In this document: in pieces, positions 1 to 44,346 of the stretch
Layout of the letters: every line of letters starts with the position of its first letter
How positions within the stretch are numbered: position 1 is the first letter of the stretch
DNA from: a virus
Reading direction: 5' to 3' (one strand)
DNA: 44,346 nt
Virus record (IMG/VR): IMGVR_UViG_3300031087_000004
Position numbers and translations under genes: made by a program
The notes under the pieces: generated by a model
What the model saw: only the letters and a program-made list of their open reading frames with translations
What the model was told of the DNA's origin: nothing
Databases searched by the model: none

Positions 1-127
1 GGCAGGGATCCGCCAGCGACTGGGTGGTGATGCCCGTCCAGTGTTGTTCGATGAATCCGAGTCAAACAACGAACGCGAGGCGCAGCGCGTCCAGAACATC
101 CTTTCGATGGTTCGCCAGGCATCCAGT
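1..127. repeat. Terminal overlap identical to 44220..44346. The window is a closed 44,219-bp phage genome plus 127 bp of redundancy.
   Basis: Direct reading: both ends carry ggcagggatccgccagcgactgggtggtgatgcccgtcc...ggttcgccaggcatccagt. The identity begins exactly at base 1 / 44220. Confidence 0.95.
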
Positions 128-979
128 GAGAGCCAGGCGGAGACGCTGAAAGGCAGCGCCAACGGCGACAGCATAACGTTTATGATCCGCAGCATGTTTT
201 GCTTCGCATCCATTCAGGTGGGCATGAAGCAGCAGGCCGATATTGAGCGTTTAACGGTGCTGGCGATGCGCGGCAAAGAGGGTGAAGAGAACGCGGCAGG
301 CAACTGGGAGCAGCTGAGCGAGCGCCTTTACCAGCTGCGCCGGGATAAGGATCTACCGGCCCGCCTGTTTAAGCGCACGCTGGATTTGATGCCCACCACG
401 CTGGCGAACATCAAAACCTTTTCCCGGGCTGCCGGTGATTATTTCGGTACCGCCCGCGAAGGCGACCAGTACGGCACGTTGCTGGCTGGCTGCTGGAGCC
501 TGATCAGCACTGAGGCAGCGACCTATGAGGAGGCGCAGGAAATGATCGGGCGCTTCACGTGGGACGAAATCAAAGAGCGCAGCAGCGAGAGCGAAAGCAG
601 CCAGGTGCTGGCCCGCATCATGGGTATCACCGACAAACTGGGCAACGGGCTTAACGTCCGACTGCTGGAAGTGCTGCAGCAGGCCGCTGGCCGTGGGCAG
701 GGTATTGGTCTGGATCAGAAAGAGGCGCAGCGCGTGTTACGCACTTACGGGATGGTCTACGAAGAAGGGCACCTGCTGATTGCCAACAACTGCCCGTATA
801 TCGAACGCCGCCTGCGTGATACGTCATTCGGCAGTGACTGGCGCGGGCAGCTGATGCGCGTTGCTGGCGTCGTGGCCTGGCCAAAGCCGAAAAAGATTAA
901 CGGCACCCTGTCGCGCTGCGTGGGCATACCGTTTGATCTGGTGGCAGAAGACCCGAGCCAGCAGGAGCTGCTAAACTGA
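2..979 (+). CDS. Primase-helicase, 3' part (continues from 42415..44346 across the circular junction; 927 aa in total)
   Basis: The frame of ORF 41..979 is the same as the open frame running off the window end once the 127-bp overlap is applied (41+44219=44260, same phase as 42415). Stop TGA at 977-979. Confidence 0.9.
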   Translation, partial: AGIRQRLGGDARPVLFDESESNNEREAQRVQNILSMVRQASSESQAETLKGSANGDSITFMIRSMFCFASIQVGMKQQADIERLTVLAMRGKEGEENAAGNWEQLSERLYQLRRDKDLPARLFKRTLDLMPTTLANIKTFSRAAGDYFGTAREGDQYGTLLAGCWSLISTEAATYEEAQEMIGRFTWDEIKERSSESESSQVLARIMGITDKLGNGLNVRLLEVLQQAAGRGQGIGLDQKEAQRVLRTYGMVYEEGHLLIANNCPYIERRLRDTSFGSDWRGQLMRVAGVVAWPKPKKINGTLSRCVGIPFDLVAEDPSQQELLN

Positions 980-1016
980 CAGTGCTGTGATACGCGCAGG
1001 GATGCGCACCCCCCCG

Positions 1017-1039
1017 ACCCGCTTCTGCGGGTTTTTTTT
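1017..1039 (+). terminator. Rho-independent terminator after the primase-helicase gene
   Basis: acccgc-ttct-gcgggt stem-loop followed by a run of eight T, 38 nt after the stop codon. Confidence 0.8.
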
Positions 1040-1079
1040 CGCCCCCCAGACCCCCAAACACCCAGAAACCAGCGAAAAG

Positions 1080-1395
1080 GGTTACAAACAGCCCGAGGTT
1101 ACAAGGCTTGTTACCTCATTTGTAACCGCTAAGTGTATGTTTTCAAAGGAAGGTTACAAGGTTACAGAGGTTACACGGAAATACAGAGAGTTGTAACGTG
1201 TGTGTGCGCGTGTGTGCGCGTGTGCGTGGGGTTATGTTTCCATTTATATATATATTCTTGTAACCTTTATATATATATATATAGAAAACAGATAGTTAAG
1301 GGTTACAAAATGGGGTTACAAGGAGGTTACAAGGCCCGGAATCTTGTAACCTTTTGCCTTAAGTTTATGATATGAAAGGAAATAGCGTTGTAACC
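1080..1395. repeat. Iteron-type origin of replication (candidate)
   Basis: At least 12 copies of GGTTACAA or close variants. Direct copies at 1080, 1097, 1152, 1160, 1169, 1301, 1314 and 1325. Inverted copies (TTGTAACC) at 1120, 1191, 1258, 1344 and 1388. They flank (TA)n tracts at 1245-1255 and 1268-1283. The region is non-coding and lies directly downstream of the primase-helicase. Confidence 0.75.
1197..1228. repeat. 32-nt perfectly alternating pyrimidine-purine tract (cgtgtgtgtgcgcgtgtgtgcgcgtgtgcgtg) inside the origin
   Basis: Direct reading. Contains a tandem gtgtgtgcgc unit. This composition is Z-DNA-prone. Confidence 0.85.
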
Positions 1396-1410
1396 TTTTC
1401 GTTTTTATAT

Positions 1411-1447
1411 GCAATCGTATAGATAAACCCCGGCAATCGTATAGAAT
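1411..1447 (+). promoter_or_regulatory. Two direct repeats of GCAATCGTATAGA (operator half-sites) plus a TAGAAT -10-like hexamer upstream of the Mor-like gene
   Basis: gcaatcgtataga at 1411-1423 and 1432-1444 (21-bp phasing). CGTATAG is one half of the 16-bp palindrome found at four other sites. TAGAAT at 1442-1447. Confidence 0.5.
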
Positions 1448-1478
1448 CAGACTAATCCCGCTACAAAGAGCCTTTCAG

Positions 1479-1949
1479 ATGAACTTACCCAAAAGCGTGC
1501 AGCAGATTGCAGACGTGATAGGTATATCGCAAACCTTAAAGCTAATTGGCCTGCTGCCGGTCTGTAAGGTTCGCGATAAACGCTATTCAAAAGCGATTAG
1601 CAACCGGATCGTGCTGATCGTGCCAGCCAACCTCAAAGCCGACGATAAGCTGGTGAAAATGATCGGATGGGATGACGCCTACAAACTATCCCGCCACTTT
1701 GGCGGCGAATTCCTTTACCCAGCCACCTGCGCCGATATTTATCGCGACTTCCTGAAAGATACAGCGCAACGTATGTACAGAGACGGCAGGAAGCCCGCAG
1801 ACGTTGCCGAAGCCATGCAGATACCCTACAGAACGATTAGCCGCTGGCTGGCTGATGCCATCCCCCACCATGCGCAGGCATGCAGTGCTGGTAATATGTT
1901 CGACGCAACCGGCAGTAACGTGGGGAAAGGCAACAATGTGGCTAATTGA
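1479..1949 (+). CDS. Mor/C-family-like transcriptional activator (putative late activator)
   Basis: 156 aa. ...YKLSRHFGGEFLYP...IYRDF...GRKPADVAEAMQIPYRTISRWL resembles the Mu Mor pattern (HLGGGQVYIP...RD..I..DFNG...el...yg....tvY.aIRR) with a C-terminal HTH. Confidence 0.5.
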   Translation: MNLPKSVQQIADVIGISQTLKLIGLLPVCKVRDKRYSKAISNRIVLIVPANLKADDKLVKMIGWDDAYKLSRHFGGEFLYPATCADIYRDFLKDTAQRMYRDGRKPADVAEAMQIPYRTISRWLADAIPHHAQACSAGNMFDATGSNVGKGNNVAN

Positions 1950-2307
1950 ACTATTCGCGACCCGTATCGACGTATTGCTGGCAGGTTTAGCAGGCGGCTT
2001 TGTGGGTTTACGATTCTATAAGGATTTAACGACGTTTCAGGGACGGATTTACTTTGTGATTTGTGGAGGATTATCCGGCATGTATGTGGCCCCGTTCGCA
2101 TACGACTATTACAAACTGGCAGTACACGACCCCGAAGCGAGTAAAAATGCCTTACTGTTTTACGCGCTGTTTATCGGGATATTCGGCCCCAAGCTGGTTC
2201 AGACGATACTCAATGGAATTGAGAACGGCGCAATATGGGAAATCATCAAAGCCAGATTCTGGGGAGTTATCGAAGCTATTGCCAAAGGCAAAAGCAAGGA
2301 AGAGTAA
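1936..2307 (+). CDS. Holin-like membrane protein (3 predicted TM segments, charged C-terminus)
   Basis: ATG at 1936 preceded by gggaaagg, overlapping the upstream stop. MWLIELFATRIDVLLAGLAGGFVGLRF...IYFVICGGLSGMYVAPF...ALLFYALFIGIFGPKLV...KGKSKEE. Lies immediately upstream of the endolysin. Confidence 0.6.
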   Translation: MWLIELFATRIDVLLAGLAGGFVGLRFYKDLTTFQGRIYFVICGGLSGMYVAPFAYDYYKLAVHDPEASKNALLFYALFIGIFGPKLVQTILNGIENGAIWEIIKARFWGVIEAIAKGKSKEE

Positions 2308-2309
2308 CC

Positions 2310-2657
2310 ATGTTTATCAAAGCGAACACGTTAGAATCAATCTATCAGGCGAGCGGCATTATCGGCGTTTCACTGATCCTGTTTTACTGCGTTGTGCAGA
2401 TATTCGATCCACGCGTCAAAGAAGGCGCGCTGGGCGGTATTTTCTACATGGTCATTGCCAGCAGTTGTGTGGCGTGGCTTTTCCATATGTTCCAGGGCAC
2501 CTTTCCGCACCGCACCACCATTACGATGATTTGCGGGATTGCTGCGCTAATGACCCGTCGTTTAATCCTGTTATCACCGGGCTGGATGCGCTTTAAGGCA
2601 TGGTGGTTTATTCAGGCAAAGGCCGCAAAGGCCGAAAACCTCAACCGGAGGAAGTAA
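2310..2657 (+). CDS. Second holin/antiholin-like membrane protein (3 predicted TM segments)
   Basis: ATG at 2310, 3 nt after the previous stop. Hydrophobic segments SGIIGVSLILFYCVVQIF, GGIFYMVIASSCVAWLF and ITMICGIAALM, with a basic C-terminus. Confidence 0.55.
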   Translation: MFIKANTLESIYQASGIIGVSLILFYCVVQIFDPRVKEGALGGIFYMVIASSCVAWLFHMFQGTFPHRTTITMICGIAALMTRRLILLSPGWMRFKAWWFIQAKAAKAENLNRRK

Positions 2658-2659
2658 GA

Positions 2660-3139
2660 ATGGCACGCATAACAGCAGAAGCAGCAGGCGGCCAGAACGT
2701 TATCGCGTTTCTGGATATGCTCGCCTTTTCGGAAGGCACCGACAACGGCAGGCAGCGGACGAAAGACAATGGCTACGACGTCCTGGTGGGCGGACAGTTG
2801 TTTGCAGGCTATGCAGATCACCCGCGCAAATTGATCCGCATTGATAAGCTGAAAATCAACAGCACCGCAGCTGGACGCTACCAGATCCTTTCCCGCTATT
2901 ACGATGCCTACAAAAAGCAGCTGGGCCTGCCTGACTTTGGCCCGGTATCACAGGACAAAATCGCGCTGCAGATGATGCGGGAATGCCGTGCCATCGCCAT
3001 GCTGCAGAAGGGAGACATTAAAAACGCGATTATGGCCTGCGCCAGTCGCTGGGCATCGCTGCCTGGTGCTGGCTACGGACAGCACGAACACAAAATGGAC
3101 GTGCTGATTGAGCAATGGCGCAAGGCCGGGGGCAAATAG
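2660..3139 (+). CDS. Endolysin, lambda R-type lytic transglycosylase
   Basis: FLDMLAFSEGTDNGRQRTKDNGYDVLVGG...HPRKL...AAGRYQILSRYYDAYKKQLGLPDF...WASLPGAGYGQHEHK is near-colinear with lambda R (FLDMLAWSEGTDNGRQKTRNHGYDVIVGG...). SD ggagga lies upstream of ATG 2660. Confidence 0.93.
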   Translation: MARITAEAAGGQNVIAFLDMLAFSEGTDNGRQRTKDNGYDVLVGGQLFAGYADHPRKLIRIDKLKINSTAAGRYQILSRYYDAYKKQLGLPDFGPVSQDKIALQMMRECRAIAMLQKGDIKNAIMACASRWASLPGAGYGQHEHKMDVLIEQWRKAGGK

Positions 3140-3141
3140 CT

Positions 3142-3687
3142 ATGAACGTGGGCAACGTGATAGTGCCCACGTGGGCCAAATGGGTGGGGCTGGCCGGTGG
3201 GCTGGCCCTTCTCATTTTCGCCGCGTGCGTGCTCAATGTGCGCTATTTCATCAATCCAGCGGTTAACGCCGAAACGGCCCGCTGGCAGGAAAGATGGGAT
3301 AAGCGAAACCTGGCTGATGTTAAGGCCAAAGCCGATTTTGACAACCAGAAGCGCGATTATGAGAGGAAACGACAGGATGAAGTTAACCAGATACAAAAAG
3401 ACGCCCAAAACGAAGTCGCTCGCCTTGCTGCTTTGCGTGCTGCTGCTGATCGCAATTCTGACAGGCTGCAGCAGCAAATCAGCGCCGCTATCACCCGACT
3501 ACGTGCCGGACAGCCTGCCACCGATGCCGCAGGAAGGCAGGCAGGGGATAGCGCCGGACTATTGCTTACCCAGCTGTACAGAGAGATTGACGCAACAGCG
3601 GGAAGAATGGCGGCAGAGGCTGACAGGGCCAGAGCAGCAGGGCTGACCTGTGAGGCTGTTTTCGATTCTATGCGTAAACCCAAATAA
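3142..3687 (+). CDS. i-spanin (Rz-like)
   Basis: N-terminal TM WVGLAGGLALLIFAACVL, then a long R/Q/A/D-rich coiled-coil-like region. Follows the endolysin and contains an embedded lipoprotein ORF. Confidence 0.8.
   Translation: MNVGNVIVPTWAKWVGLAGGLALLIFAACVLNVRYFINPAVNAETARWQERWDKRNLADVKAKADFDNQKRDYERKRQDEVNQIQKDAQNEVARLAALRAAADRNSDRLQQQISAAITRLRAGQPATDAAGRQAGDSAGLLLTQLYREIDATAGRMAAEADRARAAGLTCEAVFDSMRKPK
3377..3646 (+). CDS. o-spanin (Rz1-like), fully embedded in the +1 frame of the i-spanin gene
   Basis: MKLTRYKKTPKTKSLALLLCVLLLIAILTGCSS has a lipobox (LTGC) followed by a Pro-rich mature part. ATG at 3377 follows gagagg..acagg. Confidence 0.8.
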   Translation: MKLTRYKKTPKTKSLALLLCVLLLIAILTGCSSKSAPLSPDYVPDSLPPMPQEGRQGIAPDYCLPSCTERLTQQREEWRQRLTGPEQQG

Positions 3688-3733
3688 CACCCCGGCCCCC
3701 CTTGTGGGGGCTATGGCATACAGAGGGCAGGCT

Positions 3734-3997
3734 ATGACTAAGCGACCAATGAACACACCCAGGGCAGAGACGCAGGAGCAGAGGGACAGGAGGCTTGAAC
3801 AGCACCGCGAGGAATGGAGTAAGCGGGGTTACATGCCAATAGCCCTAGAACGCACTGAGAGCGTCGCTAACACTAAGGCAGTGTACGAGACACATACATG
3901 GCTAGACGTGGCAGCAGTGGCGTGCGCAGGAGCTGCAGGCGTGTACATAGTGGCAAGGCTTGCATGGGTGGGCCTATGCATTGCGATAGGTCAATGA
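3734..3997 (+). CDS. Hypothetical C-terminally membrane-anchored protein
   Basis: ATG 3734 preceded by agaggg. 87 aa ending in the hydrophobic LDVAAVACAGAAGVYIVARLAWVGLCIAIGQ. An alternative start is at 3713. Confidence 0.5.
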   Translation: MTKRPMNTPRAETQEQRDRRLEQHREEWSKRGYMPIALERTESVANTKAVYETHTWLDVAAVACAGAAGVYIVARLAWVGLCIAIGQ

Positions 3998-4059
3998 TGA
4001 GAATGATTACCATCGACGTGTCAAATGATAACGTTTCTCATTTCAAAAAATTTTTAAGG

Positions 4060-4110
4060 TACTTCCCGAGGGGGCAGCCTTGCGGGGGCAGTGCCGCCGC
4101 GACAAACACG
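4060..4110. other. Candidate cos (cohesive-end) region
   Basis: A GC-rich island (cccgaGGGGGCAGccttgcGGGGGCAGtgccgccgcgac, with GGGGGCAG repeated at 4070 and 4084) is embedded in AT-rich flanks. It lies just upstream of Nu1-like terS. AACCAG/AACCAC repeats occur at 4131-4166. Confidence 0.35.
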
Positions 4111-4193
4111 CTGTAAGAAGTTTCTTAAAAACCAGTTTTACAATTATAAAGTAACCAGATTAACCACTTTTTTCGATTAGAAGGGCCAATGCG

Positions 4194-4733
4194 ATGGCAA
4201 TACGTGGACAGACAGTCAACCGAACCGATCTGGCGCAGATTTTTGGCGTCTCTATGCCGACCGTCGATCGCTGGATTCGTGCAGGCATGCCGGTGCTATC
4301 AGCTGGCCGCCGTGGAGTATCGGCGGAATTCAATACGGCGGAATGTTTTGAATGGCTGCGCAATTCGGCAGTGGACGAAGCCACGGGCAAGGTGATGGCA
4401 GACGACGCGACGATAGACCGCCGCATGAAGACCGCCAAAATGGTGCGCGCCGAACTAGACCTAGAAAAAGAAAAGGGCACGCTGGCCCCGATTGCCCAGA
4501 TGGAAGCTGCGCTGGCGAATATCTTCGCGAACCTCCGCGCAAAAATGCGCGTTATCCCGAGCCGCGCTTACGGGGCGCTGGTGGGGGAAGACGACGAAGG
4601 GATCTGGAAAGAAACCCTGATGCGGGAGATCGACGGGGCGCTGACTGACACCGCCAATTCGAACCTGTTTACCGGCCCTATGGATGAATTGGAGGCAGAG
4701 CAAGATGGGTTTGACGACGAAGACGAAGAGTAA
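4194..4733 (+). CDS. terS: Terminase small subunit, lambda Nu1-like
   Basis: VNRTDLAQIFGVSMPTVDRWIRAGMPVLSAGRRGVSAEFNTAECFEWL parallels lambda Nu1 VNKKQLADIFGASIRTIQNWQEQGMPVLRGGGKGNEVLYDSAAVIKWY. Acidic C-terminus. Confidence 0.88.
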   Translation: MAIRGQTVNRTDLAQIFGVSMPTVDRWIRAGMPVLSAGRRGVSAEFNTAECFEWLRNSAVDEATGKVMADDATIDRRMKTAKMVRAELDLEKEKGTLAPIAQMEAALANIFANLRAKMRVIPSRAYGALVGEDDEGIWKETLMREIDGALTDTANSNLFTGPMDELEAEQDGFDDEDEE

Positions 4734-6891
4734 AAGGGCGAAGCCAGCGGCAAAGCCACAACCAAAGGCGGAGGATTACGGCCAATTCCGTAACCTTGCT
4801 GGGATCCTGTCTGCCGTCAAAAGAGCGCAGCGCAACCTGATCCCGCCGCCCGTCATGCTGCCCAGCGTGTGGGCTGAGAAGAATATCAAGATTCCTACCG
4901 GCAACGCCGTGCCGGGGCCGTACCGCATCCACAACGCCCCCTATCAGCGGGAGCCTATGGACATGCTGGTGCAGCCCGACTGCTACCGCGTTTCCCTGAT
5001 GTGGGGCGCGCAGGTGGGCAAAACGCTGCTGGCGCTTTGCGTGCAAGCGTATTGCATCGGGGCCAGCCCGCGCAGCCAGATGATGATGCAGCCCAGCGAA
5101 AACGATTTAGGCGTGTGGCTGGAAACGAAATTTAACCCGCTGGCGGAAGACTGCAGCGCCGTGGCTGACGCGCTGGCGCAGGGTAAAGTTGATAACAAAA
5201 AAATGAAGGGCTACCCGGGCGGCTTTATGATGTTTGCCTGGGCTGGCTCGCCTAAAACGATGCGTGGACGTTCGGCCCCGACCATTATCTGCGATGAGGT
5301 GGACGGCTACGAACGGACAAGCGAGGGGCACCCGGTTAGCCTGCTGTGGCAACGTTCGGCAACGTTCGGTGATATCCGTTTCCTGATCGATATCTCAACG
5401 CCAACCATCAAAGGGGAAAGCTACATTGAAAAATCGTTTGAAGCTGGCGATCAGCGTCGTTTCTATGTGCCTTGCCCACACTGCGAAGCGCATGTGCTGC
5501 TGGAGTGGGAGCACATACACTGGCCTGGCAGGATGGGCAGCGACGAAGAGAACATTAAAGCACTGGACGAAATGGAGCCAGAAAAGGCCCATTTCCACTG
5601 CCCGGACTGTGGCGCGCAATGGACAGACGGCCAGCGCATTGCGGCGATACGCAAAGCGGAAAGCGTAGGGGCTGGCTGGAAAGCCACCCGCCCGTTTACC
5701 GGTCACGCCAGTTACCACCTGAACGAGCTGTACAGCACATTCCGCAAGATACCGGCGATCGTGCGTGACTACATCGACAAGCTGAAAACCGACGACCTGC
5801 AGACGTTTTACAACGTATCGCTGGCGCTGACGTGGGACGAAAAAGGGGAAAGCGCAGACCCGGACAGCCTGATGGCGCGCCGCGAGATTTACAGCGAGGA
5901 TGGATCCTTTGACGTACCGGCCGGCGGCTTGTATTTAACGGCCGGAATCGACATGCAGATCGACCGTCTGGAATGTGAAGTGGTGGCGTGGGGGCTGGGC
6001 GAAGAAAGCTGGAGCCTGGGTTACTGGGTATTCTGGGGCGACCCGCTGACCGGGGATCCGTGGGATCAGCTGGACGACCTACTGGAAAGCCATTTCATCC
6101 ACGAAACCGGCGCAAAGCTGCGGATCATGGGCGCATGCCTCGATACTGGCGGTACAAACGGAATGACGTCTGCGGCCTATGCATATGCGAAGGGCCGTAC
6201 TGGCCGCCGCCTCTTTGCGATAAAAGGCGTGCCCGGATGGGGCAAAGCGGTGGCAGAGAAGCCCAGCCGCCGCCAGTCTGGTAAAGACACCCGTAAAGTG
6301 GACTTGTGGCCGATCGCGGTTGACGAAGGAAAGTTGATTGTTACGCGCCGCCTGAACAAGACGGAGGCAGGCCCGGGTTATTGCCACTTCCCGGACGATC
6401 GGCACGAAGAATGGTTTAACCAGCTGACCGCTGAAAAGATGGTCACTAAATACGTTCGCGGGCAGCCGGTTCGCGAGTGGAAAAAGCCAGACCGCGCCCG
6501 AAATGAGGCGCTGGACTGCCGCGTGTACGCTTATGCCGCCCTGAAAATTACCGCCCCCCGCCTGCTTAAGATTGCCCAGAGGCTGGGAATTGATACCACT
6601 GGCGCAGAACCAGAGCGCCGCAAGAGGCTTAAAACCGTGCCAAAAATGCCAAAATCCGAGACAGAATTGCCACAAACCGATACAGCGGTACCAGAAACGC
6701 CAGTTTTAGCGAGCTTTGCGCCAGAACCGGAGGAAAACGAACCAGTGGAGGTGGTGCAGAATGCCATCCCGCACAATGACAAACCAGCCACAACAAAGCA
6801 GAATCGACCACGCTTACAATCAAAAGCCGTAGCCGGGAAGAAGGCAAAAAAAGCCGGTGGCGGCGCTAACTGGGTGAAAGGGGGCTGGTGA
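4705..6891 (+). CDS. terL: Terminase large subunit, GpA family, with a low-complexity C-terminal extension of about 90 aa
   Basis: ggagg lies 9 nt before ATG 4705 (an alternative in-frame ATG is at 4684). Walker-like GAQVGKT. The zinc-ribbon pattern CPHCEAHVLLEWEHIHW...FHCPDCGAQW is typical of lambda gpA-type terminases. Confidence 0.9.
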   Translation: MGLTTKTKSKRAKPAAKPQPKAEDYGQFRNLAGILSAVKRAQRNLIPPPVMLPSVWAEKNIKIPTGNAVPGPYRIHNAPYQREPMDMLVQPDCYRVSLMWGAQVGKTLLALCVQAYCIGASPRSQMMMQPSENDLGVWLETKFNPLAEDCSAVADALAQGKVDNKKMKGYPGGFMMFAWAGSPKTMRGRSAPTIICDEVDGYERTSEGHPVSLLWQRSATFGDIRFLIDISTPTIKGESYIEKSFEAGDQRRFYVPCPHCEAHVLLEWEHIHWPGRMGSDEENIKALDEMEPEKAHFHCPDCGAQWTDGQRIAAIRKAESVGAGWKATRPFTGHASYHLNELYSTFRKIPAIVRDYIDKLKTDDLQTFYNVSLALTWDEKGESADPDSLMARREIYSEDGSFDVPAGGLYLTAGIDMQIDRLECEVVAWGLGEESWSLGYWVFWGDPLTGDPWDQLDDLLESHFIHETGAKLRIMGACLDTGGTNGMTSAAYAYAKGRTGRRLFAIKGVPGWGKAVAEKPSRRQSGKDTRKVDLWPIAVDEGKLIVTRRLNKTEAGPGYCHFPDDRHEEWFNQLTAEKMVTKYVRGQPVREWKKPDRARNEALDCRVYAYAALKITAPRLLKIAQRLGIDTTGAEPERRKRLKTVPKMPKSETELPQTDTAVPETPVLASFAPEPEENEPVEVVQNAIPHNDKPATTKQNRPRLQSKAVAGKKAKKAGGGANWVKGGW
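6761..6804 (+). promoter_or_regulatory. Late-region 20-bp element, copy 1 (ATGCCATCCCGCACAATGAC) plus a phased -10-like hexamer
   Basis: 20-mer at 6761-6780; ATGACA at 6776-6781; 17 nt; CAGAAT at 6799-6804. Embedded in the terL 3' extension, about 85 nt upstream of the next gene. Confidence 0.5.
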
Positions 6892-7430
6892 TGCCAGTAA
6901 CGGTTCCAAAAAACATAATCCACGGGATGCCATTCACGTGGGCGACCAATTACCGCCCGCGCGGAATCACCACCACCGGCCAGCTGGTTATCCGTGGCGG
7001 TGCAAGCCTTCTGACGCTGGGATCCGTGGTTGAAAATAACCACCTCGTTTTCCGGGCTGATGCTGACAACGCCGCAGACCTGTTACCGGGGCTTTATTTT
7101 TACCAGATGATCGCCACCACGGGCGGCGTGCCGGAAGTGCTGGAAAGTGGCCGCTTTACGGTGCAGGCCAATCTGGCGCTGGTAGGGCCGGAATTCGACG
7201 GCCTGAGCGAAAACCAAAAAGCCCTGATTGCGATTAACAAGACGCTGGCAGCGCGTGCGCAGGGTGGCGCGCCCGTTCGGTACCGAATCAACAACCGCGA
7301 GTTATACAGCGAATCAATGACCGACCTTTTAGCACTGCAAAAGCATTACCAGTTGCTGGTAAATGCCGAGCTGGCAGCAGAAGCCGGATCTGATCTGTGG
7401 AACCGCAAAATAAGGTACTCCATGAAATGA
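6891..7430 (+). CDS. gpW-like head-tail joining protein with an extra N-terminal domain
   Basis: ATG 6891 overlaps the terL stop (TGATG). The C-terminal part, QKALIAINKTLAARAQGGAPVRYRINNRELYSESMTDLLALQKHYQ, resembles lambda gpW. Its position between terL and portal matches lambda. Confidence 0.55.
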   Translation: MPVTVPKNIIHGMPFTWATNYRPRGITTTGQLVIRGGASLLTLGSVVENNHLVFRADADNAADLLPGLYFYQMIATTGGVPEVLESGRFTVQANLALVGPEFDGLSENQKALIAINKTLAARAQGGAPVRYRINNRELYSESMTDLLALQKHYQLLVNAELAAEAGSDLWNRKIRYSMK

Positions 7431-8992
7431 ATTTATTTAACTGGGGCCGCAAGGCCAAAGAGCCGGAGCAGAAAAAGCGCAGCCGAATTCCCCCACGTTT
7501 CGGCCAGCGCCTTTTCGATGCCGCGAAGCCCGATCGAATGTCGATGGAGTGGGGCAACGACCCGCTGACAGCCGACGAAATCATAGCCAAAAACTGGCAG
7601 CCGCTTGTCGCTCGCAGCCAGGAGCAGATCGCCAACAACGACTATGCGAAACACTTCGCGCGACTGGCCCGCCAGAACATCGTCGGGCAGAACGGGATCC
7701 TGTTAAACGCCCGGGCTAAGTCTGGCAAGGGTAAACTGGATAAAAGCGCCAACGACGCGATCCAGCGTGCGTGGGCTGAATTCTGCAAGCGGGAAAACAT
7801 CGACATTACCGGCAAAAAGTCGATGCGCGAATTTCAGAACCAGCTGGTAAACAGCCTGGCGAGTAGCGGCGAATTTCTCTGCAGGAAGGTTTACGGGGCC
7901 GATGCTGGGCCGTTCGGCTTTTCACTGCAGGCGATCCCAGCGCAGCGCGTGCCCATTGAAATGGTTATTGACCGCCTGAACGGCGGTACCAACTTTGTGC
8001 GGTTCGGTATTGAGTACACCCAGTATGGCAAGCCGGTGGCGTACCATTTCCGCACCCTGCTGAGCGATGCCGATCGCTACATGTACAGCGGCAAGCCTTA
8101 CGTGCGCGTACCGGCTGACGAAGTGATCCACGTTTTCCGCGAAGAAATCCCCGGCCAGCGTCGCGGGCTGCCGTGGCTGGCGACGTCGCTTTACCGCATG
8201 CGCCAGATGAACGGCATGGATCAGGCGGCTTTGGTGAACGCCCGTACCGGTGCGGCGAAGCTGGGCTGGATCTCGTTTGAAGGTGAGAGCGACGGCCCGG
8301 AATACGATGAAGACGACCCGCCAGTGGTGGATATTGAGCCAGGCGAAATGGGCATCCTGCCGAAAGGCGCGCGCGTGGAGAAATGGGATCCGCAGTACCC
8401 CAGCGGCGAGTATGCGATTTTCGTTAAAAACCAGCTGCGCGGCATCGCTGCAGGTCTGGGCGTGGCATACAACAATCTGGCGCAGGATCTGGAAGGCGTT
8501 AACTTTTCCAGTATTCGGCAGGGCACGCTGGACGAACGCGAGACGTGGAAGGATTTACAACAGTTTGTTTGTGAAGAATTCCTGCAGCCAGTATTCGACG
8601 CCTGGCTGCCGCGTGCTTTACTGGCCGGCCTGATCGTGACCGACAACGGAAAGAGCCTTAACCCGGTAACGCTGACGAAATATCAGGATATTTTGTGGCA
8701 GCCGCGCCGCTGGGCATGGATTGACCCGGTGAGCGACGTTAAAGCCAGCGTGGCGGCCAAAAACGCCATGCTTAAGTCGCCGTCTGAACTGATCCGCGAC
8801 AGCGGGCAAGACCCGGACGAAGTGGTGCAGCAGATTGCGCAGGATATCCAGTCGCAGCTTGAAACGCTTATGGCGGCTGGCCTGAGTAAGAAAAACGCGG
8901 AAAATCTGGTAATGTCTGGTTACGCCGTGGATCCCAAAATGATGCAGGAAGAGGCAACCCCGAATGAACAAACGAAACCTACTGGCGCTTAG
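7427..8992 (+). CDS. Portal protein, lambda gpB family
   Basis: ATGA overlap with the upstream stop (an alternative ATG is at 7397). 521 aa. Sits in the lambda-type position, with motifs such as ARSQEQIANNDYAKHFARLARQNIVGQNG. Confidence 0.85.
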   Translation: MNLFNWGRKAKEPEQKKRSRIPPRFGQRLFDAAKPDRMSMEWGNDPLTADEIIAKNWQPLVARSQEQIANNDYAKHFARLARQNIVGQNGILLNARAKSGKGKLDKSANDAIQRAWAEFCKRENIDITGKKSMREFQNQLVNSLASSGEFLCRKVYGADAGPFGFSLQAIPAQRVPIEMVIDRLNGGTNFVRFGIEYTQYGKPVAYHFRTLLSDADRYMYSGKPYVRVPADEVIHVFREEIPGQRRGLPWLATSLYRMRQMNGMDQAALVNARTGAAKLGWISFEGESDGPEYDEDDPPVVDIEPGEMGILPKGARVEKWDPQYPSGEYAIFVKNQLRGIAAGLGVAYNNLAQDLEGVNFSSIRQGTLDERETWKDLQQFVCEEFLQPVFDAWLPRALLAGLIVTDNGKSLNPVTLTKYQDILWQPRRWAWIDPVSDVKASVAAKNAMLKSPSELIRDSGQDPDEVVQQIAQDIQSQLETLMAAGLSKKNAENLVMSGYAVDPKMMQEEATPNEQTKPTGA

Positions 8993-11138
8993 TCTGGCCG
9001 CGATTATCGGCTGCAGCTTTACGCGAGCTGCGACGGTAGAGCAGCTGGATCTGGCCGCCGTCAACCGCGACCTGCCCGCGCAAACGCGCGACATGCAGAT
9101 CGAAAGCGTGGACAAAGAAAAACGCACGGTGCAGATCTCGTTTTCCAGTGAGCACCCAGTGCGCCGCTGGTACGGCAACGAGATTCTGGATCACAGTCCC
9201 GGCGCGGTAGACTTTACGCGGCTGGAGTCTGGCGCAGCTGCCCTGCTGGTGGATCACAACTGGCAGGATCAGGTGGGCGTTATCGAACGCGCCTGGCTGG
9301 GTGATGACCGCCGCTGTTATGCTATCGTGCGCTTTGGCAAGAGCGCCCGCGCAGACGAAATTTTTAACGATGTGATCGACAAAATCCGCACGCTGGTTAG
9401 CGTTGGCTATCAGGTACTCGAAGCCAAATTGTCAGTAGAGCGCGAGGACGGCGAAGATGACTACCTTATGACGCGCTGGCTACCATATGAAATCAGTTTC
9501 GTATCGGTACCAGCCGACCATACGGTGGGGGCTGGGCGTGCTGCCCCATTTAATGCCATCCCGCACAATGACAGCGGATCAATTCCTGTGAATAATGGCC
9601 GTCAAGGTGAAAAACCACCAGCGGCGAAACCTAAACCCGGAGCAAGAAAGATGGAAAAAGAACTGTACGATCAGAACGGTAATTTCGTTCGCGCGATCGT
9701 GGACGATAACGGCAACATTTTACGTGTACTTGCCGTTCTTCGCGCCGCTGCGCCAGCGCCTACCCAGAACAACCCAGAGCCGCAGGGCGACCAGCGCACT
9801 GCTGCGCAGGTACTGGAAGACGAGCGCACCCGCGTGCGTGAGTTAACCACTATGGGCACCAGCTACAACCTGCCTACCGAAGCCGCGCGCGCCGTCGCTG
9901 ATGGCATTACCGTTGAAGCATTCCGCGCTATCGCGCTGGACGCAATCAACCAGCGCCAGCAGCAGCAGCCAGGCACCAAAAAGCCCGCCATCCGTGGCGC
10001 AGCGTCAGCTGGTACCGGCGAACGCGGCGTACCGCTGTCTGAGATGGAAAGCCCGGAAATTGGCCTGAGCGAAGAAGACGTGCGCAACTATTCGATCTTC
10101 AACGTTGTGCGCCACCTTTCCAACCCTACCGATATGCGTCTGCGTGAAGCGGCCAGTTTTGAGCTGGAATGTTCGGAAGCAGCGCAAAAGCAAACCGGGC
10201 GTAGTGCGCAAGGCATTCTGATCCCGCAGGACGTGCTGCAGCGTTTCGGTAACGAAGCCACCGTGCGCGCGTTTAACGCAGGCGGCGCGGCTAACACCCC
10301 GACCGGAGCAGTTACCGGCGCGAATCTGGTAGCCACCAACTACATGGCATCCAGCTTTATCGACCTGCTGCGCCAGCGTACCGTTATCATGCAGCTGGCC
10401 CGCACTATGGGCGGCCTGGTGGGTAACGTCGAAATCCCGAAACAGATCGCCGGTTCGCAGGCGTACTGGATCGGTGAACACGAAGATGCGCAGGAAACCA
10501 CACCAGTGATCGGCCAGATCGGTTTGAACCCGCATACACTTGCGGCTTACACCGATATTTCTCGCCGCCTGCTGATGCAGTCTACCCCTGACGCAGAAGG
10601 CATCGTGCGCGCTGACCTGATCGCCGCTATCGGTAGCGGTATCAACGCCGCCGCTTTCTACGGTACCGGCGAAAACAACCAGCCGCTGGGCCTGTTGAAC
10701 CAGGATGGCATTAACGCGGTACCGTTCGCGAACGTTACACCGACTTATAAAGAGCTGGTGGCAATGGAATCAGCGATCGCAGCTGACGACGCCGACGTTA
10801 ACAGCATGGCCTACGTGATCAACACCGCGCAGCGTGGCGACTTCAAAACCACGCCTAAGCTGACTGGCGGATCTGACCAGGGCGTGATCTGGGAACCGGG
10901 CAACGGCCTGAACGGCTACCGTGCGGAAGTGACCAACACCATTAAAGCCGGTGATGTGTTCTTTGGTAACTTCAACGATCTGATCATCGGTATGTGGGGC
11001 GGTCTGGATCTGATTGTTGACCCGTACAGCCTGAGCAAAAAAGGTGCGCTGCGTCTGGTAGTGTTCCAGGATGTGGACTTTGCACTGCGCCGCGTGGAGT
11101 CATTCACCTACGGCCATAAAGCCGCAGTGACCCCGTAA
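8964..11138 (+). CDS. Prohead protease (S78/HK97 family) - scaffold/linker - HK97-fold major capsid protein fusion
   Basis: N-terminal part: RTVQISFSSEHPVRRWYGNEILDH...LLVDHNW.DQVGVIE...SVGYQV...EISFVSVPAD (S78 protease pattern). C-terminal part: ...FIDLLRQRTVIMQLARTM...AYTDISRRLLMQS...FYGTGENNQPLGLLN...DLIVDPYS (HK97 capsid pattern). SD ggaagagg lies before ATG 8964. Confidence 0.88.
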   Translation: MNKRNLLALSLAAIIGCSFTRAATVEQLDLAAVNRDLPAQTRDMQIESVDKEKRTVQISFSSEHPVRRWYGNEILDHSPGAVDFTRLESGAAALLVDHNWQDQVGVIERAWLGDDRRCYAIVRFGKSARADEIFNDVIDKIRTLVSVGYQVLEAKLSVEREDGEDDYLMTRWLPYEISFVSVPADHTVGAGRAAPFNAIPHNDSGSIPVNNGRQGEKPPAAKPKPGARKMEKELYDQNGNFVRAIVDDNGNILRVLAVLRAAAPAPTQNNPEPQGDQRTAAQVLEDERTRVRELTTMGTSYNLPTEAARAVADGITVEAFRAIALDAINQRQQQQPGTKKPAIRGAASAGTGERGVPLSEMESPEIGLSEEDVRNYSIFNVVRHLSNPTDMRLREAASFELECSEAAQKQTGRSAQGILIPQDVLQRFGNEATVRAFNAGGAANTPTGAVTGANLVATNYMASSFIDLLRQRTVIMQLARTMGGLVGNVEIPKQIAGSQAYWIGEHEDAQETTPVIGQIGLNPHTLAAYTDISRRLLMQSTPDAEGIVRADLIAAIGSGINAAAFYGTGENNQPLGLLNQDGINAVPFANVTPTYKELVAMESAIAADDADVNSMAYVINTAQRGDFKTTPKLTGGSDQGVIWEPGNGLNGYRAEVTNTIKAGDVFFGNFNDLIIGMWGGLDLIVDPYSLSKKGALRLVVFQDVDFALRRVESFTYGHKAAVTP
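9553..9596 (+). promoter_or_regulatory. Late-region 20-bp element, copy 2, inside the protease-capsid gene
   Basis: 20-mer at 9553-9572; ATGACA at 9568-9573; 17 nt; AATAAT at 9591-9596. Lies in the linker between the protease and scaffold/capsid parts. Confidence 0.5.
9651..11138 (+). CDS. Possible nested in-frame product (scaffold + major capsid protein) from an internal start
   Basis: In-frame ATG 9651 is preceded by GGAG (9639-9642, spacing 8). It lies about 50 nt downstream of the promoter-like copy 2. By analogy with the nested lambda C/Nu3 genes. Confidence 0.35.
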   Translation: MEKELYDQNGNFVRAIVDDNGNILRVLAVLRAAAPAPTQNNPEPQGDQRTAAQVLEDERTRVRELTTMGTSYNLPTEAARAVADGITVEAFRAIALDAINQRQQQQPGTKKPAIRGAASAGTGERGVPLSEMESPEIGLSEEDVRNYSIFNVVRHLSNPTDMRLREAASFELECSEAAQKQTGRSAQGILIPQDVLQRFGNEATVRAFNAGGAANTPTGAVTGANLVATNYMASSFIDLLRQRTVIMQLARTMGGLVGNVEIPKQIAGSQAYWIGEHEDAQETTPVIGQIGLNPHTLAAYTDISRRLLMQSTPDAEGIVRADLIAAIGSGINAAAFYGTGENNQPLGLLNQDGINAVPFANVTPTYKELVAMESAIAADDADVNSMAYVINTAQRGDFKTTPKLTGGSDQGVIWEPGNGLNGYRAEVTNTIKAGDVFFGNFNDLIIGMWGGLDLIVDPYSLSKKGALRLVVFQDVDFALRRVESFTYGHKAAVTP

Positions 11139-11151
11139 TAACCACCCCGGA

Positions 11152-11175
11152 AAGCCGCCTGCGGGCGGCTTCTTT
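11152..11175 (+). terminator. Stem-loop / weak intrinsic terminator after the capsid gene
   Basis: aagccgcc-tgcg-ggcggctt followed by cttt. Confidence 0.5.
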
Positions 11176-11197
11176 GCACTGAACTGGAGTTACAAAA

Positions 11198-11656
11198 ATG
11201 TCAAAAACTATCGTCATTGAATTAACCAGCGCCATCGTGTGGGGCGGCGTGATCCAGCCTGCCGGTACCGAAATCGAAGTCACCGAGATTGAAGCGCGTC
11301 ATTACATGACCCGTGGCAAAGCGGTGCTGGCTGAGGGTGAAGCCCTGGAGCTGGGTACCGGCCCTTTTACGACTACGGGCCAGGCTGGAAACAGTGGATC
11401 CGACGTCGTGCCGACCTCGCCTCTAAACACCGTCGATCTGTCTAAACTGACCGTGGAGCAGTTGCACGAATGGGCGAAAGCCAAATCTTTCACCGTGACC
11501 GCTACCAAAAAGGCAGACATTCAGAAAGAGTTGCAGGATCAGCTGGATCACGAAGCGTCAAAAGAGCTGAGCGATAACCAGGCCGCTGGCGTCGTACCTA
11601 ACCCGGCCCCGCTGGAGCCACTGCGCCAAGCTGATCTGAACGAGAAAAAGGAATAA
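11198..11656 (+). CDS. Hypothetical head-associated protein with a HeH/SAP-like motif
   Basis: 152 aa. LSKLTVEQLHEWAKAKSFTVTATKKADIQKELQ looks like a HeH/SAP helix-extension-helix motif. Lies directly after the capsid gene. Confidence 0.5.
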   Translation: MSKTIVIELTSAIVWGGVIQPAGTEIEVTEIEARHYMTRGKAVLAEGEALELGTGPFTTTGQAGNSGSDVVPTSPLNTVDLSKLTVEQLHEWAKAKSFTVTATKKADIQKELQDQLDHEASKELSDNQAAGVVPNPAPLEPLRQADLNEKKE

Positions 11657-11662
11657 GCCGCT

Positions 11663-12010
11663 ATGAGTAAACCCGCCTGGGAAAACCTGGGCGTGTTTTA
11701 TCAGTCGGATAGAAAGGGCGGCTTTGCTAAAGCTGCCTTTTTTTTTAAGGCTGATGGCACGCCAGTGAATACAGAAGCTGTTTACGTGTTGTACGACGAA
11801 GCAAAGTACGACGCTAACGCAGGTGAATACGATTTCGAAACCAGCCAGCCGCGCCTGATGATGGAGGATTTGCCAATCTGGCGAACGCTCACCAAAAAAG
11901 ACAAGGTGCAGATCGAGGATGAGGGCTTATTCATTCTGGAAGAGCACGCGCGCCCGGACGGTACCGGCAACGTAACGATCGATCTGGCCCCGCAAGATGC
12001 TTACCTTTGA
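11663..12010 (+). CDS. Putative head-tail joining / head completion protein
   Basis: 115 aa, assigned by position between the head and tail modules. No strong motif. Confidence 0.4.
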   Translation: MSKPAWENLGVFYQSDRKGGFAKAAFFFKADGTPVNTEAVYVLYDEAKYDANAGEYDFETSQPRLMMEDLPIWRTLTKKDKVQIEDEGLFILEEHARPDGTGNVTIDLAPQDAYL

Positions 12011-12548
12011 CATTGATTTAGAGCAGCTGAAAATTGCCGCCGACCAGATAGGAGCCAGCGATAAGGTATTTAAAGCCATGATCGCACGCGCCTGCAGCCG
12101 GACGGCGGCAACCCTGCGCAGAATGAGCGGGCGCGGGCTTAAAAACGAACTGCAGCTGCGCACGCTGGGCGTACTGAGGAAGCGCCTTAAATCCATCCGA
12201 CTGCGTGGGAATAATACCGGCGTTTCCCTGTGGTACGGCTTAAACGATCTGCCGGTATCGGCGTTTAAAGGCCGACCACGCAACACCAAAGACGGTGCCA
12301 AAAAAGGTAACGTGGAGATCAAAGGCGGCTTTGTCGGGAAGACCAAGCGCGGAAAGGCAACGATATTCAAGCGCGCTGGAGAAGCGCGACTACCTATCCG
12401 GGAGCAGCTGTTAGAGATAAAAGACCAGGCTGATATTTATATCGAAGACGAAATTTTTACAGAGGTGGATCGGATCTTCTGGCAGCACTTTGAACGAGAT
12501 CTGAAAGCCCGCGACAAATACCAGAAAGTTAGCGACAGGTGGCAATGA
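11997..12548 (+). CDS. Lambda gpZ-like tail/neck completion protein
   Basis: Basic central region (RKRLKSIRLRGNNTGVSLWYGLNDLPVSAFKGRPRNTK...GGFVGKTKRGKATIFKRAGEARLPI) parallels the lambda gpZ layout. Confidence 0.45.
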   Translation: MLTFDIDLEQLKIAADQIGASDKVFKAMIARACSRTAATLRRMSGRGLKNELQLRTLGVLRKRLKSIRLRGNNTGVSLWYGLNDLPVSAFKGRPRNTKDGAKKGNVEIKGGFVGKTKRGKATIFKRAGEARLPIREQLLEIKDQADIYIEDEIFTEVDRIFWQHFERDLKARDKYQKVSDRWQ

Positions 12549-13141
12549 TGCAAGACAACTACCCCGAAACCGATCTGGCCCTTTTCATTCAGGCCATTAT
12601 TAAAGACATTAAAGAGCGTTTCCCGTCGCTGGTGAACGTCGAATTTTTCCCGGATGAACCGGAAGCCAACACCCGCATGCCAGTGCCCGCGTGCCTGCTG
12701 GACGTGTCGGAAATGGAAGTGGATCTGGATGAAGACCCGGGCACCGGCCAGACGCCCACGCGCCTGTCTTTTTCCGCATTCCTGGTTATCAGCGGGCTGC
12801 AGGACGGCAACACGAAGCTGCAGATCAGGCTGATGGCTGCCGCGCTGGTATCGTGGCTTAAAATGCGACACTGGCGTGACCCACGCGACCCGGGCACCGA
12901 AGAAGAACCCAACCACCTGCCGAGCGACCCGGCTATGCCGGTGGGAGCGTACAGGGATGATTTCGACCCACGGCTGGATCGTTATGAGGTATGGCGCGTT
13001 GACTGGGAGCAGGTTATTTATCTGGGCAAAAGTGATTTTGATTCCAGCTTTTTGCCGTCGCGTGTCTGGCTGGGGCTGGCCCCGGACATTGGCGCGGAGC
13101 ACCGCGAAGACTACGTGGAGATCACCGGCAATGGACAGTAA
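12545..13141 (+). CDS. Hypothetical virion morphogenesis protein
   Basis: ATGA overlap with the upstream gene. 198 aa, in the morphogenesis block. Confidence 0.45.
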   Translation: MMQDNYPETDLALFIQAIIKDIKERFPSLVNVEFFPDEPEANTRMPVPACLLDVSEMEVDLDEDPGTGQTPTRLSFSAFLVISGLQDGNTKLQIRLMAAALVSWLKMRHWRDPRDPGTEEEPNHLPSDPAMPVGAYRDDFDPRLDRYEVWRVDWEQVIYLGKSDFDSSFLPSRVWLGLAPDIGAEHREDYVEITGNGQ

Positions 13142-13781
13142 CGAACTATTCCAGCGCCTCGATGGCGTGATCAAAACCGGTTATATCCGCAACGTTGACC
13201 CGGACGCTAAGCAGGTGCGCGTTGCGGTGGATGGCAACGTTACCGGCTGGATTGATTGGGGCGTCTGGCGGGCAGGGCTGCTTAAGGTCTGGAGCTGCCC
13301 GGATCGTGGCGAAAAGGTGCTGATCGCAGCACCGGCCGGCGACCTTTCGATGGCTGTCGTTTTATGCAGCCTGTACAGCGACAACGGCGGCGAATCGCCC
13401 AGCAGCGACCCGGAAGAAACTTACATCAAATTCCCGGATGGCAGCACGCTGGTTTACAACCACGGCGAAAACGAATTTAACCTGGTAGTGACCGGGCAGG
13501 GCATGGTTAAAATCACCTGCGTTTCGGCTACCGTCACGGCTACTGATTCGGTCACGCTGGACGCGCCGGAAACGCTGGTAACTGGCAACCTTACCGTTAA
13601 ACAGAAGATTACCGGGCAGGGCGGCATGGGCATAAGCGGCGGATCAGGCGGCGCGGTTGCTGACTTTGGCGGGCCGGTTCGCGTTACCGGTGGCGACGTG
13701 AAGGTGGATGGCATAGGCGTTAAATCCCACATCCACAAAGAGCAGGGCGACGGTAACGACGTCGGGCCAGCACGCGGTTAA
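13131..13781 (+). CDS. Baseplate central spike/hub protein, P2 gpV-like
   Basis: MDSNELFQRLDGVIKTGYIRNVDPDAKQVRVAVDGNVTGWIDW...GDVKVDGIGVKSHIHKEQGDG is the typical gpV/gp5 OB-fold plus C-terminal beta-helix/apex pattern. Confidence 0.8.
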   Translation: MDSNELFQRLDGVIKTGYIRNVDPDAKQVRVAVDGNVTGWIDWGVWRAGLLKVWSCPDRGEKVLIAAPAGDLSMAVVLCSLYSDNGGESPSSDPEETYIKFPDGSTLVYNHGENEFNLVVTGQGMVKITCVSATVTATDSVTLDAPETLVTGNLTVKQKITGQGGMGISGGSGGAVADFGGPVRVTGGDVKVDGIGVKSHIHKEQGDGNDVGPARG

Positions 13782-13824
13782 TGCCATCCCACACAATGAC
13801 AGGATAGAGGGCTGCAAATATGAT
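13781..13824 (+). promoter_or_regulatory. Late-region 20-bp element, copy 3 (one substitution, G to A)
   Basis: ATGCCATCCCACACAATGAC at 13781-13800; ATGACA; 17 nt; TATGAT at 13819-13824. This hexamer overlaps the gpW-like start codon at 13820. Confidence 0.4.
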
Positions 13825-14158
13825 AGGCACTGACCGAAACACGGGGAAACTGATCGCAGGGATTGACCATCTGCGCCAGTCATTTCAGGACTTACTGACA
13901 ACCCCAAAGGGCACCCGCATTATGCGGGCAGATTACGGCAGCGACCTGCCGCGCCTGGTGGATTTACCGGTTAATGGCGAACTGATTCTGGACATTATCA
14001 CCGAAACAGCGGTGGCTATTATGAACTGGGAGCCGCGATTCAAGGTGGCGACAGTCAAAGTTACGACTATCACCGAATCGCAGGTGATTTTAGCGGTTAG
14101 CGGCAAATACCTGCCGGACGGCCAGGAAATAACGATAGACGGGATCGTGGTGAAATAA
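13820..14158 (+). CDS. Baseplate wedge protein, gpW/gp25 family
   Basis: MIGTDRNTGKLIAGIDHLRQSFQDLLTTPKGTRIMRADYGS matches the P2 gpW / T4 gp25 N-terminal signature. Confidence 0.88.
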   Translation: MIGTDRNTGKLIAGIDHLRQSFQDLLTTPKGTRIMRADYGSDLPRLVDLPVNGELILDIITETAVAIMNWEPRFKVATVKVTTITESQVILAVSGKYLPDGQEITIDGIVVK

Positions 14159-15075
14159 TGGCGACTAACGGAACATTTACAGCGGTTAACCTTTCGCAGC
14201 TGCCGCCGCCGCAGGTGGTGGAGGTGCTGGACTTTGAAAAGATCGTCAGTGAAATCATTGCCGACTTCAAAGCGCGCCAGGAGGCTGCGGGCCAGCCCTA
14301 TACGTCAGTAGTTGAAGCCGACCCGGCTTACAAAATGGCACAGGCGGCAGCCTATCGCGAAATGATCGTGCGCGCCCGCGTGAACGAATCAGCCAAAGCG
14401 GTGATGCTGGCTTACGCCGTGGACGCGGATCTGGACAATATCGGGGCCAATACCGGCGTTACTCGCCTGGTGGTGCAGGAGGCAGACCCGACAACCATCC
14501 CGCCTACGCCGCGCATAATGGAGAGCAACGACGACTACCGCGCGCGCATCCAGTTGGCACCCGAAGCCTACACCACCGCAGGCAGTGAAGGTTCGTACCA
14601 GTACCACACCCGCAGCGCAAACGGCAAAATCAAAGACGCCCAGGTGCTTTCGCCCGCGCCCACGCAGGTGCTGGTCTACATTTCCAACCGTGACGGAAAC
14701 GGCGAAGCCACTATGGATATGGTGGCAGATGTGCGCGCCGCGCTGAATGCCAAAACGGTGCGGCCGCTGACGGACAAAGTTACCGTTATGAGCGCCGTAG
14801 CCGTGAATTATTCCATTTCGGCCCAGCTGCAGATCTACGACGGCCCGGATCCCAGCGTGGTTATCGCAGCTGCCCGGAAGGCGGCGCAGGCTTATGCCGA
14901 CGACCAGCGCAAAATTGGTTACGACATTACGCTGGCCGGTATCATTGCCGCGCTCAAACAACCGGGCGTGCACGACGTTAAGATGATCACCCCCACGGCA
15001 AACGTGGTGATCGGCGACGGCCAGGTGGGCTATTGCACCTCGATAACGGTTACGCAGGCGGTGCTAAATGTCTAA
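14158..15075 (+). CDS. Baseplate protein, P2 gpJ family
   Basis: 305 aa. NLSQLPPPQVVEVLDFEKIVSEIIADFKAR...ADPAYKMAQAAAYREM is the typical Baseplate_J pattern. TAATG overlap with the upstream gene. Confidence 0.88.
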   Translation: MATNGTFTAVNLSQLPPPQVVEVLDFEKIVSEIIADFKARQEAAGQPYTSVVEADPAYKMAQAAAYREMIVRARVNESAKAVMLAYAVDADLDNIGANTGVTRLVVQEADPTTIPPTPRIMESNDDYRARIQLAPEAYTTAGSEGSYQYHTRSANGKIKDAQVLSPAPTQVLVYISNRDGNGEATMDMVADVRAALNAKTVRPLTDKVTVMSAVAVNYSISAQLQIYDGPDPSVVIAAARKAAQAYADDQRKIGYDITLAGIIAALKQPGVHDVKMITPTANVVIGDGQVGYCTSITVTQAVLNV

Positions 15076-15658
15076 CGACCTGTTACCGAGTAACGCCACG
15101 CGACTGGAACGCAATCTGTCGCTGATGACCGATCGCATATTCAACGTGCCGATCATCGTTAAGCAGGTATGGAACGCCAACGAAGCCCCGGTGGATGTTT
15201 TGCCGTGGCTGGCGTGGGCGCTTTCTGTAGACGAATGGGATACCAACTGGACGGAAGATCAGAAGCGAAACGTTATCCGTGAAGCGCCGACCATCCAGAA
15301 AATCAAAGGGACGCTGGGCGCTGTGGAATTCCAGCTGGCATCTGTGGGGATCGACGTGCAGGTGCAGGAGTGGTTTAACCAGGTACCGGCAGGCGAACCG
15401 GGCACATATATTTTGCACGTCAACGTCGCGCAGTACCCGCTTAATCAACAGACGCTGCAGAAGATAATCGCGCTGATCGAAAGCAGTAAAAACATCCGTT
15501 CCCATATGTCTACCGCGAAAATAAACGTGAAGACTGAGGCGCACGGGTATGCTGCTGCAGTGAGTCGAACCGGTATGAATATCAGGGTAACGGGCACCGA
15601 AGCCACTATGGTGGTGGCAAGTGAATTCAATGTACCCAACGTAACCATTAAGCAATAA
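15068..15658 (+). CDS. Tail protein, P2 gpI family
   Basis: LLPSNATRLERNLS...VDVLPWLAWALSVDEWDTNWTEDQKRNVI is the characteristic gpI signature. Confidence 0.88.
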   Translation: MSNDLLPSNATRLERNLSLMTDRIFNVPIIVKQVWNANEAPVDVLPWLAWALSVDEWDTNWTEDQKRNVIREAPTIQKIKGTLGAVEFQLASVGIDVQVQEWFNQVPAGEPGTYILHVNVAQYPLNQQTLQKIIALIESSKNIRSHMSTAKINVKTEAHGYAAAVSRTGMNIRVTGTEATMVVASEFNVPNVTIKQ

Positions 15659-15668
15659 GGGGCAGCAC

Positions 15669-17384
15669 GTGGAATTAAAAACATTTGTGGCGCAGGACAG
15701 CACGGGATCAGTTATCCCGGGCGCTACGGCGACGTTATACGTTACGGGTACCGACCAGAAGGTGGAAGGGCTGACCGACCAGAACGATCAGCCGATCGAC
15801 AACCCGATGGTTACTGACGCCAACGGCGTGATTAAATTTAAAGCGCCAAACGGGATTTACGACCTGCAGTTTAATCTGGGGCCGTTGCCTGGCCCGCGCT
15901 ATACGTTCCAGTGTCTGGATCTGGTGGCGCAGATTGCTGCCGTGGACTATAAGGTGGCAACCGCAAGCGGGCTGGTAGACGAAGCCAAATTGATTATGGA
16001 TCGCGATATTTACGCCAGCGTCAACGCAGCACTGGCAGACCCGAACCTGCCGAATGGCGCTTATTTCCGCATCGTCGGGAATAACACCAGCGGCGCATTT
16101 CTTTACTACCGGAAAAACAGTGCATCCAGCAGCACTTCGCTGGTGGCGATCCCTACCGCGTCGCAGGTCAACGTTCTTAACAGCACGCTGGCTAACGCGG
16201 TAAATCTCGCCATGTTTAACGCGGTGATTAAGCAGGTGGATCCGATTTTCGGCGACAAAGATATTTTGTATGCGGTGCGTGATTCTGCCGGTTATCAGAC
16301 GTGGTTAGGCGTGAGCGCCGTAGACGGCGGCCCGTCTGCCTATGCGGAAAAGATGCTGCGTGATCGTTTCGGCATCCAGCAGCAAAAAAACTTTCTGGCG
16401 GCTGGCGAGGAAATTAGCTGGGCGGTGACGGATAAGAACGGCAACTTAACCGATCTGGCTATCCGCGCTATCGACGGCCAGCTGGCCCAGTACGCCGTAA
16501 ACCGTATTGGCGATCGAATCGCTGGCGGCATAAAGCAGGACGTGGCAAAGCAAATCGACCCGATGAAGATCCCACGCGACGCGCCAGGATTTCAGGTGCT
16601 GGCATCAATGAGTCGCTGGGCGGCGCAGCGTGGACGTGGCGAGAGCATTACCAGCCCGATCAACTTCACCACCCCGATCAACAATCAGAACGCGCGCCTT
16701 ACGTTTGCCAATACGCCATACAGCAACGACGGCCCCATGCTGATGATTATCTATTTTGGCGGCGTGGGCAGCGGGCCAACACTGACGCCGCCACCAGAAT
16801 ACGCCAGCCTGGCGAATGATGGCATTATCTGGGCACGCTGCAACTTTGAGGGCGACCACTACGGATCCCCAAAATGCATGGAGGACGTAGCGAACGTTTA
16901 CACCCAGGCCTGCAAGCTGGCCCCGATTGGTGGCGTGCTGCTGCTGGGCAACAGCATGGGCGGCATGGGCGCGCTGAATGCGCTGTTAACCGGCGTCGTA
17001 CCGGGCGTGCTGGGGCTTTACCTTACCGATCCTGTGTGCAACCTTTTCGACCGCTACAACAGCAGCCGCCAGGGTTTAATCCAGACCGCTTACGGCATCG
17101 CCTCCAACGGCAGCGACTACAGCACGAAAACGGCAGGTTACGACCCGGTGCTGCGCCACTGGACGGATTTTCGCGGCGCGCCGGTATATTGCATTGCGTC
17201 AACAGGCGACGACCTTGTGCCGATGGCGACCAACGCCCAGCTGCTTTACGACACGTTTAGCCAGCATGTAGACATGCAACTGGAAGTACACACCACTGCA
17301 GGGCATAACACTGCAGACCGTTTCGACCCGATCAAGCTGCGCGACTTTATCCGCAAAGTTTGTTACGGCACCATTTTGAAATAA
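15669..17384 (+). CDS. Tail fibre/spike-associated protein with a C-terminal alpha/beta-hydrolase (esterase-like) domain
   Basis: GTG start after aagggg. The C-terminal ~230 aa carry a nucleophile elbow GNSMGG (16947-16964), an Asp in STGDDLVP and a His in TTAGHNT. Lies between gpI and the gpH-like fibre. Confidence 0.7.
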   Translation: MELKTFVAQDSTGSVIPGATATLYVTGTDQKVEGLTDQNDQPIDNPMVTDANGVIKFKAPNGIYDLQFNLGPLPGPRYTFQCLDLVAQIAAVDYKVATASGLVDEAKLIMDRDIYASVNAALADPNLPNGAYFRIVGNNTSGAFLYYRKNSASSSTSLVAIPTASQVNVLNSTLANAVNLAMFNAVIKQVDPIFGDKDILYAVRDSAGYQTWLGVSAVDGGPSAYAEKMLRDRFGIQQQKNFLAAGEEISWAVTDKNGNLTDLAIRAIDGQLAQYAVNRIGDRIAGGIKQDVAKQIDPMKIPRDAPGFQVLASMSRWAAQRGRGESITSPINFTTPINNQNARLTFANTPYSNDGPMLMIIYFGGVGSGPTLTPPPEYASLANDGIIWARCNFEGDHYGSPKCMEDVANVYTQACKLAPIGGVLLLGNSMGGMGALNALLTGVVPGVLGLYLTDPVCNLFDRYNSSRQGLIQTAYGIASNGSDYSTKTAGYDPVLRHWTDFRGAPVYCIASTGDDLVPMATNAQLLYDTFSQHVDMQLEVHTTAGHNTADRFDPIKLRDFIRKVCYGTILK

Positions 17385-17397
17385 AAGAGGCAAGACG

Positions 17398-18075
17398 ATG
17401 GCAACGATTATTCAGACCGACAGCGCGATCCGTTCCCCACTGGCAAGCACACCAAAGATCGTGGCGATGGGCGACGTTTTTATTTCTGACTCATTCAACC
17501 GCGCAGGCGACCTGCAAGGCAGCAGCACCGACAGCGCGCTGGGTGGCGTGCCAACCGTATGGGGCGGCACCAACGGCAACAACAACAAAACGGTTACGGA
17601 TAACGGCGGGCAGCTGGTGCTGGCATCCACCAGCCTGTTTAGCCAGTGCGTGAATGCTGGCCGGCCAGATGTAAGCGTGAGCTTTAAACTGGTGGCAGAT
17701 ACAGCTGGCCGAGCTGCGGGACAGCAGTCAATGATCGAATTCCGAAAGGCTGCAGCCGATACCGGCGACACCCTGCGCTTAACGCTGGGTAACTACTCAA
17801 ACGCCAGCGGCGTGGCCCAGACCTTTGCGCAGCTGTACAAGCGCGTAGGCGGGGCTGCCACTGCCCTGCTTTCGCAGTTTGTAATTGTTCACGGCAACAC
17901 GATCCGCGTCGATATTAAAGGATCCACGCTGACGATTTACACAAATGATGTGTTGTTGATGACCTATCCAATCACTGATAACAGCCTGCTTACCGGCACT
18001 TTCTTTGGCTTTGCTGGTGCGTCTGGTAACAAGTCATTCACGATCAAAGACTATATGATCCGTTCAATCAACTAA
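17398..18075 (+). CDS. Hypothetical tail-associated protein, possibly a lectin/jelly-roll-like fold
   Basis: 225 aa, beta-rich and Gly/Thr/Ser-rich, located between two fibre genes. The fold assignment is a guess from composition only. Confidence 0.35.
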   Translation: MATIIQTDSAIRSPLASTPKIVAMGDVFISDSFNRAGDLQGSSTDSALGGVPTVWGGTNGNNNKTVTDNGGQLVLASTSLFSQCVNAGRPDVSVSFKLVADTAGRAAGQQSMIEFRKAAADTGDTLRLTLGNYSNASGVAQTFAQLYKRVGGAATALLSQFVIVHGNTIRVDIKGSTLTIYTNDVLLMTYPITDNSLLTGTFFGFAGASGNKSFTIKDYMIRSIN

Positions 18076-18087
18076 GGCGGCAGGGCG

Positions 18088-19764
18088 ATGGCATTTAAAA
18101 CGATCTTTACCCGCCTGGGCGCGCAACTGCTGACCCAGGCCATGAGCAGCGGGCAGGCTATCCGCTTAACGCATATGGCCGTTGGCGACGGCGCAGGCAA
18201 TCCGACCACGCCGACCACCACGCAAACCACGTTAGTGCGTGAGCGGTACCGCTCGACGATTAACCGCATCTATCAGGATCCGGCAGATAACACGAAGTTT
18301 ACTGCCGAAATGATTGTGCCAGCTGCGCAGGGTGGCTGGACGATGCGCGAGATCGGCGTATTCGACAGTAACGGCACCATGATTATGGTGGGCAACCTGG
18401 CGGAGACTTACAAACCGCTGCCGGAAGAAGGCCAGTACGGCGACGTTATTCTGGCCGTCGATTTCTTCCTGACCAGTGACGCGGTGATTAATATCAGCTT
18501 TGATCCTGACACGATCGTGGTGAACCAGACGTGGCTTGTTAATAACTGGACGGCGGCGCAGCTTATCCCGGGCGGCGTCGTCGGGCAGGTGCTGGGCAAA
18601 GAAACGAACGCCGATGGCGATTACAAATGGATCGATCCCAGCGTTGCCAACGTGACGGTGGACACCGTAGCGGAGACGCAGTTACTGAGCGCGACGCAGA
18701 CCACTGTTGATCTGCAGAAAACCACCACCTACGGGCTGGCGGTTTATGTGGCCGGTGATCGCCTGGCGATGGGATCCGGTGCTGACGAATGGCAGCCGGT
18801 GGCGAACAACCCCACGCGGATCACGCTGGGGAAAACCTACGCTGCAAACACCAAAATTCAGCTGGTGAATAACGAGCCTGCAGGCAGCGCACCGGCACCG
18901 CTGGAGCGTGCCAAAAACCTGTCTGACGTCCTGAGCGTAACCACCGCGCAAAATAACCTGCAGGTTTACAGCGGCAGCAAAGTGGAAGCACTGGGCCGCC
19001 AGTGGGCACCACCTGGCGCGGTTATGCCATTCGGACGCAGCAGCGCGCCGGTGGGCTGGCTGAAAGCCAACGGCGCAGCAGTGAGCCGCACGGCTTACCC
19101 TGAATTGTTCGCGGCTATCGGTACCACCTGGGGCGCTGGTGACGGCTTCAACACCTTTAACCTGCCAGACCTGCGCGGCGAGTTTATCCGCGGCTGGGAC
19201 GACGGGCGCGGGCTGGATGCTAACCGTATTAACGGCACCGTGCAGGGATGGGCCGTAGAGTCACACCAGCACACCGGCACCACGGCAGGCGCTGGCAACC
19301 ACCAGCATAGCGGCAGCACTGACGCGCAGGGCAACCACGCACACAGCGTAAGCGGCAGCACTGACGCGCAGGGCCAGCACGGGCATAGCGCATGGACTGA
19401 CGCGCAGGGCAACCACCAGCACGGCGTCGGGATTCGAAACCCGGCCAACTATGGCGGATCGGGTGGTTACTACGGCGTGCGAGGTTTAGGGTTAGGATCG
19501 GGCGCATGGGCGCAGGGTGGCGGCCAGACTGGCAGCGAGTCATGCACCAGTTACGACGGCAACCACGCGCATAACGTTGGTATTGGCGCAGCTGGGAACC
19601 ACGCGCATAATGTGAGCGGCAGCACCAGCGTAGCAGGCAACCACGCCCACAACTTCTGGACAACGTGGAGCGGCGATCACGGTCACAACTTCACCACCAA
19701 CGCAACCGGCAGCAACGAAACGCGCCCGCGCAACATGGCGCTGCTGTACTGCATCAAGTATTAA
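18088..19764 (+). CDS. Tail fibre protein (P2 gpH/Mu gpS-like N-terminus, tail-collar domain, HxH repeat tip)
   Basis: N-terminus: MAFKTIFTRLGAQLLTQA...IRLTHMAVGDGAG. Collar: PPGAVMPFGRSSAPVGWLKANGAAVSRTAYPELFAAIGTTWG..FNLPDLRGEFIRGWDDGRG. Then at least 9 HxH motifs (HQH, HAH, HGH). Confidence 0.88.
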   Translation: MAFKTIFTRLGAQLLTQAMSSGQAIRLTHMAVGDGAGNPTTPTTTQTTLVRERYRSTINRIYQDPADNTKFTAEMIVPAAQGGWTMREIGVFDSNGTMIMVGNLAETYKPLPEEGQYGDVILAVDFFLTSDAVINISFDPDTIVVNQTWLVNNWTAAQLIPGGVVGQVLGKETNADGDYKWIDPSVANVTVDTVAETQLLSATQTTVDLQKTTTYGLAVYVAGDRLAMGSGADEWQPVANNPTRITLGKTYAANTKIQLVNNEPAGSAPAPLERAKNLSDVLSVTTAQNNLQVYSGSKVEALGRQWAPPGAVMPFGRSSAPVGWLKANGAAVSRTAYPELFAAIGTTWGAGDGFNTFNLPDLRGEFIRGWDDGRGLDANRINGTVQGWAVESHQHTGTTAGAGNHQHSGSTDAQGNHAHSVSGSTDAQGQHGHSAWTDAQGNHQHGVGIRNPANYGGSGGYYGVRGLGLGSGAWAQGGGQTGSESCTSYDGNHAHNVGIGAAGNHAHNVSGSTSVAGNHAHNFWTTWSGDHGHNFTTNATGSNETRPRNMALLYCIKY

Positions 19765-19773
19765 GGGGCTATC

Positions 19774-20052
19774 ATGGCAGACGAAAAAAGGGTTTACCTC
19801 TACAACCAGATGGGATTTTTTACCGGCAGCAGCGTGGCTGATCCATCGCCGCTGGAATCAGGTGTTTATATTTACCCGCCGAATTCCACCGACAAAGAGC
19901 CGCCAGAGCTGAAAGAAGGCGAGGCAGCACGATGGAACGGCAGCGACTGGCAGCCCGTCCAGATTCAGATTGACGACGCGCAGGTGGCAAAAAATAAACT
20001 GATTGATTTCCTTTCCAACAATCCAGACGTCGCCGCACTGCTGAATAAATGA
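19774..20052 (+). CDS. Tail fibre assembly chaperone-like protein
   Basis: 92 aa. ...YIYPPNSTDKEPPELKEGEAARWNGSDWQPV resembles Tfa/gpG-type chaperone N-termini. Follows the fibre gene. Confidence 0.6.
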   Translation: MADEKRVYLYNQMGFFTGSSVADPSPLESGVYIYPPNSTDKEPPELKEGEAARWNGSDWQPVQIQIDDAQVAKNKLIDFLSNNPDVAALLNK

Positions 20053-20074
20053 TTTAGTTTGCTGTCGCATTTTG

Positions 20075-20099
20075 GCCCGCCTTGCGCGGGCATTTTTTT
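20075..20099 (+). terminator. Rho-independent terminator after the fibre module
   Basis: gcccgc-cttgc-gcgggc followed by a run of seven T. Confidence 0.8.
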
Positions 20100-20143
20100 A
20101 TGCCATCCCGCACAATGACTTTAAACGGGCAGCGCGGCATTAT
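20100..20143 (+). promoter_or_regulatory. Late-region 20-bp element, copy 4, directly after a terminator and upstream of the sheath gene
   Basis: ATGCCATCCCGCACAATGAC at 20100-20119; ATGACT; 17 nt; CATTAT at 20138-20143. The sheath ATG is at 20185. Confidence 0.55.
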
Positions 20144-20184
20144 TAGCGTGCCTTTTGAGTGCTCAACTACTAAGGATCGAATCA

Positions 20185-21609
20185 ATGGCTACTGAATTTT
20201 TACACGGGCCGGAGGTGCTGGAAATCGACAACGGGATCCGAGTTATCCGTATCGCGTCTTCAAGCGTGATCGGTATCGTCGGAACAGCGCCCGATGCTGA
20301 CGCCCTGGCATTTCCAATTAACACCCCCGTCCTGATCGCTGGCAGCCGTAAAGAAGCGGCACTGCTGGACAGACTGGGTAACGGCGCGGGCACACTGCCC
20401 ACCGCGCTGGATGCAATTTTTGACCAAACCAACGCTGTGGTTATCGTCGTGCGCGTCGAAGCAGCGGAAACGGATACCGGCACCCTGGCTAATATTCTGG
20501 GCGGCGTTAATGCCAATACCGGGAATTACGAAGGCGTGCAGGCGCTGCTGGGCGCTAAGTCTAAACTGGGCTTTGCACCACGCATTCTTTGCGTGCCTGG
20601 CTTCACCCATACCCGCCAGCAGAGTGCGGTTACAGCCGTAACTGTTACTGCTGCGGGTACCGGTTACACCAGCCCACCGGCCGTATCGTTTACCGGTGGC
20701 AATGGTACCGGCGCGCGTGCGCACGCCGAGATCGACGCGCAGGGCCGCTTAAGCAAAATCATCGTGGACGCGCCGGGGAGTGGCTACACTGCCGCGCCTA
20801 CCGTCGTGCTTACCGGTGGCGGCGGATCTGGTGCGGCGGCAACTTCAAGTTTCGGCAGCACGTCCAACCCGGTGGTGGCAGCACTGACCACGATCGCAAA
20901 CAGCTTGCGCGCGATCATCTGGGCAGATGGCCCTAATACCACCGATGCAGACGCTATCGCATACCGCCGCGATTTTGGCAGTAAGCGCGTCATGGTAGTT
21001 GATCCGAAGGTGATCACCGTTGACAGCAACGGCAATAACCAGACTGAGTGGGCCAGCGCCCGCGCTGCTGGCGTCATGGCTGCCACTGATGCGGCAATCG
21101 GCTTCTGGGCTTCACCGTCCAACAAGCTGGTTAACGGCATCATTGGCACCGCACGCCCGATTGATTTCGTGTTGGGCGATACCAGCAGCCGCGCTAACCT
21201 GCTGAACGCCAGCGAAGTTACGACGATCATCAATGAAGACGGGTACCGCCTTTGGGGCAACCGCACCTGCAGCGATGATCCAAAGTGGGCGTTTGTCACT
21301 GCGGTGCGAACTAATGACATTATCGCGGATTCTGTCATGCAGAATCACCTGTGGGCCATCGATCGCAACGTAGACAAAAACTACGTGGACGACGTAGTGG
21401 GCGGCGTGAATGCCTTCCTGCGTGAGCTGAAAAGCACTGGTGCAATCGCAGGCGGTGAATGCTGGTTTGATCTGGAGCTGAACACCAAAGAAAGCCTGGC
21501 CGCTGGTCATGTATTCTTTGATTACGCTTTCAGCCCGTCGCCACTGGCAGAGCGTATTACTTTCCGCGCTCATATGACCAATGACTACATCGCGGAGATC
21601 TTTAAATAA
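20185..21609 (+). CDS. Tail sheath protein
   Basis: ATG 20185 after aagga (the track ORF starts at an upstream TTG). MATEFLHGPEVLEIDNGIRVIRIASSSVIGIVGTAPDAD is a typical sheath N-terminus. 474 aa and followed by the tube gene. Confidence 0.9.
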   Translation: MATEFLHGPEVLEIDNGIRVIRIASSSVIGIVGTAPDADALAFPINTPVLIAGSRKEAALLDRLGNGAGTLPTALDAIFDQTNAVVIVVRVEAAETDTGTLANILGGVNANTGNYEGVQALLGAKSKLGFAPRILCVPGFTHTRQQSAVTAVTVTAAGTGYTSPPAVSFTGGNGTGARAHAEIDAQGRLSKIIVDAPGSGYTAAPTVVLTGGGGSGAAATSSFGSTSNPVVAALTTIANSLRAIIWADGPNTTDADAIAYRRDFGSKRVMVVDPKVITVDSNGNNQTEWASARAAGVMAATDAAIGFWASPSNKLVNGIIGTARPIDFVLGDTSSRANLLNASEVTTIINEDGYRLWGNRTCSDDPKWAFVTAVRTNDIIADSVMQNHLWAIDRNVDKNYVDDVVGGVNAFLRELKSTGAIAGGECWFDLELNTKESLAAGHVFFDYAFSPSPLAERITFRAHMTNDYIAEIFK

Positions 21610-22121
21610 TGGCTACTAAAGACGTATTGATTAACATGGCCTTGTTTATGAACGGCACCAGCTACGTGGGGAACGTTGACAACGTAGACCCGCCGAAGCT
21701 GACCGCAACCACCGAAGAGTTTCGCGGCGGTGGCATGAACGGCCCGATCGAAATCACAACCGGTCACGAAGCCCTGCGCATGGGCGCAGAAGTCATTAAC
21801 TACAGTGAGGAAGTTTTTGCACTGTTTAACCTCGCGGAAGGATCCAGCGTGAGCTTTACCATTCGCGGCGCAATGAAAAGCTGGAATGGCGGCCCAGCCA
21901 AGCCCATTAAATGGGCCTGTCGTGGTAAGGTTATCGAAATCGATCCGCAGAACCTTAAGCCAGGCACGCCACCGCGCGCCAAACTTACCGTGGCGCTGGA
22001 TTATATGCAGATGACCGTGGGCAGCACCGTAGTGCAGGAAATCGACGTGGTGAACATGACCCAGATTATTAACGGCGTTGACGTGCTTTACGACGTCGCC
22101 AGCGCCCTGGGCATTCGCTAA
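21609..22121 (+). CDS. Tail tube protein (P2 FII-like)
   Basis: 170 aa, TAATG overlap with the sheath gene. ...INMALFMNGTSYVGNVDNVDPPKL...EEFRGGGMNGPIEI. Confidence 0.88.
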   Translation: MATKDVLINMALFMNGTSYVGNVDNVDPPKLTATTEEFRGGGMNGPIEITTGHEALRMGAEVINYSEEVFALFNLAEGSSVSFTIRGAMKSWNGGPAKPIKWACRGKVIEIDPQNLKPGTPPRAKLTVALDYMQMTVGSTVVQEIDVVNMTQIINGVDVLYDVASALGIR

Positions 22122-22136
22122 GCAGTAAAACCTTAA

Positions 22137-22160
22137 CCGGCCTTTCGGGGCCGGATATTT
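22137..22160 (+). terminator. Stem-loop / weak terminator after the tube gene
   Basis: ccggcc-tttcgg-ggccgg followed by atattt. Confidence 0.4.
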
Positions 22161-22183
22161 CATCTAATGCGAGAGTTAAAATT

Positions 22184-22477
22184 ATGTCTGACAAAAACCC
22201 AGCAGCAAAATTTGTTAAAGAAACCGCCGAAGGCGTAACCATTACCCTGCAGAAAGGCTATCTGCCAGCCGGTACCGATGTTCGTGTTACCGAAGTGGAT
22301 ATGCGCGAACCGATGGTGAAAGACCAGATGATCGCGCGTAAGCAGGCCGCAGACGACGCGGAAATGGAAACCGCACTGTTGTGCAGCCTGACGGGATTGC
22401 TGCCTACTGAGCTGGAATCTCTTACCGCTCGCGATTATGCGCGCATCCAGGCTGGCTACAATTTTTTTATGGACTAA
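22184..22477 (+). CDS. Tail assembly chaperone (P2 gpE-like), zero-frame product
   Basis: 97 aa, lying between the tube and tape measure genes. Ends just after a T7 slippery run. Confidence 0.8.
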   Translation: MSDKNPAAKFVKETAEGVTITLQKGYLPAGTDVRVTEVDMREPMVKDQMIARKQAADDAEMETALLCSLTGLLPTELESLTARDYARIQAGYNFFMD

Positions 22478-22608
22478 CCCCGGAATGGATAAGGGCCAGC
22501 ATGCTGGCCCTTGCCAGTCATACCGGCTGGCAGCTGTCTGAACTTAAAAGCCTGCCGGTATCGGAATTCGTTTTTTATATTGAAGGCTTAAAGACAGATG
22601 GCAAATAA
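22184..22608 (+). CDS. Tail assembly chaperone, -1 frameshift product (gpE+E'-like)
   Basis: Slippery T TTT TTT at 22462-22468. The -1 frame stays open for 46 further codons (YGLTPEWIRASMLALASHTGWQLSELKSLPVSEFVFYIEGLKTDGK) to TAA 22606-22608, overlapping the tape measure start. Confidence 0.7.
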
Positions 22609-24871
22609 ACGTCTAAATGCCCTGATAACGATCGGCGGCGCAGTTTCCGGGAGCCTTAAAGGAGCCTTTGGAAGCCTTAAAGGCAGTATCAGCAATATCG
22701 GCGGCACCGTCGCCGATCTCAACCGCAAACAGCGCCTGCTTAACGACTCAATAAAACGATTCGGTGAGCAGGGGCTTAACGTCGATAAACTCAAATCAAA
22801 ATATGCAGCGCAGGCCCGCCAGATCGATCAGCTGACGGCTGCGCATCGCCGCCTTAATTCCGTCCAGGCCAGAACCGAAAAAAACGAATCCAGAAAGCAG
22901 GGCATGCGCGCCGGTATCGGGGAAACTATCGCGGGCGCTATCGCCGTGGGGTACCCGATTAAAGCGGCTATGGAATTCGAAGACAAGATCGCCGAGGTGC
23001 GCAAGGTAGTGGACGCCCCCAGCGGGATGGATAAAAACACTTACTTTGGACAGCTGGGGCAGCAGATTCTGGATCTGTCTCAAAAGATTCCGATGACAGC
23101 AAGCCAGATCGGCGATCTGGTGGCAGCTGGTGGGCAGTCAGGCATCGCATCCAATGAGCTGATAGCGTTTGCAGAAGCCGCGGGCAAAATGGGCGTGGCG
23201 TTTGATATTACGGCGGAGACGGCGGGCCAGAGCATGGCCGAAATGAAATCCGCTTTTCGCATGACGCTGCCGGAAGTGATCGAGCTGGGCGATAAAATTA
23301 ATGCCCTGTCGAACGTTGGCGCAGCCAGTGCCAGTGATGTTATGGACATTGTTAAGCGCATCGGGCCGCTGGGCGAGGTGGCAAACGTATCATCGGGCCA
23401 GATTGCGGCACTAGGATCCACCCTGCGCGGCATGGGCGTGCAGAACGAAGTCGCAGCGACAGGGATTAAAAACCTGATGCTTACGCTTACGTCTGGCGCT
23501 AAGGCAACGAAGGGCCAGAAAGAGGCGTTGAAGCAGCTGGGCTACGGTTCCAAACAGGTGGCCGGTTCGATGCAGAAAGACAGCCGCGCCACTATCACGA
23601 CGATCCTCAAAAGCATTAACCGCCTCGATAAAGTGCATCGCCCGGAAGTGCTTAACGCGCTATTCGGCAAAGAGGTGGTGGGCAGTATTGCGCCACTGCT
23701 GAACAACATTGGCGAACTGGAAAGGCAATTTGATCTGGTGGGCGATAAGACCCAGTGGGCCGGATCGATGCAGAAGGAATTCGAAAGCCGCGCCGCCACC
23801 ACCAGTAACAGCCTAATCCTGCTGCGCAACCGCATGAACCGGATCGCGATAACGATCGGCAGTGCCGTGCTGCCGCAGCTGAATGCGCTGATCAATGCGT
23901 CATTCCCTTACATCGATCAAATCAGCACGCTGGTGCAGCAGCACCCGCAGCTTACGCAGGCCATCATTGCGACAGGCGCGGCCATTGTCGGATTGCGAAT
24001 CATCGCGCTGGCGTCGGGCTTTGCCTTCACGACGTTAAACGGATACTGGCTGGCCGGAGTTAAAGCCCTGACCATGCTCGACAGCGGTCTGGTGAAGGCG
24101 GGCATTAACTGGCGTCTGTTTAACATGGCGATGATTGCCAGCCCGGTGGGACTGGTTATCGCAGGCGTTGCGCTGGCCGTGGGCGCGCTGTCGCTGGCTA
24201 TCTATCGAAACTGGGACATTATCAAATCATTTATCAGCGGGGCCATAACGCCGCTGTGGGAGGGAATCAAGCCGGTGCGCGATGCGTTTAGCGGGCTGTG
24301 GGATCTGGTAGTCAGTTTCGGGAAAGATATTGGCATTACCGGCGAGAGCGTGAAGAAGTTTACGACCTGGTTTAGTGAGCTATTCACCCCGATAAATCAT
24401 AGTAAAGACGCCCTGGACGGGGCGAAAAAATCAGGCAGCGAATTCGGTACGGTGATGGCGAACGCGATCAATTTTGTTTATCAACCGCTGATCAAACTGG
24501 TGGAAGCGTTTAAGTGGCTGGACACCAACGTGGGCGGCATCATGGAGAAGGCGCAGACTTTCGGGCATAAGGAAATCAGAGGCGCAGCTGGTGCGGTAGG
24601 GGGCTTCTTCCAGAATCTTTTCGGTACCGGAGAAGACCGGCCAACCGTACCGACTGGCAACGGATGGGGGCTGGCACCGCCTGCAGTGCCGGAAATGTAT
24701 CGCGGAGCCGGAAGCCAGCAGAGCACCGATAACAGTACAACGCATATCACCGTCGTGCAGCGCCCGGGAGAGAACGGGCCAGAATTCGCGCGCCGCGTGG
24801 TGGAAGAGCAACGCAAGGCCAAAGCGCAGAAGAACAACAGCGCGATGCCTGACAATCTGGCGATACCATAA
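22598..24871 (+). CDS. Tail tape measure protein
   Basis: 757 aa. The core ...KIPMTASQIGDLVAAGGQSGIASNELIAFAEAAGKMGVAFD...INALSNVGAASASDVMD is a typical TMP core region, with hydrophobic segments in the C-terminal half. Confidence 0.9.
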   Translation: MANKRLNALITIGGAVSGSLKGAFGSLKGSISNIGGTVADLNRKQRLLNDSIKRFGEQGLNVDKLKSKYAAQARQIDQLTAAHRRLNSVQARTEKNESRKQGMRAGIGETIAGAIAVGYPIKAAMEFEDKIAEVRKVVDAPSGMDKNTYFGQLGQQILDLSQKIPMTASQIGDLVAAGGQSGIASNELIAFAEAAGKMGVAFDITAETAGQSMAEMKSAFRMTLPEVIELGDKINALSNVGAASASDVMDIVKRIGPLGEVANVSSGQIAALGSTLRGMGVQNEVAATGIKNLMLTLTSGAKATKGQKEALKQLGYGSKQVAGSMQKDSRATITTILKSINRLDKVHRPEVLNALFGKEVVGSIAPLLNNIGELERQFDLVGDKTQWAGSMQKEFESRAATTSNSLILLRNRMNRIAITIGSAVLPQLNALINASFPYIDQISTLVQQHPQLTQAIIATGAAIVGLRIIALASGFAFTTLNGYWLAGVKALTMLDSGLVKAGINWRLFNMAMIASPVGLVIAGVALAVGALSLAIYRNWDIIKSFISGAITPLWEGIKPVRDAFSGLWDLVVSFGKDIGITGESVKKFTTWFSELFTPINHSKDALDGAKKSGSEFGTVMANAINFVYQPLIKLVEAFKWLDTNVGGIMEKAQTFGHKEIRGAAGAVGGFFQNLFGTGEDRPTVPTGNGWGLAPPAVPEMYRGAGSQQSTDNSTTHITVVQRPGENGPEFARRVVEEQRKAKAQKNNSAMPDNLAIP

Positions 24872-25287
24872 TGCAAAAATCGTTTACAGCACTGGCAGCG
24901 ATGGGCAACGTTATGATGCGACTGGGGGATTATAAATTTATGATCCCCGAGGCCGTTTATCAGACGCTGGAACGGAGCACCGAATTTAAATGGCCCAGCC
25001 AGCACCGTTTCTTACTGGGGCCATCTTCCCAGTTTGTTGGCAATGGAGAAGACCGGATCACGCTTAACGGCGTGGTTTTCCCTGAGTGGCTGGGCGGGGC
25101 GGGACAGGCTGACCGATTCCGTGAAATGGGCGGCATGGGCCAGGCCTATCTGATGATTAGCGGTACAGGCGGCATTATGGGCTACTGGTTTATTGAAGCC
25201 GTCAACGAGAAACAAAGCCTTTTTGCTGCCTTTGGTACCCCACGTAAACAGGAATTTAGTTTAACCCTGCGGAGGCAGTACCCATGA
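24871..25287 (+). CDS. Tail protein, P2 gpU family
   Basis: ...GEDRITLNGVVFPEWLGG...YLMISGTGGIMGYWFIEAVNEKQSLFAAFGTPRKQEFSLTL matches the gpU pattern. Confidence 0.85.
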   Translation: MQKSFTALAAMGNVMMRLGDYKFMIPEAVYQTLERSTEFKWPSQHRFLLGPSSQFVGNGEDRITLNGVVFPEWLGGAGQADRFREMGGMGQAYLMISGTGGIMGYWFIEAVNEKQSLFAAFGTPRKQEFSLTLRRQYP

Positions 25288-25499
25288 CAATGCAGCAGTA
25301 CCGAACTAAAGCCGGTGAAACCGTCGCTTATATCGCGTGGAAGCAGTACGGCAACCAGAACCCGGGCACGGTGGAAGCCGTATTTAACGCCAACCCGACA
25401 CTGGCCGGCCAGGATCCAGAGCTACCCGCGGGCCTGCTTATCTGGCTGCCGGTAATTGAACAATCTAAACCGCAGGAGATCGTGACGCTATGGCAATAG
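25284..25499 (+). CDS. Tail protein X (P2 gpX-like)
   Basis: 71 aa. YRTKAGETVAYIAWKQYGN...VEAVFNANPTLAGQDPELPAGLLIWLP. Confidence 0.8.
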   Translation: MTMQQYRTKAGETVAYIAWKQYGNQNPGTVEAVFNANPTLAGQDPELPAGLLIWLPVIEQSKPQEIVTLWQ

Positions 25500-26623
25500 A
25501 TCCCAGCCTGATGGGCGGCCTTAAACTGGGCGTGACTGCGAACAAAGAAGACATACGCGAAGCCGTGATGGAGCGGCTTTTTTCTATGCAGCTGACCGAT
25601 GGCGCAGGATTCGAATCAGACACGCTGGAAATGGTGCTGGTAGACGATGACCCGCTAAAGCCGGTAAAGGTACCGCCGAAGGGCGCAGAGATTGAAATAA
25701 CCCTGGGCTACGAACGCTTTTACCGGAACATGGGTTTATTTGTCGTGGACGACATGGAGCTGGCGGGCTGGCCGCTGGCGCTGGTTATCCGGGCGCGTGC
25801 TGCCCCGTTCGAAAAGAGCAAGCTGGGCAAAACCCAGCTGCAGACGCAGAAGAACCGCAGCTGGGAAAAGGGAACCCGGCTGGCGGAGCTGCTGGACACG
25901 CTCGCGAAAGAACACGGCATGCAATCGGCAATCAGCGCCTCGATGGCTGGGATCGTCCTGCCGCATCTTGACCAGAAAGAAGAAAGCGACATTAACTTTT
26001 TGCTGCGCATCGCCAGGAAGTACGACGGGATCGTTAAACCGGCCGGTGGCTACCTGACGATCACAAAAAAGGGCGAGGCACTGAGCGCCAGCGGGGCGAA
26101 GCTGCCAACTGTGACGCTTACCGCGACTGAGATTACAGACTTTCGCTGGAGCACCCAGAGCCGTGATAAAGCCGGTACCGTCATTGCCTACTACAAAGTT
26201 TCGAAGAAGGCGGCGCGCGTGGAATTGAAGGTGGGCGACGGCGAGCCGGTAAAACGCATCGGCACCAACTACCCCACCAAAGAAATGGCGCTGGCGGCCG
26301 CCAAAGCACTGCTGGCGAAAACCCAGCGCAGCGAAGTGAAACTGGGCCTTACGGTGATGGGCAACCCTGAATTCATGGCAGAAATGATCGTGCAGATCCG
26401 GGACGTTCACGAAGTGGTAAACGGCGAATGGCTGGTGGAAACCTGCCGCCACCGCCTGGGCGAGCAGGGCTATCTGGTGGATCTGGAGCTGGAGCAGCCC
26501 AACGACGAATCAGAGCCGGACGTGAGCGAGCGCGAATTAAAATCACCGAAGGTAGGAGCGAAGGAGGATCCGAACGACGATTACAACGCAGGCGTGATTA
26601 CGCTACCCCCGTTAAAAAAATAG
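25490..26623 (+). CDS. Tail/late control protein D (P2 gpD-like)
   Basis: 377 aa. ...QLTDGAGFESDTLEMVLVDD...EIEITLGY...DINFLLRIARKYDGIVKPAGG. Last gene of the P2-type tail block. Confidence 0.85.
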   Translation: MAIDPSLMGGLKLGVTANKEDIREAVMERLFSMQLTDGAGFESDTLEMVLVDDDPLKPVKVPPKGAEIEITLGYERFYRNMGLFVVDDMELAGWPLALVIRARAAPFEKSKLGKTQLQTQKNRSWEKGTRLAELLDTLAKEHGMQSAISASMAGIVLPHLDQKEESDINFLLRIARKYDGIVKPAGGYLTITKKGEALSASGAKLPTVTLTATEITDFRWSTQSRDKAGTVIAYYKVSKKAARVELKVGDGEPVKRIGTNYPTKEMALAAAKALLAKTQRSEVKLGLTVMGNPEFMAEMIVQIRDVHEVVNGEWLVETCRHRLGEQGYLVDLELEQPNDESEPDVSERELKSPKVGAKEDPNDDYNAGVITLPPLKK

Positions 26624-26652
26624 TTGACCGCAGTTATACGCCCGTATAGACT
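26624..26652 (+). promoter_or_regulatory. Early promoter candidate with operator palindrome (site a)
   Basis: TTGACC at 26624-26629; 17 nt; TAGACT at 26647-26652. tTATACGccCGTATAg at 26634-26649 fills the spacer. Confidence 0.55.
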
Positions 26653-26689
26653 CCATATGAACGTTGCCACCCCCGGCAACCATATGGAG
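26651..26689 (+). promoter_or_regulatory. Leader hairpin that pairs with the Shine-Dalgarno sequence of the first early gene
   Basis: ctccatatg(26651-59)/catatggag(26681-89) plus inner gttgcc/ggcaac, giving 15 bp with a 3-nt bulge. The GGAG at 26686-89 is the SD for ATG 26698. Confidence 0.5.
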
Positions 26690-26697
26690 TAACCCAG

Positions 26698-27729
26698 ATG
26701 AACCAACCGAATAAGATCCGCAGCTGCGCCACCGGCCAGCGTTGCCTTTCCCACTACCACGGCACCAACCACCCGGAATCGTGCACGCTTTGCGGCGAGT
26801 GTGGCTATTACCATGCTTCAACCGATGTTCACGCATCCGATCCGAAAACTGCGACGCTGCAGGATGGCAGCTGGCTGCGCGCTGGCATGATCCGCCCGAT
26901 GGATCGCGTAGAGCTGGCGGGCGTTTTCCATACCGTTACCGGCTTTAAAGATGAAGGTGACGTGGTGCACCTGGACTTTGAAAACATCCAGCCGCAGACA
27001 TTCAACATCAACACAATGTTTCGCGTTGAAAAGTCGCTGAGCAGCCAGAAAAACGATCAGTCGCTATTCCAGTCAATCCGCCAGGCCGTAGCCAGTGCAG
27101 AGGCGGTAAAGCGCCCGACACCGGCTGACGCCGACGACTGGGGGCTGCAGGTTTTCGACTGGATGGAAGGCGCGATCCGCATGCTGAAAAACCGCGAGTG
27201 GGCGGAGCAGATGCCGCTTAGTAACGCAATGCTGTGTGACCTGGAAACGCAAATCAGCGAGCTGGTGGGCAGCGCCAGCCGTTACACCGAAGTGCAGTCC
27301 AAATTCCGGGCAGCTGTCGCCACGCTGGAATCGCTGGGTTATTCGTACCCGGTGGACGGTGCGGAGCAATGGCGGCCAGCGCAGGGAGATATGCCGGATT
27401 ATATCAAGTGGGAAAAAGGCATTATTTCCGGCCTGCCACCACTTCACGCCAGAATTGTATTTGATTTTCCGCAGTGGGGGCACGTTCAAACAGGCCGCGT
27501 GATGGGGATAAGCGATAAACATATTATTATTTCGTACCAAGACGAAAGCCGGGACGAACCGGAAGAAATCGCCGTGGAATTATGTGAGGTAACAATCTGG
27601 CCTTATTCCGAGGCAGATCACAATCGCGCAAATGAATTAGCCATCGCTATGCTCGTTGATGTTTCGAGCTATAACAGCGCGCACTATTACCGCATGGCTT
27701 ACCGCTTATTAAAATCGGGAAAAATTTAA
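26698..27729 (+). CDS. Hypothetical early protein with an N-terminal Cys/His cluster
   Basis: 343 aa. CATGQRCLSHYHGTNHPESCTLCGECGYYH suggests a zinc-binding module. No further recognisable domain. Confidence 0.6.
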   Translation: MNQPNKIRSCATGQRCLSHYHGTNHPESCTLCGECGYYHASTDVHASDPKTATLQDGSWLRAGMIRPMDRVELAGVFHTVTGFKDEGDVVHLDFENIQPQTFNINTMFRVEKSLSSQKNDQSLFQSIRQAVASAEAVKRPTPADADDWGLQVFDWMEGAIRMLKNREWAEQMPLSNAMLCDLETQISELVGSASRYTEVQSKFRAAVATLESLGYSYPVDGAEQWRPAQGDMPDYIKWEKGIISGLPPLHARIVFDFPQWGHVQTGRVMGISDKHIIISYQDESRDEPEEIAVELCEVTIWPYSEADHNRANELAIAMLVDVSSYNSAHYYRMAYRLLKSGKI

Positions 27730-27730
27730 T

Positions 27731-28042
27731 ATGACTGAACACTACTCTATTGAGGGCGAGCCATGCCCGACAGGATTTAAAAAGGTGGGACGCATTGCGC
27801 ACGCCATCCCGGAGCAATTGAAGTGCAGCCAGTGCGGCGCGTACCACAAAGAAGTAATGGACGCTTACCTGCGCGATGAAAGGGCGCTACGTGAGCAGGA
27901 AGGCGCAGTGCAAATAAAACAACTGGCCGAACAAATGCTGGAAGAAATAGCCGAAAACGAGCCTGATTTATCCGTGGGGCAGGCGCGCTTTTTGGCAAAG
28001 GCTTTGGCTTTGTGGGCATTTAACAAAGGATGCAGACCATGA
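27731..28042 (+). CDS. Hypothetical protein (CxxxxC...CxxC pattern)
   Basis: 103 aa, tightly packed after the previous gene. Confidence 0.55.
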   Translation: MTEHYSIEGEPCPTGFKKVGRIAHAIPEQLKCSQCGAYHKEVMDAYLRDERALREQEGAVQIKQLAEQMLEEIAENEPDLSVGQARFLAKALALWAFNKGCRP

Positions 28043-28260
28043 CACGCCGTAAAATTAAATTCAGTACGGACTATTTCGACGTCACGCCGGAAGGCACTGA
28101 AATGACCATCGAAGCCAAAAACGTAGACGTTACGGAAATTTTTGACGCCAATATGGCGATCGATGAACTGGATCACCGTGACCTGCTTAATTTAATGAAC
28201 GCTGCCGACGTAGCCGACTGGCTGCGCGGTGAAGGCTATCACGTAGAGGAAGAAGAATAA
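28039..28260 (+). CDS. Hypothetical acidic protein
   Basis: ATGA overlap with the upstream stop, with aaagga 8 nt upstream (an alternative ATG is at 28030). Ends in EEEE. Confidence 0.5.
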   Translation: MTRRKIKFSTDYFDVTPEGTEMTIEAKNVDVTEIFDANMAIDELDHRDLLNLMNAADVADWLRGEGYHVEEEE

Positions 28261-28547
28261 TGGCTATAACCCAGAACACCAACCGCCCGCATCTGGAGCA
28301 CGTAGGGCGCGTCGTATCTTATGAACTCCACCACCGTGGCGAGAACGGCCCGCGCCAGGTCACTTTTGGCTGCGTGGCTATCGACTCAACTTACGAAAAG
28401 GGCGCGCCGCGTGGTGCTGCTGAACTGCTGGCTTACATCAATAAAGCGGCGTTTGACGAAGCCGCGAAAGACCCCGGATTCATCGAAAACTGGGGCGAAA
28501 ACCCGGATGAATTTTTCGTAACCATCCAGCACGAATTCCGCACCTAA
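28260..28547 (+). CDS. Hypothetical protein
   Basis: 95 aa, TAATG overlap with the upstream gene. Confidence 0.55.
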   Translation: MAITQNTNRPHLEHVGRVVSYELHHRGENGPRQVTFGCVAIDSTYEKGAPRGAAELLAYINKAAFDEAAKDPGFIENWGENPDEFFVTIQHEFRT

Positions 28548-28778
28548 TCCGGCTGGATTCGACTTATCACTAACCTATCACTTTTCCAAACGCGGCTTTT
28601 CGGATATACTGCCGGAAGCCGCAGCCAGCAAGGCTTCGCGCGGATAGCTGGTTTTTATGTGCAATGCTTAGTATGAGCATTAAACATTGCGCGTTAAGAT
28701 TTTGATTTCGTTAACAATTGCAGTAAATCGACAGTAACTAAACTCAACGTAAACTATCACGCAAAAAGGCGGTAAAAA

Positions 28779-29720
28779 ATGGGCAATAAAATCACGTTTA
28801 TCATCGCGCCAGTGGGCTGCGCGTTTCACCATATCGGGCCTATCAGCCAGTCAATCAAAGCGAAGTTTGTTACCGAAGTTTATCGGGGAGCCTGCGCCGA
28901 AGACCTGCCGAAACTTATCGACAATCAGCCGGGGCATCATGCCGTTTTCGTCAACACCAGCCGCGAGGCTTTAAAGCTGATTTACCCTAACGCGGAAATC
29001 ATCGGCTATTACGACGCATGCCGCGCTGCTGGCGTTAGCCCGTTTCATACCGGCAACGGCCAGCTGATTGCGCCGCTGAATCACGCCGCGTCACTGGCTG
29101 CAGCCGCTACAGAGACGTTTAAACCCCGGGAAACTTACGGCGTGCTGATGGAAGTAGCCACCGAGCGGGCGAAGCAAATCAGCAAAGGCTTTGATGCCAG
29201 CCAGGATGATCGCTACACCGAAAACGAACTGGTGCTGGCAGCCACCGCATACAGCAGTAACGTGGCGGTGCCGCGTCATTCAGTAGAGGTTCCTTATTCG
29301 TGGCCGTGGGATGCTCAATATTTTAAACCAGAAGGCCGCCGCGCTGACCTGATCAAAGCAGCCGCTTTGCTGGTGGCCGAGATTGAACGGATGGATCGCG
29401 CGGTGGCGGCGAAGACCAGCGGCACGATCGATCCGGTTATCCCGGAAGGCTTTAACGCCTGGCGCGGTGACGATGATTTGCCGCCTGTGGCAAAAAGCAA
29501 ACGCGTAGATGTGCTGGTGCAATTCAATGATAAACAGCCTCGACTTTTAAACGCAGTTAATCCTTTTGTAGAGTCAGACAAAGAAATGGATCTGGCATGG
29601 TTTAAGAAGGGAGGCGGAAACAAAATCCTAGCGTGGCGTCTTACGCCGGTTCCAATGTGCGAATTTTGCCACGGCCTTGATGGCAACCACAAAACCGGAT
29701 GCTGCCGGGTGGCAGGCTGA
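28779..29720 (+). CDS. Hypothetical protein. The central region resembles the DUF550 / MazG-like dNTP pyrophosphohydrolase family.
   Basis: 313 aa. ...GFDASQDDRYTENELVLAATAYS...WPWDAQYFKPEGRRADLIKAAALLVAEIERMDR recalls the conserved ...WPW..WKP...R.L.KAGALI.AEIDRL pattern, from memory only. The C-terminus has CEFCHG..H..GCC. Preceded by a 230-bp AT-rich spacer. Confidence 0.4.
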   Translation: MGNKITFIIAPVGCAFHHIGPISQSIKAKFVTEVYRGACAEDLPKLIDNQPGHHAVFVNTSREALKLIYPNAEIIGYYDACRAAGVSPFHTGNGQLIAPLNHAASLAAAATETFKPRETYGVLMEVATERAKQISKGFDASQDDRYTENELVLAATAYSSNVAVPRHSVEVPYSWPWDAQYFKPEGRRADLIKAAALLVAEIERMDRAVAAKTSGTIDPVIPEGFNAWRGDDDLPPVAKSKRVDVLVQFNDKQPRLLNAVNPFVESDKEMDLAWFKKGGGNKILAWRLTPVPMCEFCHGLDGNHKTGCCRVAG

Positions 29721-29853
29721 TGGTTAAGCGCGTGCGCGGCCCGGAGGATGATCACACCGCCAGCGCCGGTTACATGTTCGGGAAAGGGGCGTGCATAGCC
29801 ATTTCCCTAATCATTGCGTTTCTTATTTTGTGCATAGTGGCAGAGGTGATTTT

Positions 29854-30147
29854 ATGATTAACGCGTTATTTATGGGCGGCGTTGCCGATGGCAAACGCAT
29901 GCAGGTGGCCGACAACGTGCAGCGGGTTACTATCCCGGAAATGCCGGATTTAGTTTCCCTGGCTGCAAGCCCGACGCCGCCTGATGTTATCCCGACCTTT
30001 AAAGAAACCACTTATTACCGCGTAGACGGCATTTTTTTACGAGATACCGCCGTTTTTACGCCTAAAATGAACCCGACCATCGGCGACCTTATGCGCATGC
30101 TGCTGAATGGGTACCGCCCGGAGGCCGATCGAAATGCTGAGCAATAA
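29854..30147 (+). CDS. Hypothetical small protein overlapping the integrase start (an RDF/excisionase role is possible but unsupported)
   Basis: ATG 29854 after agaggtg. 97 aa, with a 14-nt overlap with int. Confidence 0.45.
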   Translation: MINALFMGGVADGKRMQVADNVQRVTIPEMPDLVSLAASPTPPDVIPTFKETTYYRVDGIFLRDTAVFTPKMNPTIGDLMRMLLNGYRPEADRNAEQ

Positions 30148-31348
30148 CGACATTAAAAAGGCGGTGGCAAACGCCACCGGCACCCAGTGGATCACCGACA
30201 GCAGCGAGGGTTACGGCAAAGGTAGCCTGGTGCTGAAAGTGACTGCCGGGAAGAAGGGCACGACGGCGGCGTGGTTTATCGTCTGGACGGTGGCGGGCAA
30301 ATTGCACCGGCACAAAATCGGCAACCTGGGCGACGTGGTAGCCAGCGAGGCCCGGGAGATTTACCGCGAGTTTGATTTGTCTGATCCGGCAGCAGAGAAA
30401 CCGACCACTGGCGGAACGGTGCTGGATTTGTTTTCGAACTATATCGATCACCTGGCAGACCGTGGCGCGCGAAGCGTTGACCAGCTGCGGCGCATTTTGA
30501 TTACCGGGCAGAATAACGTCGCTTCGCAGCTGGGATCTGACCGGGAGGCCAGCACGATTAAGCCTGACGACGTGGTGGTGATCCTCTACCACGTGAATGC
30601 TGCCGGTAAAAAACGCATGGCCGACGCCGTGCGCACCGCGATAAACGCCGCGTTTAACTGGGCTATCCAGAGCCGGTTCGACTACACGGACAAGCGCGCA
30701 CGCGACTGGGGGATCACCACCAACCCCGTGGCGGTGGTGACGAAAGACCGCAGCGCCAAAGTGGCCCGCGATCGCAACCTGAAAGCGGAGGAATTGCGCG
30801 CTGTCTGGAACTACGAAAACGCGCTGGCCGGTGACGTGATGCGGCTGATCATCTGCTGCGGGCAGCGCGTGCTGGAAACGCTGAGGATTGAGGGGCGCGA
30901 CGTCGATCTGGACGCCCGGATCTGGACGCAGCCAGCAGAGAAGACGAAAGGCGGCACGCGTTCGCATGCGGTACCGCTGCCGGATCAGGCGGTGGCCATA
31001 CTGGCCAGGCTCAAAGAGAAGCACGGAGACGGGTACCTATTCCCGGCGAAGGGGGCAAAAGAGTGCCCGCATATTTCGCTGACGACACTCAACCGCGCCA
31101 CGCAACGGGTACCGGGGGCCGAACCTTTCCAGGCGCGTGACCTGCGCCGAACGTGGAAGAGCCGAGCCGGTGACGCTGGGATCCCCCGCGACATGCGCGA
31201 CATGATCCAGCAGCACTTTAAAGGCGATACCGGCAGTAAGTTTTATGACCGTTACGACTACGCGAAGGAGAAGCGCGAGGCAATGGATAGCTGGCAGGCA
31301 TGGCTGGATAGTAACGTTACGAACAATTTGCATTCAGATGATTCTTAA
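30134..31348 (+). CDS. int: Tyrosine integrase, P4-type (N-terminal arm-binding DUF4102-like domain)
   Basis: ggagg lies 9 nt before ATG 30134. N-terminus: LSNNDIKKAV...GSLVLKVTAGKKGTTAAWFIVW..GKLHRHKIGNLGDVVASEAREIYRE. C-terminus: ARDLRRTWKSRAGDAGI...QQHFKGDTGSKFYDRYDY..EKREAMDSWQAWL (R..HxxR..Y catalytic pattern). Confidence 0.88.
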   Translation: MLSNNDIKKAVANATGTQWITDSSEGYGKGSLVLKVTAGKKGTTAAWFIVWTVAGKLHRHKIGNLGDVVASEAREIYREFDLSDPAAEKPTTGGTVLDLFSNYIDHLADRGARSVDQLRRILITGQNNVASQLGSDREASTIKPDDVVVILYHVNAAGKKRMADAVRTAINAAFNWAIQSRFDYTDKRARDWGITTNPVAVVTKDRSAKVARDRNLKAEELRAVWNYENALAGDVMRLIICCGQRVLETLRIEGRDVDLDARIWTQPAEKTKGGTRSHAVPLPDQAVAILARLKEKHGDGYLFPAKGAKECPHISLTTLNRATQRVPGAEPFQARDLRRTWKSRAGDAGIPRDMRDMIQQHFKGDTGSKFYDRYDYAKEKREAMDSWQAWLDSNVTNNLHSDDS

Positions 31349-31462
31349 ACTAGATTAACCAGACCGATGCAGCGGGATCCGCCTATTTGTTTTTTGTTCG
31401 GTTGCGTGGTGGTGCGAGGTGGGCGGATCTCGCTGTGTCGTCAACACCAGGGCAGTGCGTAA

Positions 31463-31494
31463 GCCGGTACTCTACGGGGTACCGGCATTTTTTT
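31463..31494 (+). terminator. Rho-independent terminator downstream of int
   Basis: gccggtac-tctacggg-gtaccggc followed by a and seven T. Confidence 0.85.
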
Positions 31495-31516
31495 GGCCTA
31501 AATTCACGGGTGGCAA

Positions 31517-31548
31517 TTGACATATGGATGCGGCAATGCAAATATACG
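31517..31548 (+). promoter_or_regulatory. Candidate sigma70-type promoter for the recombination/replication operon
   Basis: Perfect TTGACA at 31517-31522. The AT-rich aatatacg at 31541-31548 is a possible -10 and contains a TATACG operator half-site. The -10 assignment is uncertain. Confidence 0.35.
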
Positions 31549-31575
31549 TCCGAACCAACCAAAAAGGACAATCAC

Positions 31576-32937
31576 ATGCAACCAGGTATTTACCAAAATA
31601 TCAGCAATGACGCATACCATATGGGGCCGGGAGTCAGTAAGACCGACCTTAAACTGGCTGAGAAATCGCTGAAAACCTATCGCGCCATTAAAAACGGCGA
31701 AATCCCCAAGAAAGAAACCATCTACAAGGATCTGGGCAAAGCGTTTCACGAACTGGTCCTGGAGCCGGAAGAGTTTAAAAAGCACTATTGCAAGCCGCTG
31801 ACCATTGAAGCCGCAGAGCGCCAGGGCATCAAGGTGCTGGACAGCAGCGAAAAGATTCTGGCGATGGTTAATGACCTGAACCAGATTAAACGCGATGAAT
31901 TCACCGAGCAGGGGATCATTACCAGCCCCGACGTGCTGGTGGAAATGCTTAATGAAATGAACAAAACCCGCCTGCCAAAACTGAGCACCAGCGGCGCTAA
32001 AGCAGCACTGATCGAAGTGATTACCCAAAACTGGGATTCGCAGATGGGTGATGTGCCTGAATATGGCGTGCTGTCAGCCATGAAAGGCCCGGATTTAAAA
32101 AACATTATCGAACGTCTGAACGAAAGCCGCCCGGGCCTGCTGTCTACCAGCGGAAGCCGTGACGACCTGGCCCAGCGCCTGCGCGATAACGGAGCATCGA
32201 TCGCGTGCAGTTGGGAAGTGGAAAAAATGAACATGGAAGCCACGGGCCGCCCTTACTTCCTGGGATCCGGCAAGACCAAAGCGGAAATGATCGACTGGCT
32301 GAACGGCGAGCAGTACAAAGGCGGCAACTGGCGCAGCTGGGAAATGGTTAAGGCAGAGTGGGCGGAGAACAACCCGGATCGAACCATCCTGACCGAAGAG
32401 GAATGGACGAAAGTTCACGGCATGCGCGACGCCCTGCTGGATCACCCGTGGGCGCGTAAGTTGCTTTGGCCGCAAAAAGGTGGCGTGGCTGAGCAGTCAA
32501 TTTACTGGACGGATAAAGAAACCGGCGAGTTATGCCGCTGCCGTCCTGACTTTATGCGCTACGACAACCGCCCGGTGGATTTGAAGAGCGCCAACGATGC
32601 CAGCGAAGAAGGATTTAAAAAGGCGATCGAAACCTACGGCTACGACATGCAGCAGGAATTTTATCTGGACGGCATCGAAGCAGCCACGGGCGTGCGCCCG
32701 AAGAATATGCCGTTTGTGGTGGTTGAGTCCGAAGCGCCTTACCTCGTTAACGTTCACGTGTTAGGGCTTGAATATTGCTACATCGGGAAAGGGCGGTACC
32801 GGACGGCGCTTAACGCCATCCATGAGGCGAAGGAATCCGGCGAGTGGCCCGGGTACCCGGAAGACATTCACGTGCTGGAGCCTCGCCGTTTTTACGCGCA
32901 GCAGCACGCGCAGTATCTGCCAGACAGTAACTGGTAA
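31576..32937 (+). CDS. RecE-family (exonuclease VIII-like) PD-(D/E)XK 5'-3' exonuclease
   Basis: ATG 31576 after aagga. MQPGIYQNISNDAYHMGPGVSKTDLKL is the typical RecE C-terminal domain start. ...CRCRPDFMRYDNRPVDLKSAND...YGYDMQQEFY is the nuclease core. Confidence 0.75.
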   Translation: MQPGIYQNISNDAYHMGPGVSKTDLKLAEKSLKTYRAIKNGEIPKKETIYKDLGKAFHELVLEPEEFKKHYCKPLTIEAAERQGIKVLDSSEKILAMVNDLNQIKRDEFTEQGIITSPDVLVEMLNEMNKTRLPKLSTSGAKAALIEVITQNWDSQMGDVPEYGVLSAMKGPDLKNIIERLNESRPGLLSTSGSRDDLAQRLRDNGASIACSWEVEKMNMEATGRPYFLGSGKTKAEMIDWLNGEQYKGGNWRSWEMVKAEWAENNPDRTILTEEEWTKVHGMRDALLDHPWARKLLWPQKGGVAEQSIYWTDKETGELCRCRPDFMRYDNRPVDLKSANDASEEGFKKAIETYGYDMQQEFYLDGIEAATGVRPKNMPFVVVESEAPYLVNVHVLGLEYCYIGKGRYRTALNAIHEAKESGEWPGYPEDIHVLEPRRFYAQQHAQYLPDSNW

Positions 32938-32976
32938 TTGAGCCGGCCAAATTAACCGAAACAGGAAAGTAAAAAA

Positions 32977-33972
32977 ATGACCCAGGAAAAACCATTAGTT
33001 TTAGCCATTCGTCGCGCCATGCGAGACGCCGCCCGCCTTGTGATCGCCTTTGCTGGGATCAGCGGCAGCGGCAAGACCCGCACGGCGATAGAGTTCGCTT
33101 TCGGGCTTGCCAACTACGACGCGGATAAAATCGGCTTTATCGACGCCGAAAACAAACGCGGAAGCCTTTACGCAGACTGTCTGGACAACCACCCGAAAAA
33201 CCCGGAAAAGAAACGCTTCTGGATCGGCGACCTGCAGCCGCCATTCAGCCCGAGCCGATACGCCCAGGCTATCAAGCAGTTTGAAGACCACGGCGTGGAG
33301 GTGCTGATCATCGACTCCGCGACGCATGAGTGGGAAGGCGAAGGCGGCGCGCAGCAAATTGCCGAAGACAACGCCACGCAATGGGGCAAGAAAGACTGGG
33401 CAAAAGCGAAAGACGCCCATAAGAAATTCATGAACACACTTTTACAGTGCAACATGCACGTGATCGTCTGCGTGCGCGCCCGTGAAAAAACCAAAGAGGA
33501 AAAGAACGACAAAAACAAACTGGTGGTGACGTCGCTGGGCATCCAGCCGATCCAGGAAAAGAATTTCATGTTTGAAATGTCAGCCAGCGTCATGATGTGG
33601 AACGAAGGCCAGATGCAGACCGCGTACAAAGTACCCGGCGAGTTAAAGCCATTCCTGGGCCGTGGTGAGGGTTATATCACCAGCGAAGACGGCTACGCAG
33701 TGCGCAAATGGGTGGAGGGTGGCAACCAGATCGACCAGAAGGTGGAGAAACTGCGCAACAAACTGGTGGGCGAAACCGAAGCAGGCGAAGCCAACCTGCG
33801 CGAAAAATGGGGCATGCTGTCAGACGCCCAGCGCACTGCAGTTACAGAGGATTTCTTTGAAACGCTGCTGACCAGCGCCAGAGAGTACGACATGCAACGC
33901 GCAGATGCTGCAGACGCGAAAGCGGGCGGCGCTGGCGTTACCGACTTAACCAATTCACTGGCTGATGACTGA
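32977..33972 (+). CDS. AAA_24 / Sak4-like RecA-fold ATPase (putative single-strand annealing/recombination protein)
   Basis: Walker A GISGSGKT and Walker B VLIIDSATHEW. 331 aa, located between the exonuclease and SSB. Confidence 0.7.
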   Translation: MTQEKPLVLAIRRAMRDAARLVIAFAGISGSGKTRTAIEFAFGLANYDADKIGFIDAENKRGSLYADCLDNHPKNPEKKRFWIGDLQPPFSPSRYAQAIKQFEDHGVEVLIIDSATHEWEGEGGAQQIAEDNATQWGKKDWAKAKDAHKKFMNTLLQCNMHVIVCVRAREKTKEEKNDKNKLVVTSLGIQPIQEKNFMFEMSASVMMWNEGQMQTAYKVPGELKPFLGRGEGYITSEDGYAVRKWVEGGNQIDQKVEKLRNKLVGETEAGEANLREKWGMLSDAQRTAVTEDFFETLLTSAREYDMQRADAADAKAGGAGVTDLTNSLADD

Positions 33973-34325
33973 TGAAAGAACAGCGCCTTACCACGAAGCA
34001 GCTGGCTAAACGCCTGAATGTTTCGACCAGATCGATCCGGTTATGGCGCGCAAATAAAAACGGCCCCAAGTGGGGCCGTTACGGTGCGCGCGTCGAATAC
34101 TTACTAACTGACGTGGAAGCGTGGGAGCAGGACAGGGCAAAAGCGATGCAGGAGCATTACAGCACCAAGCAGCTTGCCGGACTCCTGGAATTATCCGAAA
34201 CCACGATTATTATGTGGCGCTGGCAAAACAAAGGGCCAGCCTACAACAAGGCGGGGCGGCGCGTTTCGTACCCCAAAAACACTACCATTGAATGGGCGAA
34301 AGAAAATGGCTATGAAATCGAATGA
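33972..34325 (+). CDS. DNA-binding protein with two tandem excisionase/MerR-type (HTH_17-like) domains
   Basis: LTTKQLAKRLNVSTRSIRLWRANKNGPKWGRYGARVEYLLTDVEAWE and YSTKQLAGLLELSETTIIMWRWQNKGPAYNKAGRRVSYPKNTTIEWA form an internal duplication. Confidence 0.65.
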   Translation: MKEQRLTTKQLAKRLNVSTRSIRLWRANKNGPKWGRYGARVEYLLTDVEAWEQDRAKAMQEHYSTKQLAGLLELSETTIIMWRWQNKGPAYNKAGRRVSYPKNTTIEWAKENGYEIE

Positions 34326-34620
34326 GACAGTAAACGGGCGCTACTTTTTCCGCTGGAGTTCCCCAGAGGGGCAGGCAGCGTTAAAAGCGGCCAATATCGC
34401 GCTGGCATCCAGTGGCCTGCAGATCCACTACGACACCGGCATGGCCCCGGGCCTGCTGGGCGAAGAAGTGCCGGACGTTCACACCGAAACGCACCAGCAG
34501 ACAGTCGCCACGGCCCAGCGCGTGGAGCAGGAAGAGCAGCAGCGCCAGCAGGAAGTCGCTGATCGTATTCGCCAGGCGGAAGCAGCCGCCGCAGAACGGG
34601 CAAAGAAAACCAATGAGTAA
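34306..34620 (+). CDS. Hypothetical protein (Q/E-rich C-terminus)
   Basis: ATG 34306, 104 aa, overlaps the neighbouring genes at both ends. Confidence 0.5.
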   Translation: MAMKSNETVNGRYFFRWSSPEGQAALKAANIALASSGLQIHYDTGMAPGLLGEEVPDVHTETHQQTVATAQRVEQEEQQRQQEVADRIRQAEAAAAERAKKTNE

Positions 34621-34909
34621 AATCACCGTGGCAGCGTCGCCACTGACCCGCACCATTTTTGCAGGGCGGGCCAAACCGGCAGACAAGCGCAACCCTACCG
34701 GGCCGCAGCAGTGGATCAACAAAGAAGACGTTACGCAGGCGGCGGTGATCGCCGTGGCGCAGCACCTGGGCCAGCCCGGGGCATATCTGGAGCTGGGCGG
34801 CCCAGGACAACCCACCGTTATGCTGGCGTTACTGAGCGCGAGCGACTTCGCGCTGCTGGAAGCGGCACGACTGGCGAATGCAAAAGAGGCGGCAGAGAAT
34901 GGCGAGTAA
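34613..34909 (+). CDS. Hypothetical protein
   Basis: ATG 34613 overlaps the upstream stop. 98 aa, [21 protein letters not shown]... Confidence 0.5.
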
Positions 34910-35459
34910 GGGCGTAAACAAAGTTATCCTGGTGGGCAATCTGGGGCAGGATCCCGAAGTGCGTTACATGCCGAACGGTAACGCGGTTGCCAATATCAGC
35001 CTGGCGACGTCGGAAAGCTGGCGCGACAAGCAGACCGGGGAGCAGAAAGAGATCACCGAGTGGCACCGCGTCGTCTTCTTTGGGAAGCTGGCCGAAGTGG
35101 TGGGCGAGTACGCCAAAAAAGGGACGCAGATGTATGTCGAAGGCCAGTTGAAAACCCGCAAGTGGCAGGACGCGCAGGGCGTCGATCGCTACACCACGGA
35201 AATTGTGGTGAACGTGGGCGGTACCATGCAGCTGCTGGGCGGACGTCAAAACGGCGGATCCCAGCAGACGGCCGGCGGCGGGCAAAATAACAACGGATGG
35301 GGGCAACCGCAGCAGCCGCAGGGCACCGGCCAGCAGCAATTCAGCGGCACACCTGAGCAGCAGCAGGCAGCCCGTAACGCGGCAGCGCATAACATGAACC
35401 GCACGCCACCACCGGGTAACGAACCACCGATGGATTTCGACGACGACATTCCTTTTTAA
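34899..35459 (+). CDS. ssb: Single-stranded DNA-binding protein
   Basis: [63 protein letters not shown], a Gly/Gln-rich tail, and a C-terminal DFDDDIPF. Confidence 0.95.
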
Positions 35460-35468
35460 CTGACCAAT

Positions 35469-35491
35469 GGGCGGCACCCGCCGCCCTTTTT
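35469..35491 (+). terminator. Rho-independent terminator after ssb
   Basis: gggcggc-accc-gccgccc followed by ttttt. Confidence 0.75.
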
Positions 35492-35505
35492 CATGGGGCT
35501 AAATT

Positions 35506-36903
35506 ATGGCGATGCTGGCGCAAGCACCGGAAGAAATTAACCTGCGCGAGTTTCAGGGGCGAATGACCCGCGAGGCGTCGGATCATTTCCGCAAGGGCAA
35601 AAAAGCAGTGCTGCTGCAGTCGCCAACTGGCAGCGGCAAAACGGTTAAAGCGTGCTGGATGATCCAGCAGGCGCTGCGGCGTGCGAAGTCATGCTGGTTT
35701 ATCTGCCACCGCGTGGAGCTGCTGGGCGGCACGTCTAACACCTTCAACAAGTACGGCATGGATCACGGCTACGTCGCCGCGGGCCTGCCTATGGACACCT
35801 CAAAGCAGTTAATGGTCTGCCTGATTGATACGCTCAAAAACCGCCTGGCGGTCATGCGCGCACCGCAGCTGGCAATCTTTGACGAAGCGCACCACTGTGG
35901 CGCAGAGGGCTGGGCGGAAGTGCTTCACTGGCTGCTGAAAATGGGCAGCTATGTGATCGGACTGAGTGCGACACCTGAACGCCTGGACGGCGTGGGGCTT
36001 GATGAATTTTTCGAAGAAATGGTGGAAGGGCCGCAACCCGCATGGCTGATGGAGCATGGCTATCTGTCGCGGTATCGGATGTTTTGCCCTGAGAACGTGG
36101 GCGAAAAGAAACTGGTGGGCGATATGATCACCCAGTACCAGAAAAACATGCCCGGTTATAAGTTCGTGGGCTTCGCGAAAAATATCGCATCCTCGATCGA
36201 TTACGCGCGCAAGTTTACCGCCGCTGGGATCCCCTGCGCCCACCTCGATGGCAGCACGAAGAAGGAAGAGCGCAGCAAGATTATCCGGGCGTATGCAGAC
36301 GGCTACCTGGACGGCATATTTAACGTGGGGCTGTTTACGGAAGGGTTTGATCTGTCCGCCGTTGCCGGTACCGACGTAACCATAGACGGCCTGGTGGATA
36401 ACCAGCTGACCGAATCCTACGCCCTGCAGAAACAAAAATGGGGCAGGATCCTGCGCCCCCGCCCCGGCAAAATCGCGGTGATTAACGACCACGTGGGCAA
36501 CGACGCATTGCACGGGTACCCGGACGACGAAGAGATCTGGAGCCTCCACGGCGACCTTGCGTTTAAAGACAGGAAGAAGAACGCGAGCGGCAAGCCGCCA
36601 CCGGTTCACTGCGGCGGCTGCTTTAACAGCCTGAAACGCCCGCTGCCGGTAAAATGCCCGCACTGTGAAAGACCGGTACCGGACGGCATGGACAACATAC
36701 TGACCCATAAACCCGGCGCAATGGTGGAGGTGAGCGAAGAGCGCAAGCAGGTGAACCGCGTCAACAAGAAACAAGAGGAAATGGCCTGTAAAACGCTTAA
36801 CGAACTGGTGGCGCTGGCCGTGCGTCGCGGGCATAAAAACCCCCAGACGTGGGCAAGCGAGCAGTGGAATAAACGGTTAAGCCGGTACGCGATGATTGGC
36901 TAA
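35506..36903 (+). CDS. SF2 DEAD/DEAH-box helicase with a C-terminal zinc ribbon
   Basis: Motif I SPTGSGKT, motif II FDEAHH, SAT-like LSATPER. C-terminal CGGCFN...CPHCERP. Confidence 0.85.
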   Translation: MAMLAQAPEEINLREFQGRMTREASDHFRKGKKAVLLQSPTGSGKTVKACWMIQQALRRAKSCWFICHRVELLGGTSNTFNKYGMDHGYVAAGLPMDTSKQLMVCLIDTLKNRLAVMRAPQLAIFDEAHHCGAEGWAEVLHWLLKMGSYVIGLSATPERLDGVGLDEFFEEMVEGPQPAWLMEHGYLSRYRMFCPENVGEKKLVGDMITQYQKNMPGYKFVGFAKNIASSIDYARKFTAAGIPCAHLDGSTKKEERSKIIRAYADGYLDGIFNVGLFTEGFDLSAVAGTDVTIDGLVDNQLTESYALQKQKWGRILRPRPGKIAVINDHVGNDALHGYPDDEEIWSLHGDLAFKDRKKNASGKPPPVHCGGCFNSLKRPLPVKCPHCERPVPDGMDNILTHKPGAMVEVSEERKQVNRVNKKQEEMACKTLNELVALAVRRGHKNPQTWASEQWNKRLSRYAMIG

Positions 36904-36924
36904 TAAAAAAGCATACATATGTTA

Positions 36925-36946
36925 TTGACCTATACGCCCGTATAGA
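36925..36946 (+). promoter_or_regulatory. Operator palindrome, site b, abutting a -35-like TTGACC
   Basis: TTGACC at 36925-36930 and CTATACGccCGTATAG at 36930-36945. Intergenic, upstream of ORF 36998. A GC hairpin (ggcggc/gccgcc, 36962-36979) follows. Confidence 0.55.
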
Positions 36947-36997
36947 TTACCTTAGTTAACAGGCGGCGCACCTGCCGCCCTTAACTGAGGATCCACC

Positions 36998-37321
36998 ATG
37001 TTTAAATCACTCCTGAAATATTTCAAACGCCAGCCAGCTGGCTACCGCGTAGACCTGGGCAACGGCGCTTTTGTTTTTGCCTCCACCGCAGAGCAGGCAG
37101 CCGAATTCGCCTACATTATCCAGCGCAATGACGCTGACGCTAAAGCGCATAATGACCAGTGTCTGGCTCTTTCGCTGGAAGCCCATCGAATCCAGCGGAT
37201 TACCGACGCGCTAAACGCCCTGCCTGAACCCGCATCAATCGACACCCGCGTGGCCCGCCAGGAGCATATGCCGCATAAACGCATCGCCAGCGGCAACCAT
37301 CCAAAACTGAAAGGCTATTAG
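36998..37321 (+). CDS. Hypothetical protein
   Basis: 107 aa, with gagga SD before the ATG. Confidence 0.55.
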   Translation: MFKSLLKYFKRQPAGYRVDLGNGAFVFASTAEQAAEFAYIIQRNDADAKAHNDQCLALSLEAHRIQRITDALNALPEPASIDTRVARQEHMPHKRIASGNHPKLKGY

Positions 37322-37329
37322 GGGGCACC

Positions 37330-37554
37330 GTGGCGCAGACTCTTAATTTTGAAAACTCACGGATTAAGAAAGACGGCGCACGGAAGCACCTCATTTTGTC
37401 GGACGGACGCGAATACATGCGCGTAAGCCCGGGCGACTGGCGAGGATTCGTAAAGCCAGTCGCGGAAGGCGGGCACCCACCACACTGGCGCAGGCCATCC
37501 AGCAACATAGCCAAACAGCTGGAAAGTTATTTCAGAAAGGCAGGTAAAAAATGA
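37330..37554 (+). CDS. Hypothetical basic protein (GTG start)
   Basis: 74 aa ORF with a G-rich SD just upstream. The start codon is uncertain. Confidence 0.45.
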   Translation: MAQTLNFENSRIKKDGARKHLILSDGREYMRVSPGDWRGFVKPVAEGGHPPHWRRPSSNIAKQLESYFRKAGKK

Positions 37555-37682
37555 TATTCCGCGTGCGAGTCCTGCGCCTGCTGGTGACTATCAAGCGCGA
37601 AAGGCGCTATTTAATACCGCACATTTTAATCATGGCGGTACTCATTGAAATAATCGCAATTGCTATCGAGGTGAACAAATGA
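37551..37682 (+). CDS. Small hydrophobic protein (43 aa), translationally coupled on both sides
   Basis: Hand translation: MIFRVRVLRLLVTIKRERRYLIPHILIMAVLIEIIAIAIEVNK. ATGA overlaps at 37551-54 and 37679-82. Confidence 0.4.
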   Translation: MIFRVRVLRLLVTIKRERRYLIPHILIMAVLIEIIAIAIEVNK

Positions 37683-37903
37683 TCTACCGCAGAATGACCA
37701 CGATCCGGGGCCGGATCGAAATCGTGTTGGGCCAGAACCTTTCCGAACCCGGCAAAGAGACAGCCGCAACCCTGAGCAAAGAAAGCCCTTTCACCGAATT
37801 CATGGTGCAAAAGGGCCGCCGTGTTAACCGTGACGCTATGGCTAAGTACCTGCGCCAGCTGCGTCGTGAGCTGCGCGAATTCGTGAGGGATGCAGATGCT
37901 TAA
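37679..37903 (+). CDS. Hypothetical protein
   Basis: 74 aa, ATGA overlap with the upstream micro-ORF. Confidence 0.5.
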   Translation: MIYRRMTTIRGRIEIVLGQNLSEPGKETAATLSKESPFTEFMVQKGRRVNRDAMAKYLRQLRRELREFVRDADA

Positions 37904-37979
37904 CAGCCTGATCCGTTATGCCGTTGGCGCGTATATCGCGCTGATGGTGGTAATTCTCTTTGGAGATTGGACGCTATGA
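37896..37979 (+). CDS. Micro-ORF encoding a 27-aa single-TM peptide
   Basis: Hand translation: MLNSLIRYAVGAYIALMVVILFGDWTL. ATGA overlap with the next gene at 37976-79. Confidence 0.35.
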   Translation: MLNSLIRYAVGAYIALMVVILFGDWTL

Positions 37980-38362
37980 AAAAGTTAATTATTGCCGCCC
38001 TGCTGCTGGCATCTTTCGGTCTGGCCGCAGCTGACGAAATCGAAGGCCCGATGGACGAAAACGGCGTTATCCAGCTGGCTGGTGGTGACGACGATCAGGA
38101 GCCAGCACCTAACCCGGCGCTGCAGGATATGGATCAGACCTTTTACTGCGTGGAGCTGCAGAAGCTGGCCGAATTCATGACCCACCGGCGCAAAGAGGGC
38201 GCGCCCGAATCCTACGTGGTGCAGATCCTTGCCCAGAACAACCGGCAGGATTTGATCTGGATTGCGCGCCGGGTTTACTGGCCGCAGAACTGGGACAAAA
38301 CCCCTGAGCAGGTGGGCTTTCAGGTCTGGCAGGCGTGCGAGGATAAAAAAAGAAATAGATAA
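37976..38362 (+). CDS. Secreted/periplasmic hypothetical protein with a Sec signal peptide
   Basis: MKKLIIAALLLASFGLAAADE is a classical signal peptide. 128 aa. The track ORF starts at an upstream TTG. Confidence 0.6.
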   Translation: MKKLIIAALLLASFGLAAADEIEGPMDENGVIQLAGGDDDQEPAPNPALQDMDQTFYCVELQKLAEFMTHRRKEGAPESYVVQILAQNNRQDLIWIARRVYWPQNWDKTPEQVGFQVWQACEDKKRNR

Positions 38363-38365
38363 GTG

Positions 38366-38394
38366 TTGCCTATACGAACGTATAGATATATATT
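38366..38394 (+). promoter_or_regulatory. Early promoter candidate with operator palindrome (site c)
   Basis: TTGCCT at 38366-38371; 17 nt; TATATT at 38389-38394. CTATACGaaCGTATAG at 38370-38385 occupies the spacer. Confidence 0.55.
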
Positions 38395-38447
38395 CTTTTC
38401 ACGGGGCAGCGTGGGGCCGCCCGGACAAGCAAAAATGAGGTAACACC

Positions 38448-38561
38448 ATGTTTAATTCAATGTCTCGCCGTACCGCTATCCAATTCGTAGTCCTGGCTTC
38501 TGCCGCTGTCTGGTTTGTTGGTACCGTCGCCGCAGTTAAAGTTGCAGCCTGGCTGCTGTAA
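38448..38561 (+). CDS. Small membrane protein (37 aa)
   Basis: gagg lies 7 nt before ATG 38448. MFNSMSRRTAIQFVVLASAAVWFVGTVAAVKVAAWLL. Confidence 0.45.
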   Translation: MFNSMSRRTAIQFVVLASAAVWFVGTVAAVKVAAWLL

Positions 38562-38571
38562 GGGGGCTGCA

Positions 38572-39096
38572 ATGTCTAACAGTGATAACGACGCTGACCG
38601 GATCTACCTGAACCACCAGACGCCGGAATACCCGGGTAAGCGTGGCAAAAACGATCCTGACTACAAAAAGCCAGTGAGCCGCGAACACGAACTGCAGAAC
38701 GCAATCCGCAACGATCTGGCAGGCGAATGCCTGCTGTTTCGTGCCAACGTGGGTACCGGCTGGCAGGCAACCGGCAAGCCTGAGCGTTACAGCAAGCCCA
38801 CTACGGTGGTTATCAACCGCGGCGACGTGGTGCTGCGCAAGGCGCGACCTTTCGACACGGGCTTGCCTGCTGGCTTCTCTGACTTATTCGGCGTAACCAG
38901 TATCACTATCACGCCGGAAATGGTGGGCAAGCGGGTGGGCGTCTTCTTCGCGATGGAGGTTAAAGACCAGGCGCAGGCCAGCCGGGAGCAGGCCAACTTT
39001 CTGCAGGCGGTGAAGGATAACGGCGGCATCGCCGGAATCGCTAAGAGTACGGAGGACGCGCGGCGCATCGTGCGTAAAAAGAAACATGGTGACTAA
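38572..39096 (+). CDS. VRR-NUC domain nuclease
   Basis: ...EHELQNAIRNDLAGECLLFRANVG...GFSDLFGV...FFAMEVKDQAQASREQANFLQAVKDNGG fits the VRR-NUC (PD-(D/E)XK: D..EVK..Q) layout. Confidence 0.75.
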   Translation: MSNSDNDADRIYLNHQTPEYPGKRGKNDPDYKKPVSREHELQNAIRNDLAGECLLFRANVGTGWQATGKPERYSKPTTVVINRGDVVLRKARPFDTGLPAGFSDLFGVTSITITPEMVGKRVGVFFAMEVKDQAQASREQANFLQAVKDNGGIAGIAKSTEDARRIVRKKKHGD

Positions 39097-39385
39097 AAGA
39101 ACCCTGATAGACGATCTCGCTAACTGCTGGTTTGACGAACTGCCAGCAGACCAGCAAAACCAGCAATCATTCCGCAACTGCCAGGATATGGCGGCAAAAT
39201 ATTTCGAGGCGAACAGCTATGGCAATTTTAAACCGATCAGTAACTGCGGAGGACGCGAAAAACCGCTGGGCAACCCAGTGGGGCTGCTTTCTGGATGCGC
39301 AGCACCTTTACGGCAGGCGCTTTTCGGTGGACGTGTGCGCGGAGCCGGAAACGGCGAAAGTAAAACGCTTCTTCGCAAGCACTGA
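39086..39385 (+). CDS. Doubtful ORF. Only the first ~45 codons look protein-like; the remainder overlaps dam in another frame.
   Basis: ATG 39086 overlaps the VRR-NUC stop. MVTKRTLIDDLANCWFDELPADQQNQQSFRNCQDMAAKYFEANSYG, then low-quality sequence over the dam start. Confidence 0.25.
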   Translation: MVTKRTLIDDLANCWFDELPADQQNQQSFRNCQDMAAKYFEANSYGNFKPISNCGGREKPLGNPVGLLSGCAAPLRQALFGGRVRGAGNGESKTLLRKH

Positions 39386-39818
39386 CTGGTTTGATTCTCG
39401 CCGCCTGTCTTCTTTCGGTATCGGCGGCATGGACGGATTCGGCATCAAGAAAGGGCAGAAGGTGCTGGGGCTGGACGCGCTGCGCCACAAATGGCCCGCC
39501 GATTGGTGGTGCAATCCGCCTTTTGATCGAAAGTGGGAGTTTGTAGCCCACGCCCGAGTCCAGCAGCAATCGGGAAGACCCGGCATGATGCTGTTGCCAT
39601 ACAGCCCGTGCAGCACCAGCTGGCGGCGCGCTCTGGGTACCGGCGTAATTATCTATGAGCCGGACGGACGCTACAACTTTATGGAGCCGGACGGCGAGAC
39701 GAAGCAGAGCGGCGCTAATTTCGAATCGGCGCTGGTAGTCTTCACGACTAACCTGATCGGCGATTCGATACGGGTACCGTTTCTGCGGGGGATCCACCAG
39801 CATGGCAAGGCAGATTGA
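39219..39818 (+). CDS. dam: DNA N6-adenine methyltransferase (phage Dam family)
   Basis: gagg lies 9 nt before ATG 39219. W-ATQW...FSVDVCAEPETAKVKRFF...WWCNPPFDRKWEF...MMLLPYS...GRYNFMEPDG has the NPPF catalytic motif and the typical phage Dam order. Confidence 0.8.
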   Translation: MAILNRSVTAEDAKNRWATQWGCFLDAQHLYGRRFSVDVCAEPETAKVKRFFASTDWFDSRRLSSFGIGGMDGFGIKKGQKVLGLDALRHKWPADWWCNPPFDRKWEFVAHARVQQQSGRPGMMLLPYSPCSTSWRRALGTGVIIYEPDGRYNFMEPDGETKQSGANFESALVVFTTNLIGDSIRVPFLRGIHQHGKAD

Positions 39819-39951
39819 ACCGACGCTACAAAACGCCCAGGCGCTGATGCTTCGCGCCATTGAAACCAACGATTTTATTTTATTTCTCGCCGCTAAGGTT
39901 TGCTTATACAACCTGGGGCTGATGGAGGGTTTATTTGATGATTACCAATAA
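39802..39951 (+). CDS. Possible small ORF (49 aa)
   Basis: Hand translation: MARQIEPTLQNAQALMLRAIETNDFILFLAAKVCLYNLGLMEGLFDDYQ. Fills the gap between dam and the next gene. Weak SD. Confidence 0.3.
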   Translation: MARQIEPTLQNAQALMLRAIETNDFILFLAAKVCLYNLGLMEGLFDDYQ

Positions 39952-40339
39952 ATTTACGAACGCTAAGTTGGCCAAAGAAATCGAACGTTTAAACCGTGAA
40001 GTAACCAGCCTTAAATCGGCGCTGTTGCTGGCTGCCGACAACAACAGCAAAGCCGAGCAGCTGGAAACGATGCTGGAAGGCGCAGCCGCCGAAAACGCCC
40101 ACCTGCTGGCACGCCTTCACCAGCTGGGCGATCCGAACATGTGCGATCTGGTAGTTGAGCTAATGGCGCTGAAAGTGACCGGCAAACTATGCGCCCGCTT
40201 ACAGGCCCGAGGGTACCGTGAAGCAGTTGCCGATGTTCGCGCCGTGGCACGCACCGCCCGCAACCCGCAGATTTACGACCTGATGATGGATATTTGCGGC
40301 CAGATGGATGCCAAAGCCGCACGGGTGGAGGCGCTTTAA
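39938..40339 (+). CDS. Hypothetical coiled-coil protein
   Basis: GGAGGG lies 8 nt before ATG 39938. 133 aa, with heptad-like LAKEIERLNREVTSLKSALLLAA. Confidence 0.55.
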   Translation: MITNKFTNAKLAKEIERLNREVTSLKSALLLAADNNSKAEQLETMLEGAAAENAHLLARLHQLGDPNMCDLVVELMALKVTGKLCARLQARGYREAVADVRAVARTARNPQIYDLMMDICGQMDAKAARVEAL

Positions 40340-41463
40340 TGGCGGCCTATTACAACGAGTTCAACAAGGACGCAGCCGCCTGGCTGCGTGTTCTCATTCA
40401 GGAAGGGCTGATCGCCCACGGATATGTCGATGAAAGATCAATCGAAGAAGTTACCCCCGGCGACCTGCGAGGCTTCACCCAGTGCCATTTCTTCGCGGGC
40501 ATCGGCGGCTGGAGTCTCGCATTGCGAATCGCCGGAGTTGCTGACAATACACCGTGCTGGACAGGATCACCCCCCTGCCAGCCTTTCAGCGTCGCAGGAT
40601 TGCAACTTGGAATGCACGACGCAAGACACCTTGCCCCAGTCTGGCTGCGGCTTATTGACCAGTGCCAGCCTTCAAAGATCTTTGGAGAGCAGGTTAAAGC
40701 GGCAATTAAGCCCGGATGGCTTGATCTTTTATTCGGCGAAATGGAAAGAGCGGGCTACGCCTGCGGGGCGTCAGTATTGCCAGCTGGCGCTAGTGAAGCG
40801 CCCCACCTGCGCGACAGATTATTTTTCGGGGCAGTGCGAAACGTGGCCCACACCGATAGCGAACGACGCGAAGGGCAGCGACTACAGCACCAGCAACGGG
40901 GAGAAGATATTGAAGTTGCCGGGAGTGGCGAAGCTGGCAGCATGGACGACGCCCAGCCATTCGGACGGGACGCGGGGCGGCACCGGGATAACGGAGAACA
41001 TGACGGGCAGCAGCCTGGTGCAGCAGGCCAAACTGGCGAGCTGGCCGACGAGCAGCGCGACGGATCACAAGGGTGGCTACGAGGGTGGCAGGATTCGCAA
41101 CGGCAAACTTTCGGTGGACAGGCTGGACGTGGCCGCGCAGCTGGCGACCTGGCCAACGCCTTTGACCGTTCCCGAATCGGACGCCAGCAGGGGCCAACTG
41201 TCTGGCAGCATGAGGCAACAGCTGGAGCCGTGCAAGCCGTCAATCCGTGGGCAAGTCTTAAACGCCAATGGGATCGATGTGACTGGATCTTATGCCTCGA
41301 TGGCAACTACCGGCCCATTGAACCCGGCACTTTCCCGCTGGCTAATGGGGTACCCGCCCGAGTGGGACGATTGCGCGGTTATGGCAATGCCATCAGCCCG
41401 CAAATCACGTCAGAATTTATCGAAGCCTTTAACGGAGCCTGCAACGATGCGCGCCGCGCCTAA
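40339..41463 (+). CDS. dcm: DNA (cytosine-5) methyltransferase, frame-1 reading (374 aa)
   Basis: TAATG overlap with the upstream gene. Motif I FFAGIGGW, motif IV GSPPCQPFS, motif VI-like IFGEQV, motif VIII PHLRDRLFF, motif X RLRGYGNAISPQITSEFIEA. The middle third is G/R/Q/D-rich and uses many rare codons. Confidence 0.7.
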   Translation: MAAYYNEFNKDAAAWLRVLIQEGLIAHGYVDERSIEEVTPGDLRGFTQCHFFAGIGGWSLALRIAGVADNTPCWTGSPPCQPFSVAGLQLGMHDARHLAPVWLRLIDQCQPSKIFGEQVKAAIKPGWLDLLFGEMERAGYACGASVLPAGASEAPHLRDRLFFGAVRNVAHTDSERREGQRLQHQQRGEDIEVAGSGEAGSMDDAQPFGRDAGRHRDNGEHDGQQPGAAGQTGELADEQRDGSQGWLRGWQDSQRQTFGGQAGRGRAAGDLANAFDRSRIGRQQGPTVWQHEATAGAVQAVNPWASLKRQWDRCDWILCLDGNYRPIEPGTFPLANGVPARVGRLRGYGNAISPQITSEFIEAFNGACNDARRA

Positions 41464-41533
41464 AGTGCGCATCCGGGCGGGATCCTTTGAGCACGACGGC
41501 TGGCTGGCGCTGGCCGCGCAAAAGAGGAAGTGA
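40424..41533 (+). other. Overlapping frame-2 ORF (369 aa) whose middle and C-terminal parts carry methyltransferase target-recognition-like repeats
   Basis: ETWPTPIANDAKG, AAWTTPSHSDGTRGG, ASWPTSSATDHKGG and ATWPTPLTVPESD repeats, then LNPALSRWLMGYPPEWDDC. Good codon usage over 40840-41370. The stop at 41531-33 abuts the next gene's SD and ATG. Confidence 0.5.
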
Positions 41534-41535
41534 CT

Positions 41536-41787
41536 ATGTACAACACCCAGATATTGCCGGACGGCGAGGTGCGCGTGATGGACTACACCCCCAACACCGT
41601 TACAGTGGCAAACGAATATCAATGGACGGAGGAAGGCGGCTGGAAAATGTGGATCAATGCCGACGTGCAGGACGGCGGCTACTGGCGTACATTCACGGCA
41701 GAGATAACGATCGAAGTGCTGGAGCGGCTGAAAGCTGCGGCGCTGGCATCGCTTGAAGTGAGGGCGCAGCCGGATGAATCAAACTGA
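41536..41787 (+). CDS. Hypothetical protein
   Basis: gagga lies 8 nt before ATG 41536. 83 aa. Confidence 0.55.
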   Translation: MYNTQILPDGEVRVMDYTPNTVTVANEYQWTEEGGWKMWINADVQDGGYWRTFTAEITIEVLERLKAAALASLEVRAQPDESN

Positions 41788-42109
41788 CGTAGACAAGCTG
41801 CGGGCAGCAGTGGAAGGCGTAGCAATTGCACTTATCCCCCACTGGCAAAAGCTGGGGGAATCATTCAAAAAAGTAAGAGAGGATTTAGCCATGAATCAAT
41901 CCAGCGTAATTGAAAAACAGATCGTCGCAGCCCTGCAGCGCCAGGGCGCGGATAGCGGTACCGCCAACGTGGCGGCGCGGCATGCCATGAGCATTTACGG
42001 TATGCAGTCCCGCATGGGTACCGCCAGCATGCAGCAGATTTTAAAGACTGCTGGCGAGTACGCAGAGCGCACCCAGAAAGGATTTAAGTACAAAGCCCGC
42101 AGCAAATAA
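41774..42109 (+). CDS. Hypothetical protein
   Basis: 111 aa, 14-nt overlap with the upstream gene. Confidence 0.55.
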   Translation: MNQTDVDKLRAAVEGVAIALIPHWQKLGESFKKVREDLAMNQSSVIEKQIVAALQRQGADSGTANVAARHAMSIYGMQSRMGTASMQQILKTAGEYAERTQKGFKYKARSK

Positions 42110-42130
42110 CCAAAAAAATCTGAAATAATT

Positions 42131-42146
42131 CTATACGTGCGTATAG
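42131..42146. promoter_or_regulatory. Operator palindrome, site d (CTATACGtgCGTATAG)
   Basis: Perfect 7+2+7 palindrome in the 42110-42196 spacer. Possible -35 CTGAAA (42120-25) and -10 TATAGG (42142-47). Followed by the GGTGAT..ATCACC hairpin at 42146-42165. Confidence 0.55.
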
Positions 42147-42196
42147 GTGATGGTCTACTATCACCTTGCGCACTTTTTCTTTGGAGCTAAGAAACC

Positions 42197-42388
42197 ATGA
42201 CCAACCCGAATCAGGAATTAATCGACTTTATGAAGGACAACGCCCTGACCCCGAAGGACGTTGCCGAAATGCTGGGCGTGAATGTAGACACCGTTTACAT
42301 GTGGCGCGCCAGCAATGGCATTCGCGTTATACCTGCAGCCCGTTTCGAATTGCTGCAACTCAAAACGGCAGCAAAAAAGACTGCGTAA
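42197..42388 (+). CDS. Small HTH DNA-binding protein (Cro/excisionase-like)
   Basis: 63 aa. LTPKDVAEMLGVNVDTVYMWRASNG is a helix-turn-helix. Lies directly downstream of operator site d. Confidence 0.65.
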   Translation: MTNPNQELIDFMKDNALTPKDVAEMLGVNVDTVYMWRASNGIRVIPAARFELLQLKTAAKKTA

Positions 42389-42414
42389 GCAGCGGGCAGT
42401 AAGGGGCTTTTGCG

Positions 42415-44346
42415 ATGGCTAAAAAATCATACAACCCGCTAACGGTTGACCAGATCCGACGCATGCTGACCTACATCGACGCCGATTGTTCGCGCGAAGA
42501 ATGGGTGGACGTCGCTATGGGCGTTATGTCTGAGCTGGGCGACGCAGGCGAAGAAGTCTGGATGGAGTGGAGCCGCACCAGTACGGCAAAATTCAACCTT
42601 TCAGATGCACGCAGCACCTGGAAGTCTATCGGCGCTGGCGGAAAGACGATCGGCACCGTGTGGCACATGGCTGCCCAGAAAGGATGGGCGCTGGATAAGA
42701 GCGAGATCCAGCAGCTGCCAGAAGAGGAAATGGCCCAGCGTATTGCCAACCGCGAGGCAGCCGAAAAGGCAGCCAAAGAAGCGCGACAGGCTGATGCCGA
42801 TAAGGCACGCGACAGGGCAAACAATACGTGGAACGCGGCAGCACCTTGCGGCGATCACCCATACCTGCAGCGCAAAAAGGTGAAGTCCCACAACCTCAAA
42901 GTGGGCGACTTCGCGCTGGAGAAACGCGACGGCACCTACAGCACCCAGAAAAACATGCTGCTGATCCCGGTTATGTCGCTGGACGGCACGATCCACAACC
43001 TGCAAGCCATCTGGCCGAAAAAGCCAAAATGGGCAGAAGGTGGCAGCGATAAGCTGTTTATCAAAGGCGGCCTGGTGGGCGGTCACTTTTTCATAATCGG
43101 CAACCCCGGCGACGGCGACGGCACCGTGGCTTTTTGTGAGGGTTACGCAACCGGCGCAGCAATCCGGGAGGCAACCGGCTGGTGCGTGGTGATCTGCTTC
43201 AACAGCAACAACCTGATGCCGGTAGCGGAGCAATTCGCCAAAGAATTCGTGGGCGTGCCTTTCGTGGTCTGCGGCGATAACGATCGCTGGACGACGACGA
43301 CGGTTAACGGCCAGAAGGTGAATAACCCGGGCGAACTGGCCGCTAAAAGCGTGGCTAACGTGATCCGCGGGCGTTGCATCATTCCCCGCTTCACAAAGGA
43401 AACGCTACAGGCTAACACCGTGACAGACGACAAGGGCAGGACGCGCGGCCCTACCGACTTTAACGACCTTTTAGTGCTGGAAGGCGAAGAGCAGCTGGCG
43501 CGCCAGTTATCGGCGAAGGTGGTAGAAATGGCGAACATCAACCAAAAAAATAAATCCCCGGAGGAATCGACCAACCCGTGGGCAAACGAAGAATTTACGG
43601 TGCTGGGGCATAACCACGGCAATTATTTTTACCTTTGCCACGGTAGCCGCCAGGTGATCACCATGACGGCAGCGAAGCACACCAAAAATAACCTGATGGA
43701 ACTCGCAAGCCTCGAATGGTGGTACTCAATGTACCCGGTAAAGGGCGCGATCGACTGGGAGAAAGCCACCAACGACCTGATGCGCTTATGCCAGCAGCGC
43801 GGCATCTATTCGCTGGAAAAGATGCGCGGGCGTGGTGCGTGGTGGGACGACGATCGCGCGGTCTATCACTTTGGCAGCCATCTGCTGGTAGACGGCGAGG
43901 AAGTGGAAATTACCGACTTTAACAGCCGGTACACGTACCAGCAGGAACTGCCACTACCGACGCCAGCCGACGAGGCGCTAACCGACGACGAAGGGCAGGG
44001 GCTGCTGGATCTGGCAATGTCGTTTCGGTGGAGCGTGCCCGCGTCTGGCTGCTTACTGGCTGGATTCGTGGCGCTGGCACCTATCTGCGGTGCACTGCGC
44101 TGGCGGCCCCACCTGTGGCTTACCGGTGGCGCTGGCTGCGGTAAATCGACGGTGCTTAACGAATACATTAACCCGCTGATGCACGGCATTAACATATTCG
44201 CGCAGGGCAACAGTACAGAGGCAGGGATCCGCCAGCGACTGGGTGGTGATGCCCGTCCAGTGTTGTTCGATGAATCCGAGTCAAACAACGAACGCGAGGC
44301 GCAGCGCGTCCAGAACATCCTTTCGATGGTTCGCCAGGCATCCAGT
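42415..44346 (+). CDS. Primase-helicase, 5' part (PriCT-2-like N-terminus, TOPRIM primase, DUF927/P4-alpha-like helicase). Continues at 2..979.
   Basis: ATG 42415 after aagggg. The frame is open to the window end. EEWVDVAMGVMSELGDAGEEVWMEWSRTS..F...W (PriCT-2 pattern). TVAFCEGYATGAAI...VVCGDND (TOPRIM E...DxD). Walker A TGGAGCGKST and Walker B PVLFDES. Confidence 0.88.
   Translation, partial: MAKKSYNPLTVDQIRRMLTYIDADCSREEWVDVAMGVMSELGDAGEEVWMEWSRTSTAKFNLSDARSTWKSIGAGGKTIGTVWHMAAQKGWALDKSEIQQLPEEEMAQRIANREAAEKAAKEARQADADKARDRANNTWNAAAPCGDHPYLQRKKVKSHNLKVGDFALEKRDGTYSTQKNMLLIPVMSLDGTIHNLQAIWPKKPKWAEGGSDKLFIKGGLVGGHFFIIGNPGDGDGTVAFCEGYATGAAIREATGWCVVICFNSNNLMPVAEQFAKEFVGVPFVVCGDNDRWTTTTVNGQKVNNPGELAAKSVANVIRGRCIIPRFTKETLQANTVTDDKGRTRGPTDFNDLLVLEGEEQLARQLSAKVVEMANINQKNKSPEESTNPWANEEFTVLGHNHGNYFYLCHGSRQVITMTAAKHTKNNLMELASLEWWYSMYPVKGAIDWEKATNDLMRLCQQRGIYSLEKMRGRGAWWDDDRAVYHFGSHLLVDGEEVEITDFNSRYTYQQELPLPTPADEALTDDEGQGLLDLAMSFRWSVPASGCLLAGFVALAPICGALRWRPHLWLTGGAGCGKSTVLNEYINPLMHGINIFAQGNSTEAGIRQRLGGDARPVLFDESESNNEREAQRVQNILSMVRQASS
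44220..44346. repeat. Second copy of the 127-bp terminal overlap
   Basis: Identical to 1..127 by direct comparison. Confidence 0.95.

Follow-up and report, generated by a model that had tools for sequence, protein, structure and literature searches.

The boxes of phage P2 are TGT-N12-ACA dyads situated near -55 and read by a zinc-finger protein, and the MotA box of the phage T4 middle promoters is centered near -30 and needs the remodeling of sigma region 4 by AsiA. The late promoters of phage Mu contain -10 hexamers but lack -35 hexamers and require a 19-bp region from -52 to -34, with a footprint that spans -30 to -55 (PMC2582627). The locus described here resembles that of Mu in having several predicted promoters with a -10 hexamer and no -35 hexamer, a box of ~19 bp over the -35 region, copies that stand at the head of the lysis, head and tail operons and are all oriented with transcription, a small acidic/basic protein that carries a helix-turn-helix (HTH) at its C-terminus and is encoded immediately 5' of the lysis genes and, as we infer for the present phage, use of the host sigma-70 polymerase. 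Plys and PI of Mu contain TCCCGCACCT, and the 9-mer ATCCCGCAC is common to the box of the present phage. Unlike in Mu, the shared CCCGCA element is separated from the -10 element by 24 nt rather than 16–17 nt, the boxes are asymmetric rather than imperfect dyads (16 bp, centered at -43.5), and there are five sites rather than four, three of them in coding sequence, including the activator's own gene. Furthermore, the present phage is non-transposing and its protein is similar to Mor and C only transitively.

The window, i.e. the whole 44-kb stretch of DNA that was analysed, is a complete phage genome with distant kin among Jilinvirus/Iiscvirinae, PPpW-3, Mano and the FoX phages. A nucleotide search with 15 kb of it against phage records recovered no match, relatives being detected at the protein level only. 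Its gene make-up, with a lambda-type terminase and portal and a P2-type tail, is not that of a transposing Mu-like virus. The 20-mer ATGCCATCCCRCACAATGAC occurs at 6761-6780, 9553-9572, 13781-13800 and 20100-20119, always on the + strand, with a G-to-A change at position 11 in the copy at 13781-13800; no further match with up to three mismatches is present in the window. The original prediction that these four copies are not due to chance is borne out, given an expectation of 0.03 matches and the presence of at least four copies in none of 100 shuffles. A fifth, weaker copy that had been missed (ATGCCATCCCCCACCATGCG, at 1855-1874) lies within the 3' end of the activator gene, ahead of the holin, and raises the proposed regulon from four sites to five. 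It differs from the 18-nt core TGCCATCCCCCACCATGC at 3 of 18 positions and is the sole match in the window with between one and five mismatches. A supposed degenerate relative at 27803-27821 has to be given up as a chance resemblance: it mismatches at 7 of 18 positions when aligned without gaps, is not followed by a phased hexamer, and is equalled or bettered by more than 150 other places in the window. Nor do all copies mark module boundaries, as had been proposed: those at 6761 and 9553 are intragenic, lying at codon ~693 of 735 in the terminase large subunit gene (terL) and at codon ~197 of 724 in a protease-scaffold-capsid fusion. The features are as follows:

1479-1949, + strand: candidate late activator gene, 156 aa (PHROG 836 'late transcriptional activator', E 3.9e-20)
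1855-1874, + strand: box 1, inside the activator ORF, encoding D-A-I-P-H-H-A; predicted lysis/terminase promoter
1892-1897, + strand: -10-like hexamer TAATAT of box 1, at offset 18, not 19; predicted start ~1904
6761-6780, + strand: box 2, in the non-catalytic C-terminal tail of the terminase large subunit, encoding N-A-I-P-H-N-D
6799-6804, + strand: -10-like hexamer CAGAAT of box 2; predicted start ~6811
9553-9572, + strand: box 3, in the fusion ORF 8964-11138 just past the protease domain, encoding N-A-I-P-H-N-D
9591-9596, + strand: -10-like hexamer AATAAT of box 3; predicted start ~9603
9651-11138, + strand: putative nested scaffold-capsid gene, with in-frame ATG at 9651 and GGAG at 9639-9642
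13781-13800, + strand: box 4 (G-to-A variant), between baseplate V and baseplate W
13819-13824, + strand: -10-like hexamer TATGAT of box 4; predicted start ~13831
20075-20099, + strand: intrinsic terminator (stem 20075-20091, T-run to 20099), closing the fibre operon and adjoining box 5
20100-20119, + strand: box 5, in the gap before the sheath/tube/tape-measure operon
20138-20143, + strand: -10-like hexamer CATTAT of box 5; predicted start ~20150, with a ~35-nt 5' UTR to the sheath ATG at 20185

The motif is positionally conserved in related genomes, as it should be under the original prediction. Each of the six fully sequenced relatives, from five or more host genera, possesses its own 18–19-nt box at the same five positions, namely the 3' end of the activator gene, the 3' tail of terL, the interior of the protease-scaffold-capsid fusion, the gap between V and W and the gap before the sheath gene; in Arya, four of these sites are clean and one is degenerate. 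No copies with up to two mismatches were found elsewhere, or on the - strand, in these six genomes. The box at site 1 shows one or two mismatches in five of the six and is more degenerate in Arya; it is also present in the contig L015, which ends inside terL and is readable for site 1 only, and in the partial metagenomic contig L017, which covers sites 1–3 and has the box at all three. Contigs that share ~74% identity with the window preserve the 20-mer without a change at each of the five sites sampled, and one of them (L003) shares the G-to-A variant at the same site as box 4. The boxes are under purifying selection (100% kept against a background identity of ~74%), and between genera the box sequence changes as a unit, in a coordinated manner within each genome. 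Alignment of the boxes of the seven genomes as a 19-mer reveals invariant positions at G3, A6, C9-C10, A13 and G18-A19. A scan of the GTDB genome collection (596 Gb) with the box returned two isolated matches in unrelated MAGs; as this is about the chance number (an estimated ~2), they provide no clue to the host.

The phasing of the A/T-rich hexamers is likewise as originally described: in the four window copies, exactly 17 nt separate ATGAC(A/T) from CAGAAT, AATAAT, TATGAT and CATTAT, and the pattern is kept in the relatives. Thus, an nAnnnT hexamer is found exactly 19 nt 3' of the box end at 31 of the 34 sites in the seven genomes, against a background of 4.3% (the sites of different genomes being homologous, a binomial figure for this phasing overstates their independence), and at no more than 5 of 34 sites at any other offset. 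The offset of 18 seen at box 1 recurs at site 1 of L015, with the hexamer TAAAAT.

The promoter reading of the boxes is strongly supported by these sequence comparisons, and it is very probable that each of the five boxes makes up the upstream half of a late promoter served by the host sigma-70 polymerase and a phage-encoded Mor/C-like activator. The core of the original prediction, that the sites form the late regulon of the protein encoded at 1479-1949, is sustained by the comparative evidence of position, phasing and conservation, while its count of sites, its -35 hexamer (see below) and the site at 27803 are not. The box would be bound by this 156-aa HTH protein, which would recruit or activate the polymerase in the way that C of Mu works at Plys, PI, PP and Pmom. 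We infer by comparison where transcription starts, that it depends on the activator and which protein binds the box; no transcript 5' ends, binding or expression data for this phage or any relative were found in the literature searched.

All seven genomes retain the candidate activator gene, immediately 5' of the lysis genes and the first box, and it is the only candidate regulator, among those tested, to be present in all of them. Moreover, groupings of the family by the HTH recognition helix agree with groupings by box sequence. The C-terminal HTH spans residues ~97-125, with HTH_23 as the only Pfam match; in the AF2 model (pLDDT 78) the tail from residue 128, which is encoded in part by box 1, is disordered. 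The description of this protein as Mor/C-like holds transitively: the FoX3 homologue exceeds the cut-off of the Pfam Mor family (PF08765; 30.7 bits against 24.9), the PPpW-3 homologue scores 20.3 bits, and Mor is matched by 5 of 13 aligned family members. It does not hold directly, as the window protein matches the generic HTH model only and gave no match to Pfam Mor at E <= 1. In phmmer and profile searches against PDB sequences Mor and C were not retrieved, the profile search yielding only generic HTH proteins, and hhalign against a two-sequence Mor+C alignment recovered the expected register at 5% probability. A Foldseek search of the AF2 model against the PDB gave no match at E <= 0.001 (9l0x_I, Mu C, E 1.4; 1rr7, Mor, E 1.6). 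The HTH is preceded by a family-conserved linker, F74-G75-G76-E77...P81, and both can be aligned with their counterparts in Mor and C, where the linker reads GGxQxYIP.

These observations bear on whether the late promoters might have another reader. This could be some other DNA-binding protein of the phage, or else the 156-aa protein itself, if it substitutes for sigma region 4 (sigma appropriation, in the manner of T4 MotA/AsiA) instead of sitting on a dyad as a Mor/C-type oligomer. The asymmetry of the box speaks for such a reader: the seven genome-specific boxes have no dyad symmetry in common around their invariant positions, only partial, lineage-specific symmetries or direct repeats, and weak Sigma70_r4_2 matches occur in 11 of the 13 family members (best E 5e-5), to which the non-significant structural similarity to Mor and C may be added. 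Against it stand the score of the FoX3 homologue above the Mor threshold, the shared linker and HTH, a gene position that mirrors that of Mu C before lys, and the occurrence of an Ogr-like zinc finger in MQ-4 only. We regard this alternative as unlikely. The T4 middle promoters are similar in that a box without symmetry takes the place of the -35 element ahead of a normal -10, but neither a MotA nor an AsiA homologue was identified here and the analogy is mechanistic only. As in the P2 Ogr/P4 Delta system, P2-type tail genes would be under several activator-dependent late promoters without a -35 element; unlike in that system, no Ogr/Delta domain was found by Pfam in the ten unassigned window ORFs scanned. 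By tblastn, the Ogr-like zinc finger of MQ-4 has no counterpart in the window or in the other five relatives, and Ogr-type regulation was set aside. Promoters of a phage-encoded, T7-like RNA polymerase were also discarded: no ORF is longer than 760 aa, and the ORFs scanned gave no match to a polymerase family, the three of more than 700 aa being the capsid fusion, terL and one that occupies the tape-measure position (the last placed by position only).

It is still less likely that the sites are sigma-70 promoters that work unassisted, with ATGAC(A/T) as the -35 element, the phased hexamer as the -10 element and an upstream part that is UP-like or incidental. In a sigma-70 scan the copies at 6761, 9553 and 13781 do show 9–10 of 12 matches with a 17-nt spacing, and the copy at 20100, which falls under the scan's listing threshold, shows 8 of 12 by hand count. 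The window bases at this position match TTGACA at 4–5 of 6, but the homologous bases in the relatives (AAGAAGA, AAGAGGA or ACATGGA) do not resemble it, although the -10 phasing is kept, and the -35 hexamer of the original prediction is thus not conserved. Because these bases are not -35-like, the box appears to replace a -35 element rather than contain one. The complete retention of a 20-bp block goes far beyond the needs of a -35 hexamer, and the change of the box as a unit between genera is equally at odds with unassisted initiation. The -10 hexamers are weak, of the form (C/G/A)A-n-A-(A/C)T, with no usable -35 hexamer. Reckoned from the hexamer, the box would extend from about -50 to -31, with predicted 5' UTRs of 13–80 nt to the next start codon.

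Very improbable is a role at another level, be it in RNA processing or antitermination, in recombination or at module boundaries, in parS-like partition or as a peptide motif. The three coding copies (activator, terL, capsid fusion) are indeed all read in the same frame, giving x-P-x-x-(D/E)-like peptides that fall in linkers or tails, and relatives do encode ParB-like proteins. However, two sites out of the five lie outside coding sequence, the box is non-palindromic and always has the same orientation, none of these models has a use for the phased -10 hexamer, and an RNA element is disfavored by the lack of an Rfam match or folding signal (z -0.9 to +0.5), by pairing that is inconsistent among the sites and by the sheath site, which lies directly 3' of a terminator and would therefore be poorly represented in read-through RNA.

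Under the activator-dependent promoter reading, each site can be assigned a set of genes. Promoter 1 would drive the holins, endolysin, spanin and terminase; the holin, assigned by PHROG 2359, has its ATG at 1936, preceded by GGGGAAAGG. Promoter 2 would drive the head-tail joining protein, portal and protease: its box lies beyond the Pfam nuclease domain of terL, which ends at residue 624, and its predicted start is ~80 nt 5' of the head-tail joining gene (ATG 6891), which the portal gene follows. Promoter 3 would drive the nested scaffold-capsid gene, the head and tail completion genes and V. Promoter 4 would drive baseplate and fibre genes. The first base of box 4 is the last base of the stop codon of baseplate V, and in the window the ATG of gpW (13820), with a GAGGG Shine-Dalgarno sequence upstream, lies inside the hexamer; hence, this promoter cannot express gpW and would serve the J, I and fibre genes. 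In the six relatives the gpW ATG is 6–7 nt past the hexamer and has no Shine-Dalgarno sequence. Promoter 5 would drive the sheath, tube, tape measure and remaining tail genes. Its box begins one base after the T-run and precedes the sheath ATG, exactly as first described, and a terminator directly 5' of the sheath box is seen in six of the seven genomes (the window and five of the six relatives).

The fusion ORF that contains box 3 encodes a protease domain at residues 50-185 and a capsid domain at residues 417-723. The in-frame ATG at 9651 is 48 nt downstream of the predicted start of box 3, and an equivalent ATG lies 30–51 nt past the predicted start of site 3 in all seven genomes, and also in L017. 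The Shine-Dalgarno-like sequence at this ATG is conserved across genomes, although weak in FoX3, as is the N-terminus of the predicted product (M-x-K-x-L-R-D-A-x-G-N-L-V-R-A). The placement of box 3 ahead of a conserved Shine-Dalgarno sequence and in-frame ATG implies a scaffold-capsid gene nested in the protease-scaffold-capsid fusion. This arrangement is comparable to lambda C/Nu3 and Mu I/Z, in which an internal in-frame start in the head protease gene gives a shorter scaffold-type product (Z being annotated in the Mu record as 'start site internal to gene I'). It differs in that the present ORF runs on into the capsid protein, and in that the internal start apparently has its own predicted activator-dependent promoter 30–51 nt upstream.

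We advance only tentatively, and with some doubt, the broader view that the regulon is written partly in protein (in the tails of the activator and of terL and in the protease-capsid linker), with a nested scaffold-capsid transcript, a leaderless W and a mode of binding other than that of Mor and C. If true, each change of activator specificity during the divergence of genera rewrote three proteins and two intergenic sites together. A separately transcribed nested scaffold-capsid gene would set the protease-to-capsid ratio, the embedded promoter in the relatives would yield a leaderless mRNA for baseplate protein W, and recognition of the asymmetric box would differ from that by the symmetric Mor/C oligomer.

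As a concept, the regulon extends the Mu paradigm and overturns nothing, being a fairly ordinary phage gene switch. It suggests corrections to annotation, namely the nested scaffold-capsid gene, the gpW start codons of PPpW-3 and Mano and the truncated activator call of FoX3. The naturally diverged pairs of activator and box could serve as orthogonal promoter parts, and could show how Mor/C-type proteins recognize asymmetric sites. The present reading predicts the late regulon together with the activator and the limits of the operons, and provides a first, testable transcription map for the poorly characterised small myoviruses of Jilinvirus/Iiscvirinae, Hiroshimavirus, Manovirus, Foxunavirus and the present unclassified lineage, several of which are candidates for phage therapy or biocontrol.

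The window begins and ends with the same 127 bases (1-127 and 44220-44346). This exact terminal direct repeat most likely reflects overlap in a circular or circularly assembled genome, and the window is thus a closed phage genome of ~44.2 kb. A primase-like ORF (41-979) spans the 1-127/44220-44346 junction. All recognisable genes lie on the + strand, in the following order:

Gene order in the window
1479-1949, +: PHROG 836 'late transcriptional activator'
ATG 1936 onward, +: two holins, endolysin, spanin
4194-4733, +: terS
4684-6891, +: lambda-type terL
next after terL, +: head-tail joining protein
after the head-tail joining protein, +: lambda-type portal
8964-11138, +: protease-scaffold-capsid fusion
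after the capsid fusion, +: head and tail completion genes
12876-13781, +: baseplate V
13820-14158, +: baseplate W
after baseplate W, +: J, I, fibres
20185-21609, +: sheath
after the sheath, +: tube, tape measure, remaining tail genes
after the tail genes, +: integrase, recombination and replication genes, two methyltransferases, primase

Megablast against phage records gave no match, and the capsid fusion is at most 57% identical in protein sequence to those of the Jilinvirus/Iiscvirinae phages ep3, ECO1230-10, HeidiAbel and Arya, and also of PPpW-3, MQ-4, Mano and the FoX phages. The segment 26698-44219 encodes an integrase, exonuclease VIII, an excisionase-like protein, SSB, a helicase, two DNA methyltransferases and the primase, all on the + strand, whereas in the sequenced relatives the opposite strand carries the recombination/SSB/repressor block; a scan of window ORFs yielded no cI-like repressor. 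A 558-aa fibre-like ORF (18088-19764) contains imperfect 36-42-nt tandem repeats (19275-19427 and 19615-19651) encoding a His/Gly-rich periodic segment.

The original prediction of a 20-mer, ATGCCATCCCRCACAATGAC, present in four + strand copies was confirmed by a scan of the window, shuffles and a repeat finder. The copies start at 6761, 9553, 13781 (a G-to-A variant) and 20100, and the window holds no further match with up to three mismatches. By chance a mean of 0.03 matches is expected, and four copies were reached in 0 of 100 shuffles; the repeat finder returned the identical four-member family plus a few extra conserved flanking bases. These copies, or boxes, lie respectively within the C-terminal tail of terL, directly past the protease domain of the protease-scaffold-capsid fusion, at the stop codon of baseplate V and in the gap ahead of the sheath gene. 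A Hamming scan added a fifth copy within the activator ORF, TGCCATCCCCCACCATGC at 1856-1873, with 3 of 18 positions mismatched; it is the sole intermediate-quality match in the window, the next best on either strand having at least 5 mismatches. Downstream of it are TAATAT (1892-1897) and, ~30 nt further on, a Shine-Dalgarno sequence, GGGGAAAGG, and the holin ATG (1936). The degenerate relative proposed at 27803 is ruled out as a box: it lacks a phased hexamer, and its 7 of 18 mismatches are equalled at over 150 further positions of the window.

Six complete relative genomes (HeidiAbel, Arya, MQ-4, PPpW-3, Mano and FoX3) were compared by repeat searches and targeted reading. Each carries its own box, confined to the + strand and found at the five positions seen in the window: the 3' end of the activator gene, the 3' tail of terL, the interior of the capsid fusion, the V-W gap and the gap before the sheath gene. 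The expectation that the motif would recur in related phages thus holds for its positions, but not for its sequence, which differs genome by genome:

Box sequence in each genome
Window: TGCCATCCCGCACAATGA
HeidiAbel: TGACAAACCCCAAGAAGA
Arya: TGACACCCCGCACGAAGA
MQ-4: TGACAAACCCAAAGAAGA
PPpW-3: GGCAAACCCACAAGAGGA
Mano: GGAAAAsCCGCAAGAGGA
FoX3: GGAAATTCCGGACATGGA

The activator-gene site is the most degenerate one in most genomes; Arya has four clean sites and a degenerate one at this position. In L017, a more distant metagenomic contig with a 45%-identical activator, sites 1-3 carry a box resembling that of Mano. In three IMG/VR contigs ~74% identical to the window (L003, L005 and L006) the 20-mer is unchanged at all five sites covered, including the V-W site with its G-to-A variant, kept as in the window; we estimate that an unconstrained 20-mer would be intact ~0.2% of the time at this identity. 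The box is a real and functional feature.

When the 34 sites of the seven genomes were aligned on the 3' end of the box (...GA), an nAnnnT hexamer was found to start exactly 19 nt downstream in 31 of them, against a genomic background of 4.3%, and at every other offset from 0 to 44 in at most 5 sites. The nominal binomial P of 3e-39 for this phasing overstates independence, because the sites are homologous. The hexamer consensus is (C/G/A)-A-n-A-(A/C)-T. Three sites depart from the phasing by a single base: HeidiAbel and Arya each have CATCAT at +20 at the V-W site, and site 1 of the window has TAATAT at +18. Site 1 of the metagenomic contig L015 has TAAAAT, likewise at +18. With the hexamer placed at -12 to -7, the box would extend from about -50 to -31, and transcription in the window is predicted to start near 1904, 6811, 9603, 13831 and 20150. 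The phased hexamers originally noticed in the window are present, a sigma-70 scan listing ATGACA-17-CAGAAT, AATAAT and TATGAT for the 6761, 9553 and 13781 copies. The accompanying view of ATGAC(A/T) as a -35 hexamer does not extend to the relatives, in which the equivalent bases are AAGAAGA, AAGAGGA or ACATGGA; a -35 element is therefore no conserved part of the design, and the box fills that space. This geometry agrees with that of the C-dependent promoters of Mu, which combine a -10 hexamer with the lack of a typical -35 hexamer and depend on 19 bp between -52 and -34, the footprint extending from -30 to -55 (PMC2582627). Sigma-70 promoters working unassisted, as the scan's listing would have them, are improbable, as they leave unexplained both a 20-bp block under strong selection and the missing -35 element of the relatives.

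In the window a terminator (stem 20075-20091 with a T-run) abuts the 20100 copy, as had been proposed, and in 6 of 7 genomes the sheath box follows, at a distance of 0-6 nt, a GC-rich terminator and its T-run. Predicted 5' UTRs measure 32-41 nt at the sheath site, 13-35 nt from the activator-gene site to the holin gene and 41-80 nt from the terL site to the head-tail joining gene. A palindrome, TGTGTGCACACA / TGTGTACACA, which could be an operator or an RNA hairpin, occurs in the predicted sheath-mRNA 5' UTR of three complete relatives (L008 ~16478-16492, L007 ~13985-13997 and L010, i.e. MQ-4, ~17345-17357) and downstream of the box in the 74%-identical contigs L005 and L006, and is absent from the window.

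At the capsid-fusion site every genome has, 30-51 nt past the predicted start, an in-frame ATG with a Shine-Dalgarno-like sequence, which is weak in FoX3; the window has GGAG at 9639-9642 and its ATG, Met230 of the fusion, at 9651. The ATG opens a conserved M-x-K-x-L-R-D-A-x-G-N-L-V-R-A segment, also present in L017. Their conservation after the box implies a putative nested scaffold-capsid gene (9651-11138) driven by its own late promoter, which, if real, would let one fused ORF supply capsid in large excess over protease. Nested protease/scaffold genes have precedents: in the Mu record, Z is annotated as starting inside gene I, and lambda C/Nu3 is a second example.

At the V-W site, the gpW ATG of all six complete relatives lies 6-7 nt past the -10-like hexamer, with no Shine-Dalgarno sequence:

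gpW start near the V-W hexamer in the complete relatives
L007: 9483-9520
L008: 9551-9590
L009: 9720-9756
L010 (MQ-4): 9613-9650
L011: 9584-9620
L012 (FoX3): 10662-10697

As this ATG, at 9517 in HeidiAbel, falls at the expected transcription start, the gpW mRNA of these six phages is probably leaderless. Two annotated gpW starts are probably wrong, namely 9744 in PPpW-3 (homologous ATG at 9753) and GTG 9601 in Mano (homologous ATG at 9616). In the relatives the hexamer and ATG are enclosed by a GC-rich inverted repeat (e.g. CATGCGGGC-ATCAT-TGCCCGCATG in HeidiAbel), which would mask the gpW ATG on read-through transcripts. In the window and L003, with a box-to-ATG distance 12-13 nt shorter than in the relatives, the gpW ATG (13820) lies within the hexamer TATGAT itself and a GAGGG Shine-Dalgarno sequence is found upstream (window 13808-13824). 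Hence the V-W promoter of this lineage cannot express gpW, which read-through transcripts must serve, and box 4 would serve the downstream J, I and fibre genes.

The coding copies keep the same codon phase in 20 of 20 cases in the seven genomes and encode short peptides (e.g. N-A-I-P-H-N-D, D-K-P-Q-E-E and E-I-P-D-M-E) falling within a disordered tail or linkers; pLDDT in the AF2 model of the activator is below 50 from residue 128. They are best explained by three ancient events in which the box was inserted into coding segments that tolerate it. A function of the peptides is disfavoured; 2 of 5 sites are non-coding. That the boxes act at another level altogether, as an RNA element, a parS-like or recombination site or a peptide motif, is very improbable. 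An Rfam search gave no match, folding analysis showed no signal (z -0.9 to +0.5) and pairing that differs from site to site, and the sheath site is placed behind a terminator, while a parS-like or recombination site leaves the strict orientation and the phased -10 hexamer unexplained. Promoters of a phage RNA polymerase can be set aside, no polymerase having been found in the window ORFs scanned.

The candidate activator matches PHROG 836 (E 3.9e-20). Its family alignment, comprising the window, relatives and metagenome homologues, shows a conserved W-x-D-A...F-G-G-E-x-L-x-P...C...R block followed by an HTH. The Mor/C-like label originally given to it finds support in the FoX3 homologue, which exceeds the Pfam Mor cut-off (30.7 against 24.9 bits), but the window protein itself matches only HTH_23 in Pfam. 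Mor is matched by 5 of 13 family members (PPpW-3 scoring 20.3 bits), and an HHpred match to Mor 1RR7 is mentioned by the submitters of the Mano record. An hhalign comparison with Mor and C places FGGE..P on GGxQxYIP and aligns the HTHs, with a probability of 5%. PDB sequence searches with the activator did not retrieve Mor or C, and Foldseek with a pLDDT-78 model gave no significant Mor/C match (Mu C 9l0x, E 1.4; Mor 1rr7, E 1.6). Membership in the Mor/C family is therefore suggested only transitively, through homologues.

The activator gene is kept in 7 of 7 genomes and lies directly ahead of the first box and the lysis genes; likewise, in Mu, the C gene directly precedes lys. The predicted recognition helix is YRTISRW in the window and L015, ERTV(K/S)RH in HeidiAbel, Arya and MQ-4, DRHIKNL / DVHVRKL in Mano and L017, DRQVRNI in FoX3 and VTGVRAI in PPpW-3; these groups match the box-sequence groups, a congruence inseparable from shared ancestry. 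Conservation, gene position and this match argue that the activator may read the box. An Ogr/Delta-like zinc-finger gene lies beside the Mor-like activator and five boxes in Serratia phage MQ-4 only (L010 25115-25357), and is not conserved across the seven genomes. The FoX3 'late transcriptional activator' (L012 42189-42596) is annotated as only 82 aa; as tblastn with the window protein aligns 137 residues from 42189, the deposited start is probably too far downstream. In the window, a Z-DNA-prone alternating purine-pyrimidine tract, CGTGTGTGTGCGCGTGTGTGCGCGTGTGCGTG (1197-1228), lies in the stretch of ~500 nt that separates the activator gene from the primase terminator (1016-1033). Sigma-70-like sites at 1344-1371 and 1420-1447, downstream of this tract and ahead of the gene, may serve as a (middle) promoter of the activator itself.

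In Mu, the sites bound by C and Mor form imperfect dyads with their centre at -43.5 (PMC2582627), and a 2025 preprint reports tetramers that contact two adjacent major grooves (10.1101/2025.05.02.651988). In contrast, the boxes have no common dyad, and those of the seven genomes share only G3, A6, C9-C10, A13 and G18-A19 of a 19-mer. The element TCCCGCACCT, found in both Mu Plys (L013 2415-2430) and PI (L014 6002-6025), overlaps the window box in the 9-mer ATCCCGCAC, and its CCCGCA also occurs in the Arya and Mano boxes; however, it lies 16-17 nt from the likely -10 in Mu and 24 nt away in the window, and the shared 9-mer is a lead rather than evidence of homology.

Full-text literature searches on these phage groups together with promoter, motif or Mor, the PPpW-3 genome paper being outside this scope, gave no account of the boxes, and these go unmentioned in the publications on FoX, Murka, Mano and Arya and in the BASEL paper, which calls the group 'not well characterized'. 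Taken together, sequence comparison makes it likely that the boxes form a five-promoter late regulon of the Mor/C-like activator. Beyond the Mu paradigm, this regulon would place some promoters inside ORFs, all in one frame, give a nested scaffold-capsid gene a promoter of its own and, in the relatives, probably leave gpW leaderless.

Follow-up and report, generated by a model that had tools for sequence, protein, structure and literature searches.

A small dimeric helix-turn-helix (HTH) repressor acting on palindromic operators at early promoters is a textbook type of circuit. In lambdoid phages (434, lambda), Cro is a small HTH protein made from an early promoter; its operators are palindromes of ~14-17 bp that lie over early promoters, and its binding lowers early transcription, its own included. 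The R-M controller proteins (C-proteins) are dimers of a small XRE-type HTH protein; the palindromic boxes that they bind precede their own gene and, being paired, cause one operon to be first activated and then repressed. Aca proteins, phage HTH proteins of ~60-80 aa, are dimers that repress their own strong early promoter; the aca genes sit after anti-CRISPR genes and control that single operon. For Aca1, a 14-bp palindromic DNA target is given in the title of PDB entry 7c0g.

The closest phage counterparts of the protein considered below are the 'transcriptional repressors' of Iiscvirinae/Jilinvirus (ep3_0014, Arya gp45 and MQ4_50), a RefSeq name that is homology-based only. No experimental study of them was found in the literature searched, the BASEL paper included (10.1101/2024.09.12.612763). 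Its authors described small myoviruses of the Iiscvirinae type as poorly characterised and their lifestyle as 'enigmatic' (10.1101/2024.09.12.612763). What is new here is the mapping of such a circuit in this poorly studied group, the Jilinvirus/Iiscvirinae-like small myoviruses together with an uncultured integrase-bearing clade. The result is a testable regulatory map that assigns operators to four promoters and names a candidate repressor.

The window, i.e. the whole stretch of DNA that was analysed (44,346 nt), consists of a circular genome of 44,219 bp plus a 127-bp overlap of its ends. The phage has a GC content of 56%, and all its genes lie on one strand, including the four early operons headed by the sites described here, which comprise replication, recombination and methylase genes. 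An integrase gene is present in the clade of the window phage and a cI-like gene is absent. The gene for a primase-helicase of ~925 aa follows directly after that for a 63-aa HTH protein and crosses the window end; the minus-strand ORFs at 42471-44318 are spurious shadows of this primase gene. Table 1 lists the features.

Table 1. Features of the proposed early regulatory circuit (window coordinates)
Feature	Position	Strand	Remarks
Operator a	26634-26649		TTATACGCCCGTATAG; TTATAC(G/A)nnCGTATAG in five relatives; right arm overlaps -10 hexamer
Operator b	36930-36945		CTATACGCCCGTATAG; kept in five relatives; centre variable; G7 to A in two
Operator c	38370-38385		CTATACGAACGTATAG; relatives: YTATAC(G/T)nn(C/T)GTATAG
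Operator d	42131-42146		CTATACGTGCGTATAG; six relatives identical; G7 to A as sole change in L070
Degenerate remnant of a second upstream operator at site b	36912-36927		CATACATATGTTATTG
Possible weak fifth site	1408-1445	+	degenerate palindrome TATGCAATCGTATA 1408-1421; direct repeat CAATCGTATAGA 1413-1424, 1434-1445
Predicted promoter Pa	26624-26652	+	-35 TTGACC 26624-26629, 17-nt spacer, -10 TAGACT 26647-26652; operon from 26698
Predicted promoter Pb	36925-36953	+	-35 TTGACC, 17-nt spacer filled by operator, -10 TACCTT; operon from 36998
Predicted promoter Pc	38366-38394	+	-35 TTGCCT, 17-nt spacer, -10 TATATT; operon from 38448
Predicted Pd -10 hexamer TACTAT	42156-42161	+	across terminator loop and 3' arm; -35 position on operator d left arm
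Leader hairpin a	26650-26690	+	10-bp outer stem, 6-bp inner stem; Shine-Dalgarno GGAG in 3' arm
Leader hairpin b	36950-36990	+	Shine-Dalgarno GAGG in 3' arm
Predicted intrinsic terminator over operator d	42137-42182	+	outer stem 42137-42143/42167-42173; inner stem 42146-42153/42158-42165; T-run 42174-42182
63-aa helix-turn-helix protein gene, proposed operator-binding autorepressor	42197-42388	+	Pfam HTH_17; PHROG 'transcriptional repressor'
Tandem HTH_17 protein gene, second candidate, disfavoured	33972-34325	+	Pfam: two HTH_17 stretches

Four conserved palindromes in the early intergenic gaps

A preliminary description of this DNA had reported a 16-bp palindrome in four intergenic gaps, with 7-nt arms around a 2-nt centre. 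The pattern YTATACGnnCGTATAG was indeed found in four copies in the window, with the 16-mers as given there; sites b, c and d are perfect palindromes, and site a has a T in position 1. The sequence TATACGNNCGTATA occurred exactly four times (at 26635, 36931, 38371 and 42132) and was matched in none of 100 dinucleotide-preserving shuffles. The gaps holding the sites (26624-26697, 36904-36997, 38363-38447 and 42110-42196) are all intergenic.

We compared these gaps with those of related phages. A close relative (L060/L061) is ~92-93% identical to the window phage, four syntenic relatives were located via the tandem-HTH protein (65-77% identical) and three further ones via the 63-aa protein (73-81% identical), the last on short contigs that cover site d only. 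All related phages found had kept the palindromes in the corresponding intergenic gaps, which favours the operator reading. In the close relative, the regulatory gaps were nearly invariant and changes in the palindrome were confined to the central dinucleotide; in the four syntenic relatives, the palindrome was present in every orthologous gap covered by the contigs, and the three short-contig relatives kept it at their sole covered site. Across 30 instances, T2, A3, T4, A5, C6, G11, T12, A13, T14 and G16 were invariant, and the centre and flanks of the palindrome varied freely. Positions 7 and 10 of the proposed 7+2+7 structure changed in relatives, which leaves a core of TATAC-N4-GTATA plus G16. 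Four relatives (L192, L193, L194 and L196) carry CTATACGnnnGTATTG in place of the remnant at site b; it overlaps the -35 hexamer and is separated from operator b by 18-19 bp. The four palindromes are most likely the operators of one phage-encoded regulon.

Megablast found no match to the early region, either in phages or in E. coli genomes. By distant blastn, the terminase and lysis genes were the sole matches in the late region and the methylase gene was the sole match in the early region. From the viral, metagenome and genome collections, scans anchored on proteins returned one near-identical contig only and no prophage, and neither Rfam families nor tRNAs were detected in the window. An exact scan of viral contigs for the 16-mer gave mostly single chance matches, besides those in the close relative and in a single high-GC contig that is unrelated; the latter had no match to the window proteins tested (E >= 0.037).

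The palindromes overlap predicted promoters

The sites had also been placed on hexamers resembling -35 and -10 elements. This was borne out by the relatives, in which the hexamers were conserved at a spacing of 17-18 nt. A sigma-70 scan detected promoters at site a (TTGACC-17-TAGACT) and site c (TTGCCT-17-TATATT); in both, the palindrome falls within the spacer as described, and at site a its right arm also reaches onto the -10 hexamer. Relatives kept TTGAC(C/A/G) and TAGnnT at Pa, 17-18 nt apart, and TTGnnT with TATATT or TATAGT at Pc, with unchanged spacing. Promoter Pb was missed by the scan and is supported by TAnnnT conserved in five relatives; the -10 position reads TACCTT, TACTCT, TAATAT, TATTAT or TAATCT across relatives, with TAnnnT invariant. 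At Pd, the -35 hexamer is poor (TATACG), and CTACTAT was kept in seven of eight relatives while the flanking stem co-varied. The layout of operator d with a -10 hexamer in a terminator loop recurs in MQ-4, Arya, ep3, Persinger and PPpW-3. A relation of the sites to transcript starts is thus suggested by the overlap of the palindromes with conserved predicted -35 and -10 elements.

The register of the operator relative to the hexamers and start codons differed between sites. A polymerase recognition element would hold one register. Together, fixed arms, a variable centre with variable flanks, and a hexamer register that changes from site to site fit a protein-bound operator and not a recognition element for RNA polymerase. 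We also considered A-runs upstream of the sites as parts of terminators and rejected this reading: two of the four lie in coding sequence, and the distance between A-run and palindrome is not constant.

Leader hairpins and the terminator at site d

A GC-rich leader hairpin had been described after each site, which was correct for sites a, b and d and not for site c, where the hairpin was no better than shuffles (z = +0.3). Hairpin a had a predicted energy of -22.7 kcal/mol (RNAfold; z = -7.5), and RNAalifold gave 14 pairs with one compensatory change (U-A to C-G). Hairpin b (-25.1 kcal/mol, z = -5.8) kept its stem and changed its loop in the close relative. The structure at site d (-23.9 kcal/mol, z = -6.2) had 15 pairs by RNAalifold, four of them with compensatory changes, and is followed by TTTTTCTTT. 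It is not the simple leader that had been proposed: the two-tier stem precedes a T-run and takes in the right half of the palindrome, so that operator and stem share bases. Judged by its two-tier stem and T-run, this hairpin is an intrinsic terminator that ends the upstream operon.

The overlap of site d with a stem that shows compensatory change might indicate that the palindrome acts as an RNA or DNA hairpin instead of a protein operator. By itself, however, the 16-mer folds weakly (-3.9 kcal/mol), and its arms are conserved by sequence and do not co-vary. The motif end TATAG resembles T7-type promoters, which would call for a non-host polymerase; among the ORFs of the genome, only those of the terminase, the structural genes and the primase are big enough for a single-subunit RNA polymerase, no candidate polymerase gene was found, and the register of the motif relative to start codons and hexamers varies. 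TATACG/CGTATA also occurs in loxP arms, which would agree with a recombination site for the phage integrase. Yet tyrosine-recombinase cores of the lox or att type need a spacer of 6-8 bp and are usually found once per element, the spacer here is 2 bp (4 bp by the invariant core), and four such sites per genome would scramble it. We regard this whole set of non-operator functions as extremely improbable.

A 63-aa HTH protein as the candidate binder

The palindromes have two-fold symmetry and overlap the predicted promoters of all four operons, including that of the candidate regulator itself, as expected for operators of a dimeric Cro/XRE-type repressor. Operator d lies 51 nt upstream of the start codon of the 63-aa protein. 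This protein matched Pfam HTH_17, an excisionase/MerR-like family of winged helices with a beta wing, with 28.4 bits (cut-off 27 bits) over its HTH stretch only (17-43); there was no Pfam match to HTH_3 and, in NCBIfam, nothing above cut-off ('excise', 23.0 against 28.8 bits). Its PHROG annotation is 'transcriptional repressor', and 87 homologues share a conserved C-terminal IPxxxLELLELKL tail.

The AlphaFold2 model (pLDDT 87) consists of four helices and no beta strands. The top PDB matches by Foldseek were Aca10 (TM 0.76) and Aca1 bound to its 14-bp palindrome (TM 0.74; 7c0g); further matches were the R-M controller proteins C.BclI, C.AhdI and C.Esp1396I, SinR, DdrO, 434 Cro and P2 C, all with TM 0.68-0.76. 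Foldseek probabilities were 0.9-1.0 (0.97-1.0 for the named matches), with weak E-values of 0.05-0.5 because the HTH domain is short. A PDB profile search reached XRE-type proteins at E = 0.02-0.7 only, and a PDB sequence search returned no significant relatives, its top matches being WD-repeat artefacts. The protein is thus HTH_17 by sequence and appears Cro/XRE-like by predicted fold, and the modelled fold resembles small dimeric repressors that bind palindromes.

Each of the known systems differs from this locus. Lambdoid phages have triple OR/OL clusters; the four operators of the window phage are single and dispersed (tandem at site b in relatives), and it has neither a partner CI nor divergent promoters; there is no detectable sequence similarity to lambdoid Cro, and the 63-aa family has its own C-terminal LELLELKL helix. 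In contrast to the Aca arrangement, the 63-aa gene is the first of the primase operon and the sites head four operons. No R-M endonuclease context of the kind expected for a C-protein was seen.

The recognition helix changes with the operator

MQ-4, Arya, ep3, Persinger and PPpW-3 each encode a homologue of the 63-aa protein (36-46% identical) directly before the primase gene. Those named as repressors in RefSeq are true homologues at this level of identity, and they share with the window phage both the slot upstream of the primase and an operator followed by a terminator whose loop holds the -10 hexamer. Their operators differ, with arms of TTTAC or TTTAA as against TATAC here, and Arya and MQ-4 also differ in having an extra cI-like gene and a recombination module on the opposite strand. 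MQ-4 carries GTTTAC-N4-GTAAAC three times (five matches at <=2 mismatches, 0.97 expected), Arya and L204 carry three copies each of TTTAA-N4-TTAAA, and ep3 carries ATTTAC-N4-GkAAAT three times. In each of these four, one of the palindromes is found upstream of the HTH gene. The recognition helix reads VNVDTVYMWRA in the window clade, RSDQTVRIWSC in MQ-4, RTVSTVRVWRC in Arya and RTEQTVLIWRC in ep3. Across about four operator classes, the recognition helix of the 63-aa family changes in step with the operator sequence, although other phage proteins could co-vary with the operators too. These four operator classes and four recognition helices form a natural specificity series that could be used to study or engineer a very small repressor.

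The second candidate of the preliminary description was the tandem HTH_17 protein, whose two domains could serve as a built-in pseudo-dimer within a single chain, according to the two stretches matched in Pfam. It was found in every relative of the window clade that covers the region (L060/L061 and L192-L196). However, the orthologues of this protein in MQ-4, Arya and ep3 have a single domain and hardly differ from one another in the HTH/recognition-helix stretch despite the differing operators, its two domains are only ~30% identical to each other and would fit a perfectly symmetric site poorly, and its gene adjoins no operator. Binding by the tandem protein is thus unlikely, and of the two proteins originally proposed the 63-aa protein is favoured, both by its co-variation with the operator across clades and by a predicted fold like that of palindrome-binding repressors.

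The co-variation also bears on a host transcription factor, such as a TetR-family or variant LexA-type dimer, through which the early promoters would follow host physiology. Among the bacterial genome matches listed, the same 16-mer adjoins at least 22 TetR-family genes; it also lies upstream of lexA in a Spirochaetota MAG and, in the enterobacteria Kosakonia, Phytobacter, Pseudescherichia and Pantoea, at a conserved intergenic locus with 58-60% GC, near the 56% of the phage. Since unrelated cellular regulators use the 16-mer, a host factor of such specificity is conceivable. Against this, the operator sequence changes together with a phage protein from one phage clade to another, and most matches among those listed from the bacterial genome scan are single and at chance level. 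The enterobacterial LexA consensus is CTGT-N8-ACAG with invariant CTG and CAG. The sites carry CTA...TAG instead, so that we rejected an SOS box, and a phage-encoded TetR-family regulator was rejected after no TetR_N match was found among the early-region proteins scanned. We consider control by a host factor very unlikely.

Proposed circuit

Taken together, the operators, promoters and co-variation suggest that the 63-aa protein probably represses the four early operons in a Cro-like manner. After infection, host sigma-70 RNA polymerase would initiate at Pa, Pb, Pc and Pd, which head the four operons, and Pd would drive the genes for the 63-aa protein and the primase-helicase. The protein would then bind YTATAC-N4-GTATAG, presumably as a homodimer formed via the LELLELKL helix conserved at its C terminus. 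Each of the operators is located within a core promoter (b and c fill the spacer, the right arm of a is on the -10 hexamer and the left arm of d is on the -35 position), and binding would therefore block RNA polymerase. All four early operons would be turned down, its own included, which amounts to negative feedback. The sites, their conservation, their overlap with conserved promoter hexamers and the co-variation with the 63-aa protein are seen in the sequences themselves; the fold of this protein is an AlphaFold2 prediction, and its dimerisation, binding, sign of regulation and timing are inferred.

The poor Pd -35 hexamer could instead mean that the bound 63-aa protein activates transcription, or that it both activates and represses like the R-M controller proteins, which do both and are among its best fold matches; the tandem operators at site b in relatives would agree with this. 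At a, b and c, however, the site lies between or on good hexamers at optimal spacing, where binding should exclude polymerase, and at Pd the operator centre is near -30 and not at the -41 or -61 typical of activators. Activation, at Pd in particular, is thus improbable.

An 'immunity or early-switch regulator' had been suggested as the binder of these sites. The immunity half found no support, and a Cro-like early-switch role for the 63-aa protein is more likely, because the family is present in relatives that reportedly never lysogenise (10.1101/2024.09.12.612763) and because Arya and MQ-4 carry a separate cI-like gene.

A more far-reaching version, which we consider doubtful, makes the 63-aa protein and its operators the sole transcriptional switch of the phage: besides shutting the four early operons, the protein would gate the late-activator gene via the degenerate site and direct repeat at 1408-1445 and might maintain a prophage, and read-through from the preceding operon would be coupled to its own promoter by the bases that the terminator has in common with operator d. 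If true, this would provide a concrete handle on the 'enigmatic' lifestyle of Iiscvirinae-type phages (10.1101/2024.09.12.612763).

Half-sites

Among the half-sites reported earlier, that at 31543 is unremarkable, because CGTATA was seen 16 times with 15.4 expected. The pair near 1416 and 1438 stands out: the two half-sites are 22 nt apart and make up two of only four copies of CGTATAG outside the palindromes. The surrounding 1408-1445 region lies upstream of the putative late-activator gene (1479-1949), overlaps a promoter-like TAGATA-16-TAGAAT and is largely retained in the close relative L060.

Four palindromes in early intergenic gaps

The preliminary description had placed a 16-bp palindrome in four gaps between genes, and all four copies are present. 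The window has exactly four copies of TATACGNNCGTATA (at 26635, 36931, 38371 and 42132), and 100 dinucleotide-preserving shuffles of the window yielded none. Sites b, c and d carry a perfect CTATACGnnCGTATAG, and site a with its flanks reads TTATACGCCCGTATAG. With one mismatch to TATAC-N4-GTATA allowed, the window scan gave a sole additional match, TATGCAATCGTATA at 1408. The operator arm is depleted in the genome outside regulatory sites: base composition predicts ~55 copies of GTATA/TATAC in the whole window, which holds only 22, eight of them within the four operators. The window represents a circular genome (44,219 bp, 127-bp terminal overlap, 56% GC) with all real genes on the plus strand. 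Minus-strand ORFs at 42.4-44.3 kb were rejected as genes, being shadows of the primase-helicase gene (~925 aa), which starts at 42415 and crosses the window end to 979.

Positions of operators a to d with their promoters (Pa to Pd) and of related elements elsewhere
Feature	Position	Context	-35	-10	Spacer (nt)	Operator relative to promoter
Gap of site a, Pa	26624-26697	3' of last tail gene (gpD-type baseplate hub); start of early region	TTGAC(C/A/G)	TAGnnT	17-18	right arm overlaps -10
Gap of site b, Pb	36904-36997	3' of helicase gene	TTGAC(C/A)	TAnnnT	17-18	fills spacer
Gap of site c, Pc	38363-38447	start of operon with nuclease, Dam methylase and C5 methylase	TTGnnT	TATATT or TATAGT	17	fills spacer
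Gap of site d, Pd	42110-42196	start of operon with 63-aa HTH protein and primase	weak (TATACG)	TACTAT, conserved	18	left arm at expected -35 position
Operator-hairpin-promoter layout	window 42137-42182; L197:36571-36625; L198:12500-12560; L199:7650-7700; L200, L201 upstream of position 6001	5' of small-HTH gene				
Amidohydrolase/isochorismatase-like locus	L121:2905-2955 (Kosakonia); also L079, L091, L112, L137, L140, L167, L189	enterobacterial, intergenic				
Palindromes in IMGVR_UViG_3300010367_000378	L039:372, L052:348, L056:3908	unrelated viral contig				

The palindromes had also been said to overlap -35- and -10-like hexamers. A consensus promoter scan returned TTGACC-17-TAGACT at site a and TTGCCT-17-TATATT at site c, in both cases with the palindrome inside, and the hexamers of the three strong promoters Pa, Pb and Pc are conserved in relatives, the -10 of Pb varying among TACCTT, TACTCT, TAATAT, TATTAT and TAATCT. 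Relative to the hexamers, the palindrome shifts by up to ~11 nt among sites, which fits an operator laid over promoters and not a polymerase recognition element. A promoter for a foreign polymerase was rejected because the scans of the early region gave no polymerase gene, and a recombination site because the spacer is just 2-4 bp. An RNA hairpin was likewise rejected: the 16-mer alone folds weakly (-3.9 kcal/mol), and its arms are conserved in sequence, not co-varying.

Conservation in relatives

The near relative IMGVR_UViG_3300013102_000018 (~92-93% identity across early genes) has all four sites. Within its palindromes, substitutions are confined to the two central bases, with CC becoming CA at b and AA becoming GA at c, and its regulatory gaps are almost invariant. 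On short contigs encoding homologues of the 63-aa protein (73-81% identity), the palindrome lies ~50 nt upstream of the gene in all cases. Four syntenic relatives (L192, L193, L194 and L196), located via homologues of the tandem-HTH protein (65-77% identity), carry a palindrome at each orthologous gap covered by their contigs. At b they have an additional operator, which overlaps the -35 hexamer, and in L193 and L194 a further degenerate site lies 3' of the methylase gene. Among 30 instances compared, T2, A3, T4, A5, C6, G11, T12, A13, T14 and G16 never change, 25 instances retain G7 and 25 retain C10, and the centre and both flanks vary freely. The proposal thus withstood the comparison with relatives, in which the palindromes are kept at orthologous gaps.

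The near-identical relative lacks window stretch 34320-34617 (298 bp), and so gene 34306-34620, and has other sequence in place of 31869-32260, which indicates that small accessory genes are exchanged within the early operon.

Leader hairpins and the terminator at site d

A GC-rich leader hairpin had been described after each site. This holds for a and b, where the RNA 3' of the site forms a long stem (-22.7 kcal/mol, z = -7.5, and -25.1 kcal/mol, z = -5.8, respectively) with the Shine-Dalgarno sequence in its 3' arm; hairpin a shows one compensatory pair, and in hairpin b the stem is kept while the loop changes. After c, however, folding is no better than in shuffles, and the structure at d, a 15-pair two-tier stem followed by TTTTTCTTT, is an intrinsic terminator. 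Transcripts begun at Pa or Pb would lack the outer 5' hairpin arm, leaving the ribosome-binding site free, and in read-through transcripts from upstream this site would be sequestered or processed.

The right half of operator d forms the base of the terminator, and the Pd -10 hexamer spans the terminator loop and 3' arm. Four of the terminator pairs show compensatory changes. One of the four includes the sole substitution in operator d, G7 to A in L070 (a relative with site d), which is paired with C to T in the terminator 3' arm. Unlike the centres of the other sites, that of site d (TG) does not vary, because the terminator stem constrains site d. In all relatives examined, the small-HTH gene is preceded by the operator and then a GC-rich hairpin with a -10 hexamer (TACTAT, TATCAT, TATAGT or TACAAT) in its loop or 3' arm, so that terminator and promoter are interleaved. 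A T-rich run usually lies 3' of this hairpin and is absent in phages Persinger and PPpW-3.

Candidate operator-binding proteins

Searches with Pfam and PHROGs gave three HTH proteins among the proteins scanned: the 63-aa protein (HTH_17, 28.4 bits; PHROG annotation 'transcriptional repressor'), the tandem HTH_17 protein at 33972-34325 and a 156-aa HTH_23 protein at 1479-1949, a position annotated as late activator in relatives. No cI-like, TetR-like or RNA polymerase gene was found by these scans in the early region. Homologues of the 63-aa protein with 36-46% identity occur in Serratia phage MQ-4, Enterobacter phage Arya, Salmonella phage PT1, E. coli phages ep3, ECOO78 and HeidiAbel, and Pseudomonas phages Persinger and PPpW-3, several of which also resemble the window in the terminase region. 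Their RefSeq name 'transcriptional repressor' derives from homology only. The gene lies directly upstream of the primase gene in all five neighbourhoods read (MQ-4, Arya, ep3, Persinger and PPpW-3).

MQ-4, Arya, ep3 and the related locus L204 have palindromes of their own at equivalent positions (3' of the helicase gene, 5' of the HTH gene and 3' of the primase gene), and operator and recognition helix co-vary. The MQ-4 palindrome has three copies, with 5 matches at ≤2 mismatches against 0.97 expected. In locus L202 only the copy 5' of the HTH gene is full, the other two positions holding a half-site and a one-mismatch variant.

Operators and recognition helices of the small HTH protein
Genomes	Operator	Recognition helix
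Window clade	YTATAC-N4-GTATAG	VNV(D/N)TVYMWRA
MQ-4, L202	GTTTAC-N4-GTAAAC	RS(D/A)QTVRIWSC
Arya, L204	TTTAA-N4-TTAAA	RTVSTVRVWRC
ep3	ATTTAC-N4-GkAAAT	RTEQTVLIWRC

The tandem-HTH protein, also proposed as the binder, is disfavoured since it does not co-vary with the operator: the HTH/recognition-helix stretch of its single-domain orthologue is nearly identical among MQ-4, Arya and ep3. Arya and MQ-4 carry a cI-like gene, which was not found in ep3, L202 or the window clade. Of the DNA-binding proteins found, only the small HTH protein thus both occurs in all genomes examined and changes with the operator.

By sequence, the 63-aa protein has a marginal HTH_17 match and no other curated family above threshold. 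Its family (87 members) shares a strongly conserved C-terminal motif, IPxxxLELLELKL, plausibly a dimerisation helix. An AlphaFold2 model predicts four helices (pLDDT 87) and matches Aca10, Aca1, restriction-modification controller proteins, SinR, DdrO, 434 Cro and P2 C in the PDB (TM 0.68-0.76). These are small HTH proteins that bind palindromic sites as dimers; the Aca1 entry is a complex with a 14-bp palindrome, and several of the matched entries were deposited with palindromic or operator DNA.

The four palindromes are real and well conserved, and likely form an operator regulon with a probable autorepressor. The sites, their conservation, their overlap with promoters and the co-variation are direct observations, and the protein fold is predicted. 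We infer operator binding, dimerisation, the sign of regulation and the timing of the 63-aa protein as follows. Host polymerase would start transcription at Pa to Pd; the Pd product, the 63-aa protein, would build up, dimerise and fill the operators, keeping polymerase off all four early promoters, its own included. The outcome would be Cro-like negative feedback, comparable in its mode of working to Cro with OR/OL, Aca1 with the acr promoter, and C-protein boxes. An activator or dual role of the protein is possible at Pd only. At 1408-1445, 5' of the putative late-activator gene, a direct repeat, CAATCGTATAGA, and a degenerate palindrome cover a promoter-like site; that they extend the regulon to this gene is speculative.

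The same palindrome in other genomes

Among the bacterial genome matches listed (L074-L191), the exact 16-mer CTATACGnnCGTATAG adjoins at least 22 TetR-family regulator genes, mostly in Actinobacteria, and at least seven ECF sigma factor genes in Alphaproteobacteria, and in a Spirochaetota MAG (L080, L143) it lies immediately 5' of lexA, which suggests that unrelated dimeric regulators converged on one palindrome. It also occurs in a conserved enterobacterial intergenic locus between an isochorismatase-like gene and a divergent amidohydrolase gene, TTATACGAAGGTATAC-CTATACGAACGTATAG-TTATAC, whose middle 16-mer is identical to phage site c. With such TetR, lexA and enterobacterial occurrences, binding of the phage sites by a host factor is conceivable. 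However, the phage operators change by clade, which argues for a phage protein, and the CTG/CAG typical of the enterobacterial SOS box is missing from them.

The unrelated viral contig IMGVR_UViG_3300010367_000378 (87.9 kb, 68-70% GC) carries the palindrome at three or more places, and the L052 copy has the geometry of window site a (TTGACA-tact-palindrome). The window proteins tested had no match in the parts of this contig searched.

Lifestyle and other features

Iiscvirinae/Jilinvirus and their relatives are described as poorly characterised, and their lifestyle as enigmatic, perhaps facultatively temperate (10.1101/2024.09.12.612763). All clade relatives keep a tyrosine integrase gene (404 aa, 30134-31575 region in the window), located midway through the first early operon. 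Behind it come a strong terminator (31463-31486) and a 227-bp gap, which could contain attP. The tRNA scan of the window was negative, and a search across genomes from 185,579 bacterial and archaeal species gave no prophage copy.

Directly 3' of the primase-helicase gene and its terminator (1016-1033), the stretch 1080-1400 holds ~12 GGTTACAA / TTGTAACC iterons in both orientations, flanked by (GT/GC)n (1197-1228) and (TA)n tracts, and is probably the replication origin. Analogous repeats (GGTCACC, GGTAAC) occur at the equivalent position in Arya, ep3 and MQ-4. A second long ORF (40424-41533) overlaps that of the C5-cytosine methylase (40339-41463) in a different frame, and relatives have single genes of 352-423 aa there; a frameshift, a programmed shift or an error in sequencing may underlie the overlap.
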